In this document: one piece after another, positions 1 to 64,000 of the stretch
Position numbering within the stretch: the stretch's first letter is position 1
How the letters are laid out: each line of letters begins with the position of its first letter
Assembly: GCA_014729775.1 (NCBI GenBank)
Contig: WJJJ01000021.1
Coordinates: 24,788 to 88,787, forward strand
DNA from: Candidatus Omnitrophota bacterium
GTDB taxonomy: Bacteria; Omnitrophota; Gorgyraeia; Duberdicusellales; 4484-171
Reading direction: 5' to 3'
Length of the DNA stretch: 64,000 bases
The notes under the pieces: generated by a model
The model's database searches: none
Told to the model about the DNA's origin: nothing
Seen by the model: only the letters and a program-made list of their open reading frames with translations
Made by a program: the position numbers and the translations under genes

Positions 1-176
1 ACCCTGCACTTCGGGGATTTGATAATTATGTGCGAGGATAACGGCGTTCAACACGTCCTTGCGCGCGGAAATGATCGTCGCATCACTCATATTTCACCTC
101 ACAAGAAATCTTATTATACCGTTCTGAATATATTTGGCAAATACAAAATGCGCGCGAAAAACCGCGCTGATAGTGA

Positions 177-204
177 TTTACAAATACGCGCTGCAGGATA
201 CAAT
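177..204 (+). promoter_or_regulatory. Possible sigma70-like promoter (TTTACA-N16-TACAAT) immediately upstream of the comF ATG; would give a near-leaderless transcript
   Basis: Hexamers read directly from sequence; spacing 16 nt; -10 ends 7 nt before ATG at 211. Weak, unverified. Confidence 0.2.
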
Positions 205-210
205 TTTATT

Positions 211-942
211 ATGAACTGTTCTGTCTTTCGCTCGCTGCAGGACCTCTTTTTTCCCCGCACCTGCTTTTCCTGCGGAAGCAGGATCACCGAGGGAATCCTC
301 TGCCCCCTTTGTCTGCGCCAAATCCGTTTCATCCGGCCGCCGGTCTGCCGGATGTGTTCCGGTGCGCTTGGCGACGGGACCGCGGTATGCCGGCGTTGTC
401 TCCGGTCCCGGCCGGCCTACCACCGGCTAATCTGCGCCGCACACGACACCGAGCCGCTCTCCGGACTTATCCGTCTGTTAAAATACCGGCACTATGACTT
501 CATCGGCGAATTCCTGTCCCGCCTTCTGGTTCGATACTGCCGGGAACAGGCGGTTTCCTTCCCGCCGGAAACCGTTGCCGTCGGGGTCCCGCTCCATCCG
601 GCCCGCCGCCGGGAACGCGGATATAACCAAACCGCCCTGCTGGCGAAAAACTTCTCGAAGTTTATTCACATTTCCTTCAGAGATGATATAATTGTGAGAT
701 TACGCAACCGGCCTTCGCAGACGCATCTGAGCATTGCACAACGGCGGAAGAACGTGCAGAATTCATTTATCGCTTCAAAACGTGCCAAGGGGAAAACTAT
801 CCTGCTTGTAGATGACATTTACACGACCGGGGCGACGGTCAACGCCTGCAGCCGCGTCTTGCGGGAAGCTGGAGCCGGCGATATTACCGTACTCACGGTA
901 GCCCGCGCATGCCCGGAACACACATACGGGGGAAAAGACTGA
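211..942 (+). CDS. comF: ComF-family protein (competence protein F-like phosphoribosyltransferase)
   Basis: Translation has an N-terminal Cys-rich zinc-finger region (LQDLFFPRTCFSCG...LCPLC) followed by a PRT-type fold ending in LLVDDIYTTGATVNAC. The start was trimmed from the track ORF (19) to the first ATG preceding the ComF N-motif. Confidence 0.75.
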   Translation: MNCSVFRSLQDLFFPRTCFSCGSRITEGILCPLCLRQIRFIRPPVCRMCSGALGDGTAVCRRCLRSRPAYHRLICAAHDTEPLSGLIRLLKYRHYDFIGEFLSRLLVRYCREQAVSFPPETVAVGVPLHPARRRERGYNQTALLAKNFSKFIHISFRDDIIVRLRNRPSQTHLSIAQRRKNVQNSFIASKRAKGKTILLVDDIYTTGATVNACSRVLREAGAGDITVLTVARACPEHTYGGKD

Positions 943-2039
943 TGAGAATTCTCAGAAACTACATACTGAAAGACTTCTTTTCTACTTTTCTGTTCGCACT
1001 GCTCTCTCTCAGCATGGTTATGCTACTGGGGAACATGATGAAAATATCCGATATGGTGATCAGGAAAGGTGTGAGCGTGGCGGACGCGCTCAAGATCTTT
1101 TCCTTTTTTATCCCGTACCTGCTCGGATTCACGCTTCCCTTATCCTTTTTGCTGGGTATCCTGCTCAGCATGGGCAGACTGGTGACTGATAACGAGATCG
1201 TCGCCATCAGAGTCGCCGGCATTTCCTTACTGCGGATCCTGAGAATATTCATGATTATCGGCATCGTAGGATCGTTATTTCTCCTTCTTCTCAACGACCG
1301 GGTCATTCCGGACTATCATTATAAATATCATGCGCAGCTGAAAAACACTTTTTCGCAGAACGTATCGGCCTTAATTGAACCCGGAATTTTCCTAGAACAT
1401 TTCGACAATTACGTCTTATACGTGTCTGATAAGGAAGGGAACAAACTCAAAAACGTCTATATCTGGGAAGTCGACGACCAGGACGAAAAGAGCAAACTGG
1501 TATTCGCCCGCCGCGGCGAATTCGTCGTCGAAAACGATTTGATGAAGATGAAGCTTGAAGACGGGTTCCGGGACGAAGTGAATCTCGGAAACCGTGATGA
1601 GTTTTTCCAGATGGAATTCAAGATGTTCTTCATGGACATACCGATCCAGGAACGGACCCCCGTAAAAGTGAAAAAAAAGCCGGCGGATATGCATCTGACC
1701 GAAATCGCTGGAAAAATCCGCACTTTGCGGCTGAAAGGGATATGGCCGCCTCCGGTCGAACTTACGAAGGAACTCCACGAACGGATCAGTTTTTCGTTCT
1801 CGATCCTCACCTTTATTCTTCTGGGCTTCGGCGCGTCGTTGGTGGTGCGCCACCGGGAAAAAAGCATTAATTTCGGCATCGCGGTCATTATCGCCGGCAT
1901 GTATTATTTATTATTTATTCTCGGAGAAACATTGGTGGAATCGCACACAATCTCTCCGGCACTGGGCATGTGGATGCCGAATATCGCGGTAGGACTTTTG
2001 GGAGCGTATCTCATCTATCGTCATGCGTATCGTCGATAA
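942..2039 (+). CDS. lptF: LPS export ABC permease of the LptF/LptG (YjgP/YjgQ) family
   Basis: Multi-TM protein starting MRILRNYILKDFF... as is typical of the LptF/G family. The start ATG overlaps the comF stop (TGATG). The F-versus-G assignment rests on gene order only. Confidence 0.75.
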   Translation: MRILRNYILKDFFSTFLFALLSLSMVMLLGNMMKISDMVIRKGVSVADALKIFSFFIPYLLGFTLPLSFLLGILLSMGRLVTDNEIVAIRVAGISLLRILRIFMIIGIVGSLFLLLLNDRVIPDYHYKYHAQLKNTFSQNVSALIEPGIFLEHFDNYVLYVSDKEGNKLKNVYIWEVDDQDEKSKLVFARRGEFVVENDLMKMKLEDGFRDEVNLGNRDEFFQMEFKMFFMDIPIQERTPVKVKKKPADMHLTEIAGKIRTLRLKGIWPPPVELTKELHERISFSFSILTFILLGFGASLVVRHREKSINFGIAVIIAGMYYLLFILGETLVESHTISPALGMWMPNIAVGLLGAYLIYRHAYRR

Positions 2040-3108
2040 ATACATCCTCAGCCGCACCGTCCGGGTCTACGTCTTCGTGTTTCTTATCTTTGCCGGCTTG
2101 TATTTCATCATCGATCTCTTTTCACATTTAGAGGATTTCCTCGACACCGATCCTCCGATCGGAATACTCCTGCAGTATTACCTCAATATGCTTCCCTTGA
2201 TTTTCATGCGTGTCAGTCCTTTCGCCCTTCTTACCAGCGTGTTGTATACATTCGGGGAGCTCAACAAGCACAATGAAATGGTTACTTTACGCGCTTCCGG
2301 AATCAGCTCTTTCAAAATTGCTTTCCCGGCGGTATTCCTGGCCGTACTTATTTCCAGCGGCGCTTTTTTTCTCCAGGAAAAGGTCCTGATCTCCACCCAA
2401 AAAACCGTCGAGGACATATCCCTGCGTTATATCAAAAAGAAAGATCTTTCCTCCCATGAAATAAAACAGTTCCCGTTTGTCGCCGGAAATAAAATTTTCC
2501 TTGTCGAACATTTCTCCGCACTGGATGAGAAAATGGAAAAGGTCATCGTCTTCCAGGAAGGAAACGGGGGCAATATCGACCGTCAACTGCTCTGCCGGGA
2601 AATCATTTATCAAAACGGCAGCTGGATCGGATCCGATATCATTGAATACACATTCGACGACGAGGGAAGCAGGAGAGACCCCGTGCGCTGGCAGGAAAAG
2701 AAGATCCCGCTGGAAGAATCGCCTCAGGAACTGTTGTTTAAGAAAAGTATTTTTCTTCAGTTTGTCCCGTTAAAGGAACTGTACCAAAAAATCCAGAGTT
2801 TGAAAAAGATTCACACCGAAGCGAAATTGAACCCGCTGATCGTGGACTTCCACTACAAACTGGTCAATCCCTGGGCTCATTTTTTTCTTATTCTGGGGAC
2901 GCTCCCCCTGGCGCTCGAAATCCGCAAACGCAAAGTCGGCTTACTTTCTCTGGGAATCGGATTTCTGTTCTTTTTTCTTTATTACGTACTTTCGTTCATG
3001 AGCATGGCCCTGGGGAAAGAAGGCATCATCATCCCTTCGTTATCGGCGTGGCTGGCGCCGCTTTTTTTCCTCACAATGGGAATTACCGGCCTTTTTTCGA
3101 GCCGATAA
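2023..3108 (+). CDS. lptG: Second LptF/LptG-family permease
   Basis: MRIVDKYILSRTVRVY... is a YjgP/YjgQ-type N-terminus with a periplasmic beta-jellyroll region. It overlaps the upstream permease by 17 nt. Confidence 0.75.
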   Translation: MRIVDKYILSRTVRVYVFVFLIFAGLYFIIDLFSHLEDFLDTDPPIGILLQYYLNMLPLIFMRVSPFALLTSVLYTFGELNKHNEMVTLRASGISSFKIAFPAVFLAVLISSGAFFLQEKVLISTQKTVEDISLRYIKKKDLSSHEIKQFPFVAGNKIFLVEHFSALDEKMEKVIVFQEGNGGNIDRQLLCREIIYQNGSWIGSDIIEYTFDDEGSRRDPVRWQEKKIPLEESPQELLFKKSIFLQFVPLKELYQKIQSLKKIHTEAKLNPLIVDFHYKLVNPWAHFFLILGTLPLALEIRKRKVGLLSLGIGFLFFFLYYVLSFMSMALGKEGIIIPSLSAWLAPLFFLTMGITGLFSSR

Positions 3109-3122
3109 CCCGCTTCTCCGTC

Positions 3123-3488
3123 TTACCAGAATTTCTCTTTTATCTGCTCATCCCAGCGATGCAGAGTGTGCAGGAACCGTTTCTTTTTATGTTCTCTTTC
3201 GAACGGAGGAGCGAAAAAGAACGTGGCATTTACCGTACCTTCCACGCACTCCTTTACCGCGACCATCGTACCCACCGGAATCCCCACGATCGCTCCGGTT
3301 ACCGGGTCGTATTCCTCGGCGTAATGGCCCATGGCAAGCGGCACGTTGGCCCAGGAAACCGATGCGTCGCCGACGCCGTAGCTCAATTTTTCGGCCGGAT
3401 CATGGTAGGGATCATAGATCCCCCGGTCGGCATAAGCACAGGGAACGCATAAGGCGAGCAGAAAAACACACAACAACCCTTTTTTCAT
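3123..3488 (-). CDS. Small secreted protein (121 aa) with an N-terminal Sec signal peptide and unknown function
   Basis: MKKGLLCVFLLALCVPCAYA|D... The ATG at 3486-3488 is preceded by a strong SD (GAAAGGAGGGGGGAG). It is the 3' third of the long track ORF 3123..4148, whose upstream portion overlaps alr out of frame. Confidence 0.55.
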   Translation of the reverse strand: MKKGLLCVFLLALCVPCAYADRGIYDPYHDPAEKLSYGVGDASVSWANVPLAMGHYAEEYDPVTGAIVGIPVGTMVAVKECVEGTVNATFFFAPPFEREHKKKRFLHTLHRWDEQIKEKFW

Positions 3489-3622
3489 CTCCCCCCTCCT
3501 TTCTTCTGTCCACTGATATCCTGGATCAATATGCCCCTCTCTCTCACCCTTCTGATATACCATATTCAACCTGCGAACAACAGGGCCCAACGTCAAGAGA
3601 AACGCAAAAAAAGGAAACGCTT

Positions 3623-4777
3623 TCAGCGTGACTTTGTGTTTCCCCGGTAGATCCGGGGAATCCGGTCGGATAATCTGGTGAGGATCTCGTAGGGAATCGT
3701 CCCTGCCCAGTGGGCAAGCTGTTCGGCGGATACGCGGCGGCGGGAGGATTTTCCCAGCAAAATGACTTCGTCTCCAATACGGGCGTCTTGGCCCCTCGGT
3801 AGACGGAACATGAAATGATCCATGCATACCCGGCCGGTTTGAGGACAAAGACAATTCTTGAAAATTACCTGCGCGCGGTTTGACGCGCTCCAGGGATATC
3901 CATCCGCGTATCCGGCAGCGACCGTAGCGATTCGGGTACTGCTCTTGGCCCGGAATGTACGGCCGTAACTCACACTTCCGCCGCGGGGAACAATTTTCCG
4001 GTAGATCACCCGGCTTTTCAGCGACAATGCCGGAGAAAGCGGGAACTCGGTATTCGAAGCGGGTTGAACTCCGTATAACGCCAGCCCCGGGCGCACCAGG
4101 GAAAAATGCGAATCGGCGAAAAGCAGAGTCGCGGCACTGTTGGCGCAATGAACCAGACGCACCGGCACACCGGCAGTGCGCAATTGCGCCACGAACCCGC
4201 GAAACGCCTCAATCTGTGCACGCGTAAATTCCGGATCGGTATCCGCTACGGGAAAATGGGTAAACACACCGTCGATCTCAAGACGCGGGTAACGAGAACG
4301 AATTTCCTCCGCCAATTCGGCCGCCTGCCGGCGATAAGGTCCGAGGCGTCCCATTCCGGTATCAATCTTCAGATGAACCGGCACGGTACAGGCGCGTTTT
4401 TCGGCCGCTTTCTGCAGCTGACGAACGAGAGCAAGACCGGCGACGGCGGGAATCACACGGTATTCCAGACAATAGGAAGCGTATTTCGGCAAAAGGAGGC
4501 TTAGTAACAGAATCTCTTTTTTTATCCCCGCTTTCCTCAACTGAATGGCTTCTTCCAGGCTGCCCACTCCGAACAGGTCCGCCCCCGCCGCGGCAAAAGC
4601 CCGCGCCGCCGGGATCAATCCATGGCCGTAGGCTTCCTGTTTTACCGTCGCCAATATTTTCACCCTGGTTCCTACGTGCCGGCGAATGTGTTTCAGATTG
4701 CGGCGCAGCGCCGAATCGTCCACCTCAATCCATAATGGGCGGAAAAAAAGAGGATCGCGAGAACCCGGACGGCTCAT
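3623..4777 (-). CDS. alr: Alanine racemase
   Basis: The N-terminal RPLWIEVDDSALRRNLKHIR and the remaining residues fit the alanine racemase family. The start was placed at the ATG forming an ATGA overlap with the tsaB stop; the track ORF extends to 4822. Confidence 0.8.
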   Translation of the reverse strand: MSRPGSRDPLFFRPLWIEVDDSALRRNLKHIRRHVGTRVKILATVKQEAYGHGLIPAARAFAAAGADLFGVGSLEEAIQLRKAGIKKEILLLSLLLPKYASYCLEYRVIPAVAGLALVRQLQKAAEKRACTVPVHLKIDTGMGRLGPYRRQAAELAEEIRSRYPRLEIDGVFTHFPVADTDPEFTRAQIEAFRGFVAQLRTAGVPVRLVHCANSAATLLFADSHFSLVRPGLALYGVQPASNTEFPLSPALSLKSRVIYRKIVPRGGSVSYGRTFRAKSSTRIATVAAGYADGYPWSASNRAQVIFKNCLCPQTGRVCMDHFMFRLPRGQDARIGDEVILLGKSSRRRVSAEQLAHWAGTIPYEILTRLSDRIPRIYRGNTKSR

Positions 4778-5445
4778 GCTGCGGACCTCCGTATTTGGCA
4801 TGTATCCGGGTGAAGATACCACGGCTCCAGTTCCTTCAGCGGAACGAACTGCCGCCGACGGAACGACTCAGCCGCGGACGGCAGGAAATACTGAGCCCGG
4901 GGAAAGACAAGGGTTTCAATCCGATGAACCTCAGGGAAGCGGGTATTTAACTCCTCCCGCACGCTCACATCCGGCGTCAGGAACAGATATTCGCGGTGCG
5001 CGGGAACAAAATCCTTGGGCCGGACAAGCGTCGCGGTCTTCTCCCCGGAAAGTGCCTTAGCGGCGCCCCCCCGGAACGTCGCCCCGTACCACAGCTCGCG
5101 GCGGGCATCGGCAACAACCGCGATCTTTTCGTGCTGTCGGAAGGGATAGGCGCAGGAAAAAAAACTGCCTATCCGCATCACGGGAACATTCAGCGCAATA
5201 CTGAGCCCCTTCACCGCGGCGAATGAGATACGCAAACCGGTAAAAGATCCCGGCCCTCCCCCGACCGCCAGCGCATCAAGTTCCTCAAGCCGGATACCGC
5301 TGTTCCTGCACACGGAATCCAATTCGGCGATCAATGCCGAAGCGCTGCGCGCGGCAATCCGGTTGTAAGTCACCGCCGGCCTGTCTCCTTCGGAAAACGC
5401 AAAGGAAAGATTTTCTGTCGATGTATCCACTAACAATAACTTCAT
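4774..5445 (-). CDS. tsaB: tRNA threonylcarbamoyladenosine biosynthesis protein TsaB (YeaZ)
   Basis: MKLLLVDTSTE... is an inactive Kae1/YgjD-like fold typical of TsaB. Confidence 0.8.
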   Translation of the reverse strand: MKLLLVDTSTENLSFAFSEGDRPAVTYNRIAARSASALIAELDSVCRNSGIRLEELDALAVGGGPGSFTGLRISFAAVKGLSIALNVPVMRIGSFFSCAYPFRQHEKIAVVADARRELWYGATFRGGAAKALSGEKTATLVRPKDFVPAHREYLFLTPDVSVREELNTRFPEVHRIETLVFPRAQYFLPSAAESFRRRQFVPLKELEPWYLHPDTCQIRRSAA

Positions 5446-5909
5446 GGGGCATCCGATACAACTATATCGCGGCCAGGAAATCCCTTCAAGGATAATTTCA
5501 TCAGACGAACATCCCGTTCAAGGAACGAAAAGGTAATTTTTAAGAAACGCGGCAGATAGCGTTCGACTTTCTCCCCCCATTCGATCACACAGACAGTATC
5601 CGGCGCATACCAATATTCGTCCAGCCCCGCGGAAAAAACCTCGTCGGGAGCGATACGATAAAGGTCCATATGATAGAGCACCGGCCGGGCCTGATAACGC
5701 CGCAGGAGAGTAAACGTGGGACTCCTCACGGGATCCTCACTCCCGCATCCCCGGGCGAACCCGCGAACAAAGGTCGTTTTCCCCCCGCCCAAGGCGCCCT
5801 CAAGCAAAACCACATCGCCGGCACGGCAAAATTGAGCACACCTCTGCCCCAGCAGAGTGGTTTTTTCGGCGGAATCGCTCTTCAGCGTGATTTGCGTGTG
5901 TTCGCCCAT
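5442..5909 (-). CDS. tsaE: tRNA t6A ATPase TsaE (YjeE)
   Basis: The P-loop GALGGGKTTFVRGFARG and the SPTFTL motif are characteristic of TsaE. Confidence 0.8.
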   Translation of the reverse strand: MGEHTQITLKSDSAEKTTLLGQRCAQFCRAGDVVLLEGALGGGKTTFVRGFARGCGSEDPVRSPTFTLLRRYQARPVLYHMDLYRIAPDEVFSAGLDEYWYAPDTVCVIEWGEKVERYLPRFLKITFSFLERDVRLMKLSLKGFPGRDIVVSDAP

Positions 5910-6934
5910 CGGGTAATTTTCCTGAGGTTCGGTGTATGAATCACTCCGGTTTCGGTGACCAGCGCGGAGATATATTTCGCCGGGGTCACGTCGAACGCAG
6001 GGTTCTCCACGGGCACCTTCCCGGGCGCGATCGTCTGGCGCCCGCGGACTTTGCGCACCTCATCGGGATGACGCTGTTCAATGGGAATAAGCTCTCCCCG
6101 CGCTAAGCTCAGATCGAACGTACTGGACGGCGCCGCGACATAAAACGGGATCCCATGATGAGCGGCAAGTACCGCCAGACTGTAGGTGCCGATTTTATTC
6201 GCCGCGTCACCGTTGGCGGCGATCCGGTCGGCGCCGACGAATATCTTATCTATTTTGCCCTGCCGCATCAGCGCCGCGGCCATATTATCGGAAATCAGCG
6301 TGCAGGGCACGCCACTGGTAAAAAGTTCCCACGCGGTGAGACGGGCCCCCTGCAGCAGCGGCCTGGTCTCATCCACGTATACATGAATCCGTTTCTTTTG
6401 CCGGTGCGCGGTATACACGACCGCCAAAGCGGTCCCTATACCTCCGGTTGCCAACGCTCCCGCGTTACAGTGAGTCAACAGCCGGTCTCCCCGCTTGACG
6501 AGTTGAGCGCCGTAACGGCCCATCTGACGGCACATGCGGCAATCCTCGTCGTGAATACGGCGGGCTTGGGCCCATAAAATCCGTTTTACCTCCGCGGAGG
6601 TCCGCGGAGCACAGTTTTCCGCGGCACGACGCATGCGCTGCACCGCCCAGGAAAGATTCACCGCCGTGGGACGGGCGGCATTCAACCGCGCGGCTGCGTC
6701 CCGTACGAACTCTACCAGAACCGCACCGCCGCCGCGCTTTTTGCGCGCGCACACGGCGATACAGTAGGCGGCAAACACTCCGATCAAAGGAGCGCCGCGA
6801 ACCCGCAATTGCGAAATCGCCCGCATCCCGTGGTCGACGGTTTCACACCGCCGCCACACCTCCTTTTCCGGAAGCAGACGCTGATCGAGATAACGAAGCG
6901 TGTACCGCGATATCTTAATCGATTCGATCTTCAT
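5882..6934 (-). CDS. mtnA: Methylthioribose-1-phosphate isomerase / eIF-2B alpha-beta-delta family protein
   Basis: Residues GAPLIGVFAAY...GADRIAANGDAANKIGTYSLAVLAAHHGIPFYVAAP match the MtnA/e2B2 family. Confidence 0.7.
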   Translation of the reverse strand: MKIESIKISRYTLRYLDQRLLPEKEVWRRCETVDHGMRAISQLRVRGAPLIGVFAAYCIAVCARKKRGGGAVLVEFVRDAAARLNAARPTAVNLSWAVQRMRRAAENCAPRTSAEVKRILWAQARRIHDEDCRMCRQMGRYGAQLVKRGDRLLTHCNAGALATGGIGTALAVVYTAHRQKKRIHVYVDETRPLLQGARLTAWELFTSGVPCTLISDNMAAALMRQGKIDKIFVGADRIAANGDAANKIGTYSLAVLAAHHGIPFYVAAPSSTFDLSLARGELIPIEQRHPDEVRKVRGRQTIAPGKVPVENPAFDVTPAKYISALVTETGVIHTPNLRKITRWANTRKSR

Positions 6935-7706
6935 CGTGAAACTCCTTCCGTCGGAACAGACGAGCGGCGTTTGCCGCTACCTGAGTCTGGAGATCAGCCA
7001 GCGCGACCCCTTTACATTCAGCGGCGAACACATACACCGCTTCCAGATCCAGGGGGGTCGTCGCCGCGCCGCGCAGGCGCATATACGGAGAATCAGTTTC
7101 CAGCAAAATTTGGGATAACGGACACTGCCGGAGCGATTCAATGATCCTCTTCTTCTGCCGCAGTATGTTCAGGGAAAAAGACGCGGTTCCCCCCTTATCC
7201 GTGATCCGGGCCAGAAGCGCCGGAGAGTAGGAGTAACAATGGAAAACCACCTCCCGGTAATCGGAAAAGACCCGGTCAATCGTCTCAAGGACCGTATCTT
7301 CCGGTTCCTGCGTGAGATCCACGCGGGAGTGAATCATCACCGGAAGAGCGCATTCCCGCGCCAGCCGGAGAAACTCAAAAAACACGTGCTCCTGGTCTTC
7401 CCTGGATGCGTCCGCTTTATAATCGATACCGATCTCCCCTATCGCGACAACCCGCCCGCGGAAACGCGAAATGAGCTCCCGGTAGGAAGAGATGGTGCTG
7501 CCGGTATACGTCCCGGCCCGAAAAGGATGGAATCCGACCGCCGCGTACACGTACGGATTTTGCCCGGCGAGCGCGGTTGACTTCTCTGTAGTTGCCAGAT
7601 CAATCGAAGAATTTACGCATAAGAATTCGGATGATAACCGTGCCGCAACCCGGTTCAGGTCATCCTGAGAAAGAGAAGTAAGATGGCAGTGCGCGTCAAT
7701 CAACAT
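6915..7706 (-). CDS. tatD: TatD-family metal-dependent hydrolase (DNase)
   Basis: LIDAHCHL...GEIGIDY...MIHSR motifs are present. The start is set at the ATG giving a family-typical length of about 263 aa. The upstream alternatives, including a TTG at 7809-7811, overlap metG. Confidence 0.7.
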   Translation of the reverse strand: MLIDAHCHLTSLSQDDLNRVAARLSSEFLCVNSSIDLATTEKSTALAGQNPYVYAAVGFHPFRAGTYTGSTISSYRELISRFRGRVVAIGEIGIDYKADASREDQEHVFFEFLRLARECALPVMIHSRVDLTQEPEDTVLETIDRVFSDYREVVFHCYSYSPALLARITDKGGTASFSLNILRQKKRIIESLRQCPLSQILLETDSPYMRLRGAATTPLDLEAVYVFAAECKGVALADLQTQVAANAARLFRRKEFHDEDRID

Positions 7707-9267
7707 CAATACGAGGGAATAACGGTGTTTCTTTATGCACGTGAAAACTTCCGTCTGCATGCCAATCCGCGTGTTCCAACGCACCCTGTCGTGCGAGGAG
7801 TGAAGAATCAATGCCTATCTGGCGAAATATCGTCCGGGCGGTACCGGGAATAAAGGGAGAAAGATACACCGCCACGACCCGAATTCCCTCGAGAAGATGA
7901 TAAAGGAACACGCCCAACTCATCCGTCCGGCCGGCTTTGTTCAATTCCCACGGCTTTCGTTCCTCTACGTATTTATTCATCAGCCGCACGAACTCAAACA
8001 CCTGCGCAAGCGCGTTCGAAAAATCTCCCTGATCCATTAAACGGGGATATTCGGATTTCACCGTGGCGAACACCCCGGCAAAAGACTCCGGGAGCGGCGA
8101 GGATATCCCGGACACCAAACCTTGCGCGTATTTCTCGGTCATGTTGATCGTCCTATATACCAAATTCCCCAAATCATTCGCCAAATCGCTGTTCATCCGG
8201 TTCACAATTGCCCGCCAGGAATAGTTCCCGTCCATGCCGATGGGAACCTCCCGCAAAAGGAAGTAACGAAGCGCGTCGACTCCGCTTGACGATTCATCTT
8301 CGCGACCGCCGCCGAGCTGCGGGATGATTTGCCGCGGATCGATGATGTTGCCCCTGGACTTCGACATCTTCTCTCCTTCAAATTTCCACCAGCCGTGCGC
8401 GAAAATCACTTTCGGCTGCGGCAGTCCGAGCGCTCGCAGCATCACCGGCCAAAACACGGCGTGATGACGGAGAATATCTTTTGCCATAAAATGTACGTCC
8501 GCGGGCCACACCCGGCCAAACCGGTCAGGATCAGTCAAATACCCCGCTCCGCTGATATAATTCAGGAGCGCATCAAACCATACATAGACCACGTATTCGG
8601 GATCGAGCGGGAACTCCACGCCCCAGGATACCCGGCTCCTCGGGCGGGATATACAGAGATCTTCAAGCGGGTTATTTTCCAGAAATCCCCTCACCTCGTT
8701 ATACCGCACCTGAGGACGAATCCAATCCGGGTGCTCCCGCAACTGAGATTTCAGCCACGGTTCATATTTCGACAGACGGAAGAAATAATTTTCTTCCTCG
8801 AATTCCTGCAGGTCCCTGCGGCAATCCGGACATCTCCCTTCGGTTTCCTTGATTTGCGGTTCGGTCCAGAAAGATTCACAGGGCACACAATAGAACGCGC
8901 GGTAGGAAGCCTTATAGATATCCCCGTTCCGGTCCAGCCTGCGGATCACTTCCTGAACCGCGTGCTGATGGAACTGATCCGTGGTACGGATAAAAAAATC
9001 ATATCCGATGTCCAGCATTTCCCACAAGGCGGTAAAATGCTCCACCACGGAGTCCACGTACGGCTTTACCTCCTGCTGGTGCTGGTGAGCGGCTTTCTTG
9101 ATCTTCTCGCCGTGCTCATCGGTACCGGTCATGAAAAATACGTCCGCGCCCCGAAGACGCTGATACCGCGCCATGCAATCGGCGATTACGTTCGTATAGG
9201 CGTGTCCCACGTGGGGTTTGGCATTCACGTAATATAGGGGCGTGGTGACATAATACTTAGCACCCAT
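7696..9267 (-). CDS. metG: Methionyl-tRNA synthetase
   Basis: Class I HIGH motif (PHVGHAYT), KMSKS and Zn-knuckle cysteines are present. The start is trimmed to MGAKYYVTTPLYYVN; the track ORF starts 81 nt further upstream. Confidence 0.85.
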   Translation of the reverse strand: MGAKYYVTTPLYYVNAKPHVGHAYTNVIADCMARYQRLRGADVFFMTGTDEHGEKIKKAAHQHQQEVKPYVDSVVEHFTALWEMLDIGYDFFIRTTDQFHQHAVQEVIRRLDRNGDIYKASYRAFYCVPCESFWTEPQIKETEGRCPDCRRDLQEFEEENYFFRLSKYEPWLKSQLREHPDWIRPQVRYNEVRGFLENNPLEDLCISRPRSRVSWGVEFPLDPEYVVYVWFDALLNYISGAGYLTDPDRFGRVWPADVHFMAKDILRHHAVFWPVMLRALGLPQPKVIFAHGWWKFEGEKMSKSRGNIIDPRQIIPQLGGGREDESSSGVDALRYFLLREVPIGMDGNYSWRAIVNRMNSDLANDLGNLVYRTINMTEKYAQGLVSGISSPLPESFAGVFATVKSEYPRLMDQGDFSNALAQVFEFVRLMNKYVEERKPWELNKAGRTDELGVFLYHLLEGIRVVAVYLSPFIPGTARTIFRQIGIDSSLLARQGALEHADWHADGSFHVHKETPLFPRIDVD

Positions 9268-10072
9268 TACATTTCCCTTTTCCGCAAAGCTCCACTTTTT
9301 CCACTCGTCCGTCTTCAAGTTCCACGTATATCGTACGCTTGAGCACATTCACCGAAGTGACCTTACCCCTTCCTTTCGGCGTTTCAAACCACTGGCCCTC
9401 TTTGGGAAGTCCCTTGCCCAGCTCCCGGTAATTCTTATACTCGTAAGACAAACAGCACATCAGCCGCCCGCAGATCCCCGAGATCTTTCCCGAACTTAAC
9501 GGAAGCTTTTGCTGTTTCGCCATTTTCATGCTCACCGGCTCAAAATTCTTCAAAAAACGGACACAGCACAGCTTCTGACCGCAGGGGCCTACGCCGCCGA
9601 ACAGCCGGGCTTCGTCGCGAACTCCGATCTGCCGCATTTCGATACGCCGCTTAAATACCTTCGCGAGATCCTTCACTAATTCTCTGAAGTCAATGCGGCC
9701 TTCCGCGGTAAAGTAAAACACGATTTTCTTTTTGTCAAAAGAATATTCCGACTCGACCAGCTTCATCTTCAGCTTGTATTCGCGGATTTTTCGCGTACAG
9801 ATCCGCATTGCGTCACGGGCTTCTTTCCCGTTCTGCCGAATAACCCGCATATCCTCCTCGGTCACCTTACGCAGGATACTTTTCAAGGAATTATTCTCTC
9901 TTTTCCCCGGGTTATCCCGGTCGAGCTCAAGTTCGCTTACTTCCACTACTTCCCCGAAATCGGTGCCCCGGTCCGCCTCTACGATCACGTAGTCGTGGAC
10001 GTGAATCCCCTCGTCGACCTTATAAGTCATCAGTGGACCGGCCTCTCTTAAACGCACTAACGCAACTCTCAT
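9257..10072 (-). CDS. ricT: PSP1 C-terminal domain protein (RicT/YaaT-like)
   Basis: PSP1-type sequence with a Cys-rich tail (CGRLMCCLSYE...CGKGKCNGC). It sits directly downstream of holB, as in Bacillus. Confidence 0.7.
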   Translation of the reverse strand: MRVALVRLREAGPLMTYKVDEGIHVHDYVIVEADRGTDFGEVVEVSELELDRDNPGKRENNSLKSILRKVTEEDMRVIRQNGKEARDAMRICTRKIREYKLKMKLVESEYSFDKKKIVFYFTAEGRIDFRELVKDLAKVFKRRIEMRQIGVRDEARLFGGVGPCGQKLCCVRFLKNFEPVSMKMAKQQKLPLSSGKISGICGRLMCCLSYEYKNYRELGKGLPKEGQWFETPKGRGKVTSVNVLKRTIYVELEDGRVEKVELCGKGKCNGC

Positions 10073-10082
10073 CGTACCACTC

Positions 10083-10874
10083 CTAAATTTTAGACTGAAT
10101 TATATTCTGTGCGAGATTCATGTTCACCGTATCAGCGGCGGCAGCAACCCGAAGCATACCCGCTTCCAGCGCCATAAGCCGCTCGGTGGTATACGAACGC
10201 AGGATTATCTCACAATCACCGCTTTCTCTCAAGGAATTATTCTTGCGGTAGCGCGCACAAAGATGCGCGTGTACGCACTGTATCATGCACCGCAGGAATT
10301 CCATAAATTCCTGCCGTTTTTTGAATTTTTTCCGATGGCCGCGCAAAAACGACGCGACGTCGGATGCCTCCTGCGCCGCGCCAACTTCCCGAACTTCCTC
10401 CGGAAGAAAGACTTTGCGGCACCGGGAGAGAATCGTGGGAAGGATCCCCTCGGTATGCGCAGCACACACCATGATACAGGAATGTCCGGGGGGCTCTTCC
10501 AGCGTCTTGAGAAACGCGTTCGCCGCTTCGGCGGAAAAACACTCCCCGCCGTTCACTTTCAGGATTTTTAACGGGATACGGAAACTCCGCAGGCTCAGGA
10601 ATTCCCTGCTTTCACGAATACTCTGAATTTTTATGGTGTGAGGATCAGGAGCAATGATCTTCAGATCCGGATGCCTTCCTTCTGCCATTTTTCGGCAGTC
10701 CCAGCACGTTCCGCATCCGAAAGAGGAAACCTCGCAGGCAAATCCCTGAAGAATCCTGAGCATCAGCTCCTCGTTATCCCCCACGAACAGCATCGACTGA
10801 TTCAGGCGTTTCCTCTGTTTCAGCAGCGAAAAATATTTAAGCAGCCGCTCAGTTTGCGGAATCTGTTGCGTCAT
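10083..10874 (-). CDS. holB: DNA polymerase III delta-prime subunit
   Basis: AAA+ clamp-loader fold with a degenerate Walker A (LFVGDNEEL), a Zn module (CGTCWDC) and a sensor motif (SRC). It is adjacent to tmk. Confidence 0.75.
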   Translation of the reverse strand: MTQQIPQTERLLKYFSLLKQRKRLNQSMLFVGDNEELMLRILQGFACEVSSFGCGTCWDCRKMAEGRHPDLKIIAPDPHTIKIQSIRESREFLSLRSFRIPLKILKVNGGECFSAEAANAFLKTLEEPPGHSCIMVCAAHTEGILPTILSRCRKVFLPEEVREVGAAQEASDVASFLRGHRKKFKKRQEFMEFLRCMIQCVHAHLCARYRKNNSLRESGDCEIILRSYTTERLMALEAGMLRVAAAADTVNMNLAQNIIQSKI

Positions 10875-11526
10875 GACATTTACCGGTCTTTTTCCGTCGG
10901 AGGAAAAAATCTTCCAGCGCGTCTTTCACCCGGGGATAAATTACCTCCAGTGCGCCGCGGGCGTCGATGACTTTAATCCGATCCGGATGTTGCCGGGCCA
11001 GCAAGAGATACCCTTCGCGAAGTTTACAGTGATACTGATAGGAACGGGATTCGATCCGGTCTTTCTGCGGAATGCGGGCCAGCCCCTCTTCTACTCCGGA
11101 ATCGAGCAGCAAAGTAATATCCGGAACCATCCCCAGGGAAAATATCCTCACTCCTTCCCGCGCCTGTTCCCGGAGTCCCAGCGCATATCCCTGGTAAGCC
11201 AGGGTCGAATCAAAAAACCGGTCACAGATCACTACGTCATATTCATCAAGCGCCGGACGAAGCTTTTCGTCGATCAGCTGGGTGCGGGCCGCGAGATACA
11301 GCAGCAGCTCCGTGGACGGAGAAATTTCGCGGTTCTCCGGATCAAGCAGGATTTCCCGGATACGTTCCCCGATCCGGGTAGATCCCGGCTCGCGGAAAAC
11401 CGCTACCTGCCGTTTCTGCTCCTGAAAGTACCGTTCCAGGTACCGGATCACGCTGCTCTTTCCGCTTCCTTCCAGTCCTTCCACGCTTACAAACAACGCG
11501 CGCCGGCTCAAATCTTCCTCCGCCAT
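10849..11526 (-). CDS. tmk: Thymidylate kinase
   Basis: P-loop EGLEGSGKSS and DRFFDSTLAYQG LID motifs are present. Confidence 0.85.
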   Translation of the reverse strand: MAEEDLSRRALFVSVEGLEGSGKSSVIRYLERYFQEQKRQVAVFREPGSTRIGERIREILLDPENREISPSTELLLYLAARTQLIDEKLRPALDEYDVVICDRFFDSTLAYQGYALGLREQAREGVRIFSLGMVPDITLLLDSGVEEGLARIPQKDRIESRSYQYHCKLREGYLLLARQHPDRIKVIDARGALEVIYPRVKDALEDFFLRRKKTGKCHDATDSAN

Positions 11527-12926
11527 ACGGTTCCGTGCTTCGTGTCTTCGAGAATAACCCCTTTGGCGTCCAGTTCCTCGCGGATCGCGTCCGCTTCTTC
11601 GTATTTTTTTTCCTTGCGCATTTTTTCTCTTTCTCTGATCATGGATTCGACTTCCCGCTCCGAGATCGTGGAGGAAGAGACGTATTCAAAAGTAAAGCAG
11701 AAAACGTCGCACATTTCCCGCAGAATTTCCTCCGCGCAGTCAAGGAACGGATCCTTCCCGTTCTCTTCCTGATCAAGCCTCCTGTGACATTCGTTGACCA
11801 GCTCGAACAACGCGGCAAGCCCTTCCGGCATGTTGAAATCGTCATCCATGGCCCCAATGAACTTCTGCCGGTATCGCTGGGCGGATTCCGCACCGCTTTC
11901 CTTTTTTCCGGTCCTGTCACGGTGTTCGAGTCTGTCTCTGACGTTGACGATCCGCCCGTACGCGCTCTTCATCTCTTCCATCTTCCGCCAGGAAAAATCC
12001 ACGGAACTCGCGTAATGAGCCTGTAAAAATAAAAGTTTCAGCGCATCGGCCGGAAAGCGTTCGCACACCTCCCTGATGGTCACGAAATTACCGGCGGATT
12101 TCGCCATCTTTTGATGTCCGATTGTCACCAATCCGTGATGTATCCAAAATCGCGCGAACGGTCTGCCGGTACGGGCCTCGGATTGGGCCAGTTCGTTTTC
12201 ATGATGAGGGAACACCAGATCTCTGCCGCCGCCGTGAATATCAATCGTTTCGGTCGAAAGACATTTCAGGCTCATCACCGAACATTCAATATGCCACCCG
12301 GGCCGGCCCGATCCCCACGGACTTTCCCAGGACGGTTCCTGGGATTTGGCCTTTTTCCACAGCGCGAAATCAAGGGTATCGCGTTTACGGGGATCGGCCT
12401 CGATCCGCACCGAATCAAAAAGATCATCGATCTTTTTCCCGGAAAGCTTCCCGTAATCAGGAAACGAACGGACGGAGAAATATACGTTTCCCTCGCTCTC
12501 GTATGCATATCCCTGTTCAATCAAGGACCGGATAAACTCCTGCATCTCCGGTATGTTTTCGGTCGCGAGGGGTTCCTGTTCCGCCCGTGGAATGCCCAGC
12601 CGCGCGAGATCTTCCCGGTAACTTCGGATATACGTTTCCCGCACCATTTCAAACGCCTCCGGCAACGCAAGATGTTCCCGTTCGCTGACGGTGCGCGCTT
12701 TCCGGATGATTTTATCGTCTATGTCGGTAATGTTACGGATATGGCGCACCCGGTATCCCCGAAAAGAGAGATAACGCTTGATCACCTCAAAGATATACAA
12801 TGACCGGGCGTGTCCGATGTGACAATGATCGTATACCGTCACCCCGCACGTGTACAGATTCACCTGACCCGGCGCCTGCGGCTGAAATTCATCCTTTTTG
12901 CGGGTAAGCGTATTATAAATTTTCAT
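11508..12926 (-). CDS. cysS: Cysteinyl-tRNA synthetase
   Basis: HIGH motif (CHIGHARS) and KMAKS/KMSKS-like motif are present, and overall length fits CysRS. Confidence 0.85.
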   Translation of the reverse strand: MKIYNTLTRKKDEFQPQAPGQVNLYTCGVTVYDHCHIGHARSLYIFEVIKRYLSFRGYRVRHIRNITDIDDKIIRKARTVSEREHLALPEAFEMVRETYIRSYREDLARLGIPRAEQEPLATENIPEMQEFIRSLIEQGYAYESEGNVYFSVRSFPDYGKLSGKKIDDLFDSVRIEADPRKRDTLDFALWKKAKSQEPSWESPWGSGRPGWHIECSVMSLKCLSTETIDIHGGGRDLVFPHHENELAQSEARTGRPFARFWIHHGLVTIGHQKMAKSAGNFVTIREVCERFPADALKLLFLQAHYASSVDFSWRKMEEMKSAYGRIVNVRDRLEHRDRTGKKESGAESAQRYRQKFIGAMDDDFNMPEGLAALFELVNECHRRLDQEENGKDPFLDCAEEILREMCDVFCFTFEYVSSSTISEREVESMIREREKMRKEKKYEEADAIREELDAKGVILEDTKHGTVWRRKI

Positions 12927-13395
12927 CGCTCTTCACACTCGCCACGGCCATACAGCATACGGCGTCCTTCCCCCCCAGCAGAGACAATCCCTCTTTGGAT
13001 TTGATTTTCACGTTCACCGGACAGGAAAACAATTTCTTCAACTGCCCGCACATCGCTTCTTTATAGGGCACGAGGCGGGGAGCCTGGGCGACAATCGTCA
13101 CATCAATGTTGATCAACGAAAACCGTCCTTCCATTTTTCCCAATACGAACCGAACGATTTCCGCGCTGGAAACGTTCTGCGAAGATTCCGCTTCGGGCGG
13201 AAACAAATCTCCTATATCCCCTAACCCGCACGCCCCGCAAAGGGCGTCACAAATCGCGTGCAGCACCACATCTCCGTCGGATACGGCTGAAAGAGTCCGC
13301 TCATAGGGGATTTTTACCTGGGCCAGAAGAATATCCCTGCCCCGATCCGTGTAGGCGTGCACGTCGAACCCGAAGCCTGCTCGTGTATGTGTCAC
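12913..13395 (-). CDS. ispF: 2-C-methyl-D-erythritol 2,4-cyclodiphosphate synthase
   Basis: GFGFDVHAY...SDGDV..HA..DAL is the IspF signature. It has a GTG start forming a GTGA overlap with the ispD stop. Confidence 0.85.
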   Translation of the reverse strand: MTHTRAGFGFDVHAYTDRGRDILLAQVKIPYERTLSAVSDGDVVLHAICDALCGACGLGDIGDLFPPEAESSQNVSSAEIVRFVLGKMEGRFSLINIDVTIVAQAPRLVPYKEAMCGQLKKLFSCPVNVKIKSKEGLSLLGGKDAVCCMAVASVKSDENL

Positions 13396-14075
13396 CGATC
13401 ATACCCTTCTTGTTTTCCCCGGAAAAAATCCAGATCCTCCGGGAACGTAATTTTAACGTTCTTCCGCTCTCCTTCAATCACTTTTACCTTTCCACCCGTC
13501 TGCTCCACCAGTTGAGCGTCATCGAAATACTCTTTATGTTCGGCGTTCGCGTAGGCGTGCCGAAGCATTTTTCTTCGAAAGCCTTGGGGAGTCTGCACCG
13601 CGTAGACGGAATTTCTATTCAGCGTAGAGTTCACGTACCCCCTGGAATCAACCGTTTTCAGCGTATCTCTGGAACGTATCCCGCAAATGACCGCTTCATG
13701 GCTGTCCAGCGCGCTGATCACCCGCCCGATCAATTCCGGCGACACAAAAGGGCGGGCCCCGTCATGTATCAACACCCCGCGTATCGTTTTTTTTAGCGCA
13801 TCAAGGCCGTTTCTCACCGATTCGGTGCGGCACGCGCCTCCTTCCGCCAGACGCACTTTTTTTTCGGGAAACCACTCCTCCGCGCGGGAGAAATGTTCCC
13901 GGCGAAGAACGAGCACGACTTGATCAATGCCTCCGGCACGCAAAAAGGTCCGGCAGGCGTGGACGAACAGCGGCGCCCCGTTCACCTTTACACAGGCCTT
14001 GTCCCGGCCGAACCGGGCTCCCTTCCCCGCACATACGATCACCGCCCCTGTTTTCATAGTCAGTTTTTGCGGCAA
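13392..14075 (-). CDS. ispD: 2-C-methyl-D-erythritol 4-phosphate cytidylyltransferase
   Basis: AVIVCAGKGARFG is an IspD-type N-terminus. The true start may be the internal ATG (MKTGAVIV, about 18 nt downstream of the track start). Confidence 0.8.
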   Translation of the reverse strand: MPQKLTMKTGAVIVCAGKGARFGRDKACVKVNGAPLFVHACRTFLRAGGIDQVVLVLRREHFSRAEEWFPEKKVRLAEGGACRTESVRNGLDALKKTIRGVLIHDGARPFVSPELIGRVISALDSHEAVICGIRSRDTLKTVDSRGYVNSTLNRNSVYAVQTPQGFRRKMLRHAYANAEHKEYFDDAQLVEQTGGKVKVIEGERKNVKITFPEDLDFFRGKQEGYDR

Positions 14076-14081
14076 GCTGCG

Positions 14082-15062
14082 TCAGCCGGCCAGTTTCGTG
14101 AACACGATACGGCCGCTGGGACTTTGCAGTACCGAAGTCACTTCTACCTCTGCCATCTTCCCGATCAGCCAGCGGGCATTTTCCACGACTACCATCGTGC
14201 CGTCCTCTAAATAACCGACTGCCTGGTTATGTTCTTTCCCTTCTTTGATCAGCTTAAGTGAAAACCGCTCGCCCGCGATGAATATCGGTTTAAGCGCGTT
14301 GCTGAGATCATTGATATTCAACACCCGCGCTCCCTGCAGCTGCGCGATACGGTTCAAATTGTAGTCCGTGGTGAGAATTTTCGCCCCGAGATCACGGGCA
14401 AGCTTCACTACTTTTTCGTCAACCGACTTCACACCCTCGATGTCTTTGTCGTGGATTACCACTTCAATGTAGGGCTCCTTTTTTAACGAATGCAGTATTT
14501 CGATCCCGCGCTTCCCCTTCTGCCGCTTCATATGCTCGGTGGAATCGGCCAACGCGCGCAGTTCATTCAACACCACCCGGGGAATCAATAACCTCGCCTC
14601 CAGGAACCCGGTCTTCACGATATCGAGAATCCTGCCGTCAATGATACTGCTGGTATCCACGACAATCGTTTCTTCCTTTAATTCCTGGCGTCGGAATTTC
14701 ACGTAAGGGATCACGAGATTGAAATCGCTTTTTCCCTTGATCCCGAGCGTAAGCCCCAGATACACAAAAATGAAGGTAAAAAACACCTGCACTACCGACA
14801 GTACTTCGGCCGGCACCGGGAACAGGCGCAGTGCCTCATTGAAAATTTTCGCGATCAACAGCCCCAGCAAAATACCGAACACCGCGCTAGAAAGCCCCTT
14901 CAGGGAAACCCTTCTTGCGAATATCTCGAATAATACCACAATGAGTCCGATCACGAATCCCATCAACGTATACATCAGTAAGTTTTCCTTGCTCAACGCG
15001 TATCCTGCGATCGTGCAGATAAAAATGAAAAATACGCGCAACAAAAATAATTTTCCCATCAT
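14082..15062 (-). CDS. Membrane PIN/TRAM-domain protein (YacL-like)
   Basis: N-terminal TM helices, then a PIN-like region (IVVDTSSIIDGRI) and a C-terminal TRAM-like beta domain. The start is set at the ATG with a strong SD (GGAAAAAGGAGG). Confidence 0.7.
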   Translation of the reverse strand: MMGKLFLLRVFFIFICTIAGYALSKENLLMYTLMGFVIGLIVVLFEIFARRVSLKGLSSAVFGILLGLLIAKIFNEALRLFPVPAEVLSVVQVFFTFIFVYLGLTLGIKGKSDFNLVIPYVKFRRQELKEETIVVDTSSIIDGRILDIVKTGFLEARLLIPRVVLNELRALADSTEHMKRQKGKRGIEILHSLKKEPYIEVVIHDKDIEGVKSVDEKVVKLARDLGAKILTTDYNLNRIAQLQGARVLNINDLSNALKPIFIAGERFSLKLIKEGKEHNQAVGYLEDGTMVVVENARWLIGKMAEVEVTSVLQSPSGRIVFTKLAG

Positions 15063-15096
15063 CCTACCTCCTTTTTCCGCGTGCGAAAACAAAATT

Positions 15097-16446
15097 TCAG
15101 GAAAACACCTTATGAATGACATCCTGTAACGTGGCGCACGGAACCACTTTCAAATTTTTTGGCGCATCCAGATCTTTCGTGTTCACTTCCGGTATGAAAC
15201 ACCGGCGAAAATTCCCGCGGTACGCTTCTTTCAAACGGCCGTTGATCCGGCTCACTCTGCGCACCTCTCCGGCCAATCCGATCTCGCCGATAAATACCGT
15301 GTCAAAAGACACCGGACGTTCTTTATAACTGGACACGATTGCCACCGCCGCTCCCAGATCGGTCGCGGGATCGTTCAGGCGAATGCCGCCGGCCACATTC
15401 AAAAACACATCCTCGCCCGAAAACGCCAATTTCAGACGCTTCTCGATAATCGCAATCAGGAGAGAAAACCTGTTAAAATCAAAGCCCAAGCTCCTGCGGC
15501 GCACCGTCCCGAAACTTGCCCGGCTGACCAGCGCCTGCAATTCTACGAACACCGGGCGAATCCCTTCCAGCGAACAGACCACGCTGCTGCCCGATACTTT
15601 TTCTTCCCGGTGTGGAAGAAACAAATCCGCGGTTTTGCTTACCTCTTTCAGACCGCGCGCGGTCATTTCAAAGAGCGCGATATCTCCGGTGGGGCCGAAT
15701 CGATTTTTGCTGGCGCGAAGGATTCGATAATGAGACAGCGCCTCACCTTCAAAATATAACACGCAATCGACAATATGTTCCAGCAGTTTCGGCCCTGCGA
15801 TAGACCCTTCCTTAGTAATGTGACCGACCACACAAATCACCACGCCCGAAGATTTCGCGATCCGGGTAAGATGATCGGCGCATCCCCGGATCTGAGAAAT
15901 ACTCCCCTTTGAACCCTCGCATTCCGGGGTGTAGACAACCTGTACAGAATCGATGACCACGAATTTAAACTCGTACTCGCGGACATACCGTTCAATCTGC
16001 GCCAGGTCGTCTTCACCCACCACATAAAGATTCCCCAGCGCTTTCCCCAGCCGCTCCACGCGGAGCGCCACCTGTTCCGGCGATTCTTCCGCGCTGACGT
16101 ACAGCGTCTTTTCTTTTTTCGCAAACTGAGCGGCGACCTCCAGAAGGAGCGTCGATTTCCCCACCCCCGGCGCTCCGCCGACGAGCACGATCTCTCCCTG
16201 GACGAACCCTCCGCCCAATACCTGATCAAATTCCTTGATCCCGGTATAGATACGCCGGTAGGAATGTTGCTGTATTTCGGAAAACGGACGCGGCGGAATT
16301 ACTTCGCGCGAGGCGCGGCGGTTTGAAATGCGGATCTTTGGTTCCGGTTCACGAAAACTTTCCCACTCCCCGCAATGAGGGCATTTTCCCAGCCATTTGA
16401 TCGACTGATATCCGCATTGTGCACATACAAACATAGTTGAACTCAC
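15097..16446 (-). CDS. radA: DNA repair protein RadA/Sms
   Basis: C4 zinc finger (CAQCGY...CPHCGEW), RecA-like Walker A (GGAPGVGKST), KNRFG motif and a Lon-like C-terminus are present. It has a GTG start. Confidence 0.85.
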   Translation of the reverse strand: MSSTMFVCAQCGYQSIKWLGKCPHCGEWESFREPEPKIRISNRRASREVIPPRPFSEIQQHSYRRIYTGIKEFDQVLGGGFVQGEIVLVGGAPGVGKSTLLLEVAAQFAKKEKTLYVSAEESPEQVALRVERLGKALGNLYVVGEDDLAQIERYVREYEFKFVVIDSVQVVYTPECEGSKGSISQIRGCADHLTRIAKSSGVVICVVGHITKEGSIAGPKLLEHIVDCVLYFEGEALSHYRILRASKNRFGPTGDIALFEMTARGLKEVSKTADLFLPHREEKVSGSSVVCSLEGIRPVFVELQALVSRASFGTVRRRSLGFDFNRFSLLIAIIEKRLKLAFSGEDVFLNVAGGIRLNDPATDLGAAVAIVSSYKERPVSFDTVFIGEIGLAGEVRRVSRINGRLKEAYRGNFRRCFIPEVNTKDLDAPKNLKVVPCATLQDVIHKVFS

Positions 16447-16459
16447 GTCGACGCCTGCT

Positions 16460-17158
16460 TTATTCGGGCTTATGCAGCAGTTTCCAAGGATGCTTCTTCA
16501 AATCGCGAATAAACTCTTCCGTTACCTGATACAGCGAATCATCGTACAGCAAGCGGCCGACCGTACCTTGTTTATTGCGGACATCTTTCACCAAACCTTT
16601 TAAATCAAGCGTAATATCCTCAAGATTTTTCATCGTATTTTCGAACGAGGTCTTAATCTCTCCTTCCTGCACGAATTCCTGAATTTCTCCCATGGTCTGA
16701 TGAAAAGTCGTGAATAAACTAAAAAGAGGAGTGGGAGACACCCCTTCTACCTGCGCGTTTTCGCTGAGATACCCGGTGATTTCCTCCGGAGGATTGATCT
16801 CCAGATACTTCTCCCCGAACAAACTAAGACTGTTGATGAAAAAATATGAGCCTTCGGGTATTTTCACGTTCCGCTGAATGTTGGCATGGACCACGACGTG
16901 AGGAATATCGGCGTCGTTTCTGATATCCACCCGGTCGACCTCCCCCACATTCACCCCCAAAAACCGCACCGGGGACGCCGGACGAAGCCCCTCGGCGAAC
17001 TCAAACCTTATCCGAATAGGATAGGTCCCCCGGAAGAATTTCATCTCCGGCATCGACAACAAAGCGATGAATACCAAAAGCAGGGCTCCCAGGAAAAATA
17101 TACCTACTTTTATGTATGCGAGATTCCGCCGGATATCTCCCAAACGTTTCTTTTTCAT
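16460..17158 (-). CDS. mlaD: MlaD-like MCE-domain protein
   Basis: An N-terminal TM anchor is followed by an MCE domain. Confidence 0.7.
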   Translation of the reverse strand: MKKKRLGDIRRNLAYIKVGIFFLGALLLVFIALLSMPEMKFFRGTYPIRIRFEFAEGLRPASPVRFLGVNVGEVDRVDIRNDADIPHVVVHANIQRNVKIPEGSYFFINSLSLFGEKYLEINPPEEITGYLSENAQVEGVSPTPLFSLFTTFHQTMGEIQEFVQEGEIKTSFENTMKNLEDITLDLKGLVKDVRNKQGTVGRLLYDDSLYQVTEEFIRDLKKHPWKLLHKPE

Positions 17159-17225
17159 ATCACCCCCTTCTTACAAAAACAAAATATTATTGAATATCCT
17201 TTCTCGTGATTACATCGGCTTGCTT

Positions 17226-17312
17226 CTCTGCCTTTTCTCTCTTGCTACTTACCCCTTACTTCTTACTTTTTATCCCTTATTTCTTACCTCTTACCTCTGC
17301 CTCTCATCTCGT
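17226..17312. repeat. Polypyrimidine CTTAC/CTTCC-repeat intergenic element (copy 1)
   Basis: ...ctacttaccccttacttcttactttttatcccttatttcttacctcttacctctgcctctc... It shares the core tcttacctctg with the element at 23895-23962 and ttcttacttctta with 32508-32549. Confidence 0.6.
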
Positions 17313-17349
17313 ATCCGGGATCAAGTATCGAACATCCAGAATCCCCCTC

Positions 17350-18117
17350 CTACACCTCCATCTCCTGAATCGGTCCTTTTGAACTTCCTTCTAAAAACTG
17401 AATCACCCGCTTATCCTCGGTCTGTTCCAAATCCTGAGTATCTCCTTCAAAGATCATCCTCCCGCCGAGCAAGAAAGCGAGACGATCGGCAATTTTCAAT
17501 CCCACCTCGAGATCGTGAGTCACTACCAGCGAGGTGATGTTAAATTGGGAATGGAGACCCTCGATTAAAGACACTATCTTATCTACGGAAATCGGATCCA
17601 CGCCGGTAGTCGGCTCATCATACACAATGATTTCCGGATTATAAATGATCGCGCGCGCGATCGCCACCCGTTTGCGCATCCCTCCGCTTAACTGATAGGG
17701 ATATAAATCCTCGATATCTTTAAGTCCCACTAACGCGAGCATATCCCGCACCTTTTCCCTGACTCGCGCCCGCTTCATCTTCGTATGCTGATAAAAATAA
17801 AACCCGACATTCTCCTCGATCGTCAGGAAATCAAATAAGGCGCTTCCCTGATATACCAACCCGAACTTTAGACGAATGCGTTTGCTTTCCGAGGGATTCA
17901 ATCGAGAGATATCGGTATCGTCGATTAATACCCTCCCCGAATCCGGATGCTGCAGTCCGAGGATGTTCTTGAGCAGGACCGATTTCCCGGCTCCGCTTCG
18001 GCCGATGATCAAGAACGTTTCTCCTTCATATACGGTCAACGAAGCGCCTTTGAGTACCTGCTTGTTCTCAAAAGACTTATGAATGTTTTCGACTTGTATT
18101 TTAGGTTTCAAAGCCAT
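17350..18117 (-). CDS. mlaF: MlaF-like ABC transporter ATP-binding protein
   Basis: Walker A (GRSGAGKS), ABC signature (LSGGMRKR) and Walker B are present. The start is set at the ATG 1 nt past the mlaE stop. Confidence 0.8.
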   Translation of the reverse strand: MALKPKIQVENIHKSFENKQVLKGASLTVYEGETFLIIGRSGAGKSVLLKNILGLQHPDSGRVLIDDTDISRLNPSESKRIRLKFGLVYQGSALFDFLTIEENVGFYFYQHTKMKRARVREKVRDMLALVGLKDIEDLYPYQLSGGMRKRVAIARAIIYNPEIIVYDEPTTGVDPISVDKIVSLIEGLHSQFNITSLVVTHDLEVGLKIADRLAFLLGGRMIFEGDTQDLEQTEDKRVIQFLEGSSKGPIQEMEV

Positions 18118-18118
18118 C

Positions 18119-18880
18119 TTAAATAAAATAGAAAAGCGCCGTAAGAATGCAGTCACAGATAATGATCAGAATGAACGACCGGACTACCGCGTGGGTGACC
18201 GAACGGGACACGTCGATCGAGGAAAACGGCCGGAACCCCTCAAAACAGGAAACAAACGCGATAATCGAGCCGAAACAGATGCTTTTCACAATGCCGCCGA
18301 CGATATCTTTTACTCCCAGCGCGTCAAAGGTGAGCTGGAAATAGAGCCCCGCGGGAAGAGAAAATTTCGTCGACCCGACAATATAGCCCCCTATGATCCC
18401 CAGACAGTCGGCATAAATGACCAGCAGCGGCATGCACACGAACAACGCGATAAATTTAGGAACGACCAGATAGTCTATCGGATTGACCGCGAACGTCTCC
18501 AGCGCGTCCACCTGCTCGCTTATTTTCATTGAACCGATCCCGGCGGTGATCGAAGCGCCGCTGCGGGCGGCGACGATCAGAGAGCTTAATACCGGCCCCA
18601 ATTCCCGCACCAGGGACAACGCGACAAGAGAGGCGATATAAATTTCCGATTTAAACTGCTTTAACTGATATGCCGTCTGGAACGCGATAATAATCCCGAC
18701 AAAAAACGCGATGAGGGAAACCAGGGGAAGACTGTCCACTCCGATAACCACGATTTCGCGCAGTAAAGTTTTCAGTTTTCTTTTTTTCGCGAAAAACCAC
18801 CAGAGGGTGTCTTTGACAAAGAGCACGATCCCCCCCAGGTATTGAAACATCTCTTCAAACCGCTTAATCAAAGTGATCAA
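18119..18880 (-). CDS. mlaE: MlaE-like ABC permease
   Basis: Polytopic permease. The TTG start gives a TTGA overlap with the upstream stop; an alternative ATG lies at 18848-18850. Confidence 0.75.
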   Translation of the reverse strand: MITLIKRFEEMFQYLGGIVLFVKDTLWWFFAKKRKLKTLLREIVVIGVDSLPLVSLIAFFVGIIIAFQTAYQLKQFKSEIYIASLVALSLVRELGPVLSSLIVAARSGASITAGIGSMKISEQVDALETFAVNPIDYLVVPKFIALFVCMPLLVIYADCLGIIGGYIVGSTKFSLPAGLYFQLTFDALGVKDIVGGIVKSICFGSIIAFVSCFEGFRPFSSIDVSRSVTHAVVRSFILIIICDCILTALFYFI

Positions 18881-19824
18881 AATTCCTTCCTCCGTTCAAA
18901 GCCCACTACGGTTTCGTCCTCCTCAAAACGCAGCCGCAGGAAATCATCGCTCTGCATTTTATACCTGACTTCCGCGGCGGGCCCCATCGTCCGTTCGCTA
19001 CGCTGTTCATAGGCCCCGAAACTCACGTCGAATTTCGGATCGACGCTTTTTTTGACTTCAACGCTTTTCTCTTTATCCGATTCCAGTTCCCATTCTCCGA
19101 GACCCAGCTTTTGAGACACGAAATCGGCTCCGGGAAAAATATTATCAAAATTCCCGATATCCATTTGCCCGACGACTTCAAACTCGCCGCCGTCGGAAAG
19201 GGTGATTTTTGAATCGGTAATGCTCAACACCGGCGGTTTACCGAGAAAATTAAGGAACATATGGGCAAACTGCGTTCCCTGGTACTGTCCGTCTTCAATT
19301 TCCACCGTTCCGGTCGTCAGCATATTCCCCAGCTGACCCCAGATTTTCGCGTCAAGATCAATCCTTCCCGAAAGCAATTCCGACTGCTGGGCCCATTTCG
19401 CCTGCAGCCGGAATTGAACGGTTTCTTCCGGCAGTGAAAGCTTCCCGCTCAGCAGCAGTCCGGAGGCGCGCAAATGGGTCAGCATCACGCTTTCCTCTCG
19501 GTGAACGATACGCGCCGACACCTCGGGAAAATACTTGGATCCCACCCGTACGTCTTTTCCCTCAAGCGTGTACACCGCGTAATCTTCTTCGGCCTTGATC
19601 TGATATTCGAACGCCGCCGCGACCTCGAATGCCCCCAGCGAAAATCCCCGTATCTTTCCCCGCCGCGCGTTCAGATCAAGTTCGACATAGTTACGCTTGG
19701 GTTCGACGATATCCGCGTACCGCCCGGACGCTTCTCCGTCCTCATAGGCCGGCCGGGAAGCGCTGGTATCTGTCACCCTACAGATCACCGCGGCAAAGAA
19801 CAGAACGCATACGATCCGCTTCAT
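18877..19824 (-). CDS. Secreted hypothetical protein at the head of the mla cluster
   Basis: N-terminal signal peptide ([22 protein letters not shown]). No recognisable family. Confidence 0.5.
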   Translation of the reverse strand: MKRIVCVLFFAAVICRVTDTSASRPAYEDGEASGRYADIVEPKRNYVELDLNARRGKIRGFSLGAFEVAAAFEYQIKAEEDYAVYTLEGKDVRVGSKYFPEVSARIVHREESVMLTHLRASGLLLSGKLSLPEETVQFRLQAKWAQQSELLSGRIDLDAKIWGQLGNMLTTGTVEIEDGQYQGTQFAHMFLNFLGKPPVLSITDSKITLSDGGEFEVVGQMDIGNFDNIFPGADFVSQKLGLGEWELESDKEKSVEVKKSVDPKFDVSFGAYEQRSERTMGPAAEVRYKMQSDDFLRLRFEEDETVVGFERRKEF

Positions 19825-22268
19825 TCAAACCGCAATTCGTCGCCTTTGCGGACCGCCTTAATTTTTATCGGTTCGCCTTCCTTCTTTTTGTACTTTTCGC
19901 TGAATACTCCTTTAATGATGTCTTCAGCGAGCGGGTCTTCCAGGTACCGCTGGATCACGCGTTTCAGCGGCCGGGCTCCGTATACCGGATCAAAACCTTT
20001 CTCGGTAAATAAATCCTTGGCTTCCTGCGTCAGCACGATCTCGATATTCTGTTCTTTCAGCCGCTCGTTAACGTAACTGATTTCAATACCGACGATCTTA
20101 TCTAAATCTTCTTTCCCCAGCGGACGGAACACGATAATTTCATCCAGCCGGTTGAGGAATTCCGGTTTAAACGCTTTTTTCACTTCCTCCAGAAGAAACT
20201 TCTTCATGTCTTCATAAGAGACGTCCTCGCTCACCGCTTTAAAACCCAGCGACCCTCCTTTCCGGATAATATCGGCGCCTACATTCGACGTCATGATCAG
20301 GATCGTGTTCCGGAAATCCACTCTCCGGCCGAAACTGTCGGTGAGCCGTCCCTCTTCGAATATCTGCAGCAGCAGATTAAACACGTCCGGATGGGCTTTT
20401 TCGATCTCATCGAGCAGAATGACCGAATACGGCCGCCGCCTCACTTTTTCGCTTAGCTGTCCGCCCTCTTCGTATCCCACATATCCCGGCGGCGCGCCGA
20501 TCAGCCGCGATACGTTGAACTTCTCCATATATTCGGTCATGTCCAACTGCACAAGCGCGTCTTCGTCACCGAACATTACCTCGGCCAGCGCCCGCGCGAG
20601 CAGGGTTTTCCCCACGCCGGTGGGCCCCAAAAACACGAATGAACCGATCGGCCGGCGCGGTTCCTTAATCCCGGCCCGCGCGCGACGGATCGCCCGGGCC
20701 ATCGCGACGATCGCTTCATCCTGCCCCACGACCCGGCTTCTCAGTTCTTCTTCGATTTTCAGCAGTTTTTCCGACTCCTTTTCTTCTAAACGGTAAATTG
20801 GAATACCGGTGATCTGCGCCACCAAACGGGCGATATCTTCCTCGGACACTTGAGGAACGATCTGGTCCCGTTTTTTACTCCAGTCGCGCCGCAGCCCTTC
20901 CAGTTTAAAACGCAGGGTCTTCTCCTCATCGCGCAGCTTTGCCGCGGACTCGAAATCCTGCTGTTTGATCAGCGCTTCTTTTTCTTTAATAATTTCGTTG
21001 AGTTTCTCTTCCAGCTCTTTGATGTCTTTTGGCGCGGTCAGCACCGCTAGCCGGGAACGCGCTCCGGACTCATCGATTAAATCCACCGCTTTGTCCGGCA
21101 GGAACCGTCCCGAAATGTACCGCTCCGATAATTTCGCGGCCGCGTGCACCGCGCTGTCGGAGAACTTCACGCGATGATGCGCCTCATACTTATCCCGTAA
21201 ACCTTTCAAAATCTCGACCGTCTCCTCCACGGTATTGGGATCCACGAAAATAGGCTGGAACCGCCGTTCCAGCGCGGCATCTTTCTCAATGTACTTGCGG
21301 TATTCGTCGAGCGTAGTCGCTCCGATACACTGGATCTCTCCGCGGGACAAGGCCGGCTTCAGGATATTAGACGCATCGATCGCTCCCTCAGCCGCGCCGG
21401 CGCCGACAAGGGTATGGAGTTCGTCGATAAAAATGATCACGTCTTTGGAACGCTTAATCTCTTCCATCACCGCTTTGATCCGCTCTTCAAACTGTCCCCG
21501 GTACTTGGTTCCGGCAATCATTAACGCCAGATCCAGTACCACGATCCGCTTATACCGCAGGATTTCGGGCACATCGCCCGAATGGATACTCTGCGCCAGT
21601 CCTTCGACGATCGCGGTCTTTCCCACGCCGGCTTCCCCCAGCAGGACCGGATTGTTCTTGGTCCTGCGGGAAAGCACCTGAATGACCCGTTCGATCTCCC
21701 CTTTCCGGCCGATCACCGGATCGAGTTTCCCTTCGCGGGAAAGCCGGGTCAAATCTCTTCCGAACGAATCCAAAGCGGGCGTTTTGGAAGAACTTGCCGC
21801 CGCTCCCTGCGAGGACGCCGACTGCTGATGAATCCCCCCCAGCAGCGCGGAAATCTCTTCGCGCACCCGGCGCAGATCCACACCCAGAGAAAACAGCACC
21901 TGGCAGGCAAGCCCTTCTCCCTCGCGGATAAGCCCCAACAGGACATGTTCCGTCCCGATATAATTGTGCCCCAGACTCCGTGCCTCTTCGGCCGCCAGCT
22001 CCAGTGCTTTTTTCGCTCTGGGCGTAAACGGCACGTCACCGAGTACCGAGGACACGCTTCCCGGTGAAATAAGCTTTTCCAGCTCCATTCTGAGACGTTC
22101 CAGATCGACCCCGAGATTCTGCAGCACCGCACAGGCGACACCTTCACCTTCCCTGATCAGTCCCAGCAAAATATGCTCGGTGCCGATATAATCATGATTA
22201 AACCGTCTTGCCTCCTCCTTGGCAAGCACGAGAACTTTGCGTGCGCGTTCGGTAAATCTGTTAAACAT
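19821..22268 (-). CDS. clpC: ATP-dependent Clp protease ATP-binding subunit ClpC
   Basis: Duplicated N-terminal Clp-R repeats, two AAA+ modules ([18 protein letters not shown]) and a UVR coiled-coil are present. Confidence 0.9.
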
Positions 22269-22316
22269 TGAAAAACCTCCTCTTTCGCTGTTTCAACGCA
22301 GTCTTGTTCGCGATTG

Positions 22317-23387
22317 TCAACACGGGCTCAGCCGCTCCCTCAACACATCGGCGCGGACCGAATCCCGTTCTTTTTCGTTCAATACTTTGTGCTCAATTTT
22401 CTGTAAATGTGCCGGATGCACGCTCAGAAAAAGATTGTTAAGCAATTCTCTCCCCTTCCCTTTTTCGCAGAGGTGGGAGTCCTTTATTATACCTAAATCC
22501 AATCCCAATGACAACATGGAAAGGTGCTCCAGCGATTCCTGGGTACTGACCAGCCGGCAGTTGCGCAATAACCCCAAAGCTCTCCATACCCCGTCTTCCA
22601 TTTTGAGTTTGTATTTGCGGAGCAAAAACCGCCGGGCGTCCATTTCCTGGGACTTCACCTGGTTCACCACCCCGGTCAGGTTCTCGATAATTTCCCTCTC
22701 CGAAAGCCCCAGCCGCACCTGATTGGAAATCTGAAAAAAATTCCCCAATGCCTGGGTTCCCTCGCCGAACAAGCCCCGGATCGTAAAAGAAATCTTGGTC
22801 AGCAGATCGAGAATCTTGTTGATTTTTTTCGTCAACACCAGTGCCGGCAAATGGAGCATGCATGACCCCCGCAAACCGGTACCGACATTGGTCGGACACG
22901 CGGTAAGATAACCCAATTCCGGGGAAAACGCGTACCCGACGGTTTTACTGAACCGGTCGTCGATAGAATTCAGCAGTTCCCAGCACTCCTGAAGATTAAA
23001 TCCCGAGGTCACTGCCTGCATTCGCAAATGATCCTCTTCGTTTATCATCACCGCGATCTTTTCGTCTCGTGACACAAGCAGTCCTCTCCCCCGCGGCGAG
23101 GTCAAATGCTCCCGGCTGACTAAATGCCGCTCCAGCAAAAACTGCTTGTCGACATCCTCAATCTCCGTCATTCGCAGATACAACGCGCGCGACAGCAACG
23201 GAATCTGCGCATGAGCCTGCTGGATTTTTTTCAGTATCTGGTTCTTCTGCTGAAAACTGGCGCGGCCCACGAAAGGATACGCGGCCAGGTTCCGGGCCAG
23301 CCGGATCCGGGAAGAAAACACGATGCCGGACGACGGACCTTTGCCGTTCAGCCAGCTTTTGGAATTCGAAAGGAACTCGTCAAACAT
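22317..23387 (-). CDS. mcsB: Protein arginine kinase McsB
   Basis: ATP:guanido phosphotransferase catalytic motif (CPTNVGTGLR). The start is trimmed to the ATG overlapping the mcsA stop; the track ORF extends to 23426. Confidence 0.8.
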   Translation of the reverse strand: MFDEFLSNSKSWLNGKGPSSGIVFSSRIRLARNLAAYPFVGRASFQQKNQILKKIQQAHAQIPLLSRALYLRMTEIEDVDKQFLLERHLVSREHLTSPRGRGLLVSRDEKIAVMINEEDHLRMQAVTSGFNLQECWELLNSIDDRFSKTVGYAFSPELGYLTACPTNVGTGLRGSCMLHLPALVLTKKINKILDLLTKISFTIRGLFGEGTQALGNFFQISNQVRLGLSEREIIENLTGVVNQVKSQEMDARRFLLRKYKLKMEDGVWRALGLLRNCRLVSTQESLEHLSMLSLGLDLGIIKDSHLCEKGKGRELLNNLFLSVHPAHLQKIEHKVLNEKERDSVRADVLRERLSPC

Positions 23388-23880
23388 CGCCGGATTTCTT
23401 TCTGCGTCGCACCCGCTTAAGCTCATCCCTCAGCCGGGCAGCTTCCTCGTATTCCTCTAACTGTATCGCCCGGTTCAATAAATTTTGCAACTCACGGATT
23501 TTTACGTCCAGAGCACCCCGCCCCTTCCCGGTTAACGGCCGCTTCCCCTGATGATACACGGAACCGTGGATCTTTTTCACCAGCGGCAGCAAATGCTCGC
23601 GAAACGCGGCATAGCACTTCGCGCAGCCGAGACGGCCGGTTTCTCTGAATTCCCGGTAGGTCGAGCCGCATCCCGGGCATTTTTTCGCCCGGACGCCTTT
23701 TTTTTCCTGGGATTTTCCACTCAGCCCCGTGAGAAAGTCGGAAAAACTCACCTGATCCTTGATCTCGGCGGCCTTATGCCGGGCACACTCCTGACAGATG
23801 TGCATCTCCACGACCTTTTCGTTCACAATCTCGGTCAGATGTACCGTCGCCGCGTTTTTTTGACACACATCACACAACAT
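23380..23880 (-). CDS. mcsA: McsA (protein arginine kinase activator with a UvrB/C motif)
   Basis: Paired CxxC zinc fingers and a C-terminal UVR motif (EEYEEAARLRDEL) are present. Confidence 0.75.
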   Translation of the reverse strand: MLCDVCQKNAATVHLTEIVNEKVVEMHICQECARHKAAEIKDQVSFSDFLTGLSGKSQEKKGVRAKKCPGCGSTYREFRETGRLGCAKCYAAFREHLLPLVKKIHGSVYHQGKRPLTGKGRGALDVKIRELQNLLNRAIQLEEYEEAARLRDELKRVRRRKKSGDV

Positions 23881-23894
23881 AATTGGCCTATTGT

Positions 23895-23962
23895 CTCTTC
23901 TTTACCCCTTTTTGCGCTCGGCTTCCTTCCCTCTGTATCTTCTTACCTCTGTCCTCTTCTTC
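23895..23962. repeat. Polypyrimidine CTTAC/CTTCC-repeat intergenic element (copy 2, upstream of mcsA)
   Basis: ctcttctttaccccttttt...cttccttccctctgtatcttcttacctctgtcctcttcttc. Confidence 0.55.
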
Positions 23963-24838
23963 CTACACCGTATACTTCACCCCGTCTTTCTTGGTCGCCT
24001 GTTGAAACCGGCGCATAATCTTTTTGGTGTGCGTCCCGGGATGTCCGCTGCCGATGGTCCTGCCGTCCACCCGCACCACCGGCACGATCTCCGCCGCGGT
24101 CCCGGTGAGAAAACATTCGTCGCTGATAAATAGTTCATGCCGGGTAAGCACGTGCTCATGCGTGGGGATCTTCATCTTTTTGGCGATCTCCAACACCGTG
24201 TCGCGGGTGATCCCCCGCAGGGTTCCCATACATTGAGGCGGAGTATACAGCTCGCCCCCTTTTACCACGAAAATATTATCGCCGGTACACTCGGCAACAT
24301 AGCCCAGGTGATCGAGCATCAGCGCTTCCTGGTATCCGCAGTTGACCGCTTCTATTTTCGCCAGGATATTATTGAGATAATTGAGCGACTTGATCTGCGG
24401 ATTGAGCGCTTCCGGAATATTACGCACCGTCGGCACGGTAATGATCTCCATCCCTTTTTGATATAATTCTCTGGGATACAAATTAATCTTATCGGCGATG
24501 ATCACCAGGGTCTCCTGCCCTTTGCACTTGCGCGGATCAAGCCCCAGATCTCCCGCCCCCCGCGAAAGCACCACCCGGATATAGGCGTCTTTAAGCTTGT
24601 TCTTCTTGAGCGTTTTAATGACGGCTTTTTCCAATTCTTTTTTGGGCAACGGACAGTGCAGCATAATGGAATGCGCCGATTCAAATAAACGGTCGACGTG
24701 CTCTTTCAGCTTAAACACCAGTCCGTCGTAGGCACGGATTCCTTCAAACACCCCGTCCCCGTAAAGATATCCGTGGTCGAACACGGAAATCTTCGCGTCG
24801 TTTTTATCCACCAGCTTGCCGTTCAAATAAATCTTCAT
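23963..24838 (-). CDS. ilvE: Branched-chain / D-amino-acid aminotransferase (PLP fold type IV)
   Basis: Class IV aminotransferase signature (GDGVFEGIRAY...EVNCGYQEA...LTGTAAE) is present. Confidence 0.75.
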   Translation of the reverse strand: MKIYLNGKLVDKNDAKISVFDHGYLYGDGVFEGIRAYDGLVFKLKEHVDRLFESAHSIMLHCPLPKKELEKAVIKTLKKNKLKDAYIRVVLSRGAGDLGLDPRKCKGQETLVIIADKINLYPRELYQKGMEIITVPTVRNIPEALNPQIKSLNYLNNILAKIEAVNCGYQEALMLDHLGYVAECTGDNIFVVKGGELYTPPQCMGTLRGITRDTVLEIAKKMKIPTHEHVLTRHELFISDECFLTGTAAEIVPVVRVDGRTIGSGHPGTHTKKIMRRFQQATKKDGVKYTV

Positions 24839-25515
24839 TGATCCCCCTTTTCTCTGATCCGGCCTTCTTCCAGATAAAGAATCCGTGCGGCCTTTTGGGC
24901 CAGTTCGTGATTATGCGTCACCAGTATTACCGTCTTCCCCAGCTCGCGGTTCAGACGGTCCAACAGCGCCGTGATTTTCTCGCGGGATTCCCGGTCGAGA
25001 TTACCGGTCGGTTCATCGCACAGGATCAGCTCCGGTTCATTCACTAACGCTCTCGCGAATGCGACTTTCTGCTTTTCGCCGCCGCTGAGCTGAAACGGGA
25101 AAAATCTTTGACGCGGCAGGATGTCAAGGTATTCTAACAATTTCGCCGCCTTTTTAAAAGAAGATTTTCTGTGCTTCAAAAAACGCGGCAGCGCGACGTT
25201 CTCCCTCACTCTGAGTTCGTCGATCAAATGATAAAACTGAAACACGTATCCCACCGAGCGGCGGCGCCAGCGGGCGCGCTGCTTCTGGCGCAAACGGTAT
25301 ACGTCTTTTCCCTTCCAGAGAACTTCTCCGCCGGTAGGAGGTTCCAGGCCGCCGATCGCGTGCAACAGCGTGGATTTCCCCGCGCCGGACGGACCGACAA
25401 TACTCACATAATCTCCTTCCTCTATCCGCAGAGACACGTTGTGCAATACGATCACGTGCTCACGGCCGGTCCGGTATATTTTCGACAGATTTTTGACTTC
25501 GAGCATACTATTCAT
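24835..25515 (-). CDS. lolD: LolD/FtsE-type ABC ATP-binding protein
   Basis: Walker A (GPSGAGKST), signature (LSGGEKQKV) and Walker B (ILCDEPT) are present. It is paired with a FtsX-type permease. Confidence 0.75.
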   Translation of the reverse strand: MNSMLEVKNLSKIYRTGREHVIVLHNVSLRIEEGDYVSIVGPSGAGKSTLLHAIGGLEPPTGGEVLWKGKDVYRLRQKQRARWRRRSVGYVFQFYHLIDELRVRENVALPRFLKHRKSSFKKAAKLLEYLDILPRQRFFPFQLSGGEKQKVAFARALVNEPELILCDEPTGNLDRESREKITALLDRLNRELGKTVILVTHNHELAQKAARILYLEEGRIREKGDQ

Positions 25516-26665
25516 AACGTAACGCGCGGCTGGCCGGCAGCCGGGACGCCCGCAGAGCGGGAAAAATACTGGACACGAACGAAATTCCCAGAGCGATGAA
25601 CGCGGTCATCGCCACGTCTTCATAGCGCACGATCACCGGAAGATATTCGGTGAAAAAAATCTCCTCAGGCAGGCGGATAAAAGGGTACTTCTGGAGCAGA
25701 GCGCACGCACCCAGGCCCAGCGCGGAACCGCCGATCACGCCGAGCATCCCGAGGATCATCCCCTGAAGGGTGAAAATCCTCCAAATATGACCGTTGGTAA
25801 ATCCCAGTGACTTCAGTATGCCGATATCCTTTGTTTTTTCCACCACCTTGACCGTGAGCGTGGCGAAAATATTAAACGAGGCGATAAGGATAATAAGAGT
25901 AAGAATGATGAACATCGCGATTTTTTCCAGCCGCAGGGTCGCGAACAGCGCTTCGTTCGTTTCCATCCACGTGGACACGTATACGCCGCGCGAAAACGCT
26001 CCCTGGATACGCGCCTTGATCTCATCCGCCGCAAACGGCTCCTCAATACGCAGACCGAGAAAGAACTGATAATGCGGAGAGATCCGCTTCGCGGTTTCGA
26101 CGTCGGTAATCAGGTAAAAATTATCGATATCGTACAGCCCGACGTGAAACGTACCGCGCACGTCGGCCTCCCGCTGCTGCAGTTTTTTCTGCAGCGGGTA
26201 AAACGTGACCGTTTCTCCCGGCATAAACCGCCGCCTCAACCCTGTTCCGATAAAAAAACCTTCGCCGCCGCGGTCCTCTCGCACGTACTGGGCGAAAAAT
26301 TCCCGTTCCCGTTCATTGGTCAAATCAATTCCTTTGACAATGAGCGGCACGATATTTTCCTGAAATTTGGCGAAAATCTGCGTCTGCACGGCAAGCGAAG
26401 AGATCTCGATGCCCGGCCAGTCCCGTACCGCTTCGTTTACCGAATACAATAACGAATCCTCTTCACTTTCCACGGTCACGTGGTACTGAAACCTCATCAC
26501 CCGTTCCAGCAATCCGCCGTCGATCCCGTTGATGATCGACGTCGCGACGATAACGCTGGCCACCCCCAGCATCACGCCGGCACAGGACACGATACCGATG
26601 AACGAAACGTGTTTAGTTTTCCCGCGGAACAGATACCGTCGTGCGAGATAAAATTCCGTTCTCAT
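25508..26665 (-). CDS. lolC: LolC/LolE-type FtsX-family permease
   Basis: N-terminal TM helix, a large periplasmic domain and a C-terminal FtsX 3-TM bundle are present. Confidence 0.7.
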   Translation of the reverse strand: MRTEFYLARRYLFRGKTKHVSFIGIVSCAGVMLGVASVIVATSIINGIDGGLLERVMRFQYHVTVESEEDSLLYSVNEAVRDWPGIEISSLAVQTQIFAKFQENIVPLIVKGIDLTNEREREFFAQYVREDRGGEGFFIGTGLRRRFMPGETVTFYPLQKKLQQREADVRGTFHVGLYDIDNFYLITDVETAKRISPHYQFFLGLRIEEPFAADEIKARIQGAFSRGVYVSTWMETNEALFATLRLEKIAMFIILTLIILIASFNIFATLTVKVVEKTKDIGILKSLGFTNGHIWRIFTLQGMILGMLGVIGGSALGLGACALLQKYPFIRLPEEIFFTEYLPVIVRYEDVAMTAFIALGISFVSSIFPALRASRLPASRALRYE

Positions 26666-26700
26666 ATCACCTTTTTTTGAAACAAAAATTATTCAGGATT

Positions 26701-28164
26701 TCAAACCTTCTTCTGACCGCCGCTGTCTTCCTCGGGGCGTTCGGGTGCGGCTGCTGCCGGTCGGAGGAGAGGGAAAAGGATCACATCTTTGATTGAAGAC
26801 TGATTGAGAAGAATCATGGCCAACCGGTCGATACCGATGCCCAGCCCGGCGGCGGGCGGCATCCCGTACTGCAAGCTCGCGAGGAAATCCTGATCTATTT
26901 TTTTCGGAAGCTCCTCTTCAACCTCCATCTGCCGCCGGAACCGTTTCTCCTGCTCCAACGGATCATTTAATTCCGAATAGGCATTGGCAACTTCGATCCC
27001 GGCGATGAAAAGTTCGAAGCGTTCCACCAGCGCGGGATTGTCCGGCTTTGCTTTGGCCAGCGGTGACATCCAGGTAAAAAAGTCCACGATAAACGCCGGT
27101 TTTTCCTGAGGATAATGCTTTTCAATCAATTCCTCGGTAATGTTCAATATCTGCGTCCGGGTAAGCCCCTTCTCCAGCGTCAGTTTCTGTTCGATCTTGG
27201 CCAGCATTTCTTCAGGAGCATCCGCGCTCTCTACGCCGAACTCGCGGGAAAATAATGCCGCGAACGAAATTCGCTGCCAGGGCGGGGTAAAATCGATCGC
27301 CCGGCCCTGATATTCAATACGGTAATCTCCGCTGACTTCTTTCACCAATCCGGAAATCATCTGTTCGCACAGCTGCATCATGTATTCAAAACCCTGATAG
27401 GCGCAGTAGGCCTCGAGCATCGTAAATTCCGGATTATGCCGCGGGGACACCCCTTCGTTGCGGAAACTCCGGTTGATCTCAAACACCTTCTCCAGCCCCC
27501 CTACCACTAGGCGTTTTAAATATAGTTCGGGCGCGATGCGCAGATACACATCCATACCCGTCGCGTGATGATGGGTGACAAACGGACGTCCCGCCGCCCC
27601 GCCGGGGATCCGGTGCAACATCGGAGTTTCCACCTCCAGATACCCGCGGCCGGCGAAAAAATCACGCACCCGCGAAACGATCCGTGACCGTTCCATGAAT
27701 ACTTTACGGACGTCGGGATTGGCGATCAAATCAAGAGAACGATGACGGTAGCGCACCTCCACGTCTTTTAATCCGTGCCATTTTTCCGGCAGGGGCCGCA
27801 GCGTTTTGGATAACAGAACGATCTCCTTCGCCAGCACGGTTTTTTCTCCGGTCCGGGTGCAAAACAGCGTCCCCGTTACTCCGATGATATCTCCCACATC
27901 CAGCTGTTTGAACAGCGCGAACAGATTTTCTCCAAGCGTATTTTTCTGGGCGTAAAGCTGTATCTTGGCTTCCCGGCCCAAGATATGCGCGAATCCGGAC
28001 TTGCCGTGTTCCCGCTTGGATACCACGCGGCCGGCTAAAGAAACTTCCTTTTCCTCGGCGAACGCATGCAGTGCCTCACTCACGGACGCAGTAACCGGAT
28101 ATGCCGTCCGCGCGAACGGATCACCCCATTTTTCCTTGATTTTTAGGAGTTTTTCTGTATCCAT
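26701..28164 (-). CDS. lysS: Lysyl-tRNA synthetase (class II)
   Basis: OB-fold N-domain and class II motifs 1-3 (e.g. GGAAGRPF, GIDRL) are present. Confidence 0.85.
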   Translation of the reverse strand: MDTEKLLKIKEKWGDPFARTAYPVTASVSEALHAFAEEKEVSLAGRVVSKREHGKSGFAHILGREAKIQLYAQKNTLGENLFALFKQLDVGDIIGVTGTLFCTRTGEKTVLAKEIVLLSKTLRPLPEKWHGLKDVEVRYRHRSLDLIANPDVRKVFMERSRIVSRVRDFFAGRGYLEVETPMLHRIPGGAAGRPFVTHHHATGMDVYLRIAPELYLKRLVVGGLEKVFEINRSFRNEGVSPRHNPEFTMLEAYCAYQGFEYMMQLCEQMISGLVKEVSGDYRIEYQGRAIDFTPPWQRISFAALFSREFGVESADAPEEMLAKIEQKLTLEKGLTRTQILNITEELIEKHYPQEKPAFIVDFFTWMSPLAKAKPDNPALVERFELFIAGIEVANAYSELNDPLEQEKRFRRQMEVEEELPKKIDQDFLASLQYGMPPAAGLGIGIDRLAMILLNQSSIKDVILFPLLRPAAAAPERPEEDSGGQKKV

Positions 28165-28209
28165 AGGTTTCTCAATTATATAGAATCATTTTCCTACTGT
28201 CAAACGAAT

Positions 28210-29037
28210 TCACCGTCGGTGAGTTCCCCTTTCCCCGGCGTCAATCCGGGGAGAAGCATCGAGCAAACGGCGCGTATATTCTTGCGACGGTTTCCCGAAC
28301 AGCTTTTCCGTGGACGCCTGTTCGATGATCCGCCCCGCGCGCATAACATACACCTCATCGCTCATGTGCCGGATCACGTCCAGGTCATGCGCGATAAATA
28401 AATAGGTAAGGCCGAACCTCCGCTGGAGATCCCGAAGCAGATTCAGCACCTGAGCCTGAACCGACACGTCCAGCGAAGACACAGGTTCATCGAGAATGAT
28501 CATCTTCGGCCGCATGATCAGCGCCCGCGCGATACTGATCCGTTGACGCTGGCCGCCGCTGAACTCATGCGGATAACGCGTCATGCTTTCCGGATCAAGC
28601 CCTACCTCGGTGAGCATTTCCGCAGTTCGCCGATCGCGCGCGTCTTTGGACAATTTCGGTTCCAGTATCCGTAGTCCTTCTTGTAAAATCTGCGCGACCG
28701 TAAACCGGGGGTCCAATGAGGCAAACGGATCCTGAAACACCAGCTGCAGATGCCGACGCAGCTGCCTCAGCCGGGCAGACGGGATCTGCGTCAAGTCTTC
28801 CCCCTGGAAGGCTATGCGTCCCTCACGCTCCCGGATGAGCCGCACGACCGTCCGCGCCAGTGTGGTTTTCCCGCAGCCGGATTCCCCAACCAGCCCTACC
28901 GTACTTCCCTCGGGAACAGACAGATCCACTCCGTCAACGGCTTTTACCCACCCGACGGTTCTCGATAACACTCCCCGCCGGAGGGGGAAATGCACGTGTA
29001 ACCCGGAAACCGAAAGAATCTCGTTCGCGTCATTCAT
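28210..29037 (-). CDS. oppF: Oligopeptide ABC transporter ATP-binding protein OppF
   Basis: ABC ATPase with an Opp-type C-terminal extension. The start is trimmed to the ATG forming an ATGA overlap with oppD. Confidence 0.8.
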   Translation of the reverse strand: MNDANEILSVSGLHVHFPLRRGVLSRTVGWVKAVDGVDLSVPEGSTVGLVGESGCGKTTLARTVVRLIREREGRIAFQGEDLTQIPSARLRQLRRHLQLVFQDPFASLDPRFTVAQILQEGLRILEPKLSKDARDRRTAEMLTEVGLDPESMTRYPHEFSGGQRQRISIARALIMRPKMIILDEPVSSLDVSVQAQVLNLLRDLQRRFGLTYLFIAHDLDVIRHMSDEVYVMRAGRIIEQASTEKLFGKPSQEYTRRLLDASPRIDAGERGTHRR

Positions 29038-29993
29038 ACGCGCACGCACCTCACCCAGTGGTCCGGGGCAATCTCCCTCATCTCAGGCAGTTCATCCCGG
29101 CAGCGCGCCTCCGCGAGCGGACAACGGGACGAAAAAAAGCATCCGGGCGGTTTCGCCGCCGGGTCAGGCACGGTACCGGGAATACTCCTTAATTCCCTGC
29201 GGGCGGTTCGGCCGGGAAGCGAATCCAGCAGTCCCCGGGTATACGGATGCAGCGGATTGCGAATCAGTTCCCGCGTCGCGGCGATCTCAACGATCACCCC
29301 GGCGTACATCACCGCGATACGATCCGCCGCCTGCGCGCAGAGCGCGATATCATGAGTGATAAGCACAAAGGCGAATTCAATCTCCTCCTGCAGCTGACGG
29401 AACAGACGCATGATCCGGGCCTGCACCGTCACGTCAAGCGCAGTCGTCGGCTCATCGGCAACGAGCAGTTTCGGCCTGCAGGACAACGCCATCGCGGTCA
29501 TCACCCGCTGGGCCTGCCCGCCGCTGAGCTGATGGGGATAATCCTTCATCCGCTGAGCGGGCTCGGCAATCCCGACCTTATCCAGAAGTTCGACCGTCCG
29601 CCGCCGCCGGTCTGCTTTGGATAAAGCGGTATGCACCCGCAGCATTTCTTGAATTTGAAATTCTATGGTGAACACCGGATTCAACGCCGCTTTCGGTTCC
29701 TGAAAGATCATCGCGATTTCGCCTCCCCGTACGCGGCGCATCGCCGACTCCGGAAGAGTCAGCAGATCACGCCCGCTAAACGTGACGCGGCCGCGCAGCA
29801 CACGCCCCGGTTCCTGGACCAGCCGCAGCATCGACAGCGCGGTAACCGATTTCCCGCAGCCGGATTCCCCGACCAGCCCCAGCGCTTCTCCCCTGCGTAC
29901 GGAAAAAGTCACGCCTTCGACCGCTCTGACCACGCTGTCTTCAAGAAAGAAGGAAGTATGCAGATCATCGATGCGCAGCAGTTCTTCCGCCAT
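29034..29993 (-). CDS. oppD: Oligopeptide ABC transporter ATP-binding protein OppD
   Basis: ABC ATPase (GESGCGKS, LSGGQAQRV) with a Cys-rich C-terminal tail. The ATG start overlaps the oppC stop. Confidence 0.8.
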   Translation of the reverse strand: MAEELLRIDDLHTSFFLEDSVVRAVEGVTFSVRRGEALGLVGESGCGKSVTALSMLRLVQEPGRVLRGRVTFSGRDLLTLPESAMRRVRGGEIAMIFQEPKAALNPVFTIEFQIQEMLRVHTALSKADRRRRTVELLDKVGIAEPAQRMKDYPHQLSGGQAQRVMTAMALSCRPKLLVADEPTTALDVTVQARIMRLFRQLQEEIEFAFVLITHDIALCAQAADRIAVMYAGVIVEIAATRELIRNPLHPYTRGLLDSLPGRTARRELRSIPGTVPDPAAKPPGCFFSSRCPLAEARCRDELPEMREIAPDHWVRCVRV

Positions 29994-31078
29994 CACCGCC
30001 TCACCACCTGCCGCTTGGGATCATACACGTCCCGCAGCCCGTCGCCGAGCAGGTTATAGGCCATGACCGTAAGAAAAATAAACACGCCGGGAATGAGCAC
30101 CCAGGGATGAAACCGAATCTGCGATACCGCCATGGCTTCCGACAGCAAATTGCCCCAGCTGGCATACGGATCCTGAATGCCCAGGCCGAGCAGGCTGAGC
30201 GCCGATTCACCGAGGATGTATCCCGGCACCGAAATCGATGCGGCCACGACCACATAGGAAAACGTGTGCGGCAGGATATGGCGGAAAATAATTTTCATTC
30301 GTGGCACCCCCAGCGTACGCGCCGCGAGCACGAACTCCCGCTCCCTGAGTGAAATCGCCATCCCGCGCACGACCCGGGCAATTCCCGGCCAGCCGATGAA
30401 CGACATGATGAATACAATCATAAAATACATCTGAACCGAATTCAGCGAATACGAAAATACACTGCGCAGCGCCAGCATCAAATAAAATCCCGGGATCACC
30501 ATAAGTATTTCGCTGACGCGCATGAGCAGCGTATCGGTCCTTCCTCCGAAATACCCGGAAATCCCGCCCACGGTCAAGCCGATCACCAGAGAAATAGCCA
30601 CACCGACCAGCCCGATCGAAAGCGAGATCTGCCCTCCGTAGAGAACGCGGGAGAACAGATCCCGTCCGCGGGAATCGGCGCCCCATAGATACAGCCGCGC
30701 GTCACCTTCCACGCCGAACAAATGGATCCGTGAGGGAAACACACCGAACAGCCGGTATTGGTCTCCCCGGACCAGCAGCCGGACCGGGTATCTGATAGTG
30801 GTATCCTCGACGTAGACCCGGTTGTAATATTCATCGAAGGTAAACGAAGTTTTGTAAATAAACGGCCAGCGCAGATGTCCCTCCTCATCTATCATGCGGA
30901 TCTTCGTCGGAGGCGCGTAACTGGCGGCGCGGTCCTCGTGATCGAAATGATACGGCGCCAGGAACCCGGCGAACAACGCGCTCATATAGAGCGCCGCCAG
31001 CACCCACAGTGAGATCATCGCCAGAGGATGATGCCGCAATTTGCGCAGCCTGCCTTTTTTCAGCGTTTGCTGTGTCAT
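29993..31078 (-). CDS. oppC: Oligopeptide ABC permease OppC
   Basis: BPD permease. The start is trimmed to MTQQTLKKGR... (ATG with AGGTAA upstream). The 59-codon N-terminal extension in the track overlaps oppB out of frame. Confidence 0.75.
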   Translation of the reverse strand: MTQQTLKKGRLRKLRHHPLAMISLWVLAALYMSALFAGFLAPYHFDHEDRAASYAPPTKIRMIDEEGHLRWPFIYKTSFTFDEYYNRVYVEDTTIRYPVRLLVRGDQYRLFGVFPSRIHLFGVEGDARLYLWGADSRGRDLFSRVLYGGQISLSIGLVGVAISLVIGLTVGGISGYFGGRTDTLLMRVSEILMVIPGFYLMLALRSVFSYSLNSVQMYFMIVFIMSFIGWPGIARVVRGMAISLREREFVLAARTLGVPRMKIIFRHILPHTFSYVVVAASISVPGYILGESALSLLGLGIQDPYASWGNLLSEAMAVSQIRFHPWVLIPGVFIFLTVMAYNLLGDGLRDVYDPKRQVVRR

Positions 31079-31089
31079 GATCGTAGGTA

Positions 31090-32055
31090 TTACCTGTATT
31101 GAATACGCGGATCCACCCACACCAGCAGGATATCCGCGATCAAATAGCCCAAAATCAGGAGAAAACCGGTCATCAGCAGATCTCCGGCGAATAAAAACAC
31201 ATCCTGGGTCCGCACCGCTTCCAGCATCAGCGAACCCAGCCCGGGCCAGCTGCAAATGATCTCGGTAAGCGCCGCTCCGCTGAGCAACCCCGAAAGCGCG
31301 CCTCCAAAGATCGTCACCATCGGATTGATCGCGTTGCGTACCGCGTGCAGGTAGATCACCCGGTGCTCGGGGAGTCCCTTTGCCCGCGCTGCGGTCACAT
31401 ATTGACTGCGCAGGACCTCCAGCATATTACCCCGCATCAGCCGCTGCAGTCCGGCGATACCGGCAGTGCCGATCACGACGGTAGGAATGACCAGGTGCTT
31501 TGCCACGTCCAGGCACTTGCCCCACCAGGACATCTGTGCATATCCAAGCGAATGCATCCCGCCGGTCGGAAGGATGCCGGTCACCGAAGCCAGGTACAAC
31601 AACAGCAGCGCGAAGAAGAAATTCGGGATCGAAAGCCCGATAAAGGACAAAAAAGAAAATATCTTATCTCCCAGTTTATACTGGTGGACCGCGCAGTAAA
31701 TCCCCAGGGGCAGTGCGATCAGCCAGCTGAACAGCAAAACCGACAGTGCGAGAATGAAGGTGTTCCACAACCGCAGCTTCAGCAGTTCGAATACCGGGAT
31801 GTTATAGGCGAACGAATACCCGAAATCAAGCCGAACCACGTTCCCCAGCCAGTACAGATACTGCGTAACCACGTCTTCGTTCAAATGGTATTTTTCCTCA
31901 TACATCTGGATGGTTTCTTCGGATACCTGGGGGTTCTGGCGAAGCTGATCGAAATAATTTCCCGGAGCCAAATTCACCGCCATAAACCCCAAGAAACTCA
32001 TGACCAGCAACAACGGAATGAAAAATAAAAAGCGGCGGATGATATAGTTAGTCAT
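31090..32055 (-). CDS. oppB: Oligopeptide ABC permease OppB
   Basis: BPD permease with a typical OppB N-terminus (MTNYIIRRFLFFIP). Confidence 0.8.
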   Translation of the reverse strand: MTNYIIRRFLFFIPLLLVMSFLGFMAVNLAPGNYFDQLRQNPQVSEETIQMYEEKYHLNEDVVTQYLYWLGNVVRLDFGYSFAYNIPVFELLKLRLWNTFILALSVLLFSWLIALPLGIYCAVHQYKLGDKIFSFLSFIGLSIPNFFFALLLLYLASVTGILPTGGMHSLGYAQMSWWGKCLDVAKHLVIPTVVIGTAGIAGLQRLMRGNMLEVLRSQYVTAARAKGLPEHRVIYLHAVRNAINPMVTIFGGALSGLLSGAALTEIICSWPGLGSLMLEAVRTQDVFLFAGDLLMTGFLLILGYLIADILLVWVDPRIQYR

Positions 32056-32102
32056 GATTCATGCTTATAAGAAGTAGGAAGCAAGATACAAGAAGTAAAG
32101 AA
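32056..32102. repeat. Purine-rich flank (inverted copy of the CTTAC-type element) on the left side of the IVS-protein insertion
   Basis: cttataagaagtaggaagcaagatacaagaagtaaag. Its reverse complement resembles 32508-32549. Confidence 0.5.
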
Positions 32103-32507
32103 TCAATCCCGTTTATCAAAATTTTGCCAACGTTTCATCAAAGAAAAAAGCATCGCTCCTATTTTATTATATTGGTCGAGGAAACTCTTATGCTCTTCCT
32201 CGGCTATATACAGACAATCCCTAGCAAAATCTAACCATACTTTAGTCTCTTCACACGATCCATTCGCATCATTAAGATGCCTGATAAAGACATTCTTATA
32301 TTTACGTTTTGCCCAACCTTCAGCAATATTCACTGGAATCGAACGCGTTGACCTCCTCAACTGATCAGTTAACGAATAAGTCTCTTCTTTAGGAAACCGC
32401 TTAGAAACTACAAAAATCTGTTTAGCGGCAAGAAAAGAAACCTGGTAGACGACTAAATCTTTATAAGTTGTAATAATTCTTTTTGTATTGAGCGTTGGCC
32501 CTCCCAC
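32103..32507 (-). CDS. Four-helix-bundle protein of the 23S rRNA-intervening-sequence protein family
   Basis: About 130 aa, all-helical, with a family-typical ...IAEGW...LDFARDCLYI... core. It has a GTG start. The gene is markedly AT-richer than its neighbours. Confidence 0.65.
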   Translation of the reverse strand: MGGPTLNTKRIITTYKDLVVYQVSFLAAKQIFVVSKRFPKEETYSLTDQLRRSTRSIPVNIAEGWAKRKYKNVFIRHLNDANGSCEETKVWLDFARDCLYIAEEEHKSFLDQYNKIGAMLFSLMKRWQNFDKRD

Positions 32508-32549
32508 CTTAATTGTATATCTTATTTCTTGCTTTTTGTTTCTTACTTC
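32508..32549. repeat. Polypyrimidine CTTAC-type element (copy 3) on the right flank of the IVS-protein insertion
   Basis: cttaattgtatatcttatttcttgctttttgtttcttacttcttatc. Confidence 0.5.
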
Positions 32550-34247
32550 TTATCGCCCAATATATATCTCTTCCAGATTGTGAAACGCGCCGCCGTACGG
32601 CGTGGGGTTGAGATTGCCGAATTTATTACGCACGGCAAAGATGTTCATGGGCAGGACGGTATAGATGAACGGCTGCTGCTCGGCCACGATCACCTGCCAG
32701 CGGTCGTAAAGTTCTTTGCGTTTTTCACGGTCAAGTGTCTGAACGCCCTGGTCGAATATGCGGTCGATCTCCGCCTCCCACTCGGTTGCCGGATGCGGCT
32801 GGTGAGGATACCACATGTGCAGATGCCCGCTGGACTGCCAGACGTTATTGCCGAAGTGCGGTTCGATCCCCCCGGTCAGTCCCAGTATCACCGCGTCCCA
32901 GTCGTAGGTTGAATCAAGCTTGCTGATCAGCTGATTGAACGCCAGCGGCACGAAATTAATTTTAAACCCCAGCGCTTCCATGTCCTTACGCAGAATATTG
33001 GCGATCTGGATCCGCTGGGTGTTTTCGGCGTTGGTGAACAGATTAAAGCGAATTTCACGTCCCTGCTCGTCTTCGGCAATCCCGTCCTGATCACGGTCAA
33101 AGATCCCGATCTCCTTCAGCAACTGTCTGGCCCGCGGGAGGTTATACTCGTTCCTGGGCACGTTGGGGTTGTAGAAATAGCCGCTGGAGGGACTCATCGG
33201 CGAATACTGGGGCACGCCGAGTCCGTTCATGACGATATTCACCAGCGACTGCTTGTCGATCGCGTGAGCCAGCGCCCGCCGGAAGTTCACGTCGGTGAAC
33301 CATTCCAGTTTGGCCTCCGACACATAGGGATTGCCCGTCTCGGGATTCACGCCCCGGTTCTGATTCAGCACTAAAAAGTTGGAACCGAACGCCGGGCCGG
33401 TTTCATATACGGTAAAATTCCCCCGGCGTTCCTTGGGCTTGAGGATCGGGTAATCCTGCCCCCGTACCGACAGATAATCGATCTGTCCCTCCTGAAATTT
33501 GAGCATGGCCACGTCCCCGTTCTGTACGATCACATAGACCACCCGCCGCAAATAGGGCAGACGGCTGCCGTCGGCATCCTCTTTCCAGTAGCGGGGATTC
33601 CGTTTCATGATGACCCGTTCTCCCGGCACGTATTTCTCAAGCAGAAACGGCCCGGTACCGACAATATCCTGGGGACCGGTATTAAGCCCCCAATGATAAC
33701 TGAATTTCCCTTCTTTTACCACCTGCGCCAGACGGTGCTCAGGAAGAATCTCCTGGCTCATACTGCGCAAAAACGGCGCGAACTTGCCCGGCAGAACAAA
33801 CCGCACGGTGTACGCATCAATTGTTTCCACGACAAACGGCTCACCTTCAATCGAAAAAATATCACGGGAACTGGTAGGAATATCGGGATTATAGATAAGT
33901 TTATTAAAGGTAAACACCACATCCTCGCTGGTGAACGGCTCGCCGTCGGACCACACCACGTCTTCGCGCAGATGAAAGGTCCAGATCTTTCCGTCCTCAC
34001 TCACCTCCCAGGACTGGGCCAGATTGGGCTCAACTTCGAGCGTCACCCCATTGGTCGTAGTCAGCCCTTCGAAGATAAGATTGGTGATCGCGGTCGTCGA
34101 GGTCTCCTTTGCGACGATCGGATTGAACGATTTGGGATCACTGAGCGCCGATAGTACCAGCTGCCCGCCGTGCCGGTCGACGGCAAAACCCCGGCCGAAG
34201 GCGGCCGCGAAAAAAAACACACCCAAAAACAACCTGAGAATCTTCAT
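32550..34247 (-). CDS. oppA: Oligopeptide-binding periplasmic protein OppA (SBP family 5)
   Basis: Signal peptide followed by an SBP_bac_5 fold. The start is set at the second ATG with an AGGAAGG SD. Confidence 0.8.
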   Translation of the reverse strand: MKILRLFLGVFFFAAAFGRGFAVDRHGGQLVLSALSDPKSFNPIVAKETSTTAITNLIFEGLTTTNGVTLEVEPNLAQSWEVSEDGKIWTFHLREDVVWSDGEPFTSEDVVFTFNKLIYNPDIPTSSRDIFSIEGEPFVVETIDAYTVRFVLPGKFAPFLRSMSQEILPEHRLAQVVKEGKFSYHWGLNTGPQDIVGTGPFLLEKYVPGERVIMKRNPRYWKEDADGSRLPYLRRVVYVIVQNGDVAMLKFQEGQIDYLSVRGQDYPILKPKERRGNFTVYETGPAFGSNFLVLNQNRGVNPETGNPYVSEAKLEWFTDVNFRRALAHAIDKQSLVNIVMNGLGVPQYSPMSPSSGYFYNPNVPRNEYNLPRARQLLKEIGIFDRDQDGIAEDEQGREIRFNLFTNAENTQRIQIANILRKDMEALGFKINFVPLAFNQLISKLDSTYDWDAVILGLTGGIEPHFGNNVWQSSGHLHMWYPHQPHPATEWEAEIDRIFDQGVQTLDREKRKELYDRWQVIVAEQQPFIYTVLPMNIFAVRNKFGNLNPTPYGGAFHNLEEIYIGR

Positions 34248-34427
34248 ATGATACCTTCCTTTTTTATTCAATGAAACCATATTATACCTGATTGGATGGG
34301 GAAAATAAAGGGAATGGGTGAGCTCTTTTATCCGGGACGATAGAGCCTTCCCAGACGGCGCGCGTTAAGCCGATCCGGCTCCTGGGCTGGGACTTTTCGC
34401 TCCGCACGCAATATTCGCGCAGAACCC

Positions 34428-37400
34428 TCATCGTTTTCTTTTTCTGGATCTTCCGGACCTGCTTTTCCGCTTTTTCGCCGATAATGCCGGTTGATCCGGA
34501 CGGTCGCGTTGATGCCCTTTCTGCGCGGAAGAGAATCGCGCTCTCAGCGTCCGTTTCAAGAACAAACCGGCACAATACGCGCCGAAGAGTACCGCGCCTG
34601 TCTGCAGGACCAGAGCAAAGGTACTCTGAGGACGAACAGAGACGCCCAGACGTTCAAGCGCTCTGGCGACTTCTTCGCTGGCAGCGCCGTTATCCGGAGA
34701 ATAAAGGATCGCCTTCTCGTAATCGTTTCTGGATTTCTTTTTCTGACCGAGAGCGGCATAAGTCAGACTGCGATGAAAGTACAGCTGGGCATCTGCGGGC
34801 GCGATGGAAAGAGCTTGGTCAAACAGAGCAAGCGCGCGCCCGTAGTGTCCAAGCTCACGAAGGATAACAGCCCGGCACCGCAACCCTTCAAGTGAGCGCG
34901 CGTAAACGGTATCATATTCGCACGCCCGTTCATGATCAGCCAGCGCCGCTGGCAGGTCTTCCTCGACCAGATAATAGTAGCCGGCGCGAAGCACATAAGC
35001 CTGTGCTGAATAGGGATTCATCTCCAGCGCCTTATTGATATCGCTGATCGCCAGATCGTACCGCCCGGACTTACAGCGGACTTGAGCACGGTCAACCAGT
35101 ATCTGGTCATTAAGGGTGTCATGTTCAAGCGCGGCGTCGAAAAGCGCTATGGCCCGCTTGAAGGCGGACGGCCCTCCGTCCGCCAGGACCCGTTTCGCGT
35201 ATGACTGCAGACTCAGGCTCACCAGGGTCCTTTGACCCCCGAGACGAGCCATCCGGTAAAAACGCGCGAAGGGCGCATCATTACGCACCCGCAGATGATT
35301 TGCTTCCTGAAAAAAGAACTCCTCGAAATCAAAGTTCGCTTGAGCAACGCCGGTACCGGCCGCCGCATCGCAGTAGGAAAATCTTCGCGCTCCCTTTACG
35401 AGAACGGCGACATGGGAAATATCAAACGCCTCCTGATCGGCGCCGCCGGCCCTTCGCTGGGTATGTTCGTAGAGCTCTATTGGCACCGCTTTTATTTTAA
35501 GTGTTCGCAGAAGGTAATACAGCAAGATATTCATGCTTACACAATTACCGGTCTTCTCGAAGGCGAGCGCGCGCAGGCTGAACACACCAATGTCATAGCG
35601 GTATTTCTCCCTGATTGCTCCGGCGATCTCGCTGGCCGTCCTGAACACATCTTCTTCGACCCTATGCTGCCGTGACTGCGCCTGCCATATCCGCAGCATT
35701 GACCGGCCCTGCGCGTCTTTCCAGTCCGCCACGTCAGCCGCTATTCTCTCGGCCACTTCCCGGGGACGCCGGTCGCCGGCCGCCCGGCAATGCCAGTGAA
35801 TGCCGGCCTGCAGTGCCTGCGCCACAGATGTCTGCCCGTCACCCGCGGCAAAAGAAGACGGCGCCAACGCCAGCAGCGCCAACATTCCGGTTGTCGCCGA
35901 AAGGAAATACCTGCGCGAAGCCGTCTTCTCCCGCACACTGCCTCCCGGTGCTCCAGCGGGAGCGCGCATAGTTACGGGAGGGTGTACCGCCGAGGAAGCA
36001 GCAGGATTCACCTCGCAGTCGGCGGCCGGATAGACCATCATATAACGGTATCCCTGCAGTCGCAAAACCGATAATTCCCGAACCAGTGGCGTTCCGTGAT
36101 GTGAATCGATCACTTTCGCCTGCCAACGCCCGTTCCGGCATTTTAATCCCGGCACAAAATACGACTTATATGCCTGCGCAGCGATGAGCGCGGCATCTCC
36201 GTCCAGGACCGAACTGAACTGCTGCTGCCAAAACCGGTGATCGATCACCTCCCGTCCCAGAAGGATCTCCATTTTCCTCGGCCGGGCCAGCCGGCTCACC
36301 ACCGGCTGACTTATGCGGAGAAATCCATTCTCATCCAGGGTAAGATCACCCAATGCGTCCAACTCACACAGAATATCTTCTTCGGTTTCATTCCGGTATA
36401 CCTGCCGGTGCGGCAAAATCACCTGCCAGAAACTGAACGCGTGGATCAATGACCGCAGAAGACAGCCTTCAACCCGGGGATAATGGCTGTAAGGTTGGCC
36501 GGTGTACGTTTGTTTCGCCCATCCGTTGACCGGGGTGATATCATAATATTTTGTTTTGAAATCCACTGCCCCGGGAGCGCTTGCGGATTTCGATCCGCCT
36601 CCCTGTCCCTCTCGGAACAAATCTTTTCCCTGCGGGCGAAAGATGTGCGTGTCTTCCGGGAGACGAGTTTCTTTATTGAGATTTTGTTCGGACACACGCA
36701 CTATCCATTCGGGGATATCGGTTGTCACGTCTGTATCCGCCGCATTGATCCGCGGACGGCCTTGGAACAGAAAAGGCAAACGCAGCCCTGATACTAATTT
36801 TGGAGAAGCCGTGTACACCGTGCCGGCACACCCTTGCGCCGTGTACATAAATCCCTTCTGTAAGCGGATGACGGTACCCGGAGCAAGCACCTCCCGGCGG
36901 GAACGGCTCACCTGATAGGTATGATTTTCCAGATAGGTCACACTCACCGTATCCACCTGATTATACGTATGCGGATGCCGGATATTCAACGCGGGAGAAA
37001 CCGGTTCACTCAACCAGCGCGGGTCATCGGTCGAGAAAGGTTCCTGTTCGAAAGGGGTCACGTCCTCCGCGAAAAATTTACGGAATACATGAGCATTATG
37101 GATAAAAGGAGTGGATACCTTTACATTCCTGATACGCAGCATACGCGCCCATTTCACGATCCAGGACAACACGGCCTGACTGATCCCAAGATTAAGATAG
37201 CGGCGGTCCTGGGGAGTGCGCCAGACAGTACCGATAGGATAGTATTGCGTTATCTCCAGAGAACGATCAGCATACACCGCAGCCACTACCCGGCGCCGTC
37301 GTTCCGCTTCACCGTTAATCACGGTACGCGCGGTCAACGTCATCACCGGCCACTCAGAATTCCCGTACTTTGGAGTGGTCATGACAATTGACAAACCGAC

Positions 37401-40400
37401 TCCCGGACGCTCTCCCTCCGGTTCTACAAGAGGGATCTCATTATCCGTATCCGCCGGAGATGATGAAGCCTGATCCGTTACGGACCGCGGCGGGGCCTCT
37501 TGCCTTCTGACACGACGCAACCACGCATCAATCCAGTAGATCAGGATCCCCGACCAGAGAATTCCCATATTCGCAGCGATTAACACAATGTATTCAGGGA
37601 AAAACGCCCAGCCCAGAGACAGCCCGCTCGCCCAGAATACCCCGTTACCCGCGTAAAGACGGAGGAAATCCTTCACGGTTTCTTTAAATTCAATATCCGA
37701 CCGATCTTTCCGCACCAGATATTTATGGATGGCAAAATTCGCGGGCAGTCCCACTACCGCTGCGAAAAGCGTGATATCAAGAAACACCTTCCAGAACACG
37801 CCGGGAACAAACGCGGTAAGGAACCCGTACCATGCCCCGAATACGACTATTCCCACGTATAGTCCCCCGAACAGGCTCCAGCGGCCGATCGCCGGCCAGT
37901 CTATCCGTTCGCCCCTGACGGTCTGGTTCATGTACATACCGCACCCCCGGGACACCCCTCCGACCACCGTCTTGATCCCAAGCGCGGCATAAAACCCGGA
38001 CTGAACCGCCGCAATATACCAATGACCGAAAAAGACCGAAAGCAAAACCGCTACGGCCGGGATCCCGGCAAGCACCCCCCACCGGAGATAGCGGCGCATA
38101 CGCGCCGTGAACTGGGCCTGTCGAGTGAACTTCTCCTCGGCCGGACTCGAAACACTCCCGTTTCCACTGGAATGATGAGAATCGTTGACCTCCGCATTTC
38201 TCTCCCGCTGACGCTGCCGGGCACGATCCGTGATCGCCAGCGTCGCGCAGCGCTTAAGCAACGTCACGTCAGTGGCAAAACACAGTTCGGTACGATACCC
38301 GTTGCGCCCGTATAACAACCCGATAAGCCCGCCCTGCAGGTCGAACACCGGCGCTCCGCTAAATCCTTTTTCGGCCCCTTGCGCTTCGATAATCAGCATT
38401 GCCGTCGGTTCCACCCGCCGCGCCGTGCCCCGGATCAACTGGAAGTTGCGGTAATTCGCATGCGGCGCTCCCGGTATGACTACCGGTACCCCTTCATGCT
38501 GTGAGGCGATTGGAAACGTACGGCGGGAATAAGAGGCAAACCGCCGCAAAGGAGTAAAAACATTCTCGGGATAACTGGCTTTCCGTATCCGCAATAATCC
38601 TATGTCAGGATATTTCTGGCTGGCCGTGACTTCACCCCACAACCGCCCTCTGTCGTTTTTCACCAATAATCGAGAAAGTTCGGAATAAAGCACATGAGCG
38701 GCACTGGCAACATAGTAAAAATCGCTGTCTTCATCGAATATAAAACCCGTGCCTCCGCCGAACCATGTGGTCTCATCCTCTCCATGCGTATGTCTCACGA
38801 CAACAGGTTTGCGGACGACCACAAGATTCTCGGCGATGAGTCTCAGCCGTTCATCGGAAATATGATGAAGCTTTTGGGAACTATACGCGGACAATCTCTC
38901 ATAGAGAAAACCGTCGCCCCCCTGCCGACGGCCGCGGGTGCCGCGTTCCCTGCCCGCAGGAGAACCGGCCGCGGTGCCAAACTGTGCATTCGCCGGACGT
39001 CCGTTTGTCACCCGGTAAATATCGCACGTAGAGCAATAACTTACCATGCAATGGTACTTCTCCACCCCCATGACCGGATCCGGCACCGGTAACCCAAAAT
39101 GGTACCGGCCGCCGCTTCTCAATATCTCCTCTACTATATCCACAGGAACGCCGGAAACCGGATCACGCGCTACCTCTTCCCGATTCCACAATATCGCTAC
39201 GCCGCCGGGAAAAAGGAGATACGCAAGTCCCTTCGCCAAACGGCGCAACGAGATCTTGCCCACGTCGCCGTCCCAACATGACTCAAAGGTAGCGCCGCCC
39301 AACTTTCTCTCTTTCAAATATTCATAGACAAAAAACCGCAAATTTCGGCTTTCTGCCACAGCCTCCGGGATCTCGCCGGGCAGCACGTAAGGCATATTCC
39401 AGTTTACAGCGTCAAACCGCAATCCGGGAAACCGGGACTCGCCGTCCGGAGAAACGATATTGTCGGCGATCATCGCCTTGATCTCAAACCCGACGAGCTT
39501 CGCCGTATAGCGGGCGTTTGCGATCTCCATGGGATTGATACCGAGAGTATATTGTGTTTGTCCCGTTTTCAAATACATCAGCCAAAGCTCAAGCCCGGTC
39601 CCCGGACCGACCGTCAACACCCTGCTGCCGCGATGTATCCTTTTCTCCTCCCACAACATCCGATAATATTCCTGGTCCGCGTCGCTGTTTAACGACGGTG
39701 AATATACGGTGGGATATACGGGGGTAATAAGAGAATGCACCCGATCGGACTTTGCCTTATCAACGGCTCTGGTGTTCACCACCCACCCATTTCCGCCGAG
39801 CTGAAACAGACCATCCGTTTCCCACGCGCCGGTATCGCGGTCAATGCGGGCGACCACATACGGCAGCTGGCCATTACCCGGCCGTATCTCGCGGACCCCC
39901 TCCCGCAGCTTCGCGGTCGAGAAATCCTGAATAAATTCCGAATTACCCCGAGCTTCCTCCAGGAACGCTTCACAATGCTGAATTAAACCGGGATCATGAA
40001 GCTCCGGTATAGTAAAATAAAAATAACTCAGGTTCAGATATCTGGGATGTATTTCATCCAGTTTATCCATGCTTTGCAAAATATCCGAAGGAATCACCGG
40101 AAAAACCGCGACAAGCCGTCCTTGCTGATTATATAAAAGATCCACTTCTTCCAGAACGAATGCGTAAGGAACTACCAAAATATGCTTCAACACCTCTTGC
40201 CCCACACAGGCTCCCGCCGGCGAATCATGACTATCCGGCAGACGGACGCGCCGGTACCCGATCCCTTCGCGATGATGCGCCGCATTTCGCAACCCTAAGA
40301 AAAATAACAGGTCTGCCGCGACTGCCTCGCGAGCGGCGCTCTCCTGCGCACCGGATGAGTTGCGAAGATCGCTATCGGACTCCCCCGTTTCTCCCACATA

Positions 40401-43400
40401 ATACTCCTGACCGCAAAATCTTCGCTTAAACGGCGCGAATTTACTCATTCCTGCCGGCAGCAGACTCATTGATCCGAACCAAGGCGACCGATATGCGTGC
40501 CAGAGGCGGTAATTCTCCCGATTTGGTTTCAGCATCACCGCCCCGCTCTGTCCCCGTTTCCGGCGGCGCAGCACCACATTGAGACCCGGCCCGGATATCG
40601 ATACGTCTGTCACCTCGAACTGCTCCTCCAGCACGTCGAACGCCTTCGTGATTTTCAACCGGTTCCCGTCCAAATGATCGGCCCTCACCCCTCCGCGGAG
40701 GAACGTATACACCACACGCTCGACCGGCTCCTGCAGGGCATCCGCGACCGCGCGCACAAGACAATTCCTCCTAAGCTCAAACGGCACCCTTCCTGCTCCG
40801 CCGCGGGAAACGAGATACAATCCCGCTGAATACCGGATCTTTATGACAAAACGTCCCGTAGCGCGGCAGGCCGCGGCAAAAATTTGCCGTTCAGGCCTAT
40901 ATTCCTGAGGAACCGCGGCAATGCCCTGCTGAACCGCAATCGAGTATAACTGATGGAAAAACCCGCGATCGAACAATATCCTTTTTTGTTCGGCCTCGCG
41001 TAAAAGTTGCGCTAATTCCCGGGGATGATGAGAATAATATTCTTCACTGAAACAGCACGCCTTTTCATGTCCGGTACCAACCGCATAGCACGGACACACA
41101 CGGCCGGCCCCTGCCTCCCGGCGGCGCCTGTTTACCTCGCGATCCTGAGCAAGATGACGGAGCTCTAATTCTTCATGACGGTGCACATCGGCGAGTATTT
41201 CACTGCCGGGGTCCCTTCGAATCAATTCAAGCACTTGCCAGTGCACGGTGAAGAGAAGCCGTTTCACACTGTAATCAATCGAAACAAGCGGCGCGTATTT
41301 GTAAGGAACTACCCGCACCTCAATCGCTTCCGCCGGGGGCGCGTGGGGAAGAAGTCCTTCCAATAATTCTTTCACATATTCCTTGGCAAAATACCTGCCG
41401 AAAAACTGCCCTGGCAATGCTCCTTGAACACGGAAATCGCGGCGATCACTGTTTTTCGCGAATGTGACCGGCGGCTTCAAACTCCGCTTCCCGGCACACG
41501 CGGCGTAACAAATTCGTCCCGCGCGGGAAAAAGGCTCTCTTTCTGTGAGGGGACTGGAGCCGCCCCGGTGACGGAAAAGATCAGTGAACTGAAGGGTAGT
41601 GAGCTGATGCGGACGCTTTCCAAAATATTCGTATCCGGCGCTCTCCAGCACATAGCTATTTCGCGCAGTCCGGAAATGAGGAAGGCCCAACCGGCTCTTC
41701 GCGTGTGACCGCAGCACATATACCATCCCTCTGAGGTTATAAAACCGGTTTCCCCTGTCGGGAATATCAGAAGAAATGCTCACTGCGCCTGCCCCGCTTA
41801 TGGAAACAAACACATTACTTAACATTACGCCGTATGCGGCAAGGCCGCCGTACACGCCGTAATGAATCGCGCCGATATACACCGGCCGGTTCTCCCGCGG
41901 CATGATCTGCGTGACCCCGTCCTCGAGAGTACAAGTCTGGAACGCGATTCGGTCCGACAACTGCCGCGTACGCGGATGATGCGCGATATACCCGGAAACC
42001 GGCAGCCGATCCACGCCAACAAGATTACCGTTCAAAAATTCAAGCAGATTGGTTCTCCCACTGGATAACGCATCGGCAAAAAACCCCTCCACGTCGGGAC
42101 ACACGGGGCTGCGCAAAGTGAACATATCTTCCTTATCTTCCCGGTATGCTCCCGGAAACATAGATGAATGCCCGCAGCGCCGGAAAAAATTCGAAATCAA
42201 ATACTCAGTATGAAAAAACCTTGTTCGCGACCACGAATCTGGGTGAAGCGGATAAAACCGTTCCCGGCTCAAATAATTTTCCGCGGCCGCGATGATTTCC
42301 CGTCTGAGCGGGATATCCTGATTTTTTATTCTCATCAAAACCTGCAACGCGCTTCTCCGCACTCGAGCAGAAAACGGCCGCCTGGTGGCCGACAGCAGCG
42401 CTCTGATTACTTCCGGATTCATCCGGTCCTCATCACTTAAAGAAGTTAAAGCCATCCACACTTGATGAGAATGGCCCGGAACCGGATCCGTCAAAATTCG
42501 CACTGCTTTATGTTCGGGAACACGTCCATCCCGGGGAATAGCGCTGTCCGGATATATGGGACCGGGAGAGGAGCTGGTTCCGCTCTCTGACGATACCCGT
42601 TCAGGATTCAATCCTTTGCTTTCCGCGATCTCTCTCAAGGCCGACTCCGCCGGGCCCTTAATCTGGCGAATGCGTTCTCTGGTAACTCCAACTCTTTCTC
42701 CCGCCGCCTGCAGCGTCAGCACTTCTGCATCCTCCCCGATCGCAACCCGGATACGACTGATTACAGATAACTCGCATACCTGCAAATCACGCTCGGGATC
42801 CTTCCGGTTCCGGAATATCTCGCGCAAACGCGCCCGCAGCTCTTTAATAATCTCCCGGCCTAAGGCGTGGACACCCCGAACCTCTTCCTCAGTATCGGGT
42901 TTCGCCTCAAGGTCTTGCAGGACGGTATGACGGTCATCGAAATCCTGCCCTCCCCCGGGCTGATCCAATGAAACCGCGCCTCTGTGCCGGACCAGGTAAC
43001 TGTCGATTTGCTGCACAGGCACCCCGGTTACCTCGGAAATCTCTGCCGGGGACAACAGCCCGGTGGAAAGCTCTATATTATGCTCCCGGCACAGGTTTCT
43101 TAGTTTCCTGTCTTTTTCCTGCTGAGACGTAGGAGTCCGTACTATATGTTTCTGTCCCTGGATTTCCCGGGTAATCACTTGGCGGATCCACCAGCTCGCA
43201 TAGGTCGAAAATTTGTATCCGGTTTGGAATTCATAACGCGGAATTGCTCGGTATAAACCGATATTCCCCACACTGATCAATTCCATCAACGTAAACGGAT
43301 GACGAAGATACTTTTTTGCAAATTTTACTACGAGGCGGAGATTGGAATTCCATGCCTCGGTATGAGACTGCCTGTTCACCCGGCGTTCCTCGGTCCTGTT

Positions 43401-46400
43401 CGGCACAAAACTGCGCTGATACCAGGAAATGACCCGTTTCACTTCATGTAGCGGCATATCCGCAGCCTGAGCGACACGTTCATACGGGAACGGCCGCTGC
43501 GAAAGTTTCACTCTTTCTTCTTTGCACGCTTGTAATACCGCTTCATCCTGTTCTGCAAACCGAGCGCGCATCGAGAAAAACCCCTCTCCTAACCTGGTCA
43601 GCAAAGGAATCTGCGCAATCTTTTCCAAATACAGTTTCACATCCGATTCAAATCCTGAGGAATCTCCGGATACCGCCCGCGTCGCCTGCTCAGATACGGG
43701 ATGGAACAAATATTCAGGAGAAACCTCCATTTCAAAAAATGCCCGGCCGGCGCAATATACCTGTTCCTCGTATGGACCGCGATAATCAAGGAATTTAGCC
43801 GCTTCAAGAGCGCACGTCAGGGCCGCATCGTAATCCTCTTCGATCACAAGAAGCTGGGCCAAATGCGACCTCCGCCACATGCACATCGGATCACGGGCAC
43901 GCGAACGCATCGCCGAGGCAAACGTGTGTTCCGCGTCCGCGGTATGAGTATCCAGACGGAGCAGGTGTCTGCCGATCCAATCGGCATTTTTCGTCTGGTA
44001 AGGACTCCTTTTCTGCGGGATCGCGTACACGCGGGTATGCTGGCCCCCGATCGATCCGGAACAAAGCAGATGCGCTTTATCCAATGCTTCTAAATCATCA
44101 GCGACAGCCGCGCGCGATATCCGCGGGGCAAATTTCGCGGCAACTTCGGAAATAGTCACCCATTTCATTCCATCGGTTTTTTTTCCGATGAGCCGCTGCG
44201 CTTCTTTATACACGCGGGCTCTGCGTGCATAAATAGCGGGAAGGCGCGGCTTTTTCTTCTTGCCCGGGTATTCTGAACCGGCAGGAGAACTTCCGCCGGT
44301 ACGCCCAGAATTGAAATCCGCATCCGTTATTCTTGTACCTTCTTTGCTAATTGGGCTAAAACGTTCTGAAGTCTCCAGTGAGACTTCCGTACGCACTCGT
44401 GATCTTCCCTGCACACGCTCGTTGTGATAACGGATCCTGCCGTTATAATCCCCCACGATGACATGCCACGCCTCATTCGTCCCTAATCCGGTACCTGCCG
44501 CTCTCCCGCCGGTATCTATGCGTTTAGTAGTATTCAGATTAAAAATAGCCTGCCGCCCGGTGCGAGGATCCTGCGCAAGAAGATCTGCGCTGATAGGCTC
44601 TCCGTAATTGACAATGTCGATCACCATAGACGGAGAATCTTTTACGGAGAAGGCACGCACTTCAACTCCAGGTGCACCGGGATACGTATGCTGGCGCGCG
44701 TTGACGATCAGATTGTATAACGCGCTCATAAGCGATCTGCGCCGCCCCAGGACATACCTGTAAAAAATCTTATATCCGATCATGAAATTCACCTCTTTGA
44801 AATACGCCTTCAGGTCGGTGATAAGCTCTCCTATCGAAATCCATTCCGTATATTCGTCCGAACAATCTACATCGGCAATACCGCACCCGATTTTTGCCCG
44901 CGCTTCCGCCAGGGCCACGATTGCCTTATCCAAGCCATCTCGCGGCTCTCCCCGCACGGTATCCCTTAAGGAGAATACACGTTGATAATAATATTTGAAC
45001 ACGCCGTCAGCGCGTTTAAGTGCGCGGAGAAACCACTCGGGGTGCCGTTCCTGCAGTAAACATAAACGGGAAGCCCATCCCCCGACCGCGCATACCGATT
45101 CGACATCTCTTTTTAAACGGGACAACGTCACAGTAATATTCCCCAACTCCCGCGAGATACCCGGGAATTCATGCGCCACTCTGGATAAATACATTTCCGC
45201 GCCGGAAACCCCTTGCGCAAAATCCCATAACGCCGCACCGTGAGTTTGCCGGCGAAGGACAACTCCGGTCCGCTCAATTCTGACGGTGGATGCATCGGCC
45301 GGCGCGCGCAGGTCAAAGAAGCACCCGCCGTTTCTGGTCACCGCCTGCTGCTTCCTGCGGAGAAGGTCCGCAGGCTCTCCGGCCGCGTGGATATACACCA
45401 GCCGCTCTGCGCATTCGCCCGCCTCCTTATCGATACGCAGGGGTGAATTCCGGCCGGCGAACGATCTCTGCCTTTCTCTCCGTTTCGACACATATGCCGA
45501 GTACGTGCGGGTGCTGTACCATTCCTCAAATGCCGGAGCGATCCCGGTCGACGCCAGCACGTAATAAAACTGCTCCGGAAGATACAGGACGATATCCACC
45601 GAGCTCAAGAACCCTTCCATCCGTCTCGCGAATTCATTCAACGCTCTCATAATTCCGATTTTCCTTTTCTCTCCGAACCGCTCGGCTCCTCGTGCGTCAA
45701 AAATAATAATCGGTTCGACAGTAGGAGATGAAACCTTCCTGAAGACCTTTACGTCTCCCCCCAGCCAAAGGGTAAGGCCAAACCCCATCGCCTCGAATAT
45801 CCTCCGGCAGGCACGCAGGTTCTCGTACGCCCGGCCGGGCATAAGCTCACTCAACACGTCTCTGTAGCGGTTTGCCAGCAGCACATCACATTCCGCAAGA
45901 TCGAATCTGGTAATAAACTCCAGATCTTCATCGTCGGACATGTCCGGGTCGGTATGTTCTATCACGACAATCGTATCGTCTACGCCGACGATCCTGTCAA
46001 GATATCTCTGCAGCGCTCCTTCAAAATCAAAGTTTTCCATGATCGTATCGGCATCGTCTTTGTAGAAGAATTCGGCGTTTTTCAACAAGTGGAAACGGGG
46101 ACGCGCGAAAAGCAGAGAGAACATATCTACGGTATCCGCGATCACTCCCGTCTCGTTAAAATCGCGGATATGCGCTTCCGTATGGAGATTTCTCCGTATC
46201 GCGTCTTTATCAAGCATATCGGATGGAGTAAACCCGTAATGAGGAAGCATACGATCTAATACAAATCGCGTACTCGGTCCGCACCCCTCTATCTCAATCC
46301 CGGATACCTGCTCCCAGATAAACTGATCCGGCCCGTTACAGACGGAGATCACCTTCCCTTCCTCCGGTTCCGGAAAAGCGCCGATACGGATAAGCAGTTT

Positions 46401-49400
46401 GATCAAAAGACGATAGGCATTGGCCATATGTACCGCCTTCGGATACTCTGATCCATCCTGATCGCGCGGCATAAAAGAGAGTTCTTTTATCTTTTCCGTC
46501 ATTTCGACGACGTTCACAAACTGCTCAACAAGACTCGCCGGAGACACAGAGTACGGGCCCAAGGAAACTGCATCTGTCTTCTTTTCTGCGTTCGCCGGAA
46601 CGGCCAGCACTGCCAGTGTTCCCATGCCGGGTGAGCTGGCCTCTTTGTATGGCAATAAATACTCTTCCGATGTATTACGGTCTAAAAATGAGGTTAATCT
46701 CTTTTTCTCCGACTGCCATTTTCCTTTTAATAACTTCCCAAATCGACTAGTCTTAGTTGTTTTGGGAAGCTTTATATCTGTAGAAAGCTCGAAATACTCA
46801 ATGGCATTTTCAGGATGCACGACCAGCGGGGGCAACCCGGCCCTCACCAACAGAAAGCTCACCACCAGAGCGCCCGTTCTATGGTTCCCTTCAATCAGCA
46901 ACTGCGGCGGACTTAAAATCCGCAGGTACACTCCCGCCGCTCTTTTTCGCGCGTTTTTTTTCTTGCGGTTCATATATTCCGCTACCGGCACACCGGCAGA
47001 GAACACCTTCTGTTGCGTGGCTTGTACAAATTTATGCTCCTGCATCTGCAGTCTCCCATCGTTCCCAAAATGACAAAGCAAATTAAGTTTCAAGACATCA
47101 TTCAAATCCAATTTTCTTTTTTTGAGAAGCAACTCATTCACATACTCGTACCCGGCTATTAACCTATACATGACTTCGTCAGTGAAATCATCGCGCTGCG
47201 ACGAAAGCTGCCGGTTGATCGCGGGAAACCCTTTTTGCAATTCTGAAAAAGAATTTCGTACAGCGGGTATGTCAATGACATATACCGGTAAAGGAGCCGG
47301 GGAACTGCTTGGTCTATCCCGGGAACTTTGATCCAGTATCATCTGCCGCAAATGCCTGGCCCATTCGTTACCATGCCGATTGATATGGCGCTGTAACGCT
47401 TCGAGCACCTCCGCTTCGTGCGATTTGGCGATATCCATAAGCGCCCAGCTTGCACAGTCACTTCGATGAGGAGGCGGATATCCCACTGCCCAGGCCAACG
47501 CACCTATCGCTTCGGTACCCATGGTGATCAGCTCCCGTTTTATGTCCAACCGCTCCGACCAGGAAGAATTGTCCAATTTATCCAACAACCTTTCTGCTTT
47601 CCAAGCGTTCTCCTCGACCGGAGATCCGGAAAAACCAGAACGCAGCAGCTCCGAAAGAACCGTTTCATGCGCGCACACGATATCCTCATGCCCAAACCGT
47701 TCCAGCACGAACTCCCGGCCGGCCCGTCCCATTATTCCCGCGCGGCACGGCGACCGCAGCAGCATTTTGAGCGCCCGCGCCAGCGATCCGACGTCCGCCC
47801 GGCTGAAAAACCGGTTCCGCCGGCGGTTCACCTCCACAAGCAGCCCGGTTTCATCCGGCACAAACGCTTCCAGGTTTCCTCCTTCACCGGTAGCCACCAC
47901 CGGTGTTTCCATGGCCTGCGCCTCAAGCAGAACCCCGGAAATCCCTTCATTAAACACCGTGGGGAACGCGACAATGGACGCTACTTCAAAATATTCCCGC
48001 ATCTTTCTGCGAGAACTGACTGGCTCATCGATCCGCACTTCATGACGTAAGTCATTTACTTCCATGTATTTGAGTATTTCATTCAGGTATCCGGGACGGT
48101 ACGAATCACCCAGAAGGATCACTTGAAAGCGGAATCCGCAATAGCGCAACAACCGTGCGGCCTTTACCAATTCCAACGCGCCTTTGGTCGGCACGATCCG
48201 GCTGGGTGCAAGGATCACCGGATCGCCGTTTAATTGCAGACGGGCACGGATCGCCGGCCTTTTCTCCGGCCCAGGGACAAACACGCGTAAATCCCGCAAG
48301 CACGGAATATGCACCGCGTCCCTGCCGTATTTCAGGCGCGCGTCCTCGACGCCTCTTCGGGACACGGTAATCAACACATCGGCCGTCGCCGCCAGTTCAT
48401 CGAGATTCCGTTGAGGATTACTTCCGTGGGCGATCAGCTCCCCCTCATGCCACTGGACGAGCACCGGGATCTGCCGGGAACGGGCAATGCGGGCGATTTC
48501 CACCGCATACGTGCTTTTAGGACTGTGTACGCGCACAGCATCCACGCCAGGCCGGCCCGGCTCACCCATGATATTGGCAGCACGCGCAATCAATTCATCT
48601 CTATTCCACTGCATAAACTGGCGGTATGGATGGTGCACAATATGCGCGTCCGCGACGCGTTCGGTAAAGTCACAAACGGAATCACCCCGCGGCACCTCAT
48701 ACAGAACGTGAGTGCGAAGACCCGGATTGCGCTCGGCAAGCGCGTGATTCAATACATTCAGATGTACAGCCTGACCCGTAGGGCTCATGTAATGGTTGGT
48801 CATCATCAGAATACGTTTCCCGGAAAGCGCGGAGACTAATGCCTGGCGCGATACATTCGGAGAAGAAGCGGATTGGAACAAAGATTCAGCGCGAACCACA
48901 GGCTCCAGGGTACGTTGTCTCACCCGCTCAATTTCTTCAGAACCAAGATCGCGATGAGTAAACGCAAGGTACTCGGCCATGTCCATGCGGTAACGGCTCA
49001 TAAAGTCGCTTGCCGAGTATCGGCCGTAATCGCTGAGCGCATCAGCGTGAAAATCCGGATCACCAAAATAATACTCTGCCTGCAGGTACCGTTTCGGCTC
49101 GTTCCCGGGCCTTTTGATCATATCAAGCACCCGGCGGGCATTCTCCTGCCAGGAAGATATCATAAACAGGTCTAAATGCGTAACCTTATGTTCGGGCAAC
49201 TCAATAAACAAACGCCAGGCTGAGGGCGTGAGCTGAATCAATTTACCCGGCCTGAAAAGAACTCCCGACCTCTCCAATAGTTCGAGCATTATCGATAAAA
49301 ATAGTTCCGCATCCGGCATCGACTCTGCGGCAAGGCCCGGGTATCCCGAAAGACCGGCTCGCTCATCCACCAGTATAACATCGATATCACTTCCCAATCG

Positions 49401-52400
49401 TCGCAGATATCTGGTACTGCCGACTATCGACGCGCACGATCCGTTCTGAGTTTTCGCGGTAAAGGAAACCGCGTCTCCTATCGCGGTAATGGTGGAAAGC
49501 TCCTCCTGAACTGATATTTTGCTCGCAGGCGAACTCACGGGTAAAGGATCCAATATACGCGATTTCATCTTAACCGCCAGAGAAGGAGTGCCGGTGCGGC
49601 GATCCCCCACCGTACGGTGAAAAAACGGCAGACGAGCCAGCCGGAATTCTTTTAAATTTTCCATCTGCCCGCGAGTGTAGTACGCATATGCCCTCCGGTA
49701 GGACACTTCGTCACCGAAGTAGTATTCAAAACCTACGTAATGACGTAACGCGACGGGACTGTCGTTTTCCGGAGAAAGCTCGTTTTCTGCGTATCCCCGG
49801 AGCCACAGCGCAAGCGCGGCCCGCCCGGCCAAATCGTCGAGTGTGCCCCAGGCAATGTTGACCTGAATAATTGTGGTATCGGACAGGCGGAAAAGTTGAT
49901 AGGCCTGCGTCTCCTTCCCGAAGATAATGGGCCGGCTCACATATTCCAGTATCCGCTCCTTCGCGTTCACGCGACTGCGAAATGAAGAGAGAAAATCAAT
50001 CCCCGCGGGTGATTCGATCATGATATCCAGACTAAGATACCCTCTGCCGTTATCCCGTCCGCGGACAATGCGTCCCTGTAAATACTGGACACTGCCCACC
50101 AAGTACGCCTGCCCGCCAATATGATTCGCTGAGCGCTCGGCAACATTTCCTAAAGAAGACACATCAAACCTTCCGTCGGCATACAGCGATCCGGCGGGCG
50201 AACTCGACGCCGGCTGGTTCCCGGTTCCTTGAAGCTTTTTGATACGGCGTGCAATACGGTCGATCCGGTCCCCGTATACGTCCATAAAGTCATGTATCTG
50301 CGTGACGCTCCTCATCACCGCACTAATCTGCCGGCTCCACCACGGCCACAATTCTTCGTAACCTACGTTCTTGGCGATCGCATGATCAACCGCCCTTTCT
50401 ATATCATCGATCGACGCTACGGCAGGAAACCGGTAAATCTTCGAAGCCGGTTTCTTCTTTCGGGTTGTTTTCTTGCTCACGGCTTCCTTCTTAGCTTTCT
50501 TCTTTTTCACCGTTTTCTTCTTCGACACTTCAGGTGTGCTGGCCCCAATCGCAACCAGACCCGCTCCTTCATCAATCGCCGCGGCGATCTCCGCATTCGT
50601 GAGAGGCTGCGCGCGCAGGTACGTTTTCAAATTGAACTGCGACTTACATTTCCAATTTACGTACCGTTTTCGGGATACTCCTCCCCGCTCAAGAATTTCC
50701 CTGACGGACTCTTCGCTCACGCGGTTTCGGTTGGCAGTTAACTGCGCTGCCGCTCTGCGAATCCGGCCTTCAATCGTTGTAAGGAACATCCTTTCCCGAA
50801 CGGCCTGAACGCGATGGTCATCCTGGTACCGCTTCAACCAGTCATTCATGGTAGTCACATCAATTCCGACATCTCGTGCCAGACCAGCCTGCGTTATCGT
50901 CTCTCCCGGATCAGCGGCAATACGGCGGCTGATCGCTTCGTGCAGTTGTACTGAACGTTGTTCGAGGTTTTCCTCAACGCGTGATGCCTGCCGGACGGAA
51001 TGACCCTTCAACTCAACACCCAGAACATCAGTCGCCTGCCCGGAACGTTCACGATTCAGTTTAGCAACCAGTTTCCTGATTTGCCCCACGGATAAAGGAC
51101 ATTCTTCATCGGCAGCGACATCGGCAGCATACACATGCACTTTGCGCTGTCGTATCCTGGCAACCGCGGCCCGAATAAGAGGGATCTTTTCGGAATCGCG
51201 ATATTTCCCTGAAGAAACAGAGCTGGAAGAACCGATCTCTGCCTGAGGAACTTCGTGCAGGAACACATCTCTGCTCCACTCGTAATACGGGCTTGTGTTG
51301 GATAGAGATTCCCTTTCCGCAATATACTTACTTTCCGACATAAAATCAGCAGAATCGGATGGAACGAGGGGAGTGCTATCCGCGCCGGCACCAGTCACTT
51401 CAATTAGTACAGGCGATCCCGAAGAACGAATCGTGGACGTAGTAGAGAGCGGTTCACGCACAGGCGCAGAAGGTACGGTAACGTTTTTAAAAAACTCCGA
51501 CTGCCCGCGCGCATAGACCTCAAAATTTCGGAAAGGAATAAATAAATCAATACCTACATGAGAATACGGAGGAGCCCGAGAATAGCCGTAACTGTACTGA
51601 TTGCCAATAATGATTTCTTCCGCCCCCCATTCAAAACGGGCTTGCGCTCCGGGAAAAAATCCGCGGTATATCAGATCCCGGACGATAGAAAGCCCGGCTC
51701 CCTTGCCGCTGAACCGGCGCTTACGCCTTGATTTGGTAAACCGGTACTGGCTGGCCATGTCAAAACAAGGCAATCGATGGGTTACCGGCAGCGGGTTGTG
51801 CAACACGGCGGAAAGTTCACGGTTATTATCATTCTCTATCCGCACCTCATACTTACCCTGCGGAGCAAAAGAGTATTCTCCGCGAGCCGCGCAGTGCAGG
51901 GCCCGCATCATGCGCCCCGTAACGCCCTCATAGGCATGGGTGAAGTTCTTGACGAGTTCCCATAGCATAAAGACGGCTACTCCGCTTGTCGTAAATTCCG
52001 TCAGCGGGAGCGAAAGCTCATCATTCAATTGGGAGATAAATATTCCGGAAGGAATGTCGTTTCTTGGTAATCCCCATTCAAGAATAATCGGCGCGAACTC
52101 ACGGCGGAATTCTTTTATCGCCGCGCGGGGGCTGACATACGCGTTCCGGTCAGCCCGGGTACGGCTGATCACCGCGCTGGAAGACACATCCTCAGCATCC
52201 ATGTCCCACGAATTCTCCGTAAGAACCGGAACCTGATGCGGCAAATACTCAGTTATTTTCCCTGTATTAATAAAAGAAATATCTACATTATACTCATATT
52301 GATCCTTCTTCTCATTTAACTGTTGGGGGTACAAGCGCCAATAGGCGCGCACCGCTTCCAGAGGCACATCCCGGTATACCAATACCGCCCGGGGCAGATG

Positions 52401-55400
52401 TAACCCCGCCCCCTTGTTCATGTACTTTATCGCCACCCGGATGGACTCGGTCATAAAAATAGGGGTATCGCTGCGAAAAGATAAGCGCCGCTGTGCTGGA
52501 TCGTATACCCCGCGGTAAAGAAAAGGAACCGAATCCTGCTCTTCCCCGTAATAAGTATTGAGCCGGCCGGAAAGAGCCCAGCATATCATCTGATGATATC
52601 CCGTCTGCAAAGCGTGATATCTGCTGTTCCAAAGCGGACGTATCTGATTGAGCTCCTGATAATCAGCACCCATAGTGGAAAGCACCTGCGCTATCTCTCC
52701 GGCATCACGGTTCCAGCGGTAAAAATATTGCATTACATAATTGAGCACTGCCGCGGTATTCGTATATTCTAAGCGGCTTATCAATCCGAATATCTCTAAC
52801 CGGCTCACCTCCCGCTGGAACGAGATTCCCAGCTGTTTTTCCCGCCCCCGGGACCACCGGCCGAATGCGTCTTCCTCTCCGGTTTGACCCTGGACGGCAG
52901 GCGAGCTGGACTGAAGTCTTTTTTTCTCGCTTGTAACCAGCTGCCTCCAGTACCTCGCCGGCGGCGCATGCTCAAAAAACCATGCCTCGGTAAGCACCCC
53001 GGGCTTCATCGGAAGTCCGGGACAATACCACACCTTGTCGCGCCGGCTCCAGCGGCTCTCCTGCCGCGGATTCTTGTAGATCACTTCTTCGCCGCCCTGC
53101 GCGATGCGGAATAAATGCGCTTTATGAAAACTGGTATGCAATCCTTCTCCCGCACTGCCCCCAATACCGATATTGACAAACGGCCGCAGCGCTTCTTCGA
53201 TAGAATAACGGTTGTCCGAAATATTCTTAAATCCCCCGCCGTTATCGAACGAAACAATGATCATCCGTCTATTCTCCTCTGAAACCGGCTCGACGAAACT
53301 CAAGTAAATCCCGTATTCGTTTACATGCTGATACAAATTCTCCAGGTTGCATTGGACAAAGCCTTGCGCGGTATCCCACGCCCCGAGTACCGAAGCGACA
53401 CCGCCATAGGTATCGTCGTCTTCGTAGCGAAACACCGCGTCGAACACATCCCTGCCCGCCCGGGAAGAGCCCAGTTTCATTCCTCGTTTCGAATAGACGA
53501 AGACCGATCTCCATCCTATCTCACGCAAACCGCGCATCGCCTTCTTGTAGGCGCGGATATTTACTTCAGGCGCGCCGGGCATAAATTGATGCGCGGCATC
53601 AAGCAGATTTCTGGACTGCGCATGGACAGCTCCTAACGGGCTGGACACCTGACTCACCCAGTACGAACCCCGGGCGGATCCGTGACCGGCAAGGTGTCCG
53701 TTATTGTCAGAAGCATACGAGCAACAGACATGGGGAAAAACTTCAAGTGCGAAGTGGTCCTTGAGCATACATATTGCCCCGCCCACGCACCCGGCTTTAT
53801 CGGACCACTCGGGTATAACCCGGCCGGAATCGCCAAACCCGGCCGTTTCTCCTCCTATGGAAACCGACCGTATTCCTAAATCTCTGAAGCCATCTATAAC
53901 CGGCTGCCAAAATTTTCGGCACTCCGCGAGTCCTCGAGACGGAAAGCGCTGCCGCTTCACCGCCGGAAGCGGAACGTCTTCGAAGGAATCAATATCCACA
54001 ATGACCGCCCGGGTTTTTATTCCGGACACTGCCGCGTAACTGCCCCCCAGCACAAACAGGACTCCAAAAGATTCCTCAAGCGCGTGAATCGTGTTCTCCA
54101 CGTATTTTTCCGCATGCGCGACTGCCGGACGATATTTCCACCGGCCGGATTTACGATCTAAATGCCACCGCCCTGCGTACCATCCCAATATATGCACGTA
54201 GAGAGAAACCCTTCCCCCCGCCTGCCTGATCAGCGACTCGAGTTTTTGCCGATGCGCACCGGTAGCGGCGTACCAGGGAACTCCCCGTTTCGAAAGAACC
54301 TCTTTTTTATCCGGATCCGGGAACGAATATCCTCCGCCGATCAAAGAATAATCCATTCCCGCCGGGCTTGATCCCGTGAAATCATCGACACGGGTAGTTT
54401 CCGTGATAAGTTCATCCAACAGGGCTCGGTCGTTCCCTTCCCTCTGCATCTCATCTGCCGCGCGCGATTGATAGTACGCAAATAACGACATCATCTTCCG
54501 CGCCGTATGGTACCCGGGAGAATCACTTCCTCCGGCGCTTTTGCGGACAGTGACCATATAATCTTCGAGTAAAATGCGGAACATAATACACAATGAAAAT
54601 ATGTCATCCGCCAACAGACAGAGACGGGAAGTCGCGGTAAAATCGTCCCCGCAGCGGGAAATCCTGTCTCCGCTGGTGAACAAGCGCTTGTAGAGACGGC
54701 GCCTCGCGCGGGCGACCGGATCTTGTGCACCAATCTTCGTCGTTGTATCATTATCAAAATACACGATCCGGGAATCTCCGGCTCCTCTTCCCTCACACAC
54801 GGACACGTCAAAAAATGAAATATCGCCCTGAATATACCCGTTTTGTGCATAAAGCGCACGATAGGAGGAAAACACGTCCAGAACGATCAACCCAATATTT
54901 TTCGCCGCGGCAATCCCGGAACCCAGCGGGTGAATCGAACGGGTGAAATAATCGACCAGCAATTCTCCATTTAATAATTCGAACACAAGCCCTGTACCAA
55001 ACCGGTCCGCGGACGAAAACTTCACCCGGCCGAAGTACCGGGGAAGGTGGTGCAATGAATCGTTGGCCGGATTAAGCTCAGAAAATATATTCTCCTGGGG
55101 CAAAAGCAGAGAATCCTGAACCGTTTTGCGCACGTCTGCTTCCACCTGCGGATCGGGAAGCTTACACACATAATGAGCCCCGGGGACTAATACTCCGTCC
55201 GCCGCTCCTTGGTATTTTGCTCTTACCACCGCTTTCCCATTTATTCGGCGAAATGTATCCTCCACCGCGAAATCCCGTTCTAACGTATAGAGACGAACCG
55301 GGCTGGAACCGCCGCTCCTCATCTCTTCTCTCAGCCGAGTGAATGCGGATACATGATCCAGATAGTTCTGGGTGTTGCTTTGGCCTTCACGGACCTTCGC

Positions 55401-58400
55401 GCGGAAAAAATCACCAAACGTACGGTATCCCGCCATACCGGCCAAGCCGTCAACGATCTCCATAAAAGGTATTATTCTGAAATACCCCTCCATCTCGTCG
55501 AACACCGCACAGAGCTCCCGGGCATACGTAAGAGACACATCGAGCACCCGGCCGGCATCCCTGCCCCGGTATTCCAGGCTGAATCCTGATTCCACCTTGT
55601 ATTTTCTAAGAACATCCACAACGCGGTTCACCAACGCTTCAACGCTTCGAAAATGATGATTTTCAGCCAGGAACGGATACTCCTGCTTTTTAAGATCAAC
55701 CTGCAGCGGTAAGCTGTTTATTGCCTGGAGACCGTCGGAAAAGAAATGGATCGTGAGCGCAAAAAACGCCGTCCACAGTAATGATTCACTCCGCGTTCCC
55801 CGGGTAAGCAGCTGCGGAGCGTGCGCGATAATTTCTTCTTTCTGGAATTGATCAAAAATCCCGGGGGCACCGACCGCACCCGTTTCGTCAAACAAGTTAT
55901 CCGCGATTTGTGTGATTTCATCGTGAACGGGAGAAGATACTGAAAGATCTTGGGAACTGCGCTTGACCTCCTGCAGATCACGAATTACCGCTCCCATATC
56001 CGGATACCGTTGTTGGCGCGGTTGAAGACAGCGCAAGGCAATAGCGTACGCCGCGCCAAAATTCTCGTCCGCGAGCTGCTCCTGCCGCTGCAGGGCGGCC
56101 CGGATCCGCAGCAAGGCGGCAACCGCGTTGTCCCGCATCATATATTCCAATATCTCCCGCGGCTCCAGAATGACGGCCAGCACCATCCCGAAACTGTACA
56201 CATCCCACTGCTCCGTAAACAGCCGGGTTGAAGCTTCTAACGCGCCGGTGCGTTTCGCTTCACGACGACCGAAGGCCCAAGGTTCATAGCTCTCGCAATA
56301 AATATCGGTATGGATGGTGCGCACGATTTCCGGAATGCGGCCGGAATTTTCCACCCAGTCGTAACGCAGCGGTACCGCGCTGTCCTGATCCACAAGGCAC
56401 ACCGTTTCCCGCAAATTTTCATCAAGCCGCATCCGGATATTTGTCGGTTTTAATTCCTTCACCAGAAGCCCCCGGCGGTGACACTTTTCTACCGCATCCG
56501 CGACCGCCAGCGCGAGCCGCAATTTATGCCTCTCATCACGAGCCAATTGAGGCACCCATCTTTCCATCGCCAGCAAATCGCCCAAATTCACGGAAGGAAC
56601 AAAATCCATGATCAGATACGGGAATTCCCTCCGCCAAAAACGGGGCGCGAGAATTTGTCCTCCTTTTAACTTACACCATCCCTTCCCGTAATAATGCGGG
56701 ATCACGCTCTCTTCGGTCAGAGTTTCGTAATGCCGGGACAGCCATATCACGTAATTAATAATCCGTCTGCGTTCTCTCAAAGAAAGCACATCATTCCGCG
56801 GTCCGTTACAATACACTTTCACCGCGTAGGGCCCATGCGCTTTATCTTTCGCGCTGACTTTATATACACGGGCGTAACTCCCTGCACCTACTATTTCCTG
56901 GGTACGCTGATCAAGGTCGTTCATTGTAACTCGCGGGCTGCCCGCATTATCTGATACGGGAGAGGACCCGCTCAGACGTCCAAGGCGCCGGACCGTATTA
57001 TCAAATATATGACCGATATGTAGGGTGAGCCCGGGGATCTTTAGTTCTTCCTGCACTTTTTCAACCGCCCGTTGTTTGGCTGTTTGCACCGCATGGGGAT
57101 CAAGCCTCTGTATCACAAACGCCTCTTTCAAATACCCGGGCACGATGGTCCTGAGAGTAAATAACTGTTCTATCTCAAGCTGACGCAGCGTCCTTTCATT
57201 CTGTATCTCCTCTTCCCATATCACACCTAACGGAAAATCAGATAATAGAGACACCACCACCGACCGCACACCGCCGTAAGCCCCAAACATCTTGATTGCG
57301 CCCTCTCTGTGAGAATCCCATTGCGCGTATTCCTCCAATACGCCTGCCGTATCTGCATGTATCACCGCTCGGATGCCGGCAGCATCTGTCCTGTACCGAG
57401 GGCTCATCACGATCGCCCCCCTTACTCGCGGGGTCTCTTGTAACACCGCATCAATAAAGCGTTCCAGAACACCTGAATCATCTTCGGTCAGCAATGACGG
57501 GATATCTTTCCTTGAAAAAACGCGCGGCCGGGCGTACTGAACCGTCTCCTTTCCGGACATCAGCGCGCTTTTCTTTTTGGAAAAAAACAGTGCGCGGATA
57601 TGCAAAGGTGCCGCGTACGCGCTGCTCATGTGGCCGCGCTCATGAAGTAATGTATCCAACCGCGGGTAATGACCTATGCCGCGAATGACAATCACGTAAT
57701 CTCCGGGATACGCACCAAGATAGGTATCAATGTCGTCCGCCAACGCTTCGTCTCTCAATCGAAGCGCATCCTGGTTTTGCCATCCGGAAAGGTGCCGTTT
57801 CCAAAAATTCACCGCTTCCATATCATCTAAATCGATTTCTCTTTCTTTAAGAAGCGTCAGCAGATTGCGCAGCTGACCCAACGTAAGCGCCAGATCCGGA
57901 GCTTCCTCCTCGATACGGATAGTACGCCCGCGTGAGATCTGTGCCCACAGATACCGGTTACGGGCAAGCGCGTAAGGAGTAAACGAGTATACCGGTTCTT
58001 CGCGGGGCCGTTCTTCGGCGTTGAGCACCTCACGCAGACCCTGCAGATGATTTGAGGTCTCCCGGTCGATGACCGCCATAATGTTTCGGGCAACCTGCTC
58101 ATCTACGGTATCTTGTCGATCCAGTTGGCGCAGGGCTTCTCTGAATAGTGCGGCGTCAAGCTTCTCTACATAGGTATATCCCCATTCAAGGAAAAACGCC
58201 ACCCGCCGTTTTTCTCGTTCCGCACGCGCAAGTACCGTTTCGGCCGCGGAGACCCTGAGGTCAAAGTCAAATCCCTGGGCATGATACCCGTAAAGAGAAA
58301 ACACCCGTGTCTGTCCGGTGATCGAACTTCTAAACCGTGCAAGCATCGGGTCGGCGGCCGGTCCATTGTGTGAAAGCACCGCATCTTCGCCGAATACATC

Positions 58401-61400
58401 CGCGGGAAAGAATCCGCTCATCATCCCGCTCAACATCAAAGATACGAATACTCGCCTGTCCGTTGACACCGCTGAAGATGCCCGGAAAGGAAAATATGGC
58501 CGCGGTTTGGTATATACCGGCTGCAGCAGGCGAGACGGCCCCACCAGCCACGGAGAGGTAACCGCACTCAGTCCGTGCTGCAACCGGTGAAAATATTCTA
58601 ATAAAGGCGAGCTGCTTTGCGGAGCATCGCCATCGCGTAAATTTTTTATTTCTTGCCGTAACGCTCTTAATTCGTCGGCGATATCATCAAAGACCTCTTC
58701 CGCCTGACGCTCACCGCTGTCCAGCGCGATGAACAATTCTTCTAGCGCATCTATACGACCCTGCAGGAAACTCGCGCTTCTTTCCGGAATACGCGGCGAC
58801 ACCGCGGACCGGGTGTGTATCTCATTTTCCCGTTGCGCTAACTGAGCGGAGAGGCCGGCGAGCCGGACTCCCTCAGCCTTGATATCCCGGGCGCGTTCTT
58901 CGAGTTTTCTCTGTTCAGCGGCAAGCGTCCGCTCGCGCAAAGATAATACGTCTTCCTGCCGCTTACGCCCCGCCGCCCAGTCGGCGCGCGTCTGTTCAAT
59001 CTGTCTCTTACGCGCGTCCAATGCCGCCTGTTGTTCAGCCAGGACACGGCGGTCTGAATCAATCCTGCCGCGCTCTTCTTGAATCCACTCACCTGCCTGT
59101 TCCTGTTCGTCCTCAAACCGCCCCCGGGCGGTCTCCAGCCTTGCCTTTTGACGCTGAAGTATCCGTTCCCAGCGTGATAGTCTTATTTCCTTGCTTTCCG
59201 CTTCCTGTTTCCTCCCGGCTAATTTTTGTTCCCGGACGGCTACGGCACGTTCTTTCTCATCGAGTTTTCGCTGTTGACGCGTGAAACGCTGTTCCCATTC
59301 TCTCAGAGATGCGTCCTTTTCCTCCTGTTCCTGCCGCGCCTGTAGTTTCTGCTCATCCAATCGTTCCTGTTCCTGGGCGATATTTCGCCGCTGCTGCGCG
59401 CACTGTTCTTGGATCTTCTTCAGCTCGGCACGGGCTCTGTCGATCTTTTCCCGCAGCCGGACAAGTTCACGTTCAGCCTCATCGGCCTCTCTTACACGCT
59501 CACCCATCTCCCGACGCTGACGTTCAAGGATCTGCTGTTGCCGCGCGAGGTCCGCTTCCCGCCGCGTGAGCTCTTCTTCCCGCACAGCGATCTGTTCCCG
59601 GGCTTCATCGACGGACTGTTGCTGGTATTTGGTCAGTGCGCACTGCGCACGCATCCAGAACATTCGCAGACGAACTACGCCTTTTTGGAATACCGGTTTT
59701 ACCCGGGAGGGCCGCTGCCGCGCCCGCAGTGCAGCCCGACGTTGTTTTTTCTTCTCTTTTCTGTTCCGTTTTCGCGCCGCTCGCCTCTGCTCCCGTAACC
59801 CGCCCCTCTGCCGCAGAGACGGCGCATCATTACTTTCTTCTTCGGTATCCGGTACGATCTCGGCACGCCGGTTCCAAAACAGCCCGTATGAGAGAATGAT
59901 GACCGCTGCCGAAGCAAACACCCGCAGGACGATGGAATACCCGGCCTCATCATAAGCCGGATTGATCCCTACATAATACGTAATGAACACCACCGCCGAT
60001 CCGGCCAACGCGGCGATCCAAAAAGGATGAGGCCATCCGGGAGCATGCACGGAGGGAACTTCATCCCGGTTGCCTTTCTCCCCGGATCTGCGCGGACGGG
60101 CCGGGGAAGATACCGGCATGCCCGACATATCAGGACCCGCTTCATTCCTCCCGCTCGGCCCGGAGATTGCCGCCGACGACGAAGATTGTGCCGTCAGTAA
60201 ATGCCGGTAGTCATCCAATTCCGAAAAGGGAAGCACTCCCGGGATTTCCTCAACCGGTGTCATCGCGCAATCCATCCACCCCATCATAAGGCTCAGGTAG
60301 CGGAGAGAAATATCCCGAGAAAGAAGGGTGTAGTGTTCTTTTTTCAATCCCAGTAAAAGCAGCGTTTCATACGGTTTTTTCTTGTGGGGGAACACAAAGA
60401 AATCACGCTCGACGACAGGGCGGGCGGCATTGGTGAGATTGTAGCGGCGCTCATGGGCAGAAACATCAACTATTTCAACCCCTTGTTCCTCAAGAAACCG
60501 CCTGTATTCGGCATTTTTTTGCGCTTCGAGCTCTCCCCGGTAGAGAGGATCGGAGAGAATCGCCGGCTTCATATTCTGCCGGACATGAGCCGGCACGTAC
60601 AGCAGCACTCCATCGATATGCCCGTTTTCGACAAGGAATTCATACGGGTACGAGTCCCCTTCAAAAGAAACGGGCACCTGCGCGCTTATCCAGCCCGCGG
60701 GGAACCGGTATGTCTCAAGACGCTCATATCCTTCTTTGGTTCTCAAATAAGAACGCAGCTGATTCACCGCTTCCGCTGATACTGAATCGGAAAAAATGAC
60801 AAACGGCGTCAGCCCTACCCCTGAAACGGCTGCGCCTTCCGCAATGAGATCTTCTTCAGGGGACGAATCCTGCGCGCCGGAACGGAACCGGGACACTCCC
60901 GTAAGATAACGGTACGGACGTTGCGGAATGAGCGGAAGCCATAACCGGGAATCTTTAAACCATACAGTCCGGTCTTCCCACGGCAGATGTAATGAGAAAA
61001 CGTGACGGGGATGTCCGCTCACCGAGAGACGGGAAACAAAACGTGAAACACCGTCCAGTTCACTGTTAATGTCCCTTGCGCCTAAATCAAGGAAACTTCC
61101 CGAAAAATCGACCGCTTTTGAAGCGAGTTTACCCGGCACAAAGTGCTTCTGCCCGGAGCCGGAAAAATACTCAAGAACTCCTTCTGTGCGCCACCGGCCG
61201 CTTTCCTCCCCCATTATCCGCGAGGCGCGCCGGGTACCCGCAGGAGTCTGGAGTTCGCGCACAAACTCGGCGACCCCGCGCATCTGCTGTGCCAGATATA
61301 TTTCCCGCTCTCCTAATCCCGCGAGGATCTCTTCGTCAGAAGGAGCCGCCCTGCCCTGATGACGACGCACCTGCGCCCTTGCGAACGCATCCTCCGCTTC

Positions 61401-64000
61401 ACGCACGCGTGCGACCACCGCCTGTTCCCGGCCGTTATAAAAGATCTGCGTGGCGACGTTCATAAGCACCTGCTCATCGGCAAGCTGCGCCCCGAAATCT
61501 GCCGCTCCTTCAATAGTGGATTTGACCATATCGATCAGATTTTCGTACCTTTCAACATTCAAGCCTATTCCGAGTCCCGGATCCGCAACCTTGCGACCTT
61601 CGCTACGTGCCGCAAGGATATCTTCGGACACATAAAGATCAAAAGGAGTATCCCTCGATACTTCCACGAAGAGGTATTCATCCGCCGCTAACCGAGTGGA
61701 CTCGATATGCCTCGAAGGAGAAGAACTGCTCCCCGGAGAACCGTTCACTCCGTATGCGAAACCCTCAGCCGTCCGGACCGGACCGACAGCCGTGAAATTT
61801 TCCGGGAGATTGAGACCGGTTCCCGCCGTGATCCCGGCGGGAACCGCAGAGGAAACCGGTGACGATACGGTATTTTGCGCTGAGAGAATACGGCGTGTGC
61901 CCGCACTTCCGGAACCGTCCGGGGAAAAGGAGAACGCGGCCCAGGAATTCGGCGGCAAGCTTATCCTGATATTCCCTTCCCCAGATTCCAGAGTAACATC
62001 ATCGCGGGAACAGAATGCGAAGTTATCCGTATTCGGCGCAGGGTAACCACGGTGAGAAAATGAGGAACTTAATGCCTCCGGATCAATAACCGCCTCTTCC
62101 GTATGCGCTCCCCGGTGGTTTATGACGGCCACACCTATCTCGTCCTGATACACACGCACCAACGGAACAAGGGAAGAGCGGTGCAAAGATTCCGGTTTCT
62201 TCAGATGCAGAGCGGAAAAATCTCCCCGGCGGAACACCGGACGGGAAATAAACTTAATCAGAGACTCAAATTCCCGGTCTGCTGCTTCCGGTTCGGCAAT
62301 TACGTCGGGATACCGGTACCGGTAAATGCCCGCATCGGGAGATTTCATCGAGATATGACAGATTCCTTCTGGATGGTTTTGTGTGGCAGTCAGCGGATAT
62401 CCCATGCCGAACAGCTGACGCAGGGTCACCAGCACATAGCCCGGCAGAGCAAAGCTTAACAGAGAAGCGCCTAGCGCGTACTCGCCGAATCCCCGGGGAT
62501 CACGGAAAGGCTCTTCATCATGGTTCTCCGTAAAATGCAGACCGAGGTCAAGATATCCGCGCGGCGCGCGGTAAAAAATATAGTCCCGCACCGCAGGCGC
62601 GCCTTGACCTTTCACAATATCGTACAGCCGTTTATCATAGGGAATGATCCCTGCACGCTGGAAAAATCCGGTGCGGCCGTCCCACGGCACATGCCATTTG
62701 TCGCCCGCTTCATAACTTTCGGCAAACGCGAGCATACCGCTCCCGGCGATTTCATCCATCACCTCTTCCCAGAACTCATGCGGCATGCGCTCCTCAAACT
62801 CCTTCCACGATAATCCCAGCGGATATCCCCAGGTCGCCCAGAATTGCAGACGAAGCGCGTAAAACGCGAGGTCGGCGCGGAATCCTCCGCCGCAGGTAAG
62901 TCTGCGGATATTTCCGGAAATCACATTCTTCATGTACCGGCGCGCCGACGGCAAAAGATAATCTACCTGTGCCAGGTTAGGCATATGGGCTTCTCCCGGT
63001 CCGTACCAGGCATTCTTCACTATCGTACGGTATGCGTTCGGATATACATAATGACGACTTTTGCGAAAGAAGGCACGCGCATACAGATTTTTCTTTCTAA
63101 GACTATCCAAAAATTCCCGGCGTGTCATATGCGGCCAGAACCTGTCGAGCCGCCGGGCCACTGTTAACGCGTCATCAACCGAATCCCACTGCATCGCGAC
63201 CCCGCCGCGCTGCACGATAAGCGAATCAGCGGCTACGTGATTGACGACAAAATCAAGCAGAGTGCGCATACCATACCGCTCCCGCAGCCTGCGCGCGGAG
63301 TTCATGAATTCTTTTTCTGATCCCAGACAAGTATCCAGCGTATAATCGTACACATCATAGGCTGACGCCCACCGAAAAAGAGTTTCATGGTCTGTCCTTT
63401 GCCAATGACGCATCATCCGCGCGGAAAGAGGACTCTTGCGCCACGCGCCCTTAATCCAGACCACCCTTATTCCCAGCCCCGCGATCCATTCCCAGAATTC
63501 TTCCGGAACGTTGCCTATCGTTCCGTAGGTAGCGGACAACGCGCGGGCGTCGATCTCCAGCACAACGGAAGTATCCGCCGGCGAACTCCCCTTCCCGAAT
63601 ACGATACTCTCGACCGTGTTTTTCTGCTCATTGACTTCCTCAACAGCATGTAAAAACTCTTCTCCTTTCATTTCCCTGTTACGTAAGAATGCGGTCATAC
63701 ACATATGGGGCCGAGTATGCTTCGGATCCATAATACTGACACTGATAACGCCTTCCTCAAGAGAAAACACGACGTCGCTCGAAATACCGGCATTATCCAC
63801 TCTTCGGTAGGAAAGGACCTCCATGTCAGGGTAAAGTTCCAGCGGTGACAGAATCAGCCCGTTTCTCTTTCTTGTTTTACTCACATCCACCCCGAATCCG
63901 GAAAAAACTGCGTATTTTTTGTGTATCCATCTTAAAACACGCTGAGCCTGCTCTCCGATCATTTCTCCCTGCGGACGGCGTATAGAAGCAATATCCAAAG
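34428..64000 (-). CDS. Giant multidomain protein, at least 9,856 aa, 5'-truncated by the window edge (the ORF is still open at 63998-64000)
   Basis: A single stop-free reading frame of 29.57 kb, which cannot arise by chance at this GC content. Six residue positions checked directly against the nucleotides match the translation. It has many recognisable domains (see the sub-features), a stop TGA at 34428-34430, and a C-terminus of ...[14 protein letters not shown]. Confidence 0.9.
   Translation of the reverse strand, partial: [9856 protein letters not shown]
34431..34622 (-). other. Giant protein: C-terminal TM helix plus a polybasic KR tail
   Basis: [21 protein letters not shown] followed by ...[17 protein letters not shown] and the stop. 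Confidence 0.5.
34629..35201 (-). other. Giant protein: TPR repeat region (residues ~9600-9790)
   Basis: At least 4 TPR-like 34-aa units (e.g. [50 protein letters not shown]). Confidence 0.6.
35319..35681 (-). other. Giant protein: transglutaminase-like cysteine protease core (residues ~9440-9560)
   Basis: Cys motif [19 protein letters not shown] (verified on the nucleotides) with a downstream His (DISHVAVLV) and Asp (SYCD). Confidence 0.55.
35841..35936 (-). other. Giant protein: twin-arginine (Tat)-like signal motif embedded internally (residues ~9355-9386)
   Basis: [28 protein letters not shown]. An in-frame ATG (M9344) lies at 35967-35969 but has no obvious SD. Confidence 0.3.
37515..38093 (-). 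other. Giant protein: cluster of about 6-7 predicted TM helices (residues ~8636-8828)
   Basis: Successive about 20-aa hydrophobic runs ([99 protein letters not shown]). Confidence 0.55.
38259..38801 (-). other. Giant protein: trypsin-like (S1/DegP-type) serine protease domain (residues ~8400-8580)
   Basis: His (TGFIFDE...VASAAHVL), Asp (YPDIGLLRI) and Ser ([17 protein letters not shown]) triad motifs are present in the canonical order. Confidence 0.65.
39189..39671 (-). other. Giant protein: class I SAM-dependent methyltransferase-like domain (residues ~8110-8270)
   Basis: Motif I [13 protein letters not shown] was verified on the nucleotides. A second, weaker MTase-like motif ([16 protein letters not shown]) lies at about residue 5900. 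Confidence 0.5.
42624..43646 (-). other. Giant protein: complete sigma-70 family module, regions 1.2, 2, 3 and 4 (residues ~6785-7125)
   Basis: Region 1.2 ([19 protein letters not shown]), region 2 ([41 protein letters not shown]), region 3 (HIVRTP...) and region 4 HTH ([31 protein letters not shown]). Region 2 was verified on the nucleotides at about 43209. Confidence 0.8.
44394..44756 (-). other. Giant protein: GHKL/HATPase_c-like ATPase module no. 2 (residues ~6415-6535), lying about 250 aa N-terminal of the sigma module
   Basis: N-box ([12 protein letters not shown]), G1 ([10 protein letters not shown]) and G2 (GTGLGT) are present. The start was verified on the nucleotides. Confidence 0.55.
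46764..47201 (-). other. Giant protein: degenerate Fic/Doc-like motif region (residues ~5600-5745)
   Basis: [25 protein letters not shown] resembles HPFx(D/E)GNGRxxR, but the catalytic His position is Gln/Leu. Confidence 0.25.
47649..48821 (-). other. Giant protein: GT4/GT-B glycosyltransferase domain (residues ~5060-5450)
   Basis: The N-half ([29 protein letters not shown]) and the C-half EX7E region ([30 protein letters not shown]...ETGLLVE) were verified on the nucleotides. Confidence 0.75.
49119..49451 (-). other. Giant protein: Pol-beta-superfamily nucleotidyltransferase-like motif (residues ~4850-4960)
   Basis: hG[GS]-x9-DhDh pattern: [21 protein letters not shown]. Confidence 0.4.
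50439..50528 (-). other. Giant protein: Lys-rich histone-H1-like tract (residues ~4491-4520)
   Basis: [30 protein letters not shown], encoded by an AAA/AAG-rich run. Confidence 0.6.
50823..50900 (-). other. Giant protein: helix-turn-helix (XRE/Cro-like) motif (residues ~4367-4392)
   Basis: [24 protein letters not shown], verified on the nucleotides. Confidence 0.45.
51594..51986 (-). other. Giant protein: GHKL/HATPase_c-like ATPase module no. 1 (residues ~4005-4135)
   Basis: N-box ([11 protein letters not shown]), G1-like (RIENDNN) and G2 box ([13 protein letters not shown]) are present. Confidence 0.5.
56049..56921 (-). other. Giant protein: Ser/Thr protein-kinase-like domain (residues ~2360-2650)
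   Basis: Gly-rich loop ([12 protein letters not shown]), beta3 Lys (YAVKVY), catalytic-loop-like [17 protein letters not shown] with E in place of the HRD Asp, and DQD in the DFG position. Confidence 0.55.
58809..59636 (-). other. Giant protein: long coiled-coil segment (residues ~1455-1730)
   Basis: About 280 aa dominated by E/R/Q/K/A/L with heptad character (e.g. [55 protein letters not shown]). Confidence 0.65.
59694..60029 (-). other. Giant protein: two predicted TM helices (residues ~1324-1375) followed by a polybasic K/R stretch (~1398-1435)
   Basis: Hydrophobic runs [20 protein letters not shown] and [22 protein letters not shown], followed by [25 protein letters not shown]. Confidence 0.5.
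62319..63551 (-). other. Giant protein domain: GH13 (alpha-amylase family) catalytic domain, residues ~150-560
   Basis: Conserved regions I (LLDFVVNHV), II ([11 protein letters not shown]), III (EEVMDEIAG...AESYE) and IV ([10 protein letters not shown]) are present. FTENHD was verified on the nucleotides at 62517-62534. Confidence 0.7.

Follow-up and report, generated by a model that had tools for sequence, protein, structure and literature searches.

Why does a small gene for a four-helix-bundle protein lie wedged between oppA and oppB, inside an operon for peptide transport with which it has no evident functional link? In the window, by which we mean the whole 64,000-nt stretch of Candidatus Omnitrophota DNA analysed here, oppA, the insert and oppB-C-D-F all lie on the minus strand, and the insert fills the space between the oppA stop codon and the oppB start codon (Table 1). 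The original prediction had taken the gene for a member of the 23S rRNA intervening sequence (IVS) type that splits an oppA-oppBCDF operon, and both points hold. It had also read the gene and its flanks as a small mobile or selfish insertion. This view gains support from the empty junctions, the other occupants of the same junction and the interleaved tree described below, and also from the alignment of the flanks and the strong contrast in composition; the accompanying statement that such proteins are otherwise known from rRNA IVSs needs refinement, as the family is not confined to them.

Table 1. Features of the oppA–oppB junction and of a solo array elsewhere in the window, in order of position.
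Feature	Position (nt)	Strand	Remarks
Solo heptamer array, possibly related	17248–17298	−	GTAAGAR on the sense strand; about 7–12 units; no ORF
oppB, ABC permease (BPD_transp_1), downstream host gene	31090–32055	−	Followed by oppC, oppD and oppF
Spacer	32056–32066	−	11 nt; AAGCATGAATC in the sense direction; separates the 3′ arm from the oppB ATG
Downstream (3′) arm	32067–32107	−	Rich in pyrimidines on the sense strand; reverse-complementary to the 5′ arm; 7-nt periodicity; overlaps the stop codon of the four-helix-bundle ORF by a few bases
Four-helix-bundle protein gene (PF05635/TIGR02436, S23p/Avd-like)	32103–32507	−	134 aa; intact; GTG start
Upstream (5′) arm	32512–32553	−	Purine-rich on the sense strand; units of about 7 nt; from inverted-repeat search and TRF
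oppA, family-5 solute-binding protein (SBP_bac_5), upstream host gene	32550–34280	−	Stop codon (32550–32552) within the 5′ arm

Composition of the inserted gene

The insert differs in composition from its surroundings, as the original prediction had stated. The GC fraction per 100 nt is 0.31–0.42 across 32000–32550 compared with 0.55–0.61 on either side, and the bin 32001–32500 (GC 0.366) is the lowest among the 128 bins of 500 nt in the window. The GC3 value of the gene is 0.33 compared with 0.66–0.71 in oppA, B, C, D and F. The same tendency is seen in related loci, where the gene has a lower GC3 than its neighbours in 30 of 31 cases (mean 0.37 versus 0.50; Wilcoxon p 3e-9). Since the GC3 of the gene also tracks that of the host neighbours, with a correlation of r 0.78, its AT-richness could be a constraint of the family and not a sign of recent transfer. 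Regarding the extent of the gene, the NCBI record places the start 18 nt further upstream, at an ATA codon within the 5′ arm. Only one copy is present, and a search of the 64-kb window found no further copies or relics of the gene.

The encoded protein

The window protein is a clear member of the PF05635/TIGR02436 four-helix-bundle family. In a profile search it matches PF05635 (23S_rRNA_IVP) with an E value of 8.8e-34 and 116.4 bits, above the curated cut-off of 33.8, and TIGR02436 ('four helix bundle protein') with an E value of 1.5e-30 and 105.6 bits, above the cut-off of 24. The motif RxxxSxxxNxxE, which is conserved in the PF05635 family (PMC3936711), is present as RSTRSIPVNIAEG. In an alignment of 31 sequences that includes the window protein (alignment A1), Arg55, Ser56, Asn60 and Glu63 of the window protein are invariant, and the window protein keeps all of the invariant columns. 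The conservation of the four-helix-bundle protein alignment is high, with a mean column identity of 66% across phyla and many invariant residues.

The AF2 model of the window protein, calculated with 31 homologues, consists of four helices with a pLDDT of 88.8. Among the best fold matches found by Foldseek is 2GSC (XCC0516), with TM values of 0.79/0.90 and an rmsd of 1.2; the sequences of the two proteins also match directly (E 5.5e-11). The structure 2GSC is a homopentameric ring according to Lin et al. (2006), as cited in PMC4990558. A further match is 2RLD (BT_0352), with a TM value of 0.73, and the Avd protein 4DWL is more distant, with a TM value of 0.70. The PADLOC search for defence systems returned no match for the proteins of either subfamily defined below (A and B), and a defence-system reading was dropped on this ground.

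Inverted heptamer arrays at the gene flanks

Both flanks of the gene are built from tandem units of about 7 nt, with RYAAGAA as the unit on the sense strand (TRF period 7). The 5′ arm reads ATAAGAA GTAAGAA ACAAAAA GCAAGAA ATAAGAT… on the sense strand, and TRF assigns to it a period of 7 with 4.7–5.4 copies. The 3′ arm reads ATAAGAA GTAGGAA GCAAGAT ACAAGAA GTAAAGA on the plus strand. Without gaps, the segments 32067–32098 and 32522–32553 are 81% complementary over 32 nt. With gaps, the inverted alignment extends over both complete arms with a score of 35, which none of 100 composition-preserving shuffles of the flanks reaches. The original prediction that the flanks are imperfect inverted repeats is therefore right in substance, with slightly displaced coordinates, since the 5′ arm runs to 32553. 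It had also described them as copies of a single element; they are indeed inverted relative to each other, but they are tandem heptamer arrays and not a unique element, a feature that had gone unnoticed.

The terminal word ATAAGAAGTARGAARCAA, which is common to both arms, occurs four times in the window, compared with 0.13 expected. The search for the flanking element, carried out within the window, also located the solo array of Table 1. This array has no inverted partner and lies between an ABC-ATPase gene and an MlaD gene in another minus-strand operon; no relic of the four-helix-bundle ORF was found near it.

At the RNA level, the minimum-free-energy structure predicted for the sense strand contains the terminal stem. 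The fold z-score of the window element is −1.1 for the sense and −3.2 for the antisense strand, so the antisense strand folds better, and all four of the transition mismatches between the arms (4/4) are A·C on the sense RNA and G·U on the antisense RNA. Simple consensus scans of the sense strand inside the element revealed no σ70-like promoter and no intrinsic terminator, and an Rfam search of 31800–32800 gave no match to any known RNA family.

The oppA–oppB junction in relatives

To compare the same junction among relatives, OppB homologues with 76–81% identity were traced to their contigs. The junction is empty in four lineages (L047/L048, L051/L052, L137 and L138); the original prediction had proposed a comparison with related opp loci that lack the insert. 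In these lineages oppA and oppB overlap by ATGA or directly abut. The synteny is kept on both sides, with a giant gene upstream and oppC, oppD and oppF downstream, and a class II aminoacyl-tRNA synthetase gene follows beyond the opp genes in the longer loci (L047/L048 and L051/L052). Protein identity to even the closest empty sites is only about 80%, so the ends of the insertion are approximate.

Other relatives carry an insert at this position. Locus L005 has another copy of the window type (subfamily A), the protein of which is 65% identical to that of the window; its OppA and OppB are 71 and 76% identical to those of the window, respectively. In L049/L050 and L136 the same junction is occupied by a gene of a different PF05635 subfamily (B), recognizable by '…SIGANYREANDA…' (E 3e-14), with CCAATAA heptamers upstream and TTATTGA-type heptamers downstream; the sequence of L136 is partly N-masked. 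The ORF of L050 has a 40-nt deletion and is a decaying copy.

In a neighbour-joining tree of OppB, the three states of the junction (empty, A-type and B-type) are interleaved: L005 clusters with L047 and L137, both empty, and the window clusters with L136 and L049, both B-type, and with L051, which is empty. Because the same junction is empty, A-type or B-type among relatives, the simplest reading of these sequences is at least three independent insertions at the oppA–oppB junction. The alternative would be several precise excisions, each of which would have restored the 4-nt stop/start overlap.

Other loci carrying the gene

A scan of one genome per species (GTDB representatives), with an alignment of close homologues as the query, yielded 46 loci from Omnitrophota, Planctomycetota, Elusimicrobiota, Desulfobacterota, Nitrospirota, Bacteroidota and others. 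A significant inverted repeat flanks the gene in 33 of them, and in these loci purines prevail on the sense strand of the upstream arm, to which the downstream arm is complementary. A metagenome scan with subfamily B gave 80 loci; 77 could be tested for arms, and flanking inverted repeats are present in 62. About a quarter of the homologous loci have no detectable inverted repeat. The 7-nt periodicity is also general. The lag-7 autocorrelation peak is 0.45–0.48 in both flanks compared with 0.26 in a control 1 kb upstream (96 elements), and the TRF output of the loci is dominated by period 7 (184 rows, with 90 more of period 14 or 21).

The placement relative to the neighbours is similarly regular. 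The upstream neighbour is co-directional with the gene in 30 of 33 loci of subfamily A and 53 of 60 of subfamily B (83/93 overall). The arm follows the upstream stop codon at a median distance of 0.5 nt in A and 9 nt in B, and the start of the downstream gene is usually no more than a few tens of nucleotides from the other arm. Several of the related loci also contain inverted heptamer hairpins that lack an ORF, with arms 4–50 nt apart, as well as solo arrays, and many of the solo and paired arrays lie at gene junctions. Two or more diverged copies of the gene occur in some MAGs (L010/L013, L033/L036 and L017/L043). An Rfam search of nine related loci found neither a known RNA family nor rRNA. 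The cassettes found here lie mostly at cistron junctions of ordinary operons, outside rRNA IVSs.

Repeat units and protein subfamilies

Each protein subfamily goes with a heptamer unit of its own. The units around subfamily A are of the AGAAGTA, AGAAGCA or AGAGGCA type, and those around subfamily B are of the CAATAAC or CAAGATA type. Both subfamilies are present in locus L007, each with its own unit, and one Elusimicrobia MAG (L017 and L043) likewise contains two subfamilies, with the units AGAAGCA and CAGTCAC.

A third combination of gene and unit is found in Xanthomonas campestris, where the XCC0516-type gene separates accB from accC, with aroQ ahead of accB. The array before the gene reads GGGAATC GGGAGTG GAGAATC GGGAATC, and after the gene comes an inverted ATTCCCC/ATTCTCG/ACTCCCT array that abuts the ATG of accC. 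These are exactly the GGGAATC repeats of which about 190 arrays exist per Xanthomonas genome, 70 or more as inverted pairs, with no function reported (Rehm et al. 2015, PMC4692102). That study described these arrays, together with GGGGA(C/T)T arrays of Nostoc, as tandem heptamers without an associated gene (PMC4692102). According to Mori et al. (2018, PMC6344855), no other periodic repeat is as abundant as heptamers between prokaryotic genes, and there is 'no clear clue' to what they do. The intergenic arrays of these two studies share with the cassette arms the period of 7, the location at gene junctions and the frequent arrangement as convergent inverted pairs; unlike the cassette arms, they were described without a gene or a function.

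In the literature searched, which lay outside subscription sources, we found no link of heptamer arrays to PF05635 apart from the Coxiella IVS. Nor did we find an earlier description, in the literature searched, of subfamily-specific arrays, of recurrent insertion at the same junction or of the connection to the Xanthomonas GGGAATC repeats.

Comparison with known elements

The closest known counterparts are the intervening sequences of 23S rRNA that encode S23p, reportedly described by Ralph & McClelland in 1993. Like the window element, they carry a PF05635 ORF in the sense orientation inside a loop, have terminal complementary sequences able to form a long stem, lack a promoter of their own and show a sporadic distribution that suggests horizontal transfer. 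Their sizes are also similar, at about 490 nt for the window element and 428–759 nt for the S23p IVSs. Such IVSs are known from Leptospira, Coxiella burnetii, Xanthomonas and Brucella (Warrier et al. 2016, PMC4990558). The Coxiella IVS is 428 nt long and carries the S23p ORF in its loop; RNase III cuts its terminal stem of 28 bp, and the AG-rich 5′ region contains tandem GACAGAT heptamers that vary in number between strains (PMC4990558). An AG-rich 5′ region with tandem heptamers is thus shared with the window element, although the unit of the latter is RYAAGAA. The two differ mainly in location: the S23p IVSs reside in helix 25 or 45 of 23S rRNA, whereas the window element resides in a polycistronic mRNA, at the oppA–oppB junction. 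Excision by RNase III has been shown for the rRNA elements and would apply to the window element by analogy. The window element is an IVS-type cassette, but we do not file it as a 23S IVS because it is located in mRNA and not in 23S rRNA.

A second comparison is with MITEs and REP-like hairpins. These resemble the cassette in being short, bounded by inverted repeats, free of a transposase and intergenic, and ORF-less hairpin versions of the cassette exist. The cassette differs from them in that its arms are tandem arrays and not unique termini, no target duplication was found, and it carries a conserved gene in a strict sense orientation.

Lastly, 23S_rRNA_IVP genes have been found inside cas operons, for example between cmr3 and cmr2, and were interpreted there as functionally associated with CRISPR-Cas (Zhang, Doak & Ye 2013, PMC3936711). 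They resemble the window gene in being wedged between adjacent genes of an operon. In contrast to the functional association proposed there, the pattern in the present loci points to opportunistic insertion, because any operon may be the host, the insert is placed after a stop codon and its presence is polymorphic among relatives.

Discussion

We consider it probable that the insert is a selfish cassette of the IVS type that was acquired horizontally, is looped or cut at the RNA level and encodes a protein acting on its cognate arrays. Such a cassette would comprise one Avd-like/S23p four-helix-bundle gene within two inverted arrays of about 7-nt units, gained by horizontal transfer and placed at the oppA–oppB junction in the orientation of the operon. 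It most likely shares a transcript with the opp genes, since it has no recognizable promoter or terminator of its own; the sense-orientation bias among the relatives fits a need for host transcription. In vivo, the arms may pair in this transcript as an imperfect stem of 32–41 bp with the ORF in the loop. The stop codon of oppA, at the foot of this stem, and the start codon of oppB, 11 nt beyond it, would thereby come close together. By analogy with the S23p IVSs of Coxiella and Leptospira 23S rRNA, the stem would be a substrate of RNase III, and an element looped out or cut out at the RNA level would be tolerable to the host. A cut between oppA and oppB could, however, harm the operon and not protect it. 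Finally, the protein would bind and act on its own cognate heptamer arrays and so maintain or propagate the element.

The arms could instead work at the DNA level. According to this explanation, which we regard as unlikely, the insert is a MITE-like or cargo-carrying transposable element whose arms are terminal inverted repeats or hairpin ends. A transposase or recombinase supplied in trans (e.g. Y1/HUH) would recognize the arms as single-stranded or double-stranded DNA, the four-helix-bundle protein would be cargo or an accessory, and RNA pairing would be irrelevant. The inverted arms do bound the moving unit, the ORF-less heptamer hairpins of several loci resemble non-autonomous derivatives, and L049/L050 have a Y1_Tnp gene immediately downstream of their opp genes; there is, however, no transposase near the element in the 64-kb window. 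The arms are tandem arrays of variable length, which does not suit defined termini. The co-directional bias of 83/93 would be needless for a pure DNA element, but it could arise if expression of the ORF were under selection.

Two tests bear on the role of the arms, and neither separates RNA from DNA. For the first, pairing in RNA was sought in the form of wobble-compatible mismatches between the arms on the sense strand, and no excess was found in either subfamily: sense-compatible mismatches number 61 versus 43 in A (transversions 92) and 68 versus 69 in B (transversions 312), with transversions at least as frequent. This lack of strand asymmetry is in keeping with a DNA-level element. The window element, whose antisense RNA folds better and has the G·U mismatches, likewise lends no support to a role specific to RNA. 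The second concerned target-site duplications, which are not above chance: the longest boundary repeat has a mean of 3.68 compared with 3.49 after shuffling (95 elements), with the reservation that the arm boundaries are fuzzy and duplications of 2–3 nt could escape. This result speaks against the DNA-level explanation.

A domesticated regulator is less likely, and we think it improbable. Here, the protein would bind junction arrays in many operons, its own included, and tune translation coupling or mRNA stability, with the arrays as its regulon. The GTAAGAR solo array at another junction of the window would suit such a role, as would the numerous arrays, solo or paired, at junctions of related loci, the roughly 190 GGGAATC arrays per Xanthomonas genome (PMC4692102), so far without function and of the type carried by the XCC0516-type gene, and the strong conservation of the protein across phyla. 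Presence and absence nevertheless vary between close relatives at the same junction, the compositional contrast is that of a foreign gene, and some copies are decaying, such as that of L050; these observations make a regulator less likely. Two subfamilies with different repeats at one site, and the absence of an evident link to peptide transport, also count against it.

An origin as the remnant or accessory gene (Avd) of a diversity-generating retroelement was rejected as highly improbable: the shared four-helix-bundle fold (4DWL), the small basic character common to both proteins, the action of Avd with nucleic acid in its own element and weak matches to bAvd (PF22296, 32 bits, cut-off 40) and DivGenRetAVD (NF033474, 32 bits, cut-off 80) are outweighed by both scores lying below the curated cut-offs and by the absence of the reverse transcriptase and TR/VR repeats of Avd systems, with no TR/VR pair within ±9 kb (24000–42000, where the sole long direct repeat is the paralogous oppD/oppF) and no reverse-transcriptase gene among the flanking genes examined, which are the opp genes and a giant ORF.

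Returning to the IVS-type cassette, this locus and about 130 relatives present the gene and its inverted heptamer arrays as one unit, which lands repeatedly at cistron junctions, apparently at least three times at oppA–oppB, with a repeat that co-varies with the subfamily. We advance only tentatively the wider proposal that PF05635 proteins are trans-acting partners of tandem heptamer arrays, each subfamily with its own unit, and form with them a widespread family of mobile cassettes that includes derivatives without an ORF, namely hairpins and solo arrays. A practical caution is that PF05635 genes should not be read as functional partners of their host operons, for example cas operons. If the wider proposal is true, it would explain the role of the 23S IVS protein, a puzzle of 30 years, and the IVS of 23S rRNA would be a single special case among the landing sites of the cassettes. 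It would also explain the abundance of period-7 intergenic repeats, among them GGGAATC in Xanthomonas and perhaps STRR in cyanobacteria; both PMC6344855 and PMC4692102 state explicitly that the surplus of heptamers between bacterial genes lacks an explanation. The questions of the IVS protein and of the heptamer arrays are now approachable by experiment in Xanthomonas, where XCC0516 offers a cultured host and a solved structure.

Start codon and neighbourhood of the four-helix-bundle gene

The NCBI protein record of the four-helix-bundle gene between oppA and oppB (P0001) has 140 aa (MRYTIKVGG...), and its annotated start is an ATA codon that lies within the upstream arm of the cassette (window 32508-32525). 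The reading frame has its first standard start codon, a GTG, at 32507. Directly upstream of oppA lies a giant ORF, whose single frame spans 9,856 aa or more, continues past the window end and contains many short Ser/Pro-rich 'SSSP'-like linkers; at this position, syntenic relatives have gene calls of 7,948, 10,721 and up to 45,887 residues.

Features in the window and in related loci of other genomes (L numbers, each with its own coordinates)
Feature	Sequence	Position	Strand	Remarks
Solo tandem heptamer array	Window	17248-17298		Unit GTAAGAR, common to cassette arms
Periodic stretch	Window	23926-23961		Purine-rich on sense strand; weaker; at another cistron junction, in a − strand operon
Giant ORF	Window	34428-63998	−	
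Inverted heptamer arrays	L018	2785-2967		4-50 nt apart
Inverted heptamer arrays	L039	1443-1663, 3815-3920		4-50 nt apart
Inverted heptamer arrays	L036	6615-6691		4-50 nt apart
Inverted heptamer arrays	L021	278-352		4-50 nt apart
Both four-helix-bundle subfamilies	L007	3858-3915, 5032-5511		About 1 kb apart
Y1_Tnp gene	L049	5246-5908		PF01797
Y1_Tnp gene	L050	5206-5868		PF01797
203-aa gene between inverted arrays	L009	7121-7797		Arrays CTTGGGA and AAGACCC/AAGTCCC
Two adjoining arrays	L018	2354-2453		ATGGAAC, then CTTCAAG
Two adjoining arrays	L019	2274-2375		ATGGAAC, then CTTCAAG
XCC0516-type gene	L053	2921-3375		Xanthomonas campestris; crystal structure 2GSC

Heptamer arrays elsewhere in the window

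The solo array has 7.3 copies by TRF and about 12 by eye, and the genes on its two sides encode an ABC ATPase (17350-18156) and an MlaD protein (16460-17158). It has neither an inverted partner nor a relic ORF, and lies in the bin with the second-lowest GC in the window. The periodic stretch has a TRF period of 16 and includes AGGTAAG-like units.

Arrays and cassettes in related loci

The XCC0516-type gene is located between accB and accC, not in rRNA, with inverted GGGAATC arrays on both sides, which are the 'G-quadruplex' heptamers described by Rehm et al. 2015 (PMC4692102). In L049 and L050, the IS200/RAYT-like Y1_Tnp gene is directly downstream of an opp operon with a subfamily-B cassette, whose four-helix-bundle ORF has a 40-nt deletion in L050 relative to L049. 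One Omnitrophica contig (L007) holds both subfamilies, with heptamer units that differ between them (CAGAGGC for A, CAATAAC/TTGGTTA for B) and several more arrays in between. Host genes too can be enclosed by such arrays, since they bracket an ordinary-looking gene in L009, whose product, judged from its sequence, may be the glutamine amidotransferase HisH. The adjoining heptamer arrays of L018 and L019 encode the N-terminus of a c-type-cytochrome-like ORF with a CxxCH motif, and the same pair is found again about 3 kb downstream.

Finally, the closely spaced inverted arrays of L018, L039, L036 and L021 form long hairpins that carry no ORF, and their units match those of the neighbouring four-helix-bundle cassettes. 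These hairpins may be non-autonomous derivatives of the cassettes.

Follow-up and report, generated by a model that had tools for sequence, protein, structure and literature searches.

Giant proteins and processed polyproteins

The closest described counterparts of the gene analysed here are the Archaeovorin-type giants of West-Roberts et al. (2023, bioRxiv 10.1101/2023.11.21.568195), defined by a length of more than 30,000 aa or 90 kb, with a 39,678-aa protein of Ca. Velamenicoccus archaeovorus LiM as type sequence. Type II/IV secretion-like genes lie upstream of them, and genes for PilZ, solute-binding proteins and binding-protein-dependent transporters downstream; SecA_DEAD and C39/S8 peptidase domains, the latter close to the N-terminus, were reported near the ends of full-length genes. 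The authors suspected cleavage but could not take their analysis further for want of "information about cleavage points"; unidentified protease motifs were named as the obstacle in a survey of huge proteins. Nielsen and Lui (2026, bioRxiv 10.64898/2026.06.07.730766) described class 1 long proteins, "multi-enzyme metabolic clusters" of at least 10,000 aa that are mostly sequence singletons, in a text from which the words "linker", "motif", "cleavage", "polyprotein" and "sigma" are all absent. Searches of the accessible literature found no cleavage data for any Omnitrophota giant. These genes have been catalogued by the thousand, and the main question is the fate of the product.

Chains that are cut into unrelated parts are known from other sources. 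The MARTX toxins of Vibrio are polypeptides of several thousand residues in which an internal protease cuts short linker motifs and frees unrelated effectors; they are secreted, and carry RTX repeats and a cysteine protease domain (CPD) that inositol hexakisphosphate from the host activates. Positive-strand RNA viruses encode polyproteins that hold gene-sized units in one frame with an embedded chymotrypsin-fold protease (picornavirus 3C, flavivirus NS3); their junction motifs differ between lineages, and their units are bound for different compartments. Polyprotein expression has so far been characteristic of viruses and a small number of toxins.

We analysed a giant gene in a 64,000-nucleotide stretch of DNA, referred to as the window. 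With Archaeovorin it shares an Omnitrophota host, a single ORF with many enzyme domains (GT, GH, methyltransferase, peptidase), TPR modules, weak HEAT matches, several transmembrane helices, poor sequence conservation, and downstream genes for solute-binding proteins and binding-protein-dependent transporters. It differs in being seen over 9,856 codons only, its N-terminus lying outside the window, and in that these 9,856 aa show no SecA_DEAD, C39, S8 peptidase, NUDIX or GT5 domain by Pfam. No PilZ gene was found downstream, where the small ORF is 23S_rRNA_IVP-like; the genes upstream of the giant lie, like its start, outside the window. Conversely, the full sigma-70 factor and S1B-type protease of the window's giant are absent from the text of West-Roberts et al., and a candidate junction motif can be defined in it. 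The likeness to class 1 proteins lies in many distinct Pfam families that tile a nearly singleton chain with none dominant, and HATPase_c, GT1, methyltransferase, peptidase and TPR/HEAT domains match modules 1 and 2 of Nielsen and Lui; proteins enter their catalogue from 10,000 aa upwards, and the window covers 9,856 aa of a frame that continues beyond it. Varied enzymes accompanied by HEAT/TPR, with no dominant repeat, and the transmembrane helices typical of both classes (by a crude hydropathy scan) were all found.

The giant protein is not a repetitive adhesin. It shares extreme ORF length, and presumably a host-associated bacterium, with the giant ORFs of Chlorobium chlorochromatii and the RTX adhesins, but it lacks protein and DNA repeats as well as adhesin, dockerin, TSP3, cadherin and Ig-like domains. 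No tandem arrays of one domain were detected by self-BLAST, which gave no internal matches at E<1e-5, or by a DNA repeat scan. Hits typical of the dockerin-type giants of West-Roberts et al. (2023) were absent from ten Pfam tiles, and Pfam and NCBIfam searches found none of the condensation, adenylation, thiolation or ketosynthase/acyltransferase domains of NRPS/PKS enzymes. Unrelated units and an internal protease recall MARTX, with the difference that cleavage is here a prediction, RTX repeats and a CPD are absent by Pfam, and the cargo looks housekeeping, regulatory and metabolic. Units, embedded protease, junction motifs and a spread of compartments are likewise shared with the RNA virus polyproteins, recognition of the motif by the protease being hypothetical; the window's giant, however, is a cellular chromosome gene among housekeeping genes and is 3-10 times longer.

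The reading frame and its host

One minus-strand frame stays open from 63998 to a TGA at 34428-34430 and is still open at the window edge. These 9,856 sense codons plus stop (29,571 nt; 34428-63998, minus strand) form the 3' part of the giant ORF, whose 5' end lies beyond the window; the second-longest stop-free stretch in the window has 823 codons. At the stop rate of random codons (~4.5% for the minus-strand base composition), an arithmetic estimate gives a probability of ~1e-197 for 9,856 stop-free codons. Codon usage trained on 25 neighbouring genes ranked frame 0 highest in 19 of 19 tiles of 500 codons, and GC1/GC2/GC3 values were gene-like along the whole ORF. No plus-strand ORF across the span exceeds 210 aa. 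An Rfam scan of the whole window found no intron, ribozyme or other RNA family. As the sole internal DNA match is one 31-nt pair at 71% identity, the gene offers no invitation to repeat-mediated misassembly. The stop-free frame is genuine coding sequence, and both the giant ORF and the small size of the plus-strand ORFs reported by the sequence-only reading were confirmed.

The host was identified through eight neighbouring proteins that match exactly NCBI entries MBD32462xx, all from a single 122,050-nt contig of one "Candidatus Omnitrophica/Omnitrophota bacterium" MAG. At 29,571 nt the open frame also exceeds the 20 kb that Seymour et al. (2023) set for giant ORFs in Omnitrophota genomes. 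Downstream, on the same strand and beginning 147 nt past the stop codon, lie genes for an SBP_bac_5 protein, a 23S_rRNA_IVP-family ORF, OppB-like and OppC-like permeases (both BPD_transp_1 matches) and two ABC ATPases (28210-34280); a minus-strand scan downstream of the stop codon found no terminator-like site. The sequence is best explained as the terminal 29.6 kb of a chromosomal multi-enzyme giant gene in an Omnitrophota bacterium that has not been cultivated. The 122 kb source contig sets an upper bound of ~29,000 aa on the protein. An assignment to the Omnitrophota-type giants had been proposed from the sequence, and the exact neighbour matches, the domain content and the solute-binding/ABC-transporter genes, which resemble those of Archaeovorin and class 1 giants, all support it.

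Units and the motif between them

Profile searches, suggested by the sequence-only reading and run here in ten Pfam tiles and with NCBIfam, returned diverse domains in keeping with a multi-enzyme protein: alpha-amylase-like, GT1/GT4, Pkinase-like, HATPase_c, Sigma70 r2-r4, Trypsin_2 and TPR, with weak methyltransferase and HEAT matches. The translation consists of about 30 different protein-sized units, mostly 200-860 aa long. Between them recurs a five-residue junction, [GASV]-S-S-[PA]-[AVLG]; 28 strong and four weaker junctions delimit 32 units. All positions below are on the minus strand.

Module 1 (aa 1-137, 63588-63998) is truncated at the window edge, and its final ~70 aa align to the module ahead of the amylase-like one in the related protein P0015. 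Module 2 (aa 138-711, 61866-63587), a GH13/alpha-amylase-like enzyme common to at least 15 other Omnitrophota giant-ORF fragments and one free-standing gene, lies between junctions at aa 138 (G-SSP-A, 63579-63587) and aa 712 (V-SSP-V, 61857-61865, with a second copy, V-SSA-V, at 61845-61853). Junctions at aa 759 (S-SSP-S, 61716-61724), aa 1045 (D-SSP-E, the least typical copy, 60858-60866) and aa 1274 (S-SSA-A, 60171-60179) follow. Module 7 (aa 1297-1795, 58614-60110), which has a weak SMC-like match, opens with V-SSP-A at aa 1297 (60102-60110) and continues with two hydrophobic helices (aa 1327-1370), a basic patch and ~330 aa of coiled coil; the next junction is S-SSP-L at aa 1796 (58605-58613). 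Module 9 (aa 1841-2344, 56967-58478) begins at A-SSA-V (aa 1841, 58470-58478) with a twin-arginine-like signal, SSAVSTDRRVFVSLMLSGMMSGFF (58440-58460); a HERGH (HExxH) motif follows at 57630-57644. Module 10 (aa 2345-2687, 55938-56966; junction G-SSP-V at aa 2345, 56958-56966) is protein-kinase-like, with a Pkinase match (E=3e-6) below the Pfam cut-off and degenerate catalytic motifs (VKELKPTN, DQD). Beyond it lie junctions at aa 2688 (V-SSP-V, 55929-55937), aa 2898 (G-SSP-V, 55299-55307), aa 3210 (G-SSP-A, 54363-54371), aa 3452 (V-SSP-L, 53637-53645), aa 3698 (S-SSP-A, 52899-52907) and aa 3940 (S-SSA-V, 52173-52181). Residues 1-4599 gave no match to PDB sequences, and when used to query the protein collection found P0001 as the only relative.

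Modules 18 and 19 (aa 4599-4821 and 4822-5044, 223 aa each; 48867-50204) start at S-SSP-A (aa 4599, 50196-50204) and V-SSP-A (aa 4822, 49527-49535) and are weak paralogs of one another with an EYYFGD region in common. In Module 20 (aa 5045-5457, 47628-48866; junction A-SSP-N at aa 5045, 48858-48866), a complete GT4/GT-B glycosyltransferase, the family profile begins 23 aa past the junction and finishes 38 aa ahead of the next. After junctions at aa 5565 (S-SSP-A, 47298-47306) and aa 5788 (A-SSP-G, 46629-46637) comes Module 24 (aa 6090-6569, 44292-45731; V-SSP-T at aa 6090, 45723-45731), whose C-terminal HATPase_c domain (histidine-kinase type ATPase) ends 30 aa before the next junction. Module 25 (aa 6570-7142, 42573-44291; G-SSP-A at aa 6570, 44283-44291) joins an N-terminal extension to an RpoD/SigA-type sigma-70 factor with Sigma70_r2, r3 and r4 matches. 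This factor is full-length (regions 1.2-4.2, aa 6787-7122), covers positions 3-298 of 298 of TIGR02997 (E=7.5e-47) and matches SigA/RpoD structures (E=1e-29); a junction, S-SSP-G at aa 7143 (42564-42572), follows 21 aa later.

The largest unit, Module 27 (aa 7481-8344, 38967-41558; G-SSP-L at aa 7481, 41550-41558), has a weak methyltransferase match and an N-terminal part homologous to part of P0075. Module 28 (aa 8345-8616, 38151-38966), bounded upstream by GSP, a weaker junction variant, is a trypsin-fold serine protease (Trypsin_2, 1-144 of 144, E=8e-11) whose nearest solved structures are the S. aureus Spl proteases (S1B). Alignment against SplD/SplF showed an intact catalytic triad of His (ASAAHVL, 38688-38708), Asp (YPDIGLL, 38592-38612) and Ser (GFSGAP, 38349-38366). 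Proteases of the S1B type have narrow specificity. Module 29 (aa 8617-8845, 37464-38150; V-SSP-A at aa 8617, 38142-38150) is a polytopic membrane unit of four hydrophobic helices, the first preceded by an RR motif 15 aa past the junction; the next junction is at aa 8846 (S-SSP-A, 37455-37463). In Module 32 (aa 9335-9856, 34431-35996), the junction A-SSA-V (aa 9335, 35988-35996) is followed by a Tat-type signal, TASRRYFLSATTGMLALLALAPSSFA (motif 35898-35918), a weak transglutaminase-core match, TPR repeats, a C-terminal hydrophobic helix and a basic tail. The crude hydropathy scan found ~7 convincing segments (aa 1327-1370, four in 8640-8822, and 9796-9814), a lower density than in strain LiM (42 helices in 39,678 aa).

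The tripeptide SSP occurs 23 times in the giant against 2.2 expected and a shuffle maximum of 10, and the full junction pattern 27 times against 0 in 30 neighbouring proteins totalling 10,460 aa. Its permutations are rare (SPS 3, PSS 2, SPP 1, PPS 0, PSP 0), and a low-complexity linker was therefore ruled out. Ala is the most common residue after the motif. Serine codons at the junctions mix AGY (AGT/AGC) with TCN, which points to selection on the protein, and all four proline codons are used; the junction is conserved as amino acids, not as DNA. None of 28 junctions falls within a Pfam/NCBIfam envelope (P=0.007), and the GT4, kinase-like, HATPase and sigma matches finish 13-38 aa ahead of the next junction. 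The junction is a specific, selected signal, and it marks the ends of proteins rather than of domains. We found no description of such a motif in the literature searched.

Three of the four "RR + hydrophobic stretch" signals in the giant fall 4-24 aa past a junction, where 9.7% of positions lie, and the Tat motif RRxFL follows a junction both in Module 32 and in a P0011 module of identical architecture. A Tat signal must normally be N-terminal, and a sigma factor must bind RNA polymerase. In a cruder test over 11 proteins, signal- or anchor-like segments followed 7.1% of junctions versus 6.1% of random positions (p=0.36). Enrichment of signals after junctions was significant only for the stricter twin-arginine pattern, within the window's giant protein.

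Among related Omnitrophota giants, the amylase-like module is flanked by two junction motifs in P0001, L001/L002, P0011, P0017, P0018, P0022 and P0077, as in the window, and in P0010, P0014, P0015 and P0016 a motif immediately precedes it. The modules adjoining it vary between proteins, and so does the type of motif: SSP, SSA, SSS or GAR[L/M]A. In P0077, G[AS]R[LM][AG] occurs in 19 copies versus 0.1 expected. This variation resembles a joint change of protease and cleavage site. No recurrent motif was detected in P0013, P0019, P0020, P0030, P0037 or P0075.

Fate of the giant chain

Protein-sized units in one frame, a recurrent short motif between them and an embedded protease with intact catalytic residues are the anatomy of a polyprotein, and we put the probability that the giant is cut at its junctions at about 0.5. 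The specificity of the junction, its position at the ends of proteins, its recurrence around the amylase-like module in relatives, the Tat-type signals behind junctions and the free-standing counterparts of the units all count towards this reading. The gene would work like an operon written as a single reading frame: the whole chain would be translated from one start, and its junctions would then be cut, either by the serine protease within it or by a protease encoded elsewhere. The released sigma factor and enzymes would go to the cytoplasm, the anchors to the membrane, and the Tat-signal proteins across it. That Omnitrophota multi-enzyme giant ORFs in general may be cellular polyproteins, for which S-S-P/A/S in this clade and G-A-R-L/M-A in another would predict the cleavage map, we hold to be slightly short of an even chance. 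The long frame from which a protein of more than 1.08 MDa had been deduced is real; a single polypeptide is not established, and the anatomy suggests processing into many proteins. The suggested role in cell-cell attack finds no support in the visible content, which is mostly typical of the cytoplasm (sigma factor, kinase-like modules, GT-B glycosyltransferase, histidine-kinase ATPase).

Several observations count against cleavage. The S1B-like protease had no word-index homologs, and neither a phmmer match nor GxSGxP was found in the related giants compared, the complete P0077 included; the protease is therefore not a conserved partner of the motif. The signal test over 11 proteins was negative, six giants have no detectable motif, and tethered multi-enzyme proteins with conserved hinges would account for many of these observations. 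Most serine proteases cut poorly where proline adjoins the scissile bond. HExxH modules (P0011, L002, P0019, P0030) were considered as the processing protease and dropped, as they show no significant similarity to one another or to the window.

The strongest competitor, to which we assign a clearly smaller but substantial share, is a single uncut, membrane-anchored multi-enzyme protein in which S-S-P/A is a hinge, docking or modification site; Ser-Pro phosphorylation by embedded kinase-like modules, or a parvulin-type isomerase acting on the motif, would be possible variants. The literature on Omnitrophota giants mostly assumes one protein, and the published models are membrane-associated coats. 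The ~7 hydrophobic helices, the TPR modules, weak HEAT matches and kinase-like modules agree with this, as do the missing conserved protease partner and a conserved Rotamase_2 isomerase near giant genes (West-Roberts et al.). An uncut protein accounts less well for a motif that sits at whole-protein boundaries and not at every domain boundary. Proteins with SSA, SSS or GAR[LM]A in place of SSP show that proline is not required, nor, to judge by P0077, is serine. A tethered chain of more than 1 MDa would also make it hard for a complete sigma factor or internal Tat-type signals to function, and a relative has the equivalent units working as individual genes.

That gene-sized units exist separately (L036), and that Met occurs soon after the junction in some modules, would equally suit internal initiation or termination-reinitiation, with the ORF an operon minus its stop codons. 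We rejected this explanation, now very improbable, because Met is not enriched: it lies within 15 aa past 24% of junctions against 23% of random positions. Ala, which most often follows the motif, has no codon that could serve as a start; the variable motif codons leave no RNA-level signal; and without stops ribosomes would read through regardless. GAR[LM]A was likewise discarded as a ribosome-binding site with start codon, its codons (GGN GCN CGN CTN/ATG) being not Shine-Dalgarno-like and including CTC. The VENN motif demarcates exchangeable toxin tips in CdiA proteins, and the junction could by analogy be a handle for module swapping with no role in the finished protein. The changing neighbours of the amylase-like module do indicate that modules were reshuffled, with breakpoints at or near junctions; however, just three to five residues are conserved, the differing codons leave recombination no run of identical DNA to follow, and the gene lacks DNA repeats, which makes this an equally slight prospect. 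Slighter still is an artefact, whether from chimeric assembly or from a decayed frame that has no function and is open by chance. The source is a metagenome-assembled genome, and the giant protein itself is absent from the protein collection. Against this stand the support of host codon usage in every tile, the lack of repeats, the vanishing odds of a random origin (~1e-197), purifying selection on a related giant ORF (pN/pS 0.17), and the same architecture in independent assemblies, among them the contigs of L002 (280 kb), L034 (143 kb) and L035 (24 kb).

For the polyprotein reading, the junction motif supplies explicit, testable predicted cut sites, and it is a rule by which giant ORFs can be split into units for structure prediction and annotation. 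Cleavage would explain cytoplasmic enzymes in supposedly extracellular giants. If confirmed, it would mean that a cellular organism uses polyprotein expression to organise genes for housekeeping and regulation.

Counterparts of the units also occur outside giant frames. In one relative the equivalent units are separate genes at a syntenic locus (L036). The free-standing amylase-like homolog, P0012, is 580 aa long, and both of its ends coincide with junction positions. Its gene adjoins a free-standing GH77 gene, GH77 being a module in L002; downstream of P0012 lies an ortholog of the window's OppB, at 51% identity.

A frame open for 9,856 codons and its genomic setting

The sequence-only reading described a giant gene on the minus strand, and this description held. 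One frame runs without a stop for 9,856 sense codons, from 63998, where it reaches the window edge still open, down to the TGA at 34428-34430; the second-longest open stretch in the window has 823 codons. At the minus-strand base composition stops make up about 4.5% of random codons, and we calculated the chance of such a frame as about 1e-197. When codon usage was taken from 25 neighbouring genes, frame 0 was favoured in 19/19 tiles of 500 codons, confirming real coding sequence, and no plus-strand ORF across the span exceeds 210 aa, as had been stated. An assembly artefact behind the long frame is very unlikely: the coding signal is present in all tiles, the giant gene contains no internal DNA repeats, the same architecture occurs in the contigs of relatives, and one relative is under purifying selection (pN/pS 0.17 over 2,250 codons, from two near-identical assemblies). 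The giant protein itself has no entry in the protein collection searched; its 122,050-nt contig bounds it at roughly 29,000 aa.

The host had been guessed to belong to the Omnitrophota. This was correct, as eight neighbouring proteins, LysS, ClpC, CysS, McsB, a branched-chain aminotransferase and MlaE among them, are identical to NCBI entries MBD32462xx, labelled as from a Candidatus Omnitrophica/Omnitrophota bacterium MAG, and all eight lie on the one 122,050-nt contig. The remainder of the window is ordinary housekeeping chromosome with nearly all genes on the strand of the giant ORF. From 147 nt past its stop, and on the same strand, follow an SBP_bac_5 solute-binding protein, two Opp-type permeases and two ABC ATPases, which is like the downstream neighbourhood described for Omnitrophota giant genes (West-Roberts et al. 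2023, bioRxiv 10.1101/2023.11.21.568195). Unlike that published neighbourhood, PilZ is missing downstream of the giant gene here. The opp operon also contains a 134-aa ORF (32103-32507, minus strand) for a 23S_rRNA_IVP / bAvd-like four-helix bundle (E=9e-34), placed after the solute-binding protein and before OppB, near the position at which a PilZ gene has been reported in other Omnitrophota.

Genes at 3100-64000 (nearly 61 kb) are all on the minus strand, with a steadily negative GC skew. The stretch 11508-23880 (minus strand) has the Firmicutes-like order mcsA(UVR)-mcsB-clpC ... radA-PIN/TRAM(yacL-like)-ispD-ispF-cysS, broken by an mlaD/E/F lipid-transport cluster, and the genome is of diderm type. 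No tRNA or other Rfam family was matched anywhere in the 64 kb.

Units of the protein and the junctions between them

Unit identities were assigned by profile searches (Pfam / NCBIfam) and structure matches, with residues counted from the window edge. The chain contains a GH13/alpha-amylase-like enzyme (aa 138-711), a membrane anchor with a long coiled coil (aa 1297-1795), a kinase-like unit with degenerate catalytic motifs (aa 2345-2687) and probably a second such unit (aa 2898-3209). These are followed by a complete GT4 glycosyltransferase (aa 5045-5457) and a HATPase_c unit (aa 6090-6569). A 573-aa unit contains a full-length RpoD/SigA-type sigma-70 factor (TIGR02997 3-298/298, E=7.5e-47; SigA/RpoD structures E=1e-29), and a methyltransferase was matched weakly. 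A trypsin-fold serine protease (aa 8345-8616) is nearest to S. aureus Spl (S1B), with its His, Asp and Ser aligned to the Spl triad; a four-helix membrane unit (aa 8617-8845) comes directly after it, and in the C-terminal unit (aa 9335-9856) a Tat-type signal is combined with TPR repeats and a hydrophobic tail. The profile searches gave no match for about half of the units. Self-comparison of the translation, which is not repetitive, gave no internal paralogs at E<1e-5.

The unit at 55938-56966 (minus strand), which gives the best match to protein kinases, reads VKELKPTN at the HRDLKPxN motif and DQD at the DFG motif, and may be a pseudokinase or an atypical kinase. Three units measure exactly 223 aa from junction to junction (46638-47306, 48867-49535 and 49536-50204, minus strand). 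The neighbouring pair, aa 4599-4821 and 4822-5044, are weak paralogs (E=8e-4), and the third unit carries a degenerate Fic-like motif, EGNHRTGAL.

The units are separated by a short recurrent motif, the junction. SSP was counted 23 times as a tripeptide, whereas 2.2 occurrences were expected and the maximum in 500 shuffles was 10. Twenty-eight strong junctions (SSP and its variant SSA) and four weaker ones (GSP, SAP) yield 32 pieces, most of which are 200-860 aa long. The junctions share the consensus [S/V/G/A]-S-S-[P/A]-[A/V/L/G], and there is no conservation outside these five positions. A generic serine/proline-rich linker was rejected, with SPS (3), PSS (2), SPP (1), PPS (0) and PSP (0) all at expectation. 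The full pattern is specific to the giant gene, which has 27 copies, compared with none in 10,460 aa of 30 neighbouring proteins. Junction serines are encoded by AGT, AGC and TCN and the prolines by all four codons; therefore, selection acts on the junction at the protein level. All 28 strong junctions lie outside the envelopes of Pfam and NCBIfam matches (16% coverage; P=0.007), and recognisable proteins finish 13-38 aa ahead of the next junction. Thus the motif marks the ends of whole proteins rather than every domain boundary; no copy occurs within the sigma unit (573 aa) or unit 27 (864 aa), for instance.

Relatives in fused and split form

An exhaustive profile search with the amylase-like unit returned 19 proteins at E<1e-30, most of them multi-thousand-residue fragments, and those that carry a name are from Omnitrophota MAGs. 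The unit is flanked by two junction motifs in the window, P0001, L001/L002, P0011, P0017, P0018, P0022 and P0077, and in P0010, P0014, P0015 and P0016 a motif precedes the conserved start (...EIDARAL) by 1-16 aa. Its neighbouring units vary by protein and include hexokinase, phosphofructokinase, GH77, esterases, a PCMT-like methyltransferase and PRPP synthetase. The motif type also differs: SSP in the window, P0001, P0011 (16 copies against 1.1 expected), P0015, P0016 and P0017; SSA in L001/L002 and P0022; and SSS[V/I] in P0018 and P0010. P0077, a complete 7,836-aa ORF (L034:3001-26511, on the 143-kb contig JGI Ga0247727_10000187) with the same amylase-like unit and a sigma-70 unit of its own, is joined by another motif altogether, with 19 copies of G-[A/S]-R-[L/M]-[A/G] against 0.1 expected, with variable wobble positions. 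No recurrent junction motif was detectable in six other giants.

Three of the GAR-type copies in P0077 lie within tandem 20-residue spacers (...REPRGSRLAVTKF...). Sigma-70-like units were seen inside both P0075 (4,999 aa; visual reading of the sequence) and P0077 (Pfam matches); a sigma factor within a giant frame is thus a recurring feature rather than an isolated case.

A split version of the locus was found on contig L036 (53-6480; Logan SRR22387764_1375980), where GH77, the amylase-like protein and PilZ have genes of their own, followed by OppB/OppC orthologs. The amylase-like protein, P0012, is the product of a genuine free-standing gene (580 aa, 40% identity to the unit in the window) that starts 14 aa ahead of the conserved core and stops 6 aa past the last conserved strand, and its ends thus coincide with the junction sites of the giants. 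Upstream, in another frame and beyond an AT-rich, stop-filled spacer, is the gene for GH77, which is a unit of the giant ORF L002; downstream are PilZ and then an OppB-like permease with 51% identity to that of the window over its full length. Thus the same units can be encoded individually or fused into a single frame, at a locus that has its downstream genes in common. The GH77 protein of L036 has a junction-like ...GESSSAKAV... 30 residues ahead of its stop, possibly left over from the splitting of a giant ORF.

Is the chain cut at its junctions?

We give a probability of about 0.5 to the reading that the giant ORF encodes a polyprotein, a single chain that would be cut at its junctions. 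The units belong to different compartments, which favours this reading: a sigma factor has to bind RNA polymerase, and Tat signals normally function at the N-terminus. Of the four 'RR plus hydrophobic stretch' signals in the protein, three are found 4-24 aa behind a junction, a zone holding only 9.7% of positions, and an RRxFL Tat motif stands behind the junction in both the last unit of the window and the same-architecture unit of P0011. The motif varies between proteins while its position is constant, as expected for pairs of protease and cleavage site, and the embedded protease belongs to a family of narrow specificity. Several points count against cleavage. No counterpart of the S1B-type protease was detectable in the other giant fragments or in P0077, which is a complete ORF, and serine proteases do not usually cut next to a proline. 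When signals behind junctions were tested for more broadly, in 11 proteins, the outcome was negative, and some relatives have no detectable motif.

The main rival, which we regard as possible but rather doubtful, has the enzymes stay tethered in one uncut protein, with the motif serving as a hinge, docking site or modification site. Separate products could also arise by internal translation initiation within the frame, which is unlikely because methionine is not enriched after junctions and the next residue is usually alanine. Similarly, a role of the junction as a recombination handle is improbable since conservation at the DNA level is absent.

The giant gene is not new as such but a further case of a known type, expected in this phylum. 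Multi-enzyme 'Archaeovorins' and dockerin-type giants were defined by West-Roberts et al. (2023), who stated the cleavage points of giants to be unknown, and 916 long proteins have been catalogued, including a 'multi-enzyme metabolic cluster' class (Nielsen & Lui 2026, bioRxiv 10.64898/2026.06.07.730766), in a text without the terms linker, motif, cleavage, polyprotein or sigma. A survey of huge proteins named unknown protease motifs as an obstacle. Its host, mix of domains, helices and the genes downstream all agree with the multi-enzyme class, but the hallmarks SecA_DEAD, C39 and S8 are missing from the visible part, the N-terminus lying beyond the window. The gene is not a dockerin-type giant, a repetitive adhesin or an NRPS/PKS. 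In its possible mode of working, its nearest analogues are MARTX toxins and viral polyproteins; we claim no membership in either. The junction motif appears to be undescribed, provisionally, as coverage of the literature searched was incomplete. Together with the embedded sigma factor, the Tat signals and the split and fused loci, it makes testable whether giants are cut, and where, and existing proteomes (PRIDE PXD025008) allow this to be tested directly.

Between some neighbouring junctions lie pieces of only 47, 23 and 45 aa (61725-61865, 60111-60179 and 58479-58613, minus strand), which may represent spacer peptides or the remains of units that were lost.

Follow-up and report, generated by a model that had tools for sequence, protein, structure and literature searches.

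Genes of giant size, from 10,000 to 147,000 codons, are frequent in Omnitrophota. Among their products are the 'Archaeovorin'-type and 'multi-enzyme metabolic cluster' proteins, in which a very long ORF is tiled with unrelated enzyme domains (West-Roberts et al. 2023, 10.1101/2023.11.21.568195; Nielsen & Lui 2026, 10.64898/2026.06.07.730766). Cleavage of such chains by C39 or S8 domains has been speculated upon, with the cleavage points unknown (West-Roberts et al., 10.1101/2023.11.21.568195), and the absence of known cleavage points blocked structural analysis in the main giant-gene paper. Neither West-Roberts et al. 2023 nor Nielsen & Lui 2026 describes a recurring motif between units, and the words SSP, linker and polyprotein are absent from both; 'motif' appears solely in the title of a reference. 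We found no earlier description of inter-unit marks in the searchable papers on Omnitrophota giant proteins.

Viral polyproteins with an embedded chymotrypsin-fold protease (picornavirus 3C, flavivirus NS3, potyvirus NIa) are like the giant protein analysed here in being long chains of unrelated units, with a short, lineage-specific junction motif and a protease within the chain. In contrast, the giant gene lies on a cellular chromosome, its units are metabolic and regulatory, and cleavage of its product is something that we infer. Prohormones and fungal KEX2-type repeat precursors carry dibasic sites between units that direct a dedicated serine protease. They likewise repeat a short motif between functional units, although they are eukaryotic, pass through the secretory pathway and release peptides, whereas the units of the giant protein are whole enzymes. 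In MARTX and large clostridial toxins, which carry a cysteine protease domain, effectors are released at defined residues in unstructured inter-effector segments (PMC2900308). MARTX is, like the giant protein, a bacterial multi-thousand-residue chain of units, but its units are toxin effectors, and its C80 cysteine protease, activated by InsP6, recognizes a single P1 Leu as its site, while the mark of the giant protein is 4-5 residues or longer. No segment of the giant protein has a Pfam match to a C80 cysteine protease domain or to RTX-type repeats.

The whole stretch of DNA that we analysed, 64,000 nucleotides long and hereafter the window, contains a minus-strand ORF that runs uninterrupted from its stop codon to the window edge. 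The ORF and the domains recognized along it are as follows.

34428..64000 (-), giant ORF; stop codon at 34428-34430, at least 9,856 aa, N-terminus beyond the window edge
61926..63566 (-), GH13 (alpha-amylase-like) module, aa 145-691; the sole module with detectable relatives
55974..56900 (-), protein-kinase-like unit; Pfam match at aa 2367-2675
47793..48257 (-), glycosyltransferase group 1 (GT4) match, aa 5248-5402, within the unit of aa 5048-5567
44379..44741 (-), HATPase_c (GHKL) Pfam match, aa 6420-6540
42633..43349 (-), sigma-70 regions 2-4 (Pfam), aa 6884-7122
38316..38753 (-), domain of an S1 (Trypsin_2) serine protease, aa 8416-8561; candidate enzyme for recognition of the marks
37464..38141 (-), unit of 229 aa containing four predicted TM helices (aa 8640-8822), with an SSP site on each side
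35451..35660 (-), weak transglutaminase-core match, aa 9447-9516; second candidate peptidase

The 9,856 aa inside the window are open at its edge and the full length is greater, in keeping with the single ORF of ~10,000 aa or more that is typical of Omnitrophota giants. Many unrelated Pfam families follow one another along the chain with none dominant (Alpha-amylase, Pkinase, Glycos_transf_1, HATPase_c, Sigma70 r2-r4, Trypsin_2, TPR and a weak Transglut_core), and a hydropathy scan, a crude method, gives ~7 strong candidate TM helices at 1327-1370, 8640-8822 and 9796-9814. A group 1 glycosyltransferase, HATPase_c, a glycoside hydrolase, a peptidase, TPR, TM helices and mostly orphan sequence are common to this protein and the Omnitrophota giants. 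Judged from its sequence, the ORF product belongs with the multi-enzyme giants of Omnitrophota type. Self-BLASTP revealed no internal repeats in it, and an Rfam search of the window returned zero matches. The neighbours of the gene on the cellular chromosome are Opp, LysRS and Lol genes.

The tripeptide SSP recurs along the chain. There are 23 copies in 9,856 aa, at exactly the positions listed in the original prediction, where composition predicts 2.2 (Poisson P = 4e-16; the earlier estimate was about 3).

63579..63587 (-), SSP site aa 138 (GKGSSPADT), followed 5 aa later by the first strand of the GH13-like module
61857..61865 (-), SSP site aa 712, 21 aa past the end of the GH13 fold, in a pLDDT<50 linker
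61716..61724 (-), SSP site aa 759, in the low-confidence linker that also holds SSP aa 712
60858..60866 (-), SSP site aa 1045
60102..60110 (-), SSP site aa 1297, 30 aa ahead of two predicted TM helices (1327-1370)
58605..58613 (-), SSP site aa 1796
56958..56966 (-), SSP site aa 2345, 22 aa ahead of the protein kinase match
55929..55937 (-), SSP site aa 2688, 13 aa past the kinase match
55299..55307 (-), SSP site aa 2898
54363..54371 (-), SSP site aa 3210
53637..53645 (-), SSP site aa 3452
52899..52907 (-), SSP site aa 3698
50196..50204 (-), SSP site aa 4599
49527..49535 (-), SSP site aa 4822, end of copy 1 of a tandem duplicate (223 aa, diverged)
48858..48866 (-), SSP site aa 5045, end of the second 223-aa copy; the GT4 unit is next
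47298..47306 (-), SSP site aa 5565
46629..46637 (-), SSP site aa 5788
45723..45731 (-), SSP site aa 6090
44283..44291 (-), SSP site aa 6570, 30 aa past the HATPase_c match
42564..42572 (-), SSP site aa 7143, 21 aa past sigma region 4
41550..41558 (-), SSP site aa 7481
38142..38150 (-), SSP site aa 8617, 56 aa past the protease match
37455..37463 (-), SSP site aa 8846

That this motif arose by chance, or simply from the composition of a protein rich in Ser and Pro, has next to no probability. The dipeptides SS and SP are themselves somewhat enriched (73 vs 48 and 60 vs 32 expected), yet a first-order Markov model yields only 6.4 copies, and 5,000 composition-matched shuffles of the giant protein, the refutation that the original prediction had proposed for itself, never exceeded 10. 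SSP ranks first in enrichment among all tripeptides of the protein, and independent homologues show the same enrichment. Because the permutations SPS (3) and PSS (2) remain at background, it is the order of the residues that counts and not just their composition. The enrichment is particular to this ORF; in the remaining 33 ORFs of the window, 11,155 aa in all, there are 2 SSP vs 1.5 expected.

The logo of the sites reads [V/S/G]-S-S-P-[A>V,L,G], with a conserved core of only 4-5 residues. Ten of the 23 copies extend to SSPA, exactly as had been counted before. The earlier description of the preceding residue as mostly G or S stands for 13 of the 23 copies, but V is as frequent as either (V7/S7/G6/A2), and none of the copies has a hydrophobic residue at position -2. 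Both serines are encoded by a mixture of AGY and TCN codons, third positions carry 0.06-0.38 bits of information, and codon choice follows gene-wide usage. With synonymous positions free and the permutations at background, the signal resides in the protein and is not a DNA repeat, as originally proposed. Two tandem 223-aa units illustrate its retention: their sequences are now nearly random with respect to each other (z about 5), and SSP still ends both. The threefold 223-aa spacing is not a repeat array; one diverged tandem pair and one coincidence account for it.

The marks split the chain into ~24 autonomous units with a median of 307 aa, among them the GH13 enzyme, kinase, GT4 glycosyltransferase, GHKL ATPase, sigma-70 factor, S1 protease, 4-TM unit, a TGase/TPR unit and many orphans. 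None of the 23 sites falls within a Pfam-matched stretch. When nine proteins are pooled, 0 of 117 marks do so against 19.1 expected, and fewer than 6 occurred in none of 20,000 permutations. Six units have SSP on both sides, namely those of the kinase, GT4, HATPase, sigma-70 and S1 protease and the 4-TM unit. Pfam coordinates and the hydropathy scan bear out the placement first noticed, with copies ahead of the kinase and GT4 domains and behind the HATPase, the sigma module, the protease and the TM cluster. Whole enzymes are bracketed at 3-30 aa, the kinase in the giant protein, and hexokinase, PFK, PCMT, PRK, GNAT, HATPase, sigma-70 and an AAA+ activator in homologues. Measured from the edges of Pfam matches, the distance to the closest site gave no significant result, because many of these matches span only part of a domain.

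Structure prediction points the same way. An AlphaFold model built from a 13-sequence alignment (pLDDT 78) contains a complete GH13 fold at aa 145-691, with SSP138, SSP712 and SSP759 in linkers of pLDDT<50; a single-sequence AlphaFold run of aa 2300-3499 was uninformative (pLDDT 34.5). Site-bearing linkers are richer in disorder-promoting residues (0.558 vs 0.482, p = 0.0006), a mild bias in the flanks. Thus the proposed location at domain boundaries holds, through sites outside Pfam-matched stretches, low-pLDDT linkers and homologues marked at the same borders. The suggested role as module linkers survives in this placement only, since a plain flexible linker fails on the fixed order, the 4-5-residue length and the replacement of the motif elsewhere. 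Linkers of the cellulase type are biased in Ser, Pro and Thr, have no fixed order, vary and are often long, and the SSP marks do not match this description.

The detectable relatives of the giant protein are all pieces of giant multi-enzyme proteins. Several bear the name Candidatus Omnitrophota, and those with a source name derive from Candidatus Omnitrophota MAGs; the best homologues, with up to 50% identity, carry the annotation Candidatus Omnitrophota or Omnitrophica. For aa 2689-3698 and aa 7146-9600 no homologue was found among 5.8 billion proteins, and a scan of genome contigs gave nothing but one unrelated GT4 match. Modules are shuffled among the relatives while the marks remain at module borders. 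At equivalent borders the mark varies by lineage, as SSP[IVLA], ASS[SA], GAR[LM]A, GTRL[AS] or AGCFFGLPMLATT, and this answers the call for a search of other giant genes. The enriched tripeptides are SSP in P0008 (16 vs 1.1 expected), SSA in P0002 (8 vs 0.9), SSS in P0013 (13 vs 1.7), GAR in P0027 (17 vs 3.0), GTR in P0122 (13 vs 1.4) and CFF in L010 (7 vs 0.11), and six related giant proteins (L004, L005, L007, P0019, P0020 and P0095) are without a detectable mark. Among embedded copies of the GH13-like module, 14 of 15 have SS at most 25 aa upstream of the module start. The stand-alone gene P0007 (580 aa) consists of one module, both ends of which coincide with mark positions. The comparison of sequences suggests that border marks are a trait of the whole giant-protein class, most likely from Omnitrophota, and extend beyond a single gene.

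Three other explanations of individual marks were rejected. GAR[LM]A is not an internal ribosome-binding site with a start codon, as its DNA (GGCGCCCGG...) is not Shine-Dalgarno-like and its Leu codons include CTC. SSPA and GARLA are not one frame-shifted DNA core, the SSP codons being heterogeneous. A Hint or intein junction at the L010 mark G|CF is not supported, as Pfam finds no Hint or intein family in L010.

The giant protein also encodes a protease. Its S1 domain (Trypsin_2, E = 8e-11) retains the His (SAAHV), Asp (DIGLL) and Ser (GFSGAP) of the catalytic triad, so that by sequence a chain-encoded protease with an intact catalytic site accompanies a recurrent short motif at unit junctions, as in a polyprotein. 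This candidate is an S1 enzyme, whereas West-Roberts et al. considered C39 and S8 domains. Its nearest solved relatives are S. aureus SplF, SplD and SplE (E = 3.5e-6), members of the S1B family that have narrow specificity and read several subsites: SplD reads R-(Y/W)-(P/L)-(T/L/I/V)*S, and SplF prefers a long aliphatic P1 (PMC7926377). The Pro or Leu at P2 and aliphatic P1 of SplD resemble S-S-P-[A/V/L] of the giant protein. However, Spl enzymes are small secreted virulence factors, in contrast to a module of a giant chain, and their specificity is not transferable to the embedded domain because the similarity is low (about 30 bits). Near the weak transglutaminase-core match there is a possible Cys-His-Asp set (GNC / SHVAV / YCDAA) at ~aa 9480-9550, which runs on past the C-terminal end of the match. 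Among the long relatives, only the giant protein has an S1 catalytic-serine motif. No Pfam protease family matches P0027 (7,836 aa, complete) or 7,695 aa of P0008, and the reader of the marks would therefore often be obliged to act in trans.

We propose that SSP is a protein-level mark under selection and that each mark is most likely recognized by a sequence-specific endopeptidase, in which case the giant chain would be a polyprotein; we hold this reading at about even confidence. The chain would be cut in the short disordered linkers to give separate proteins, with the embedded Spl-like S1 serine protease as the candidate cutter, probably reading S-S-P as P4-P2 and a small aliphatic residue (A/V/L) as P1. 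The maturation role raised in the original prediction thus gains ground as the best fit to ordered, lineage-specific marks between whole-protein units and to an intact S1 triad, while the cut itself stays a conjecture. By extension, and with somewhat less than even confidence, the Omnitrophota multi-enzyme giants may be polyproteins in general, in which operon-sized sets of enzymes, kinases, sigma factors and membrane units would be made as a single chain and freed by dedicated proteases at lineage-specific marks that co-evolve with the protease.

The marks could instead be structural joints that are never cut, hinges or 'insulators' against misfolding between units in a giant protein that works as one chain. 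The sites do lie in short, disorder-enriched, low-pLDDT linkers, Ser and Pro are frequent linker residues, some relatives do without any mark, and current literature treats Omnitrophota giants as intact, single membrane-anchored chains, which counts against the polyprotein reading. Nonetheless, a generic hinge needs no fixed order (SSP 23 vs SPS 3 and PSS 2), and uncut joints leave unexplained both the strict retention of SSP amid randomised flanks and its replacement between lineages by very different chemistry, GAR[LM]A or the hydrophobic AGCFFGLPMLATT. We regard uncut joints as rather unlikely. Docking sites for a non-proteolytic partner (a chaperone, say, or a factor for secretion or insertion), or for a pause that lets units fold during translation, would account equally well for an ordered motif with lineage-specific versions at borders, and are improbable to us for other reasons: it is a protease that the giant protein actually encodes, we know of no partner that reads SSP-like or GAR[LM]A-like marks, and to our knowledge GAR[LM]A and SSP share no feature for ribosome stalling.

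A role at the DNA level, as recombination handles or insertion scars left by cassette assembly, would suit modules that are shuffled between relatives with marks staying at their borders, as well as a closest homologue (50% identity) that has only the GH13-like module in common with the giant protein. In P0027 the marks are even codon-uniform (GGC GCC CGG ATG/CTG GCG, p <= 0.002), so that a role for the nucleotides themselves is conceivable in that lineage. In the giant protein and L010, however, synonymous positions are free and serine codons mix AGY with TCN, so no DNA sequence is conserved at the marks; the amino acids, in turn, have been kept through large divergence, and selection therefore acts on the protein. 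We consider such DNA joints quite improbable. Slightly less credence still goes to post-translational modification, carried out by enzymes of the chain itself, the kinase through proline-directed phosphorylation or the GT4 through O-glycosylation. S-P is the classic context of proline-directed kinases, and kinase-like and GT4 domains sit on the same chain, but both modules are absent from the SSP-type relatives examined. A sequon would carry a hydroxyl residue in all functional equivalents, and GAR[LM]A and AGCFFG have neither Ser nor Thr; phosphorylation, O-glycosylation and the attachment role once suggested are for this reason disfavoured as general roles.

Should the polyprotein reading be true, it would mean that a cellular organism uses a virus-like strategy of expression, with the marks as the first map of the mature products. 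With cleavage confirmed, these genes would express dozens of proteins at a constant 1:1 ratio and need no operon signals to do so; if cleavage is not borne out, the marks still delimit the building units of giant proteins. They predict termini to seek in existing proteomes, suggest peptide substrates for the embedded protease, and offer natural cut points for predicting structures and annotating the large orphan regions. That the mark changes from lineage to lineage gives a handle on the co-evolution of protease and site. An easily searched short mark between whole-protein units thus makes it testable whether these giants work as one chain or are cut.

The giant minus-strand ORF is uninterrupted between its stop codon (34428-34430) and the edge of the window, beyond which its N-terminus lies; the part within the window codes for 9,856 residues. 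The original prediction had placed about 23 Ser-Ser-Pro (SSP) sites in this protein, where composition would give about 3; we found 23, with every coordinate exact, against 2.2 expected by composition (Poisson P = 4e-16). The highest count in 5,000 shuffles of the protein was 10, and a first-order Markov model gives an expectation of 6.4. When all tripeptides were ranked, SSP was the most enriched, and the permuted orders SPS (3) and PSS (2) were at background; in the 33 other ORFs of the window, 11,155 aa in all, SSP appears twice, where 1.5 copies would be expected. Around the 23 sites the logo reads [V7/S7/G6]-S-S-P-[A10/V4/L3/G2], with a hydrophobic residue never at -2 and little signal further out. 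The ten SSPA copies and the preceding G or S are thus as proposed, but V precedes the motif as often as S does. AGY and TCN codons both occur at each serine position, the information content at third codon positions is 0.06-0.38 bits, and codon choice follows gene-wide usage (p = 0.98, 0.37 and 0.74). Therefore, as had been claimed, conservation is at the amino-acid level only.

The second most enriched tripeptide is KKK (11 observed, 0.5 expected), much of it from a lysine-rich tract. Two SSA variants, each within one of the longest SSP-free units (a unit being the stretch between two marks), may be variant marks that split those units:
50450-50521, minus strand: lysine-rich tract SKKKTVKKKKAKKEAVSKKTTRKKKP, aa 4493-4516
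52179-52187, minus strand: SSA variant DVSSSAVIS, aa 3940
35994-36002, minus strand: SSA variant PAASSAVHP, aa 9335, ~110 aa before the transglutaminase-like core

Pfam covers ~14% of the window protein, with the following matches, all on the minus strand:
aa 170-378: alpha-amylase, weak match
aa 2367-2675: Pkinase
aa 5248-5402: glycosyltransferase group 1
aa 6420-6540: HATPase_c
aa 6884-7122 (window 42633-43349): sigma-70 regions 2-4
aa 8416-8561: Trypsin_2
aa 9447-9516: transglutaminase core, weak match
aa 9613-9774: TPR

All SSP sites lie outside these matches. SSP flanks the kinase at -22 and +13 residues, the HATPase_c, sigma region 4 and protease matches end 30, 21 and 56 residues ahead of a site, and a pair of sites exactly brackets a 229-residue unit predicted to have four TM helices. 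Disorder-promoting residues are enriched in the SSP flanks (12 residues each side; 0.558 versus 0.482, p = 0.0006). In an AlphaFold model of aa 118-790 (13-sequence alignment, pLDDT 78), aa 145-691 form a complete GH13 fold, whose best Foldseek matches in the PDB are alpha-amylases (E ~1e-18), and SSP138, SSP712 and SSP759 lie in segments of pLDDT<50 just outside it; the single-sequence model made for aa 2300-3499 was of too low quality to interpret. Absence from Pfam matches and presence in low-pLDDT segments bear out the predicted placement at domain boundaries. The units have a median of 307 residues, an ordinary protein size. Two adjacent 223-aa units (aa 4602-5047; window 48858-50195, minus strand) are diverged tandem duplicates, barely alignable (local alignment z ~5.4, common stretches EYYFGD and GS..YL), and each has kept SSP at its end; a further unit of this length (aa 5568-5790) is not related to this pair.

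At the C-terminal end (window 34431-34613, minus strand, aa 9796-9856), a TM helix is predicted for aa 9796-9814, after which the chain closes with a strongly basic tail ...KKRKSRSGRSRKRKR. Downstream (window 22317-34280, minus strand) lie neighbours of the usual chromosomal kind: an Opp-type ABC transporter (SBP_bac_5, two permeases, two ATPases), lysyl-tRNA synthetase, a LolCDE-like ABC pair, a class IV aminotransferase and a McsB-type ATP:guanido phosphotransferase. Across window 1-64000, GC skew is negative throughout, the minus strand bears nearly all genes, and no Rfam family reached its gathering score.

Searches of 5.8 billion proteins detected no homologue for most of the chain. The alpha-amylase-like (GH13-like) module does have relatives, the close ones being fragments of giant proteins. 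The annotation is Candidatus Omnitrophota or Omnitrophica for four of the first five (P0001-P0005), and P0004 has no name; profile searching of 1.84 billion representatives and a metagenome scan that added 11 loci yielded further relatives, and several of the later ones share this annotation. These annotations are the basis on which the window gene was assigned to Omnitrophota. Of the 15 embedded modules, 14 have SS no more than 25 residues ahead of the conserved start I(I/V)EIDARAL, and most copies have another mark just past the last strand. The flanking modules vary by protein: they include hexokinase and phosphofructokinase in P0002 (hexokinase 119-557 between SSA104 and SSA565), and PCMT methyltransferase and PRPP synthase in P0004 (PCMT 1691-1892 between SSSP1673 and SSSP1895). 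Thus, modules are shuffled while the mark stays in place at their border. A stand-alone GH13-like gene, P0007 (L003 2239-3981; 580 residues), has ends that match the mark positions; the neighbouring gene encodes a GH77 4-alpha-glucanotransferase, suggestive of a part in alpha-glucan metabolism. The only other module common to other giant proteins is aa ~7498-7696 (window 41000-41510, minus strand), the N-terminal part of the long protease-ending unit, which is similar to parts of P0095 (E = 4e-12) and of P0019.

The same tripeptide enrichment test, run on each long relative, returned differing top tripeptides.

Marks of related proteins (P) and loci (L); counts are observed versus expected
P0008; 7,695 aa; SSP 16 vs 1.1; [A/V]SSP[I/V/L]
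P0004; 2,632 aa; SSP 9 vs 0.7; SSP
P0005; 2,573 aa; SSP 9 vs 0.6; SSP
P0002; 2,267 aa; SSA 8 vs 0.9; ASS[SA]
L009; 5,510 aa; SSS 14 vs 1.7, SSA 12 vs 2.1; ASS[SA]
P0013; 4,134 aa; SSS 13 vs 1.7; ASSS[V/I]
P0015; 1,800 aa; SSS 9 vs 1.4; SSS
P0027 (complete gene, 143-kb contig, L002 10001-33511); 7,836 aa; GAR 17 vs 3.0; GAR[L/M]A
P0073; 5,885 aa; 8 copies; GAR[L/M][A/S/Q]
P0122; 4,376 aa; GTR 13 vs 1.4; GTRL[A/S]
L010 (ORF nt 2-13099); 4,366 aa; CFF 7 vs 0.11; xAGCFFGLPMLATT, six copies

The search for marks in other giant genes was thus positive for SSP or equivalents in many relatives, and negative in L004, L005, L007, P0019, P0020, P0095, P0011 and P0025. Marks bracket Pfam units throughout: GT5, nucleotidyltransferase, HAD, PRPP synthase and TPR in P0008; PPDK_N, PRK and GNAT in P0013; the GH13-like module and HATPase_c in P0122 (HATPase_c ending 31 residues ahead of a mark); and acyltransferase, the GH13-like module, HEAT repeats and sigma-70 in P0027. 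In L010, six 13-residue hydrophobic marks lie between units (aa 411-1852), and one of them follows 5 residues after the end of an AAA+ sigma-54 activator. With nine proteins taken together, none of 117 sites falls in a Pfam-matched stretch, where 19.1 would be expected, and none of 20,000 permutations came near zero. One exception is SSA at aa 1946 of P0002, which is within the GH13-like module, though beyond the narrow Pfam match. The sigma-70 of P0027 (L002, aa 5207-5435) is embedded in a giant protein unrelated to that of the window.

Border-only position, retention amid divergence (as in the tandem pair), wholesale replacement between lineages and the lack of a DNA-level explanation in the window gene together make the marks look like a recognition site. 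The ordered 4-13-residue marks would then be recognized by a macromolecule co-evolving with them, and that they are a selected border signal read by something is very probable. A nucleotide-level role, or recent spread of the mark, is possible in the P0027 and P0008 lineages: unlike the SSP sites of the window gene, the P0027 marks are near-uniform DNA (GGC GCC CGG ATG/CTG GCG, including a GGCGCC palindrome) and depart from gene-wide usage (GGC 11/14, CGG 11/14, p <= 0.002), and P0008 has a milder AGT bias at the first serine. Of the three roles originally offered, module linkers, polyprotein maturation sites and O-glycosylation or attachment sites, the second gained most support and O-glycosylation lost most; GAR[LM]A and AGCFFG contain no Ser or Thr, and we rejected hydroxyl modification as a common function. 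Cleavage of the marks by a protease stands at about an even chance. Since units such as the sigma factor, hexokinase and phosphofructokinase are normally free or in defined oligomers, a putative processing site seems the most natural reading; a tethered sigma-70 may have to be released to act. The G|CF core of the L010 mark is similar to a Hedgehog/intein N-terminal junction, but Pfam found no Hint domain, and this candidate was rejected.

The embedded S1 serine protease, the first candidate reader of the marks, has His, Asp and Ser in place, and among solved structures it is closest to the Spl proteases of S. aureus, which are of narrow specificity. SplD recognises R-(Y/W)-(P/L)-(T/L/I/V)*S, and SplF prefers long aliphatic residues at P1 (PMC7926377). 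In all mark classes a hydrophobic residue comes after three that are mostly small (SSP-[AVIL], SSS-[VI], GAR-[LM], GTR-L, AGC-F), a sequence pattern that would fit a P4-P1 site with hydrophobic P1, the position of the scissile bond being a guess. Another candidate peptidase is the weak transglutaminase-like core, which may have a Cys-His-Asp. Neither the complete P0027 nor the 7,695 residues of P0008 contain a protease recognised by Pfam, so a mark reader would often have to act in trans.

Viral polyproteins and MARTX toxins are the nearest mechanistic analogues; the MARTX cysteine protease domain cleaves after Leu 'in unstructured segments between effectors' (PMC2900308), and Pfam found no domain of this type in the window protein. 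Giant multi-enzyme Omnitrophota proteins are already known: Archaeovorins were described by West-Roberts et al. 2023 (bioRxiv 10.1101/2023.11.21.568195), who raised cleavage of giant-gene products as a question. Nielsen & Lui 2026 (bioRxiv 10.64898/2026.06.07.730766) reported 916 proteins of at least 10,000 aa, including 'multi-enzyme metabolic clusters', and read them as single membrane-anchored chains. The three key papers on these proteins contain neither SSP nor linker, and 'polyprotein' was not found paired with Omnitrophota in the literature searched. The giant-protein class and the polyprotein principle are thus already known, and the punctuation marks appear undescribed. Border marking reaches well beyond the window gene.

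Follow-up and report, generated by a model that had tools for sequence, protein, structure and literature searches.

The window, i.e. the entire stretch of 64,000 nucleotides analysed, is occupied from position 34428 to 63998 by a single uninterrupted minus-strand ORF of 9,856 codons plus the stop codon, with no in-frame stops as opposed to 202-442 stops in the other five frames of the same span. This ORF encloses the whole of positions 35319-63551, so that the claim of an earlier note that the modules of this interval belong to one polypeptide is borne out. Upstream, no stop codon is met up to the window edge; the N-terminus therefore lies beyond the window, and what is visible is the C-terminal part of a protein of at least 9,856 aa. 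It consists of about two dozen (~24-28) cassettes of ordinary protein size, with 47-1,136 aa between the SSP tripeptides described below. Most of the cassettes have no Pfam match, each recognisable one is a different and complete enzyme, regulator or membrane protein, and the architecture resembles an operon without stop codons. BLASTP detected no internal paralogy among the cassettes, and a reading as a repeat protein was dropped since the ORF has no real tandem repeats. Searches for RNA elements found neither an Rfam family nor a tRNA. Downstream, the ORF is adjoined by an Opp-type ABC transporter operon; with regard to co-transcription of the two, the 147-nt gap contains no convincing terminator or promoter. 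The neighbour described earlier is thus present, but the scavenging lifestyle that had been linked to it is a matter of adjacency only, and opp does not follow the giant ORF in L016/L017, the one relative with a visible 3′ end.

Table 1. Features of the giant ORF and its downstream neighbour (aa, numbering of the visible part of the ORF).
Feature	aa	Window position	Strand	Basis or remark
Giant ORF, at least 9,856 aa		34428..63998	(-)	stop 34428-34430; open to window edge; frame stop counts
Opp/Dpp/Nik-type ABC transporter (binding protein, two permeases, two ATPases)		28210..34280	(-)	downstream, context only
GH13-like cassette	138-711	61866..63587	(-)	SSP at both ends; regions I-IV and Asp/Glu/Asp; homologous cassettes in L001, L002, L013, L014
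TM hairpin and coiled-coil cassette	1297-1795	58614..60110	(-)	first hydrophobic segment 30 aa past junction
Protein-kinase-like cassette	2345-2687	55938..56966	(-)	Pkinase 32.0 bits vs 31.7; PK_Tyr_Ser-Thr 25.3 vs 23.1
Two 223-aa cassettes	4599-4821, 4822-5044	48867..50204	(-)	G-S...D-x-D-like motif aa 4860-4876 only
GT4 glycosyltransferase cassette	5045-5457	47628..48866	(-)	EX7E aa 5351-5359; ends at variant junction GSP 5458
Cassette with C-terminal HATPase_c-like ATPase	6090-6569	44292..45731	(-)	25.0 bits vs cutoff 26.4
Sigma-70-family cassette	6570-7142	42573..44291	(-)	regions 2, 3, 4 in correct order
Region claimed as methyltransferase	8100-8300	39099..39701	(-)	VGPGTG 8130-8135, NMPY 8201-8204; no significant match
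S1B/S1C-like serine protease cassette	8345-8616	38151..38966	(-)	start AGSP/AGRER, end VSSP; triad His8435, Asp8465, Ser8547
Polytopic membrane cassette	8617-8845	37464..38150	(-)	first TM 23 aa past junction
Tat-like signal, TASRRYFLSATTGMLALLALAPSSFA followed by AG	9359-9386	35841..35924	(-)	by eye; 24 aa past variant SSA 9335
Transglutaminase-like core	9447-9546	35361..35660	(-)	Cys 9486, His 9529, Asp 9544; Transglut_core 19.1 bits vs cutoff 23
TPR repeats	9613-9775	34674..35162	(-)	profile
C-terminal TM segment, then strongly basic tail	9796-9814 (TM)	34431..34613	(-)	hydropathy
SSP junction	138	63579..63587	(-)	tripeptide count
SSP junction	712	61857..61865	(-)	tripeptide count
SSP junction	759	61716..61724	(-)	tripeptide count
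SSP junction	1045	60858..60866	(-)	tripeptide count
SSP junction	1297	60102..60110	(-)	tripeptide count
SSP junction	1796	58605..58613	(-)	tripeptide count
SSP junction	2345	56958..56966	(-)	tripeptide count
SSP junction	2688	55929..55937	(-)	tripeptide count
SSP junction	2898	55299..55307	(-)	tripeptide count
SSP junction	3210	54363..54371	(-)	tripeptide count
SSP junction	3452	53637..53645	(-)	tripeptide count
SSP junction	3698	52899..52907	(-)	tripeptide count
SSP junction	4599	50196..50204	(-)	tripeptide count
SSP junction	4822	49527..49535	(-)	tripeptide count
SSP junction	5045	48858..48866	(-)	tripeptide count
Variant junction GSP	5458	47619..47627	(-)	end of GT4 fold
SSP junction	5565	47298..47306	(-)	tripeptide count
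SSP junction	5788	46629..46637	(-)	tripeptide count
SSP junction	6090	45723..45731	(-)	tripeptide count
SSP junction	6570	44283..44291	(-)	tripeptide count
SSP junction	7143	42564..42572	(-)	tripeptide count
SSP junction	7481	41550..41558	(-)	tripeptide count
Variant junction GSP	8345	38958..38966	(-)	aligns with SSA of P0004 and P0006 at S1 cassette start
SSP junction	8617	38142..38150	(-)	tripeptide count
SSP junction	8846	37455..37463	(-)	tripeptide count
Variant junction SSA	9335	35988..35996	(-)	before Tat-like signal

With respect to the enzymatic modules, the GH13-like cassette carries region I (DFVVNH, aa 249-254), region II (GGFRADLA, aa 371-378), region III (AFAESYE, aa 424-430) and region IV (FTENHDE, aa 489-495). 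On alignment, the catalytic Asp of region II and Glu of region III are invariant, the catalytic residues of regions I-III are the same in 4/4 cassettes, and region IV is preserved in the three cassettes that extend far enough, the fourth being a fragment. The Pfam profile Alpha-amylase (PF00128) scores 21.6 bits (cutoff 22) here and 27.0 and 28.9 bits on orthologous cassettes, while the PDB matches span region I only. The closest relatives of the cassette come from two Ca. Omnitrophota MAGs (42% and 37% identity), where the nearest ones again sit in giant ORFs, and from an Omnitrophota-labelled fragment. In related giants it is accompanied by hexokinase, PFK, GH77, starch synthase, PRPP synthase and nucleotide kinases, which suggests a role in internal alpha-glucan and sugar metabolism.

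The GT4 cassette is recognised by Glycos_transf_1 with 60.7 bits (cutoff 26.4) and matches PimB'/GlgM/MshA in the PDB at E 1e-11, its EX7E motif EGISGVLLE being aligned to EGLGIVYLE. The S1 cassette reaches 46.6 bits with Trypsin_2 (cutoff 27.6) and matches SplF/SplD at E 6e-6 and also HtrA; it is kept in two other giant-type proteins, starts at a junction in 3/3 cases, and its catalytic triad aligns in order and is conserved in all three cassettes. Profiles or catalytic alignments of the individual domains agree with the earlier description of well-preserved GH13, EX7E and S1 motifs, and the preserved residues argue for active enzymes and not for relics. For the transglutaminase-like core, the Cys motif, which had been claimed, and the His and Asp motifs can be read by eye, but Transglut_core remains at 19.1 bits (cutoff 23). 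Homology searches with the transglutaminase/TPR cassette returned generic TPR proteins alone (~30% query cover), none extending over the transglutaminase-like part and none being a stand-alone homologue with a Tat signal, and a PDB search of that part gave only noise.

Two further enzymatic assignments are not confirmed. The methyltransferase is a matter of motifs, with E-values of 0.14 for Methyltransf_23 and 0.89 for PrmC and an unusable AlphaFold single-sequence model (pLDDT 33), and the surrounding cassette (aa 7481-8616) has no match at 1e-5 among 5.8 billion proteins. The nucleotidyltransferase, which had been left unlocated, probably corresponds to the two 223-aa cassettes; the resemblance lies in the motif of the second, neither a Pfam nor a PDB match was obtained at E<=1 to 10, and the model is again unusable (pLDDT 37). 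A Fic domain considered at aa ~5700 (EGNHRTGA) was dropped as it has no Pfam support.

The sigma-70 factor, the protein-kinase-like and the HATPase modules, as well as the recurrent SSP junction, had been overlooked in the earlier note. The sigma-70-family cassette scores 60.6 bits with Sigma70_r2 (cutoff 24), 24.1 with r3 (25.3) and 23.8 with r4 (24.1). The membrane-associated features, on the other hand, had been described correctly: hydropathy peaks at aa 1327-1374, 8640-8822 (several) and 9796-9814, TPR repeats are present, and the first of these peaks is a TM hairpin followed by a coiled coil of ~300 aa (aa 1436-1764; 299 aa, proline-free and heptad-periodic). From aa ~1375 to ~8640, hydropathy reveals no strong TM-like segment outside the recognised globular modules. 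The only strong hydrophobic segments there, at aa 3126 and 5709, follow the nearest junction at distances of 131 and 144 aa, have no accompanying TM cluster and are read as buried helices. An export-type signal is found only on the last cassette (transglutaminase-like and TPR), the Tat-like segment having no match to the Tat signal model TIGR01409. Since the sigma-70 factor, the kinase-like and HATPase modules and the nucleotide-sugar-requiring GT4 between aa ~1375 and ~8640 point to cytoplasm-type functions, and no strong TM-like segments separate them, the bulk of the giant protein looks cytoplasmic and not like the surface or secreted attack machine suggested before.

SSP is the top tripeptide outlier of the giant ORF, occurring 23 times as compared to 2.2 expected (P 4e-16), in all cases between modules, whereas it is found near expectation in the other five reading frames and twice (1.5 expected) in the remaining 33 ORFs of the window. 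Codon choice varies among the 23 sites, which are written in 20 combinations with both AGY and TCN serines, and this indicates selection at the peptide level; together with the counts in the other frames this led us to reject an origin at the DNA level. In the Omnitrophota giants L001 (22 vs 1.2 expected) and L002 (15 vs 1.1) and in the fragment P0006 (7 vs 0.65) the tripeptide is likewise in excess. Of 60 sites taken from the window, L001 and L002, 53 have a small residue at position -1 and 51 an aliphatic one following the proline. The junction has the pattern [S/V/A/G]-S-S-P-[L/I/V/A] with the variants GSP and SSA. In two other giants, SSP is replaced at matching cassette edges by SSA (L013; 12 vs 2.1 expected) and by GCFFGLPMLATT (L014; pattern xGCFFGLPMLATT, with CFFG found 6 times vs 0.01 expected).

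Homology of the GH13-like and S1 cassettes begins 0-5 aa from the junction in both partners while the flanking cassettes are non-homologous, the exception being P0006, where the BLAST match begins 24 aa in. In a sample that is small (five giant ORFs and two fragments), the junction thus marks the exact edges of cassettes shuffled between giants. Junctions interrupt none of the 31 domains that Pfam maps in five giants, and many of these domains are tightly bracketed, e.g. hexokinase at 102-540 within 87-548 and the GT4 fold, which ends at GSP 5458. Moreover, TM or signal segments first appear 23-33 aa past junctions (aa 1297, 8617 and 9335), as do 6/12 hydrophobic clusters in L001 and L002 compared to ~15% expected by our own estimate. 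Junction flanks are more polar and more disorder-prone than random positions. As SSA also occurs once within the GH13-like cassette of L013 (aa 1929), the tripeptide alone is insufficient, and chance probably accounts for several of the SSA and GSP tripeptides in the window. Conversely, two SSP-free stretches of 901 and 1,136 aa each comprise more than one unit, so that variant junctions must be invoked. Conserved junction motifs are found at the edges of all the presumed mature units, as in a polyprotein.

Because its closest relatives are giant ORFs of Candidatus Omnitrophota MAGs, the ORF can, by homology, be assigned to the published class of 'Archaeovorin' or multi-enzyme giant proteins. 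The type of this class is a 39,678-aa ORF of Ca. Velamenicoccus archaeovorus LiM (10.1101/2023.11.21.568195; Kizina et al. 2022, cited in PMC10066038), and Omnitrophota commonly carry giant genes, with lengths of 10,000 to nearly 150,000 codons. Features in common with Archaeovorin are the great length of a single ORF within a small genome that is otherwise ordinary, a mixture of modules (glycosyltransferase, glycoside hydrolase, peptidase and TPR), many unannotated stretches and scattered TM helices. Its domain set is recovered in part, with GT4, GH13-like, S1 and TPR modules found, a methyltransferase only at E 0.14, and neither NUDIX nor HEAT at a significant level in the visible 9,856 aa; the N-terminal C39/S8 peptidase and SecA-DEAD-like domains are likewise not seen in these residues, the N-terminal part lying outside the window. 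The 'multi-enzyme metabolic cluster' class (10.64898/2026.06.07.730766) is similar in that many Pfam families tile the polypeptide with none dominant, in its HATPase, GT1 and peptidase content, to which it adds methyltransferases that have a motif-level counterpart here, and in a TM-only topology mostly on the cytoplasmic face, but its description treats the chain as one architecture, with no processing, polyprotein, linker or motif. West-Roberts et al. 2023 (10.1101/2023.11.21.568195), who report giants of >30,000 aa, proposed cleavage and stated that the cleavage points were unknown. In published predictions based on TM segments, most domains of giant proteins come to lie outside the cell, but the authors themselves call these predictions unreliable. 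Neither SSP nor a polyprotein appears in the two Omnitrophota preprints, and in contrast to the ORF described here no junction motif is reported in the Archaeovorin papers; the new point is therefore the SSP junction tripeptide, the giant-protein class itself being already published.

We consider the chances about evenly balanced that the region represents the C-terminal at least 9,856 residues of an Omnitrophota-type giant gene for a polyprotein, with lineage-specific junctions as putative cleavage signals, and rate slightly lower the general proposition that Omnitrophota giant genes are true cellular polyproteins cut at SSP, SSA or GCFFGLPMLATT by in-chain proteases. In such a polyprotein, the junction would be a site-specific signal read during or after translation by a protease of the same chain, for which the S1B/HtrA-like cassette would be the best candidate, and the giant product would be released as separate proteins. 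These would comprise cytoplasmic enzymes (the GH13-like alpha-glucan enzyme and GT4), regulators (the sigma-70 factor, the kinase-like and HATPase proteins), membrane proteins bearing their own N-terminal signal-anchors, and a Tat-signal-bearing, C-tail-anchored transglutaminase-like/TPR protein facing the periplasm. Release would be needed because a sigma-70 factor tethered in the chain could hardly work.

Hinges, docking elements or modification sites would explain a conserved junction just as well. Accordingly, the product might be an uncleaved mega-enzyme, one inner-membrane-anchored chain in which SSP and its equivalents are hinges or modification sites between domains; the GT cassettes might O-glycosylate such sites, or the kinase-like ones phosphorylate them, and the enzymes would be co-localised at fixed stoichiometry. 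The polar, disorder-prone flanks, the GT4 and kinase-like cassettes and the depiction of membrane-anchored chains with their bulk on the cytoplasmic face (10.64898/2026.06.07.730766) agree with this. However, a generic hinge need neither be an exact tripeptide with fixed flanks nor give way to a 12-residue hydrophobic motif in another lineage, and a tethered sigma factor as well as signal-anchor or Tat-like segments just past junctions fit a single chain poorly, so that we regard it as rather unlikely, if still the foremost competitor of the polyprotein. Considerably less probable is an extracellular machine in which the modules, displayed on the coiled-coil stalk, degrade prey polysaccharide, peptidoglycan and protein, and opp imports the products. 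TM anchors, coiled coil and TPR repeats, the hydrolase-type modules (GH13-like, S1, transglutaminase-like), the adjoining transporter and the prey cell-wall degradation proposed in the literature for the class would all suit it. Yet the modules between aa ~1375 and ~8640 require ATP, nucleotide-sugar or RNA polymerase, hydrophobic segments are isolated there, the GH13-like cassette is accompanied elsewhere by glycolytic and nucleotide-metabolism enzymes, Pfam finds no peptidoglycan-active domain in the visible 9,856 aa, and the transporter is not adjacent in L016/L017.

The predatory or epibiotic habit of Omnitrophota would also be compatible with a MARTX-like effector polyprotein, moved into the prey and cut there into effectors that use prey ATP and nucleotide-sugars. 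The shuffled modular cassettes with short junctions recall MARTX effector regions, and kinase-like, GT, S1 and transglutaminase-like proteins are common effector types, but there are no RTX repeats, C80 cysteine protease domain or translocation module in the visible part, and many cassettes here and in the relatives are housekeeping-type metabolic enzymes or, in one case, a sigma factor; we hold this to be very improbable. An assembly or annotation error, or a non-functional run-on of genes, would account for the many cassettes without Pfam match, but is effectively refuted by 9,856 stop-free codons against the numerous stops in other frames, the preserved catalytic motifs, the junction conserved at the peptide level in independent assemblies and the peptides already detected for the V. 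archaeovorus giant protein.

If cleavage were confirmed, the giant genes would provide a cellular parallel to the polyproteins of viruses, and their functional reading would shift from 'extracellular weapon' towards 'stop-codon-free operon'; a way of expressing genes that is familiar elsewhere in viruses and a few toxins would here serve housekeeping-type enzymes, a sigma factor and membrane proteins. Being simple and countable, the junction motif offers a means of dividing giants into units of protein size that can be annotated and submitted to structure prediction, draws attention to candidate processing proteases, and predicts exact neo-termini that can be checked in existing proteomes (PRIDE PXD025008).

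Amongst known systems, MARTX (e.g. Vibrio RtxA1) resembles the ORF as a very large bacterial protein, the central region of which consists of exchangeable effector cassettes in a row with short inter-cassette sites. MARTX effector cassettes are freed by an in-chain protease that cuts these sites, and MARTX toxins have RTX repeats, an InsP6-activated C80 cysteine protease, Leu-specific sites and type I secretion. In contrast, Pfam finds neither RTX repeats nor a C80 domain nor a type I secretion signal in the visible 9,856 aa, and the cassettes are largely metabolic or regulatory. In viral polyproteins (picornavirus 3C, potyvirus NIa, nidovirus 3CL), the product of one ORF is processed into many mature proteins by a chymotrypsin-fold protease. 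The likeness to these extends to short lineage-specific junction motifs and to a PA-clan protease that is itself a junction-flanked cassette. However, cleavage is only predicted here, the giant ORF is a cellular chromosomal gene among housekeeping genes, and its S1 cassette is nearest to bacterial Spl/HtrA proteases and not to viral ones.

The 35319-63551 stretch that the earlier note had read as mixed enzyme modules in one polypeptide lies wholly within a single uninterrupted open frame on the minus strand (34428-63998; 9,856 sense codons, stop at 34428-34430), which stays open to the window edge, so that the true start lies outside it and the protein has at least 9,856 aa; 202-442 stops occur in each of the other five reading frames. 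The flagged architecture is real, but it is of a known kind, since giant ORFs are a published hallmark of Omnitrophota, described since 2022-2023: an ORF of 39,678 aa is quoted for Ca. Velamenicoccus archaeovorus (Kizina et al. 2022, as cited in PMC10066038), the 'Archaeovorin' class comprises glycosyltransferases, glycoside hydrolases, peptidases, methylases, TPR/HEAT and even glycolytic enzymes (10.1101/2023.11.21.568195), and a 2026 preprint, whose corpus comprises 3,650 proteins of >=10 kaa, describes a 'multi-enzyme metabolic cluster' class (10.64898/2026.06.07.730766). With residues 1-711 as query against one genome per species, the best matches were two Candidatus Omnitrophota MAGs (L001 and L002; 42% and 37% identity), in each of which one open frame (7,151 and 6,843 codons) fills the whole 21 kb retrieved and runs off both ends. 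Two further all-open loci, L013 and L014, came from a metagenome scan, and one more relative, the Omnitrophota-labelled fragment P0001, from the protein database.

Complete, unrelated and exchangeable units (cassettes) follow one another in the giant ORF without stop codons, joined by a short, selected and lineage-specific junction, in the window the tripeptide SSP and its variants GSP and SSA. SSP is the most over-represented tripeptide of the giant protein (23 observed vs. 2.2 expected from composition, Poisson P 4e-16), a count that never rose above 11 in two thousand residue shuffles. Counts are close to expectation in the two off-frames of the coding strand (3 and 4) and the three opposite-strand frames (15 vs. 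16.8, 8 vs. 8.8 and 1 vs. 2.5), and the window's other 33 ORFs (11,188 aa) hold 2 vs. 1.5 expected. Twenty different codon combinations, with AGY and TCN serine codons mixed, encode the 23 sites, so that selection acts at the peptide level. In L001 (22 vs. 1.2, P 2e-20) and L002 (15 vs. 1.1, P 2e-12), too, no tripeptide stands out more than SSP, and it is enriched in the database fragment P0006 (7 vs. 0.65). Over 60 sites from the window, L001 and L002 the consensus is [S/V/A/G]-S-S-P-[L/I/V/A], position -1 being small in 53 and the residue after proline aliphatic in 51, with no conservation further out. The intervals from one SSP to the next have the size of proteins (47-1,136 aa). Some junctions come in pairs or lie close together (see the table), in L001 likewise at 18-55 aa, leaving very short 'spacer' peptides between cassettes.

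By BLASTP, the GH13-like unit is the only one common to the window protein and L001, L002, L013 or L014; its alignments begin 0-5 residues from a junction in both partners and end just before the next, and the units neighbouring it are unrelated. The motif at its start varies by lineage: SSA is enriched in L013 (12 vs. 2.1 expected) and CFFG in L014 (6 vs. 0.01), there as part of a 12-residue motif in six copies. Moreover, of 31 domains mapped with Pfam in five giants, not one has a junction inside it, and many are closely enclosed by junctions, while the GT4 fold, mapped on PimB', stops at about aa 5454, with a GSP at aa 5458. The L014 motif (hydrophobic x-[AS]-G-C-F-F-G-[LIF]-[PS]-[ML]-[LV]-x-T-T; aa 412-1838, locus nt ~1235-5520) has a lipobox-like [AS]-G-C core, but without a preceding hydrophobic region, and no copy occurs in the fragment's last 2,500 aa. 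A PFK cassette lies immediately upstream of the GH13-like cassette in P0001 and L013 (aa 1189-2192), two independent giants, so that some cassette pairs travel together; the window unit at this place is unrelated to PFK.

Coordinates of cassettes, domains and junctions (aa of the respective protein; window nt where stated)
Feature	Protein	Position	Junctions or remarks
GH13-like cassette start	window		G-SSP-ADTSVVLEID
GH13-like cassette start	L001		A-SSP-VTNSTKIILEID
GH13-like cassette start	L002		V-SSP-LQNKTKIILEID
GH13-like cassette start	L013		A-SSA-QQTKVILEID
GH13-like cassette start	L014		S-GCFFGLPMLATT-NEANPTKIILEID
GH13 regions I-IV	window	249-254, 371-378, 424-430, 489-495	
Hexokinase		102-540	bracketed by 87-548
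PFK		1209-1482	bracketed by 1189-1594
Amino-acid kinase		5324-5579	bracketed by 5280-5602
RNHCP		5609-5696	bracketed by 5602-5714
Kinase-like domain	window	2367-2675	bracketed by 2345-2688
Protein-kinase-like unit	window	2345-2687 (nt 55938-56966)	
HATPase_c-like unit	window	6090-6569	
Sigma-70-family unit	window	6570-7142	regions 2, 3 and 4, full
GT4 EX7E	window	5351-5359	EGISGVLLE
S1 cassette	window	8345-8616	His8435, Asp8465, Ser8547
Close junctions	window	SSP 712, SSA 716, GSP 753, SSP 759 (nt 61725-61865)	
Close junctions	window	SSP 2345, GSP 2353 (nt 56934-56966)	
TM hairpin	window	1327-1374	hydropathy
Polytopic block	window	8640-8822	hydropathy
C-terminal TM	window	9796-9814	hydropathy

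The modules were checked by Pfam scans, first of each half of the protein and then of 24 pieces, about fifteen of which had no match, and by comparison of key pieces with solved structures. The S1 triad and the GT4 EX7E region named in the earlier note were both borne out. The S1 cassette matches Trypsin_2 (46.6 bits), S. aureus SplF/SplD (E 6e-6) and, with a profile, the HtrA family, its nearest folds being S1B (Spl) and S1C (HtrA) proteases, with the triad aligned; the GT4 unit matches Glycos_transf_1 (60.7 bits) and, in the PDB, its closest relatives PimB', GlgM and MshA-type enzymes (E ~1e-11), with EX7E aligned to the PimB' motif. The reported GH13 identity is convincing by alignment and marginal by profile: Alpha-amylase scores 21.6 bits vs. 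a cutoff of 22, which orthologues pass, and PDB matches cover region I only, but regions I-IV are recognisable, the catalytic Asp (region II) and Glu (region III) do not vary among the four orthologous cassettes, and the three that extend to region IV all retain it. The TPR repeats are solidly assigned by profile, hydropathy locates the TM anchors, and the coiled-coil stalk of about 280 aa corresponds to a 299-aa segment, the longest of the protein to lack proline, which is rich in Arg, Glu, Ala and Gln and shows autocorrelation maxima of hydrophobicity at lags 7 and 14. The transglutaminase-like module is weakly assigned: Cys9486, His9529 and Asp9544 can be picked out by eye, and the profile stays below cutoff (19.1 vs. 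23 bits). The methyltransferase (E 0.14; PrmC E 0.89) and the nucleotidyltransferase (no match in Pfam or PDB) come down to short motifs, and for neither region did single-sequence AlphaFold prediction give a usable model (pLDDT 33 and 37). Conversely, the sigma-70-family, protein-kinase-like and HATPase_c-like units had gone unlisted. By eye, the kinase-like cassette has a VAIK-type Lys in YAVKVY, a DFG-like Asp in LVDQDS and a catalytic loop VKELKPTN vs. the expected HRDLKPxN, a possible Asp-to-Glu change. Residues ~4370-4520 (window 50487-50900) show weak HTH_Tnp_1_2, HTH_23 and HTH_29 matches followed by a poly-Lys basic tract, KKKTVKKKKAKKEAVSKKTTRKKK, and may form a DNA- or RNA-binding cassette.

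The suggestion of a surface or secreted machine attacking polysaccharide and peptidoglycan fits poorly with these contents. Hydropathy reveals no strong TM-like segment outside recognised globular modules between aa ~1375 and ~8640, where the sigma-70, kinase-like, HATPase and GT4 units lie; RNA polymerase, ATP and nucleotide-sugars, with which these units would work as partners or substrates, are cytoplasmic. No peptidoglycan-active domain was detected in the visible giant protein. In relatives, the GH13-like cassette is accompanied by hexokinase, PFK, GH77 amylomaltase, CBM48-type esterase, GT5 starch synthase, PRPP synthase, cytidylate and adenylate kinases, amino-acid kinase, nitroreductase and a sigma-54 activator; together with the kinship of the GT4 unit, these companions make the carbohydrate modules look like internal alpha-glucan and sugar metabolism rather than weapons against prey walls. 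This agrees with the topology of the 2026 preprint, 'bulk on the cytoplasmic face' (10.64898/2026.06.07.730766), and runs counter to the extracellular reading of the earlier note and of West-Roberts et al., who yet call their own topology predictions unreliable (10.1101/2023.11.21.568195).

Hydrophobic segments tend to follow junctions. In the window the first segments of the membrane regions lie 30 aa past SSP 1297, 23 past SSP 8617 and 33 past SSA 9335, and the strongest TM segments of L001 and L002 lie 18-56 aa past junctions; over these three proteins, 6 of 12 hydrophobic clusters fall within 60 aa downstream of a junction vs. ~15% expected (binomial P ~0.005, our estimate). The segment after SSA 9335 reads TASRRYFLSATTGMLALLALAPSSFA followed by AG and fits the twin-arginine consensus, (S/T)-R-R-x-F-L, with an h-region and A-x-A site thereafter; as the TIGR01409 model gave no match here, the Tat-like signal is a reading by eye. 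With a TM segment and a very basic tail at its end, the last cassette has the layout of a Tat-exported, C-tail-anchored protein.

Taken as a processing signal, the junction would make the product a polyprotein, a reading to which we give an even chance. It is favoured because the junction behaves like the protease recognition sites of viral polyproteins and MARTX toxins, with an exact motif, fixed flanks and wholesale lineage replacement, rather than like a generic linker, because a sigma factor, like targeting signals of N-terminal type, is meaningful only when its unit is free, and because a PA-clan protease is itself a conserved, junction-flanked cassette. The main rival, an uncleaved membrane-anchored mega-enzyme whose junctions are hinges or modification sites, we regard as rather unlikely; compared with random positions, junction flanks show a modest rise in polarity and disorder propensity, whereas the free-unit signals and the exactness of the motif speak for the polyprotein. 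The junction code appears to be previously unreported: the terms 'SSP', 'polyprotein' and 'linker' are absent from West-Roberts et al. (10.1101/2023.11.21.568195) and the 2026 preprint (10.64898/2026.06.07.730766), and in the literature searched no paper combines 'polyprotein' with 'Omnitrophota'. Lack of cleavage-point information stopped West-Roberts et al. from splitting giant proteins (10.1101/2023.11.21.568195). The code offers a practical parsing rule, and existing proteomes, such as those of V. archaeovorus LiM (PRIDE PXD025008), would allow a direct test of whether the product is one chain or many proteins.

The S1 cassette is the best candidate for the enzyme responsible for processing, although we consider this role more unlikely than likely. 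S1B enzymes are known to recognise only a narrow range of sequences. An exhaustive HMMER search with aa 8345-8616 against 1.84 billion representatives returned only 14 proteins, the first- and third-ranked being long giant-type proteins. The unit begins at a junction in the window (AGSP-AGRER) and in the database proteins P0004 (ASSA-GRER) and P0006 (ASSA-GQVN), which validates GSP 8345 as a real junction, and all three keep the triad. In the ENA loci carrying P0004 (L016 1-17834 and L017; ERZ24794671/2), the cassette sits within five consecutive large ORFs (852+, 2,472, 1,585, 614 and 408 aa) with gaps of only 2-21 nt, each with a signal-peptide-like N-terminus (MKK...hydrophobic), most ending in ...I-[DN]-[SC]-A-A-stop (exceptions are the first and last) and with S-A-G / S-S-A sites inside; this string may be an 'operon version' of the cassette string.

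With regard to the surroundings, scans of window 1-64000 found no tRNA and no Rfam family; G + C is 49-59%, and DNA repetitiveness amounts to one trivial tandem repeat, with no internal paralogy by BLASTP. With every long gene on the minus strand and a negative GC skew along its whole length, the window lies on one replichore arm. The oppABCDF neighbour is indeed there, the five genes downstream of the giant ORF encoding an Opp/Dpp/Nik-type ABC transporter, but the proposed link to it is weakened, as opp does not follow the giant in the only relative with a visible 3' end; the operon appears to be no more than the transcription unit that comes next in a run of housekeeping genes (lysS, lolCDE, ilvE, clpC/mcsB, mla, radA, ispDF, cysS). 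In its permease region (29993-32055), the predicted second permease ORF (420 aa, TTG start) overlaps the first by 166 nt, and since only residues ~185-415 match OppC-type models, its start is probably further downstream. At 19821-23426, 11 kb downstream of the giant gene, a McsB-type protein arginine kinase lies beside a ClpB/ClpC-type AAA+ chaperone, a protein quality-control pair.
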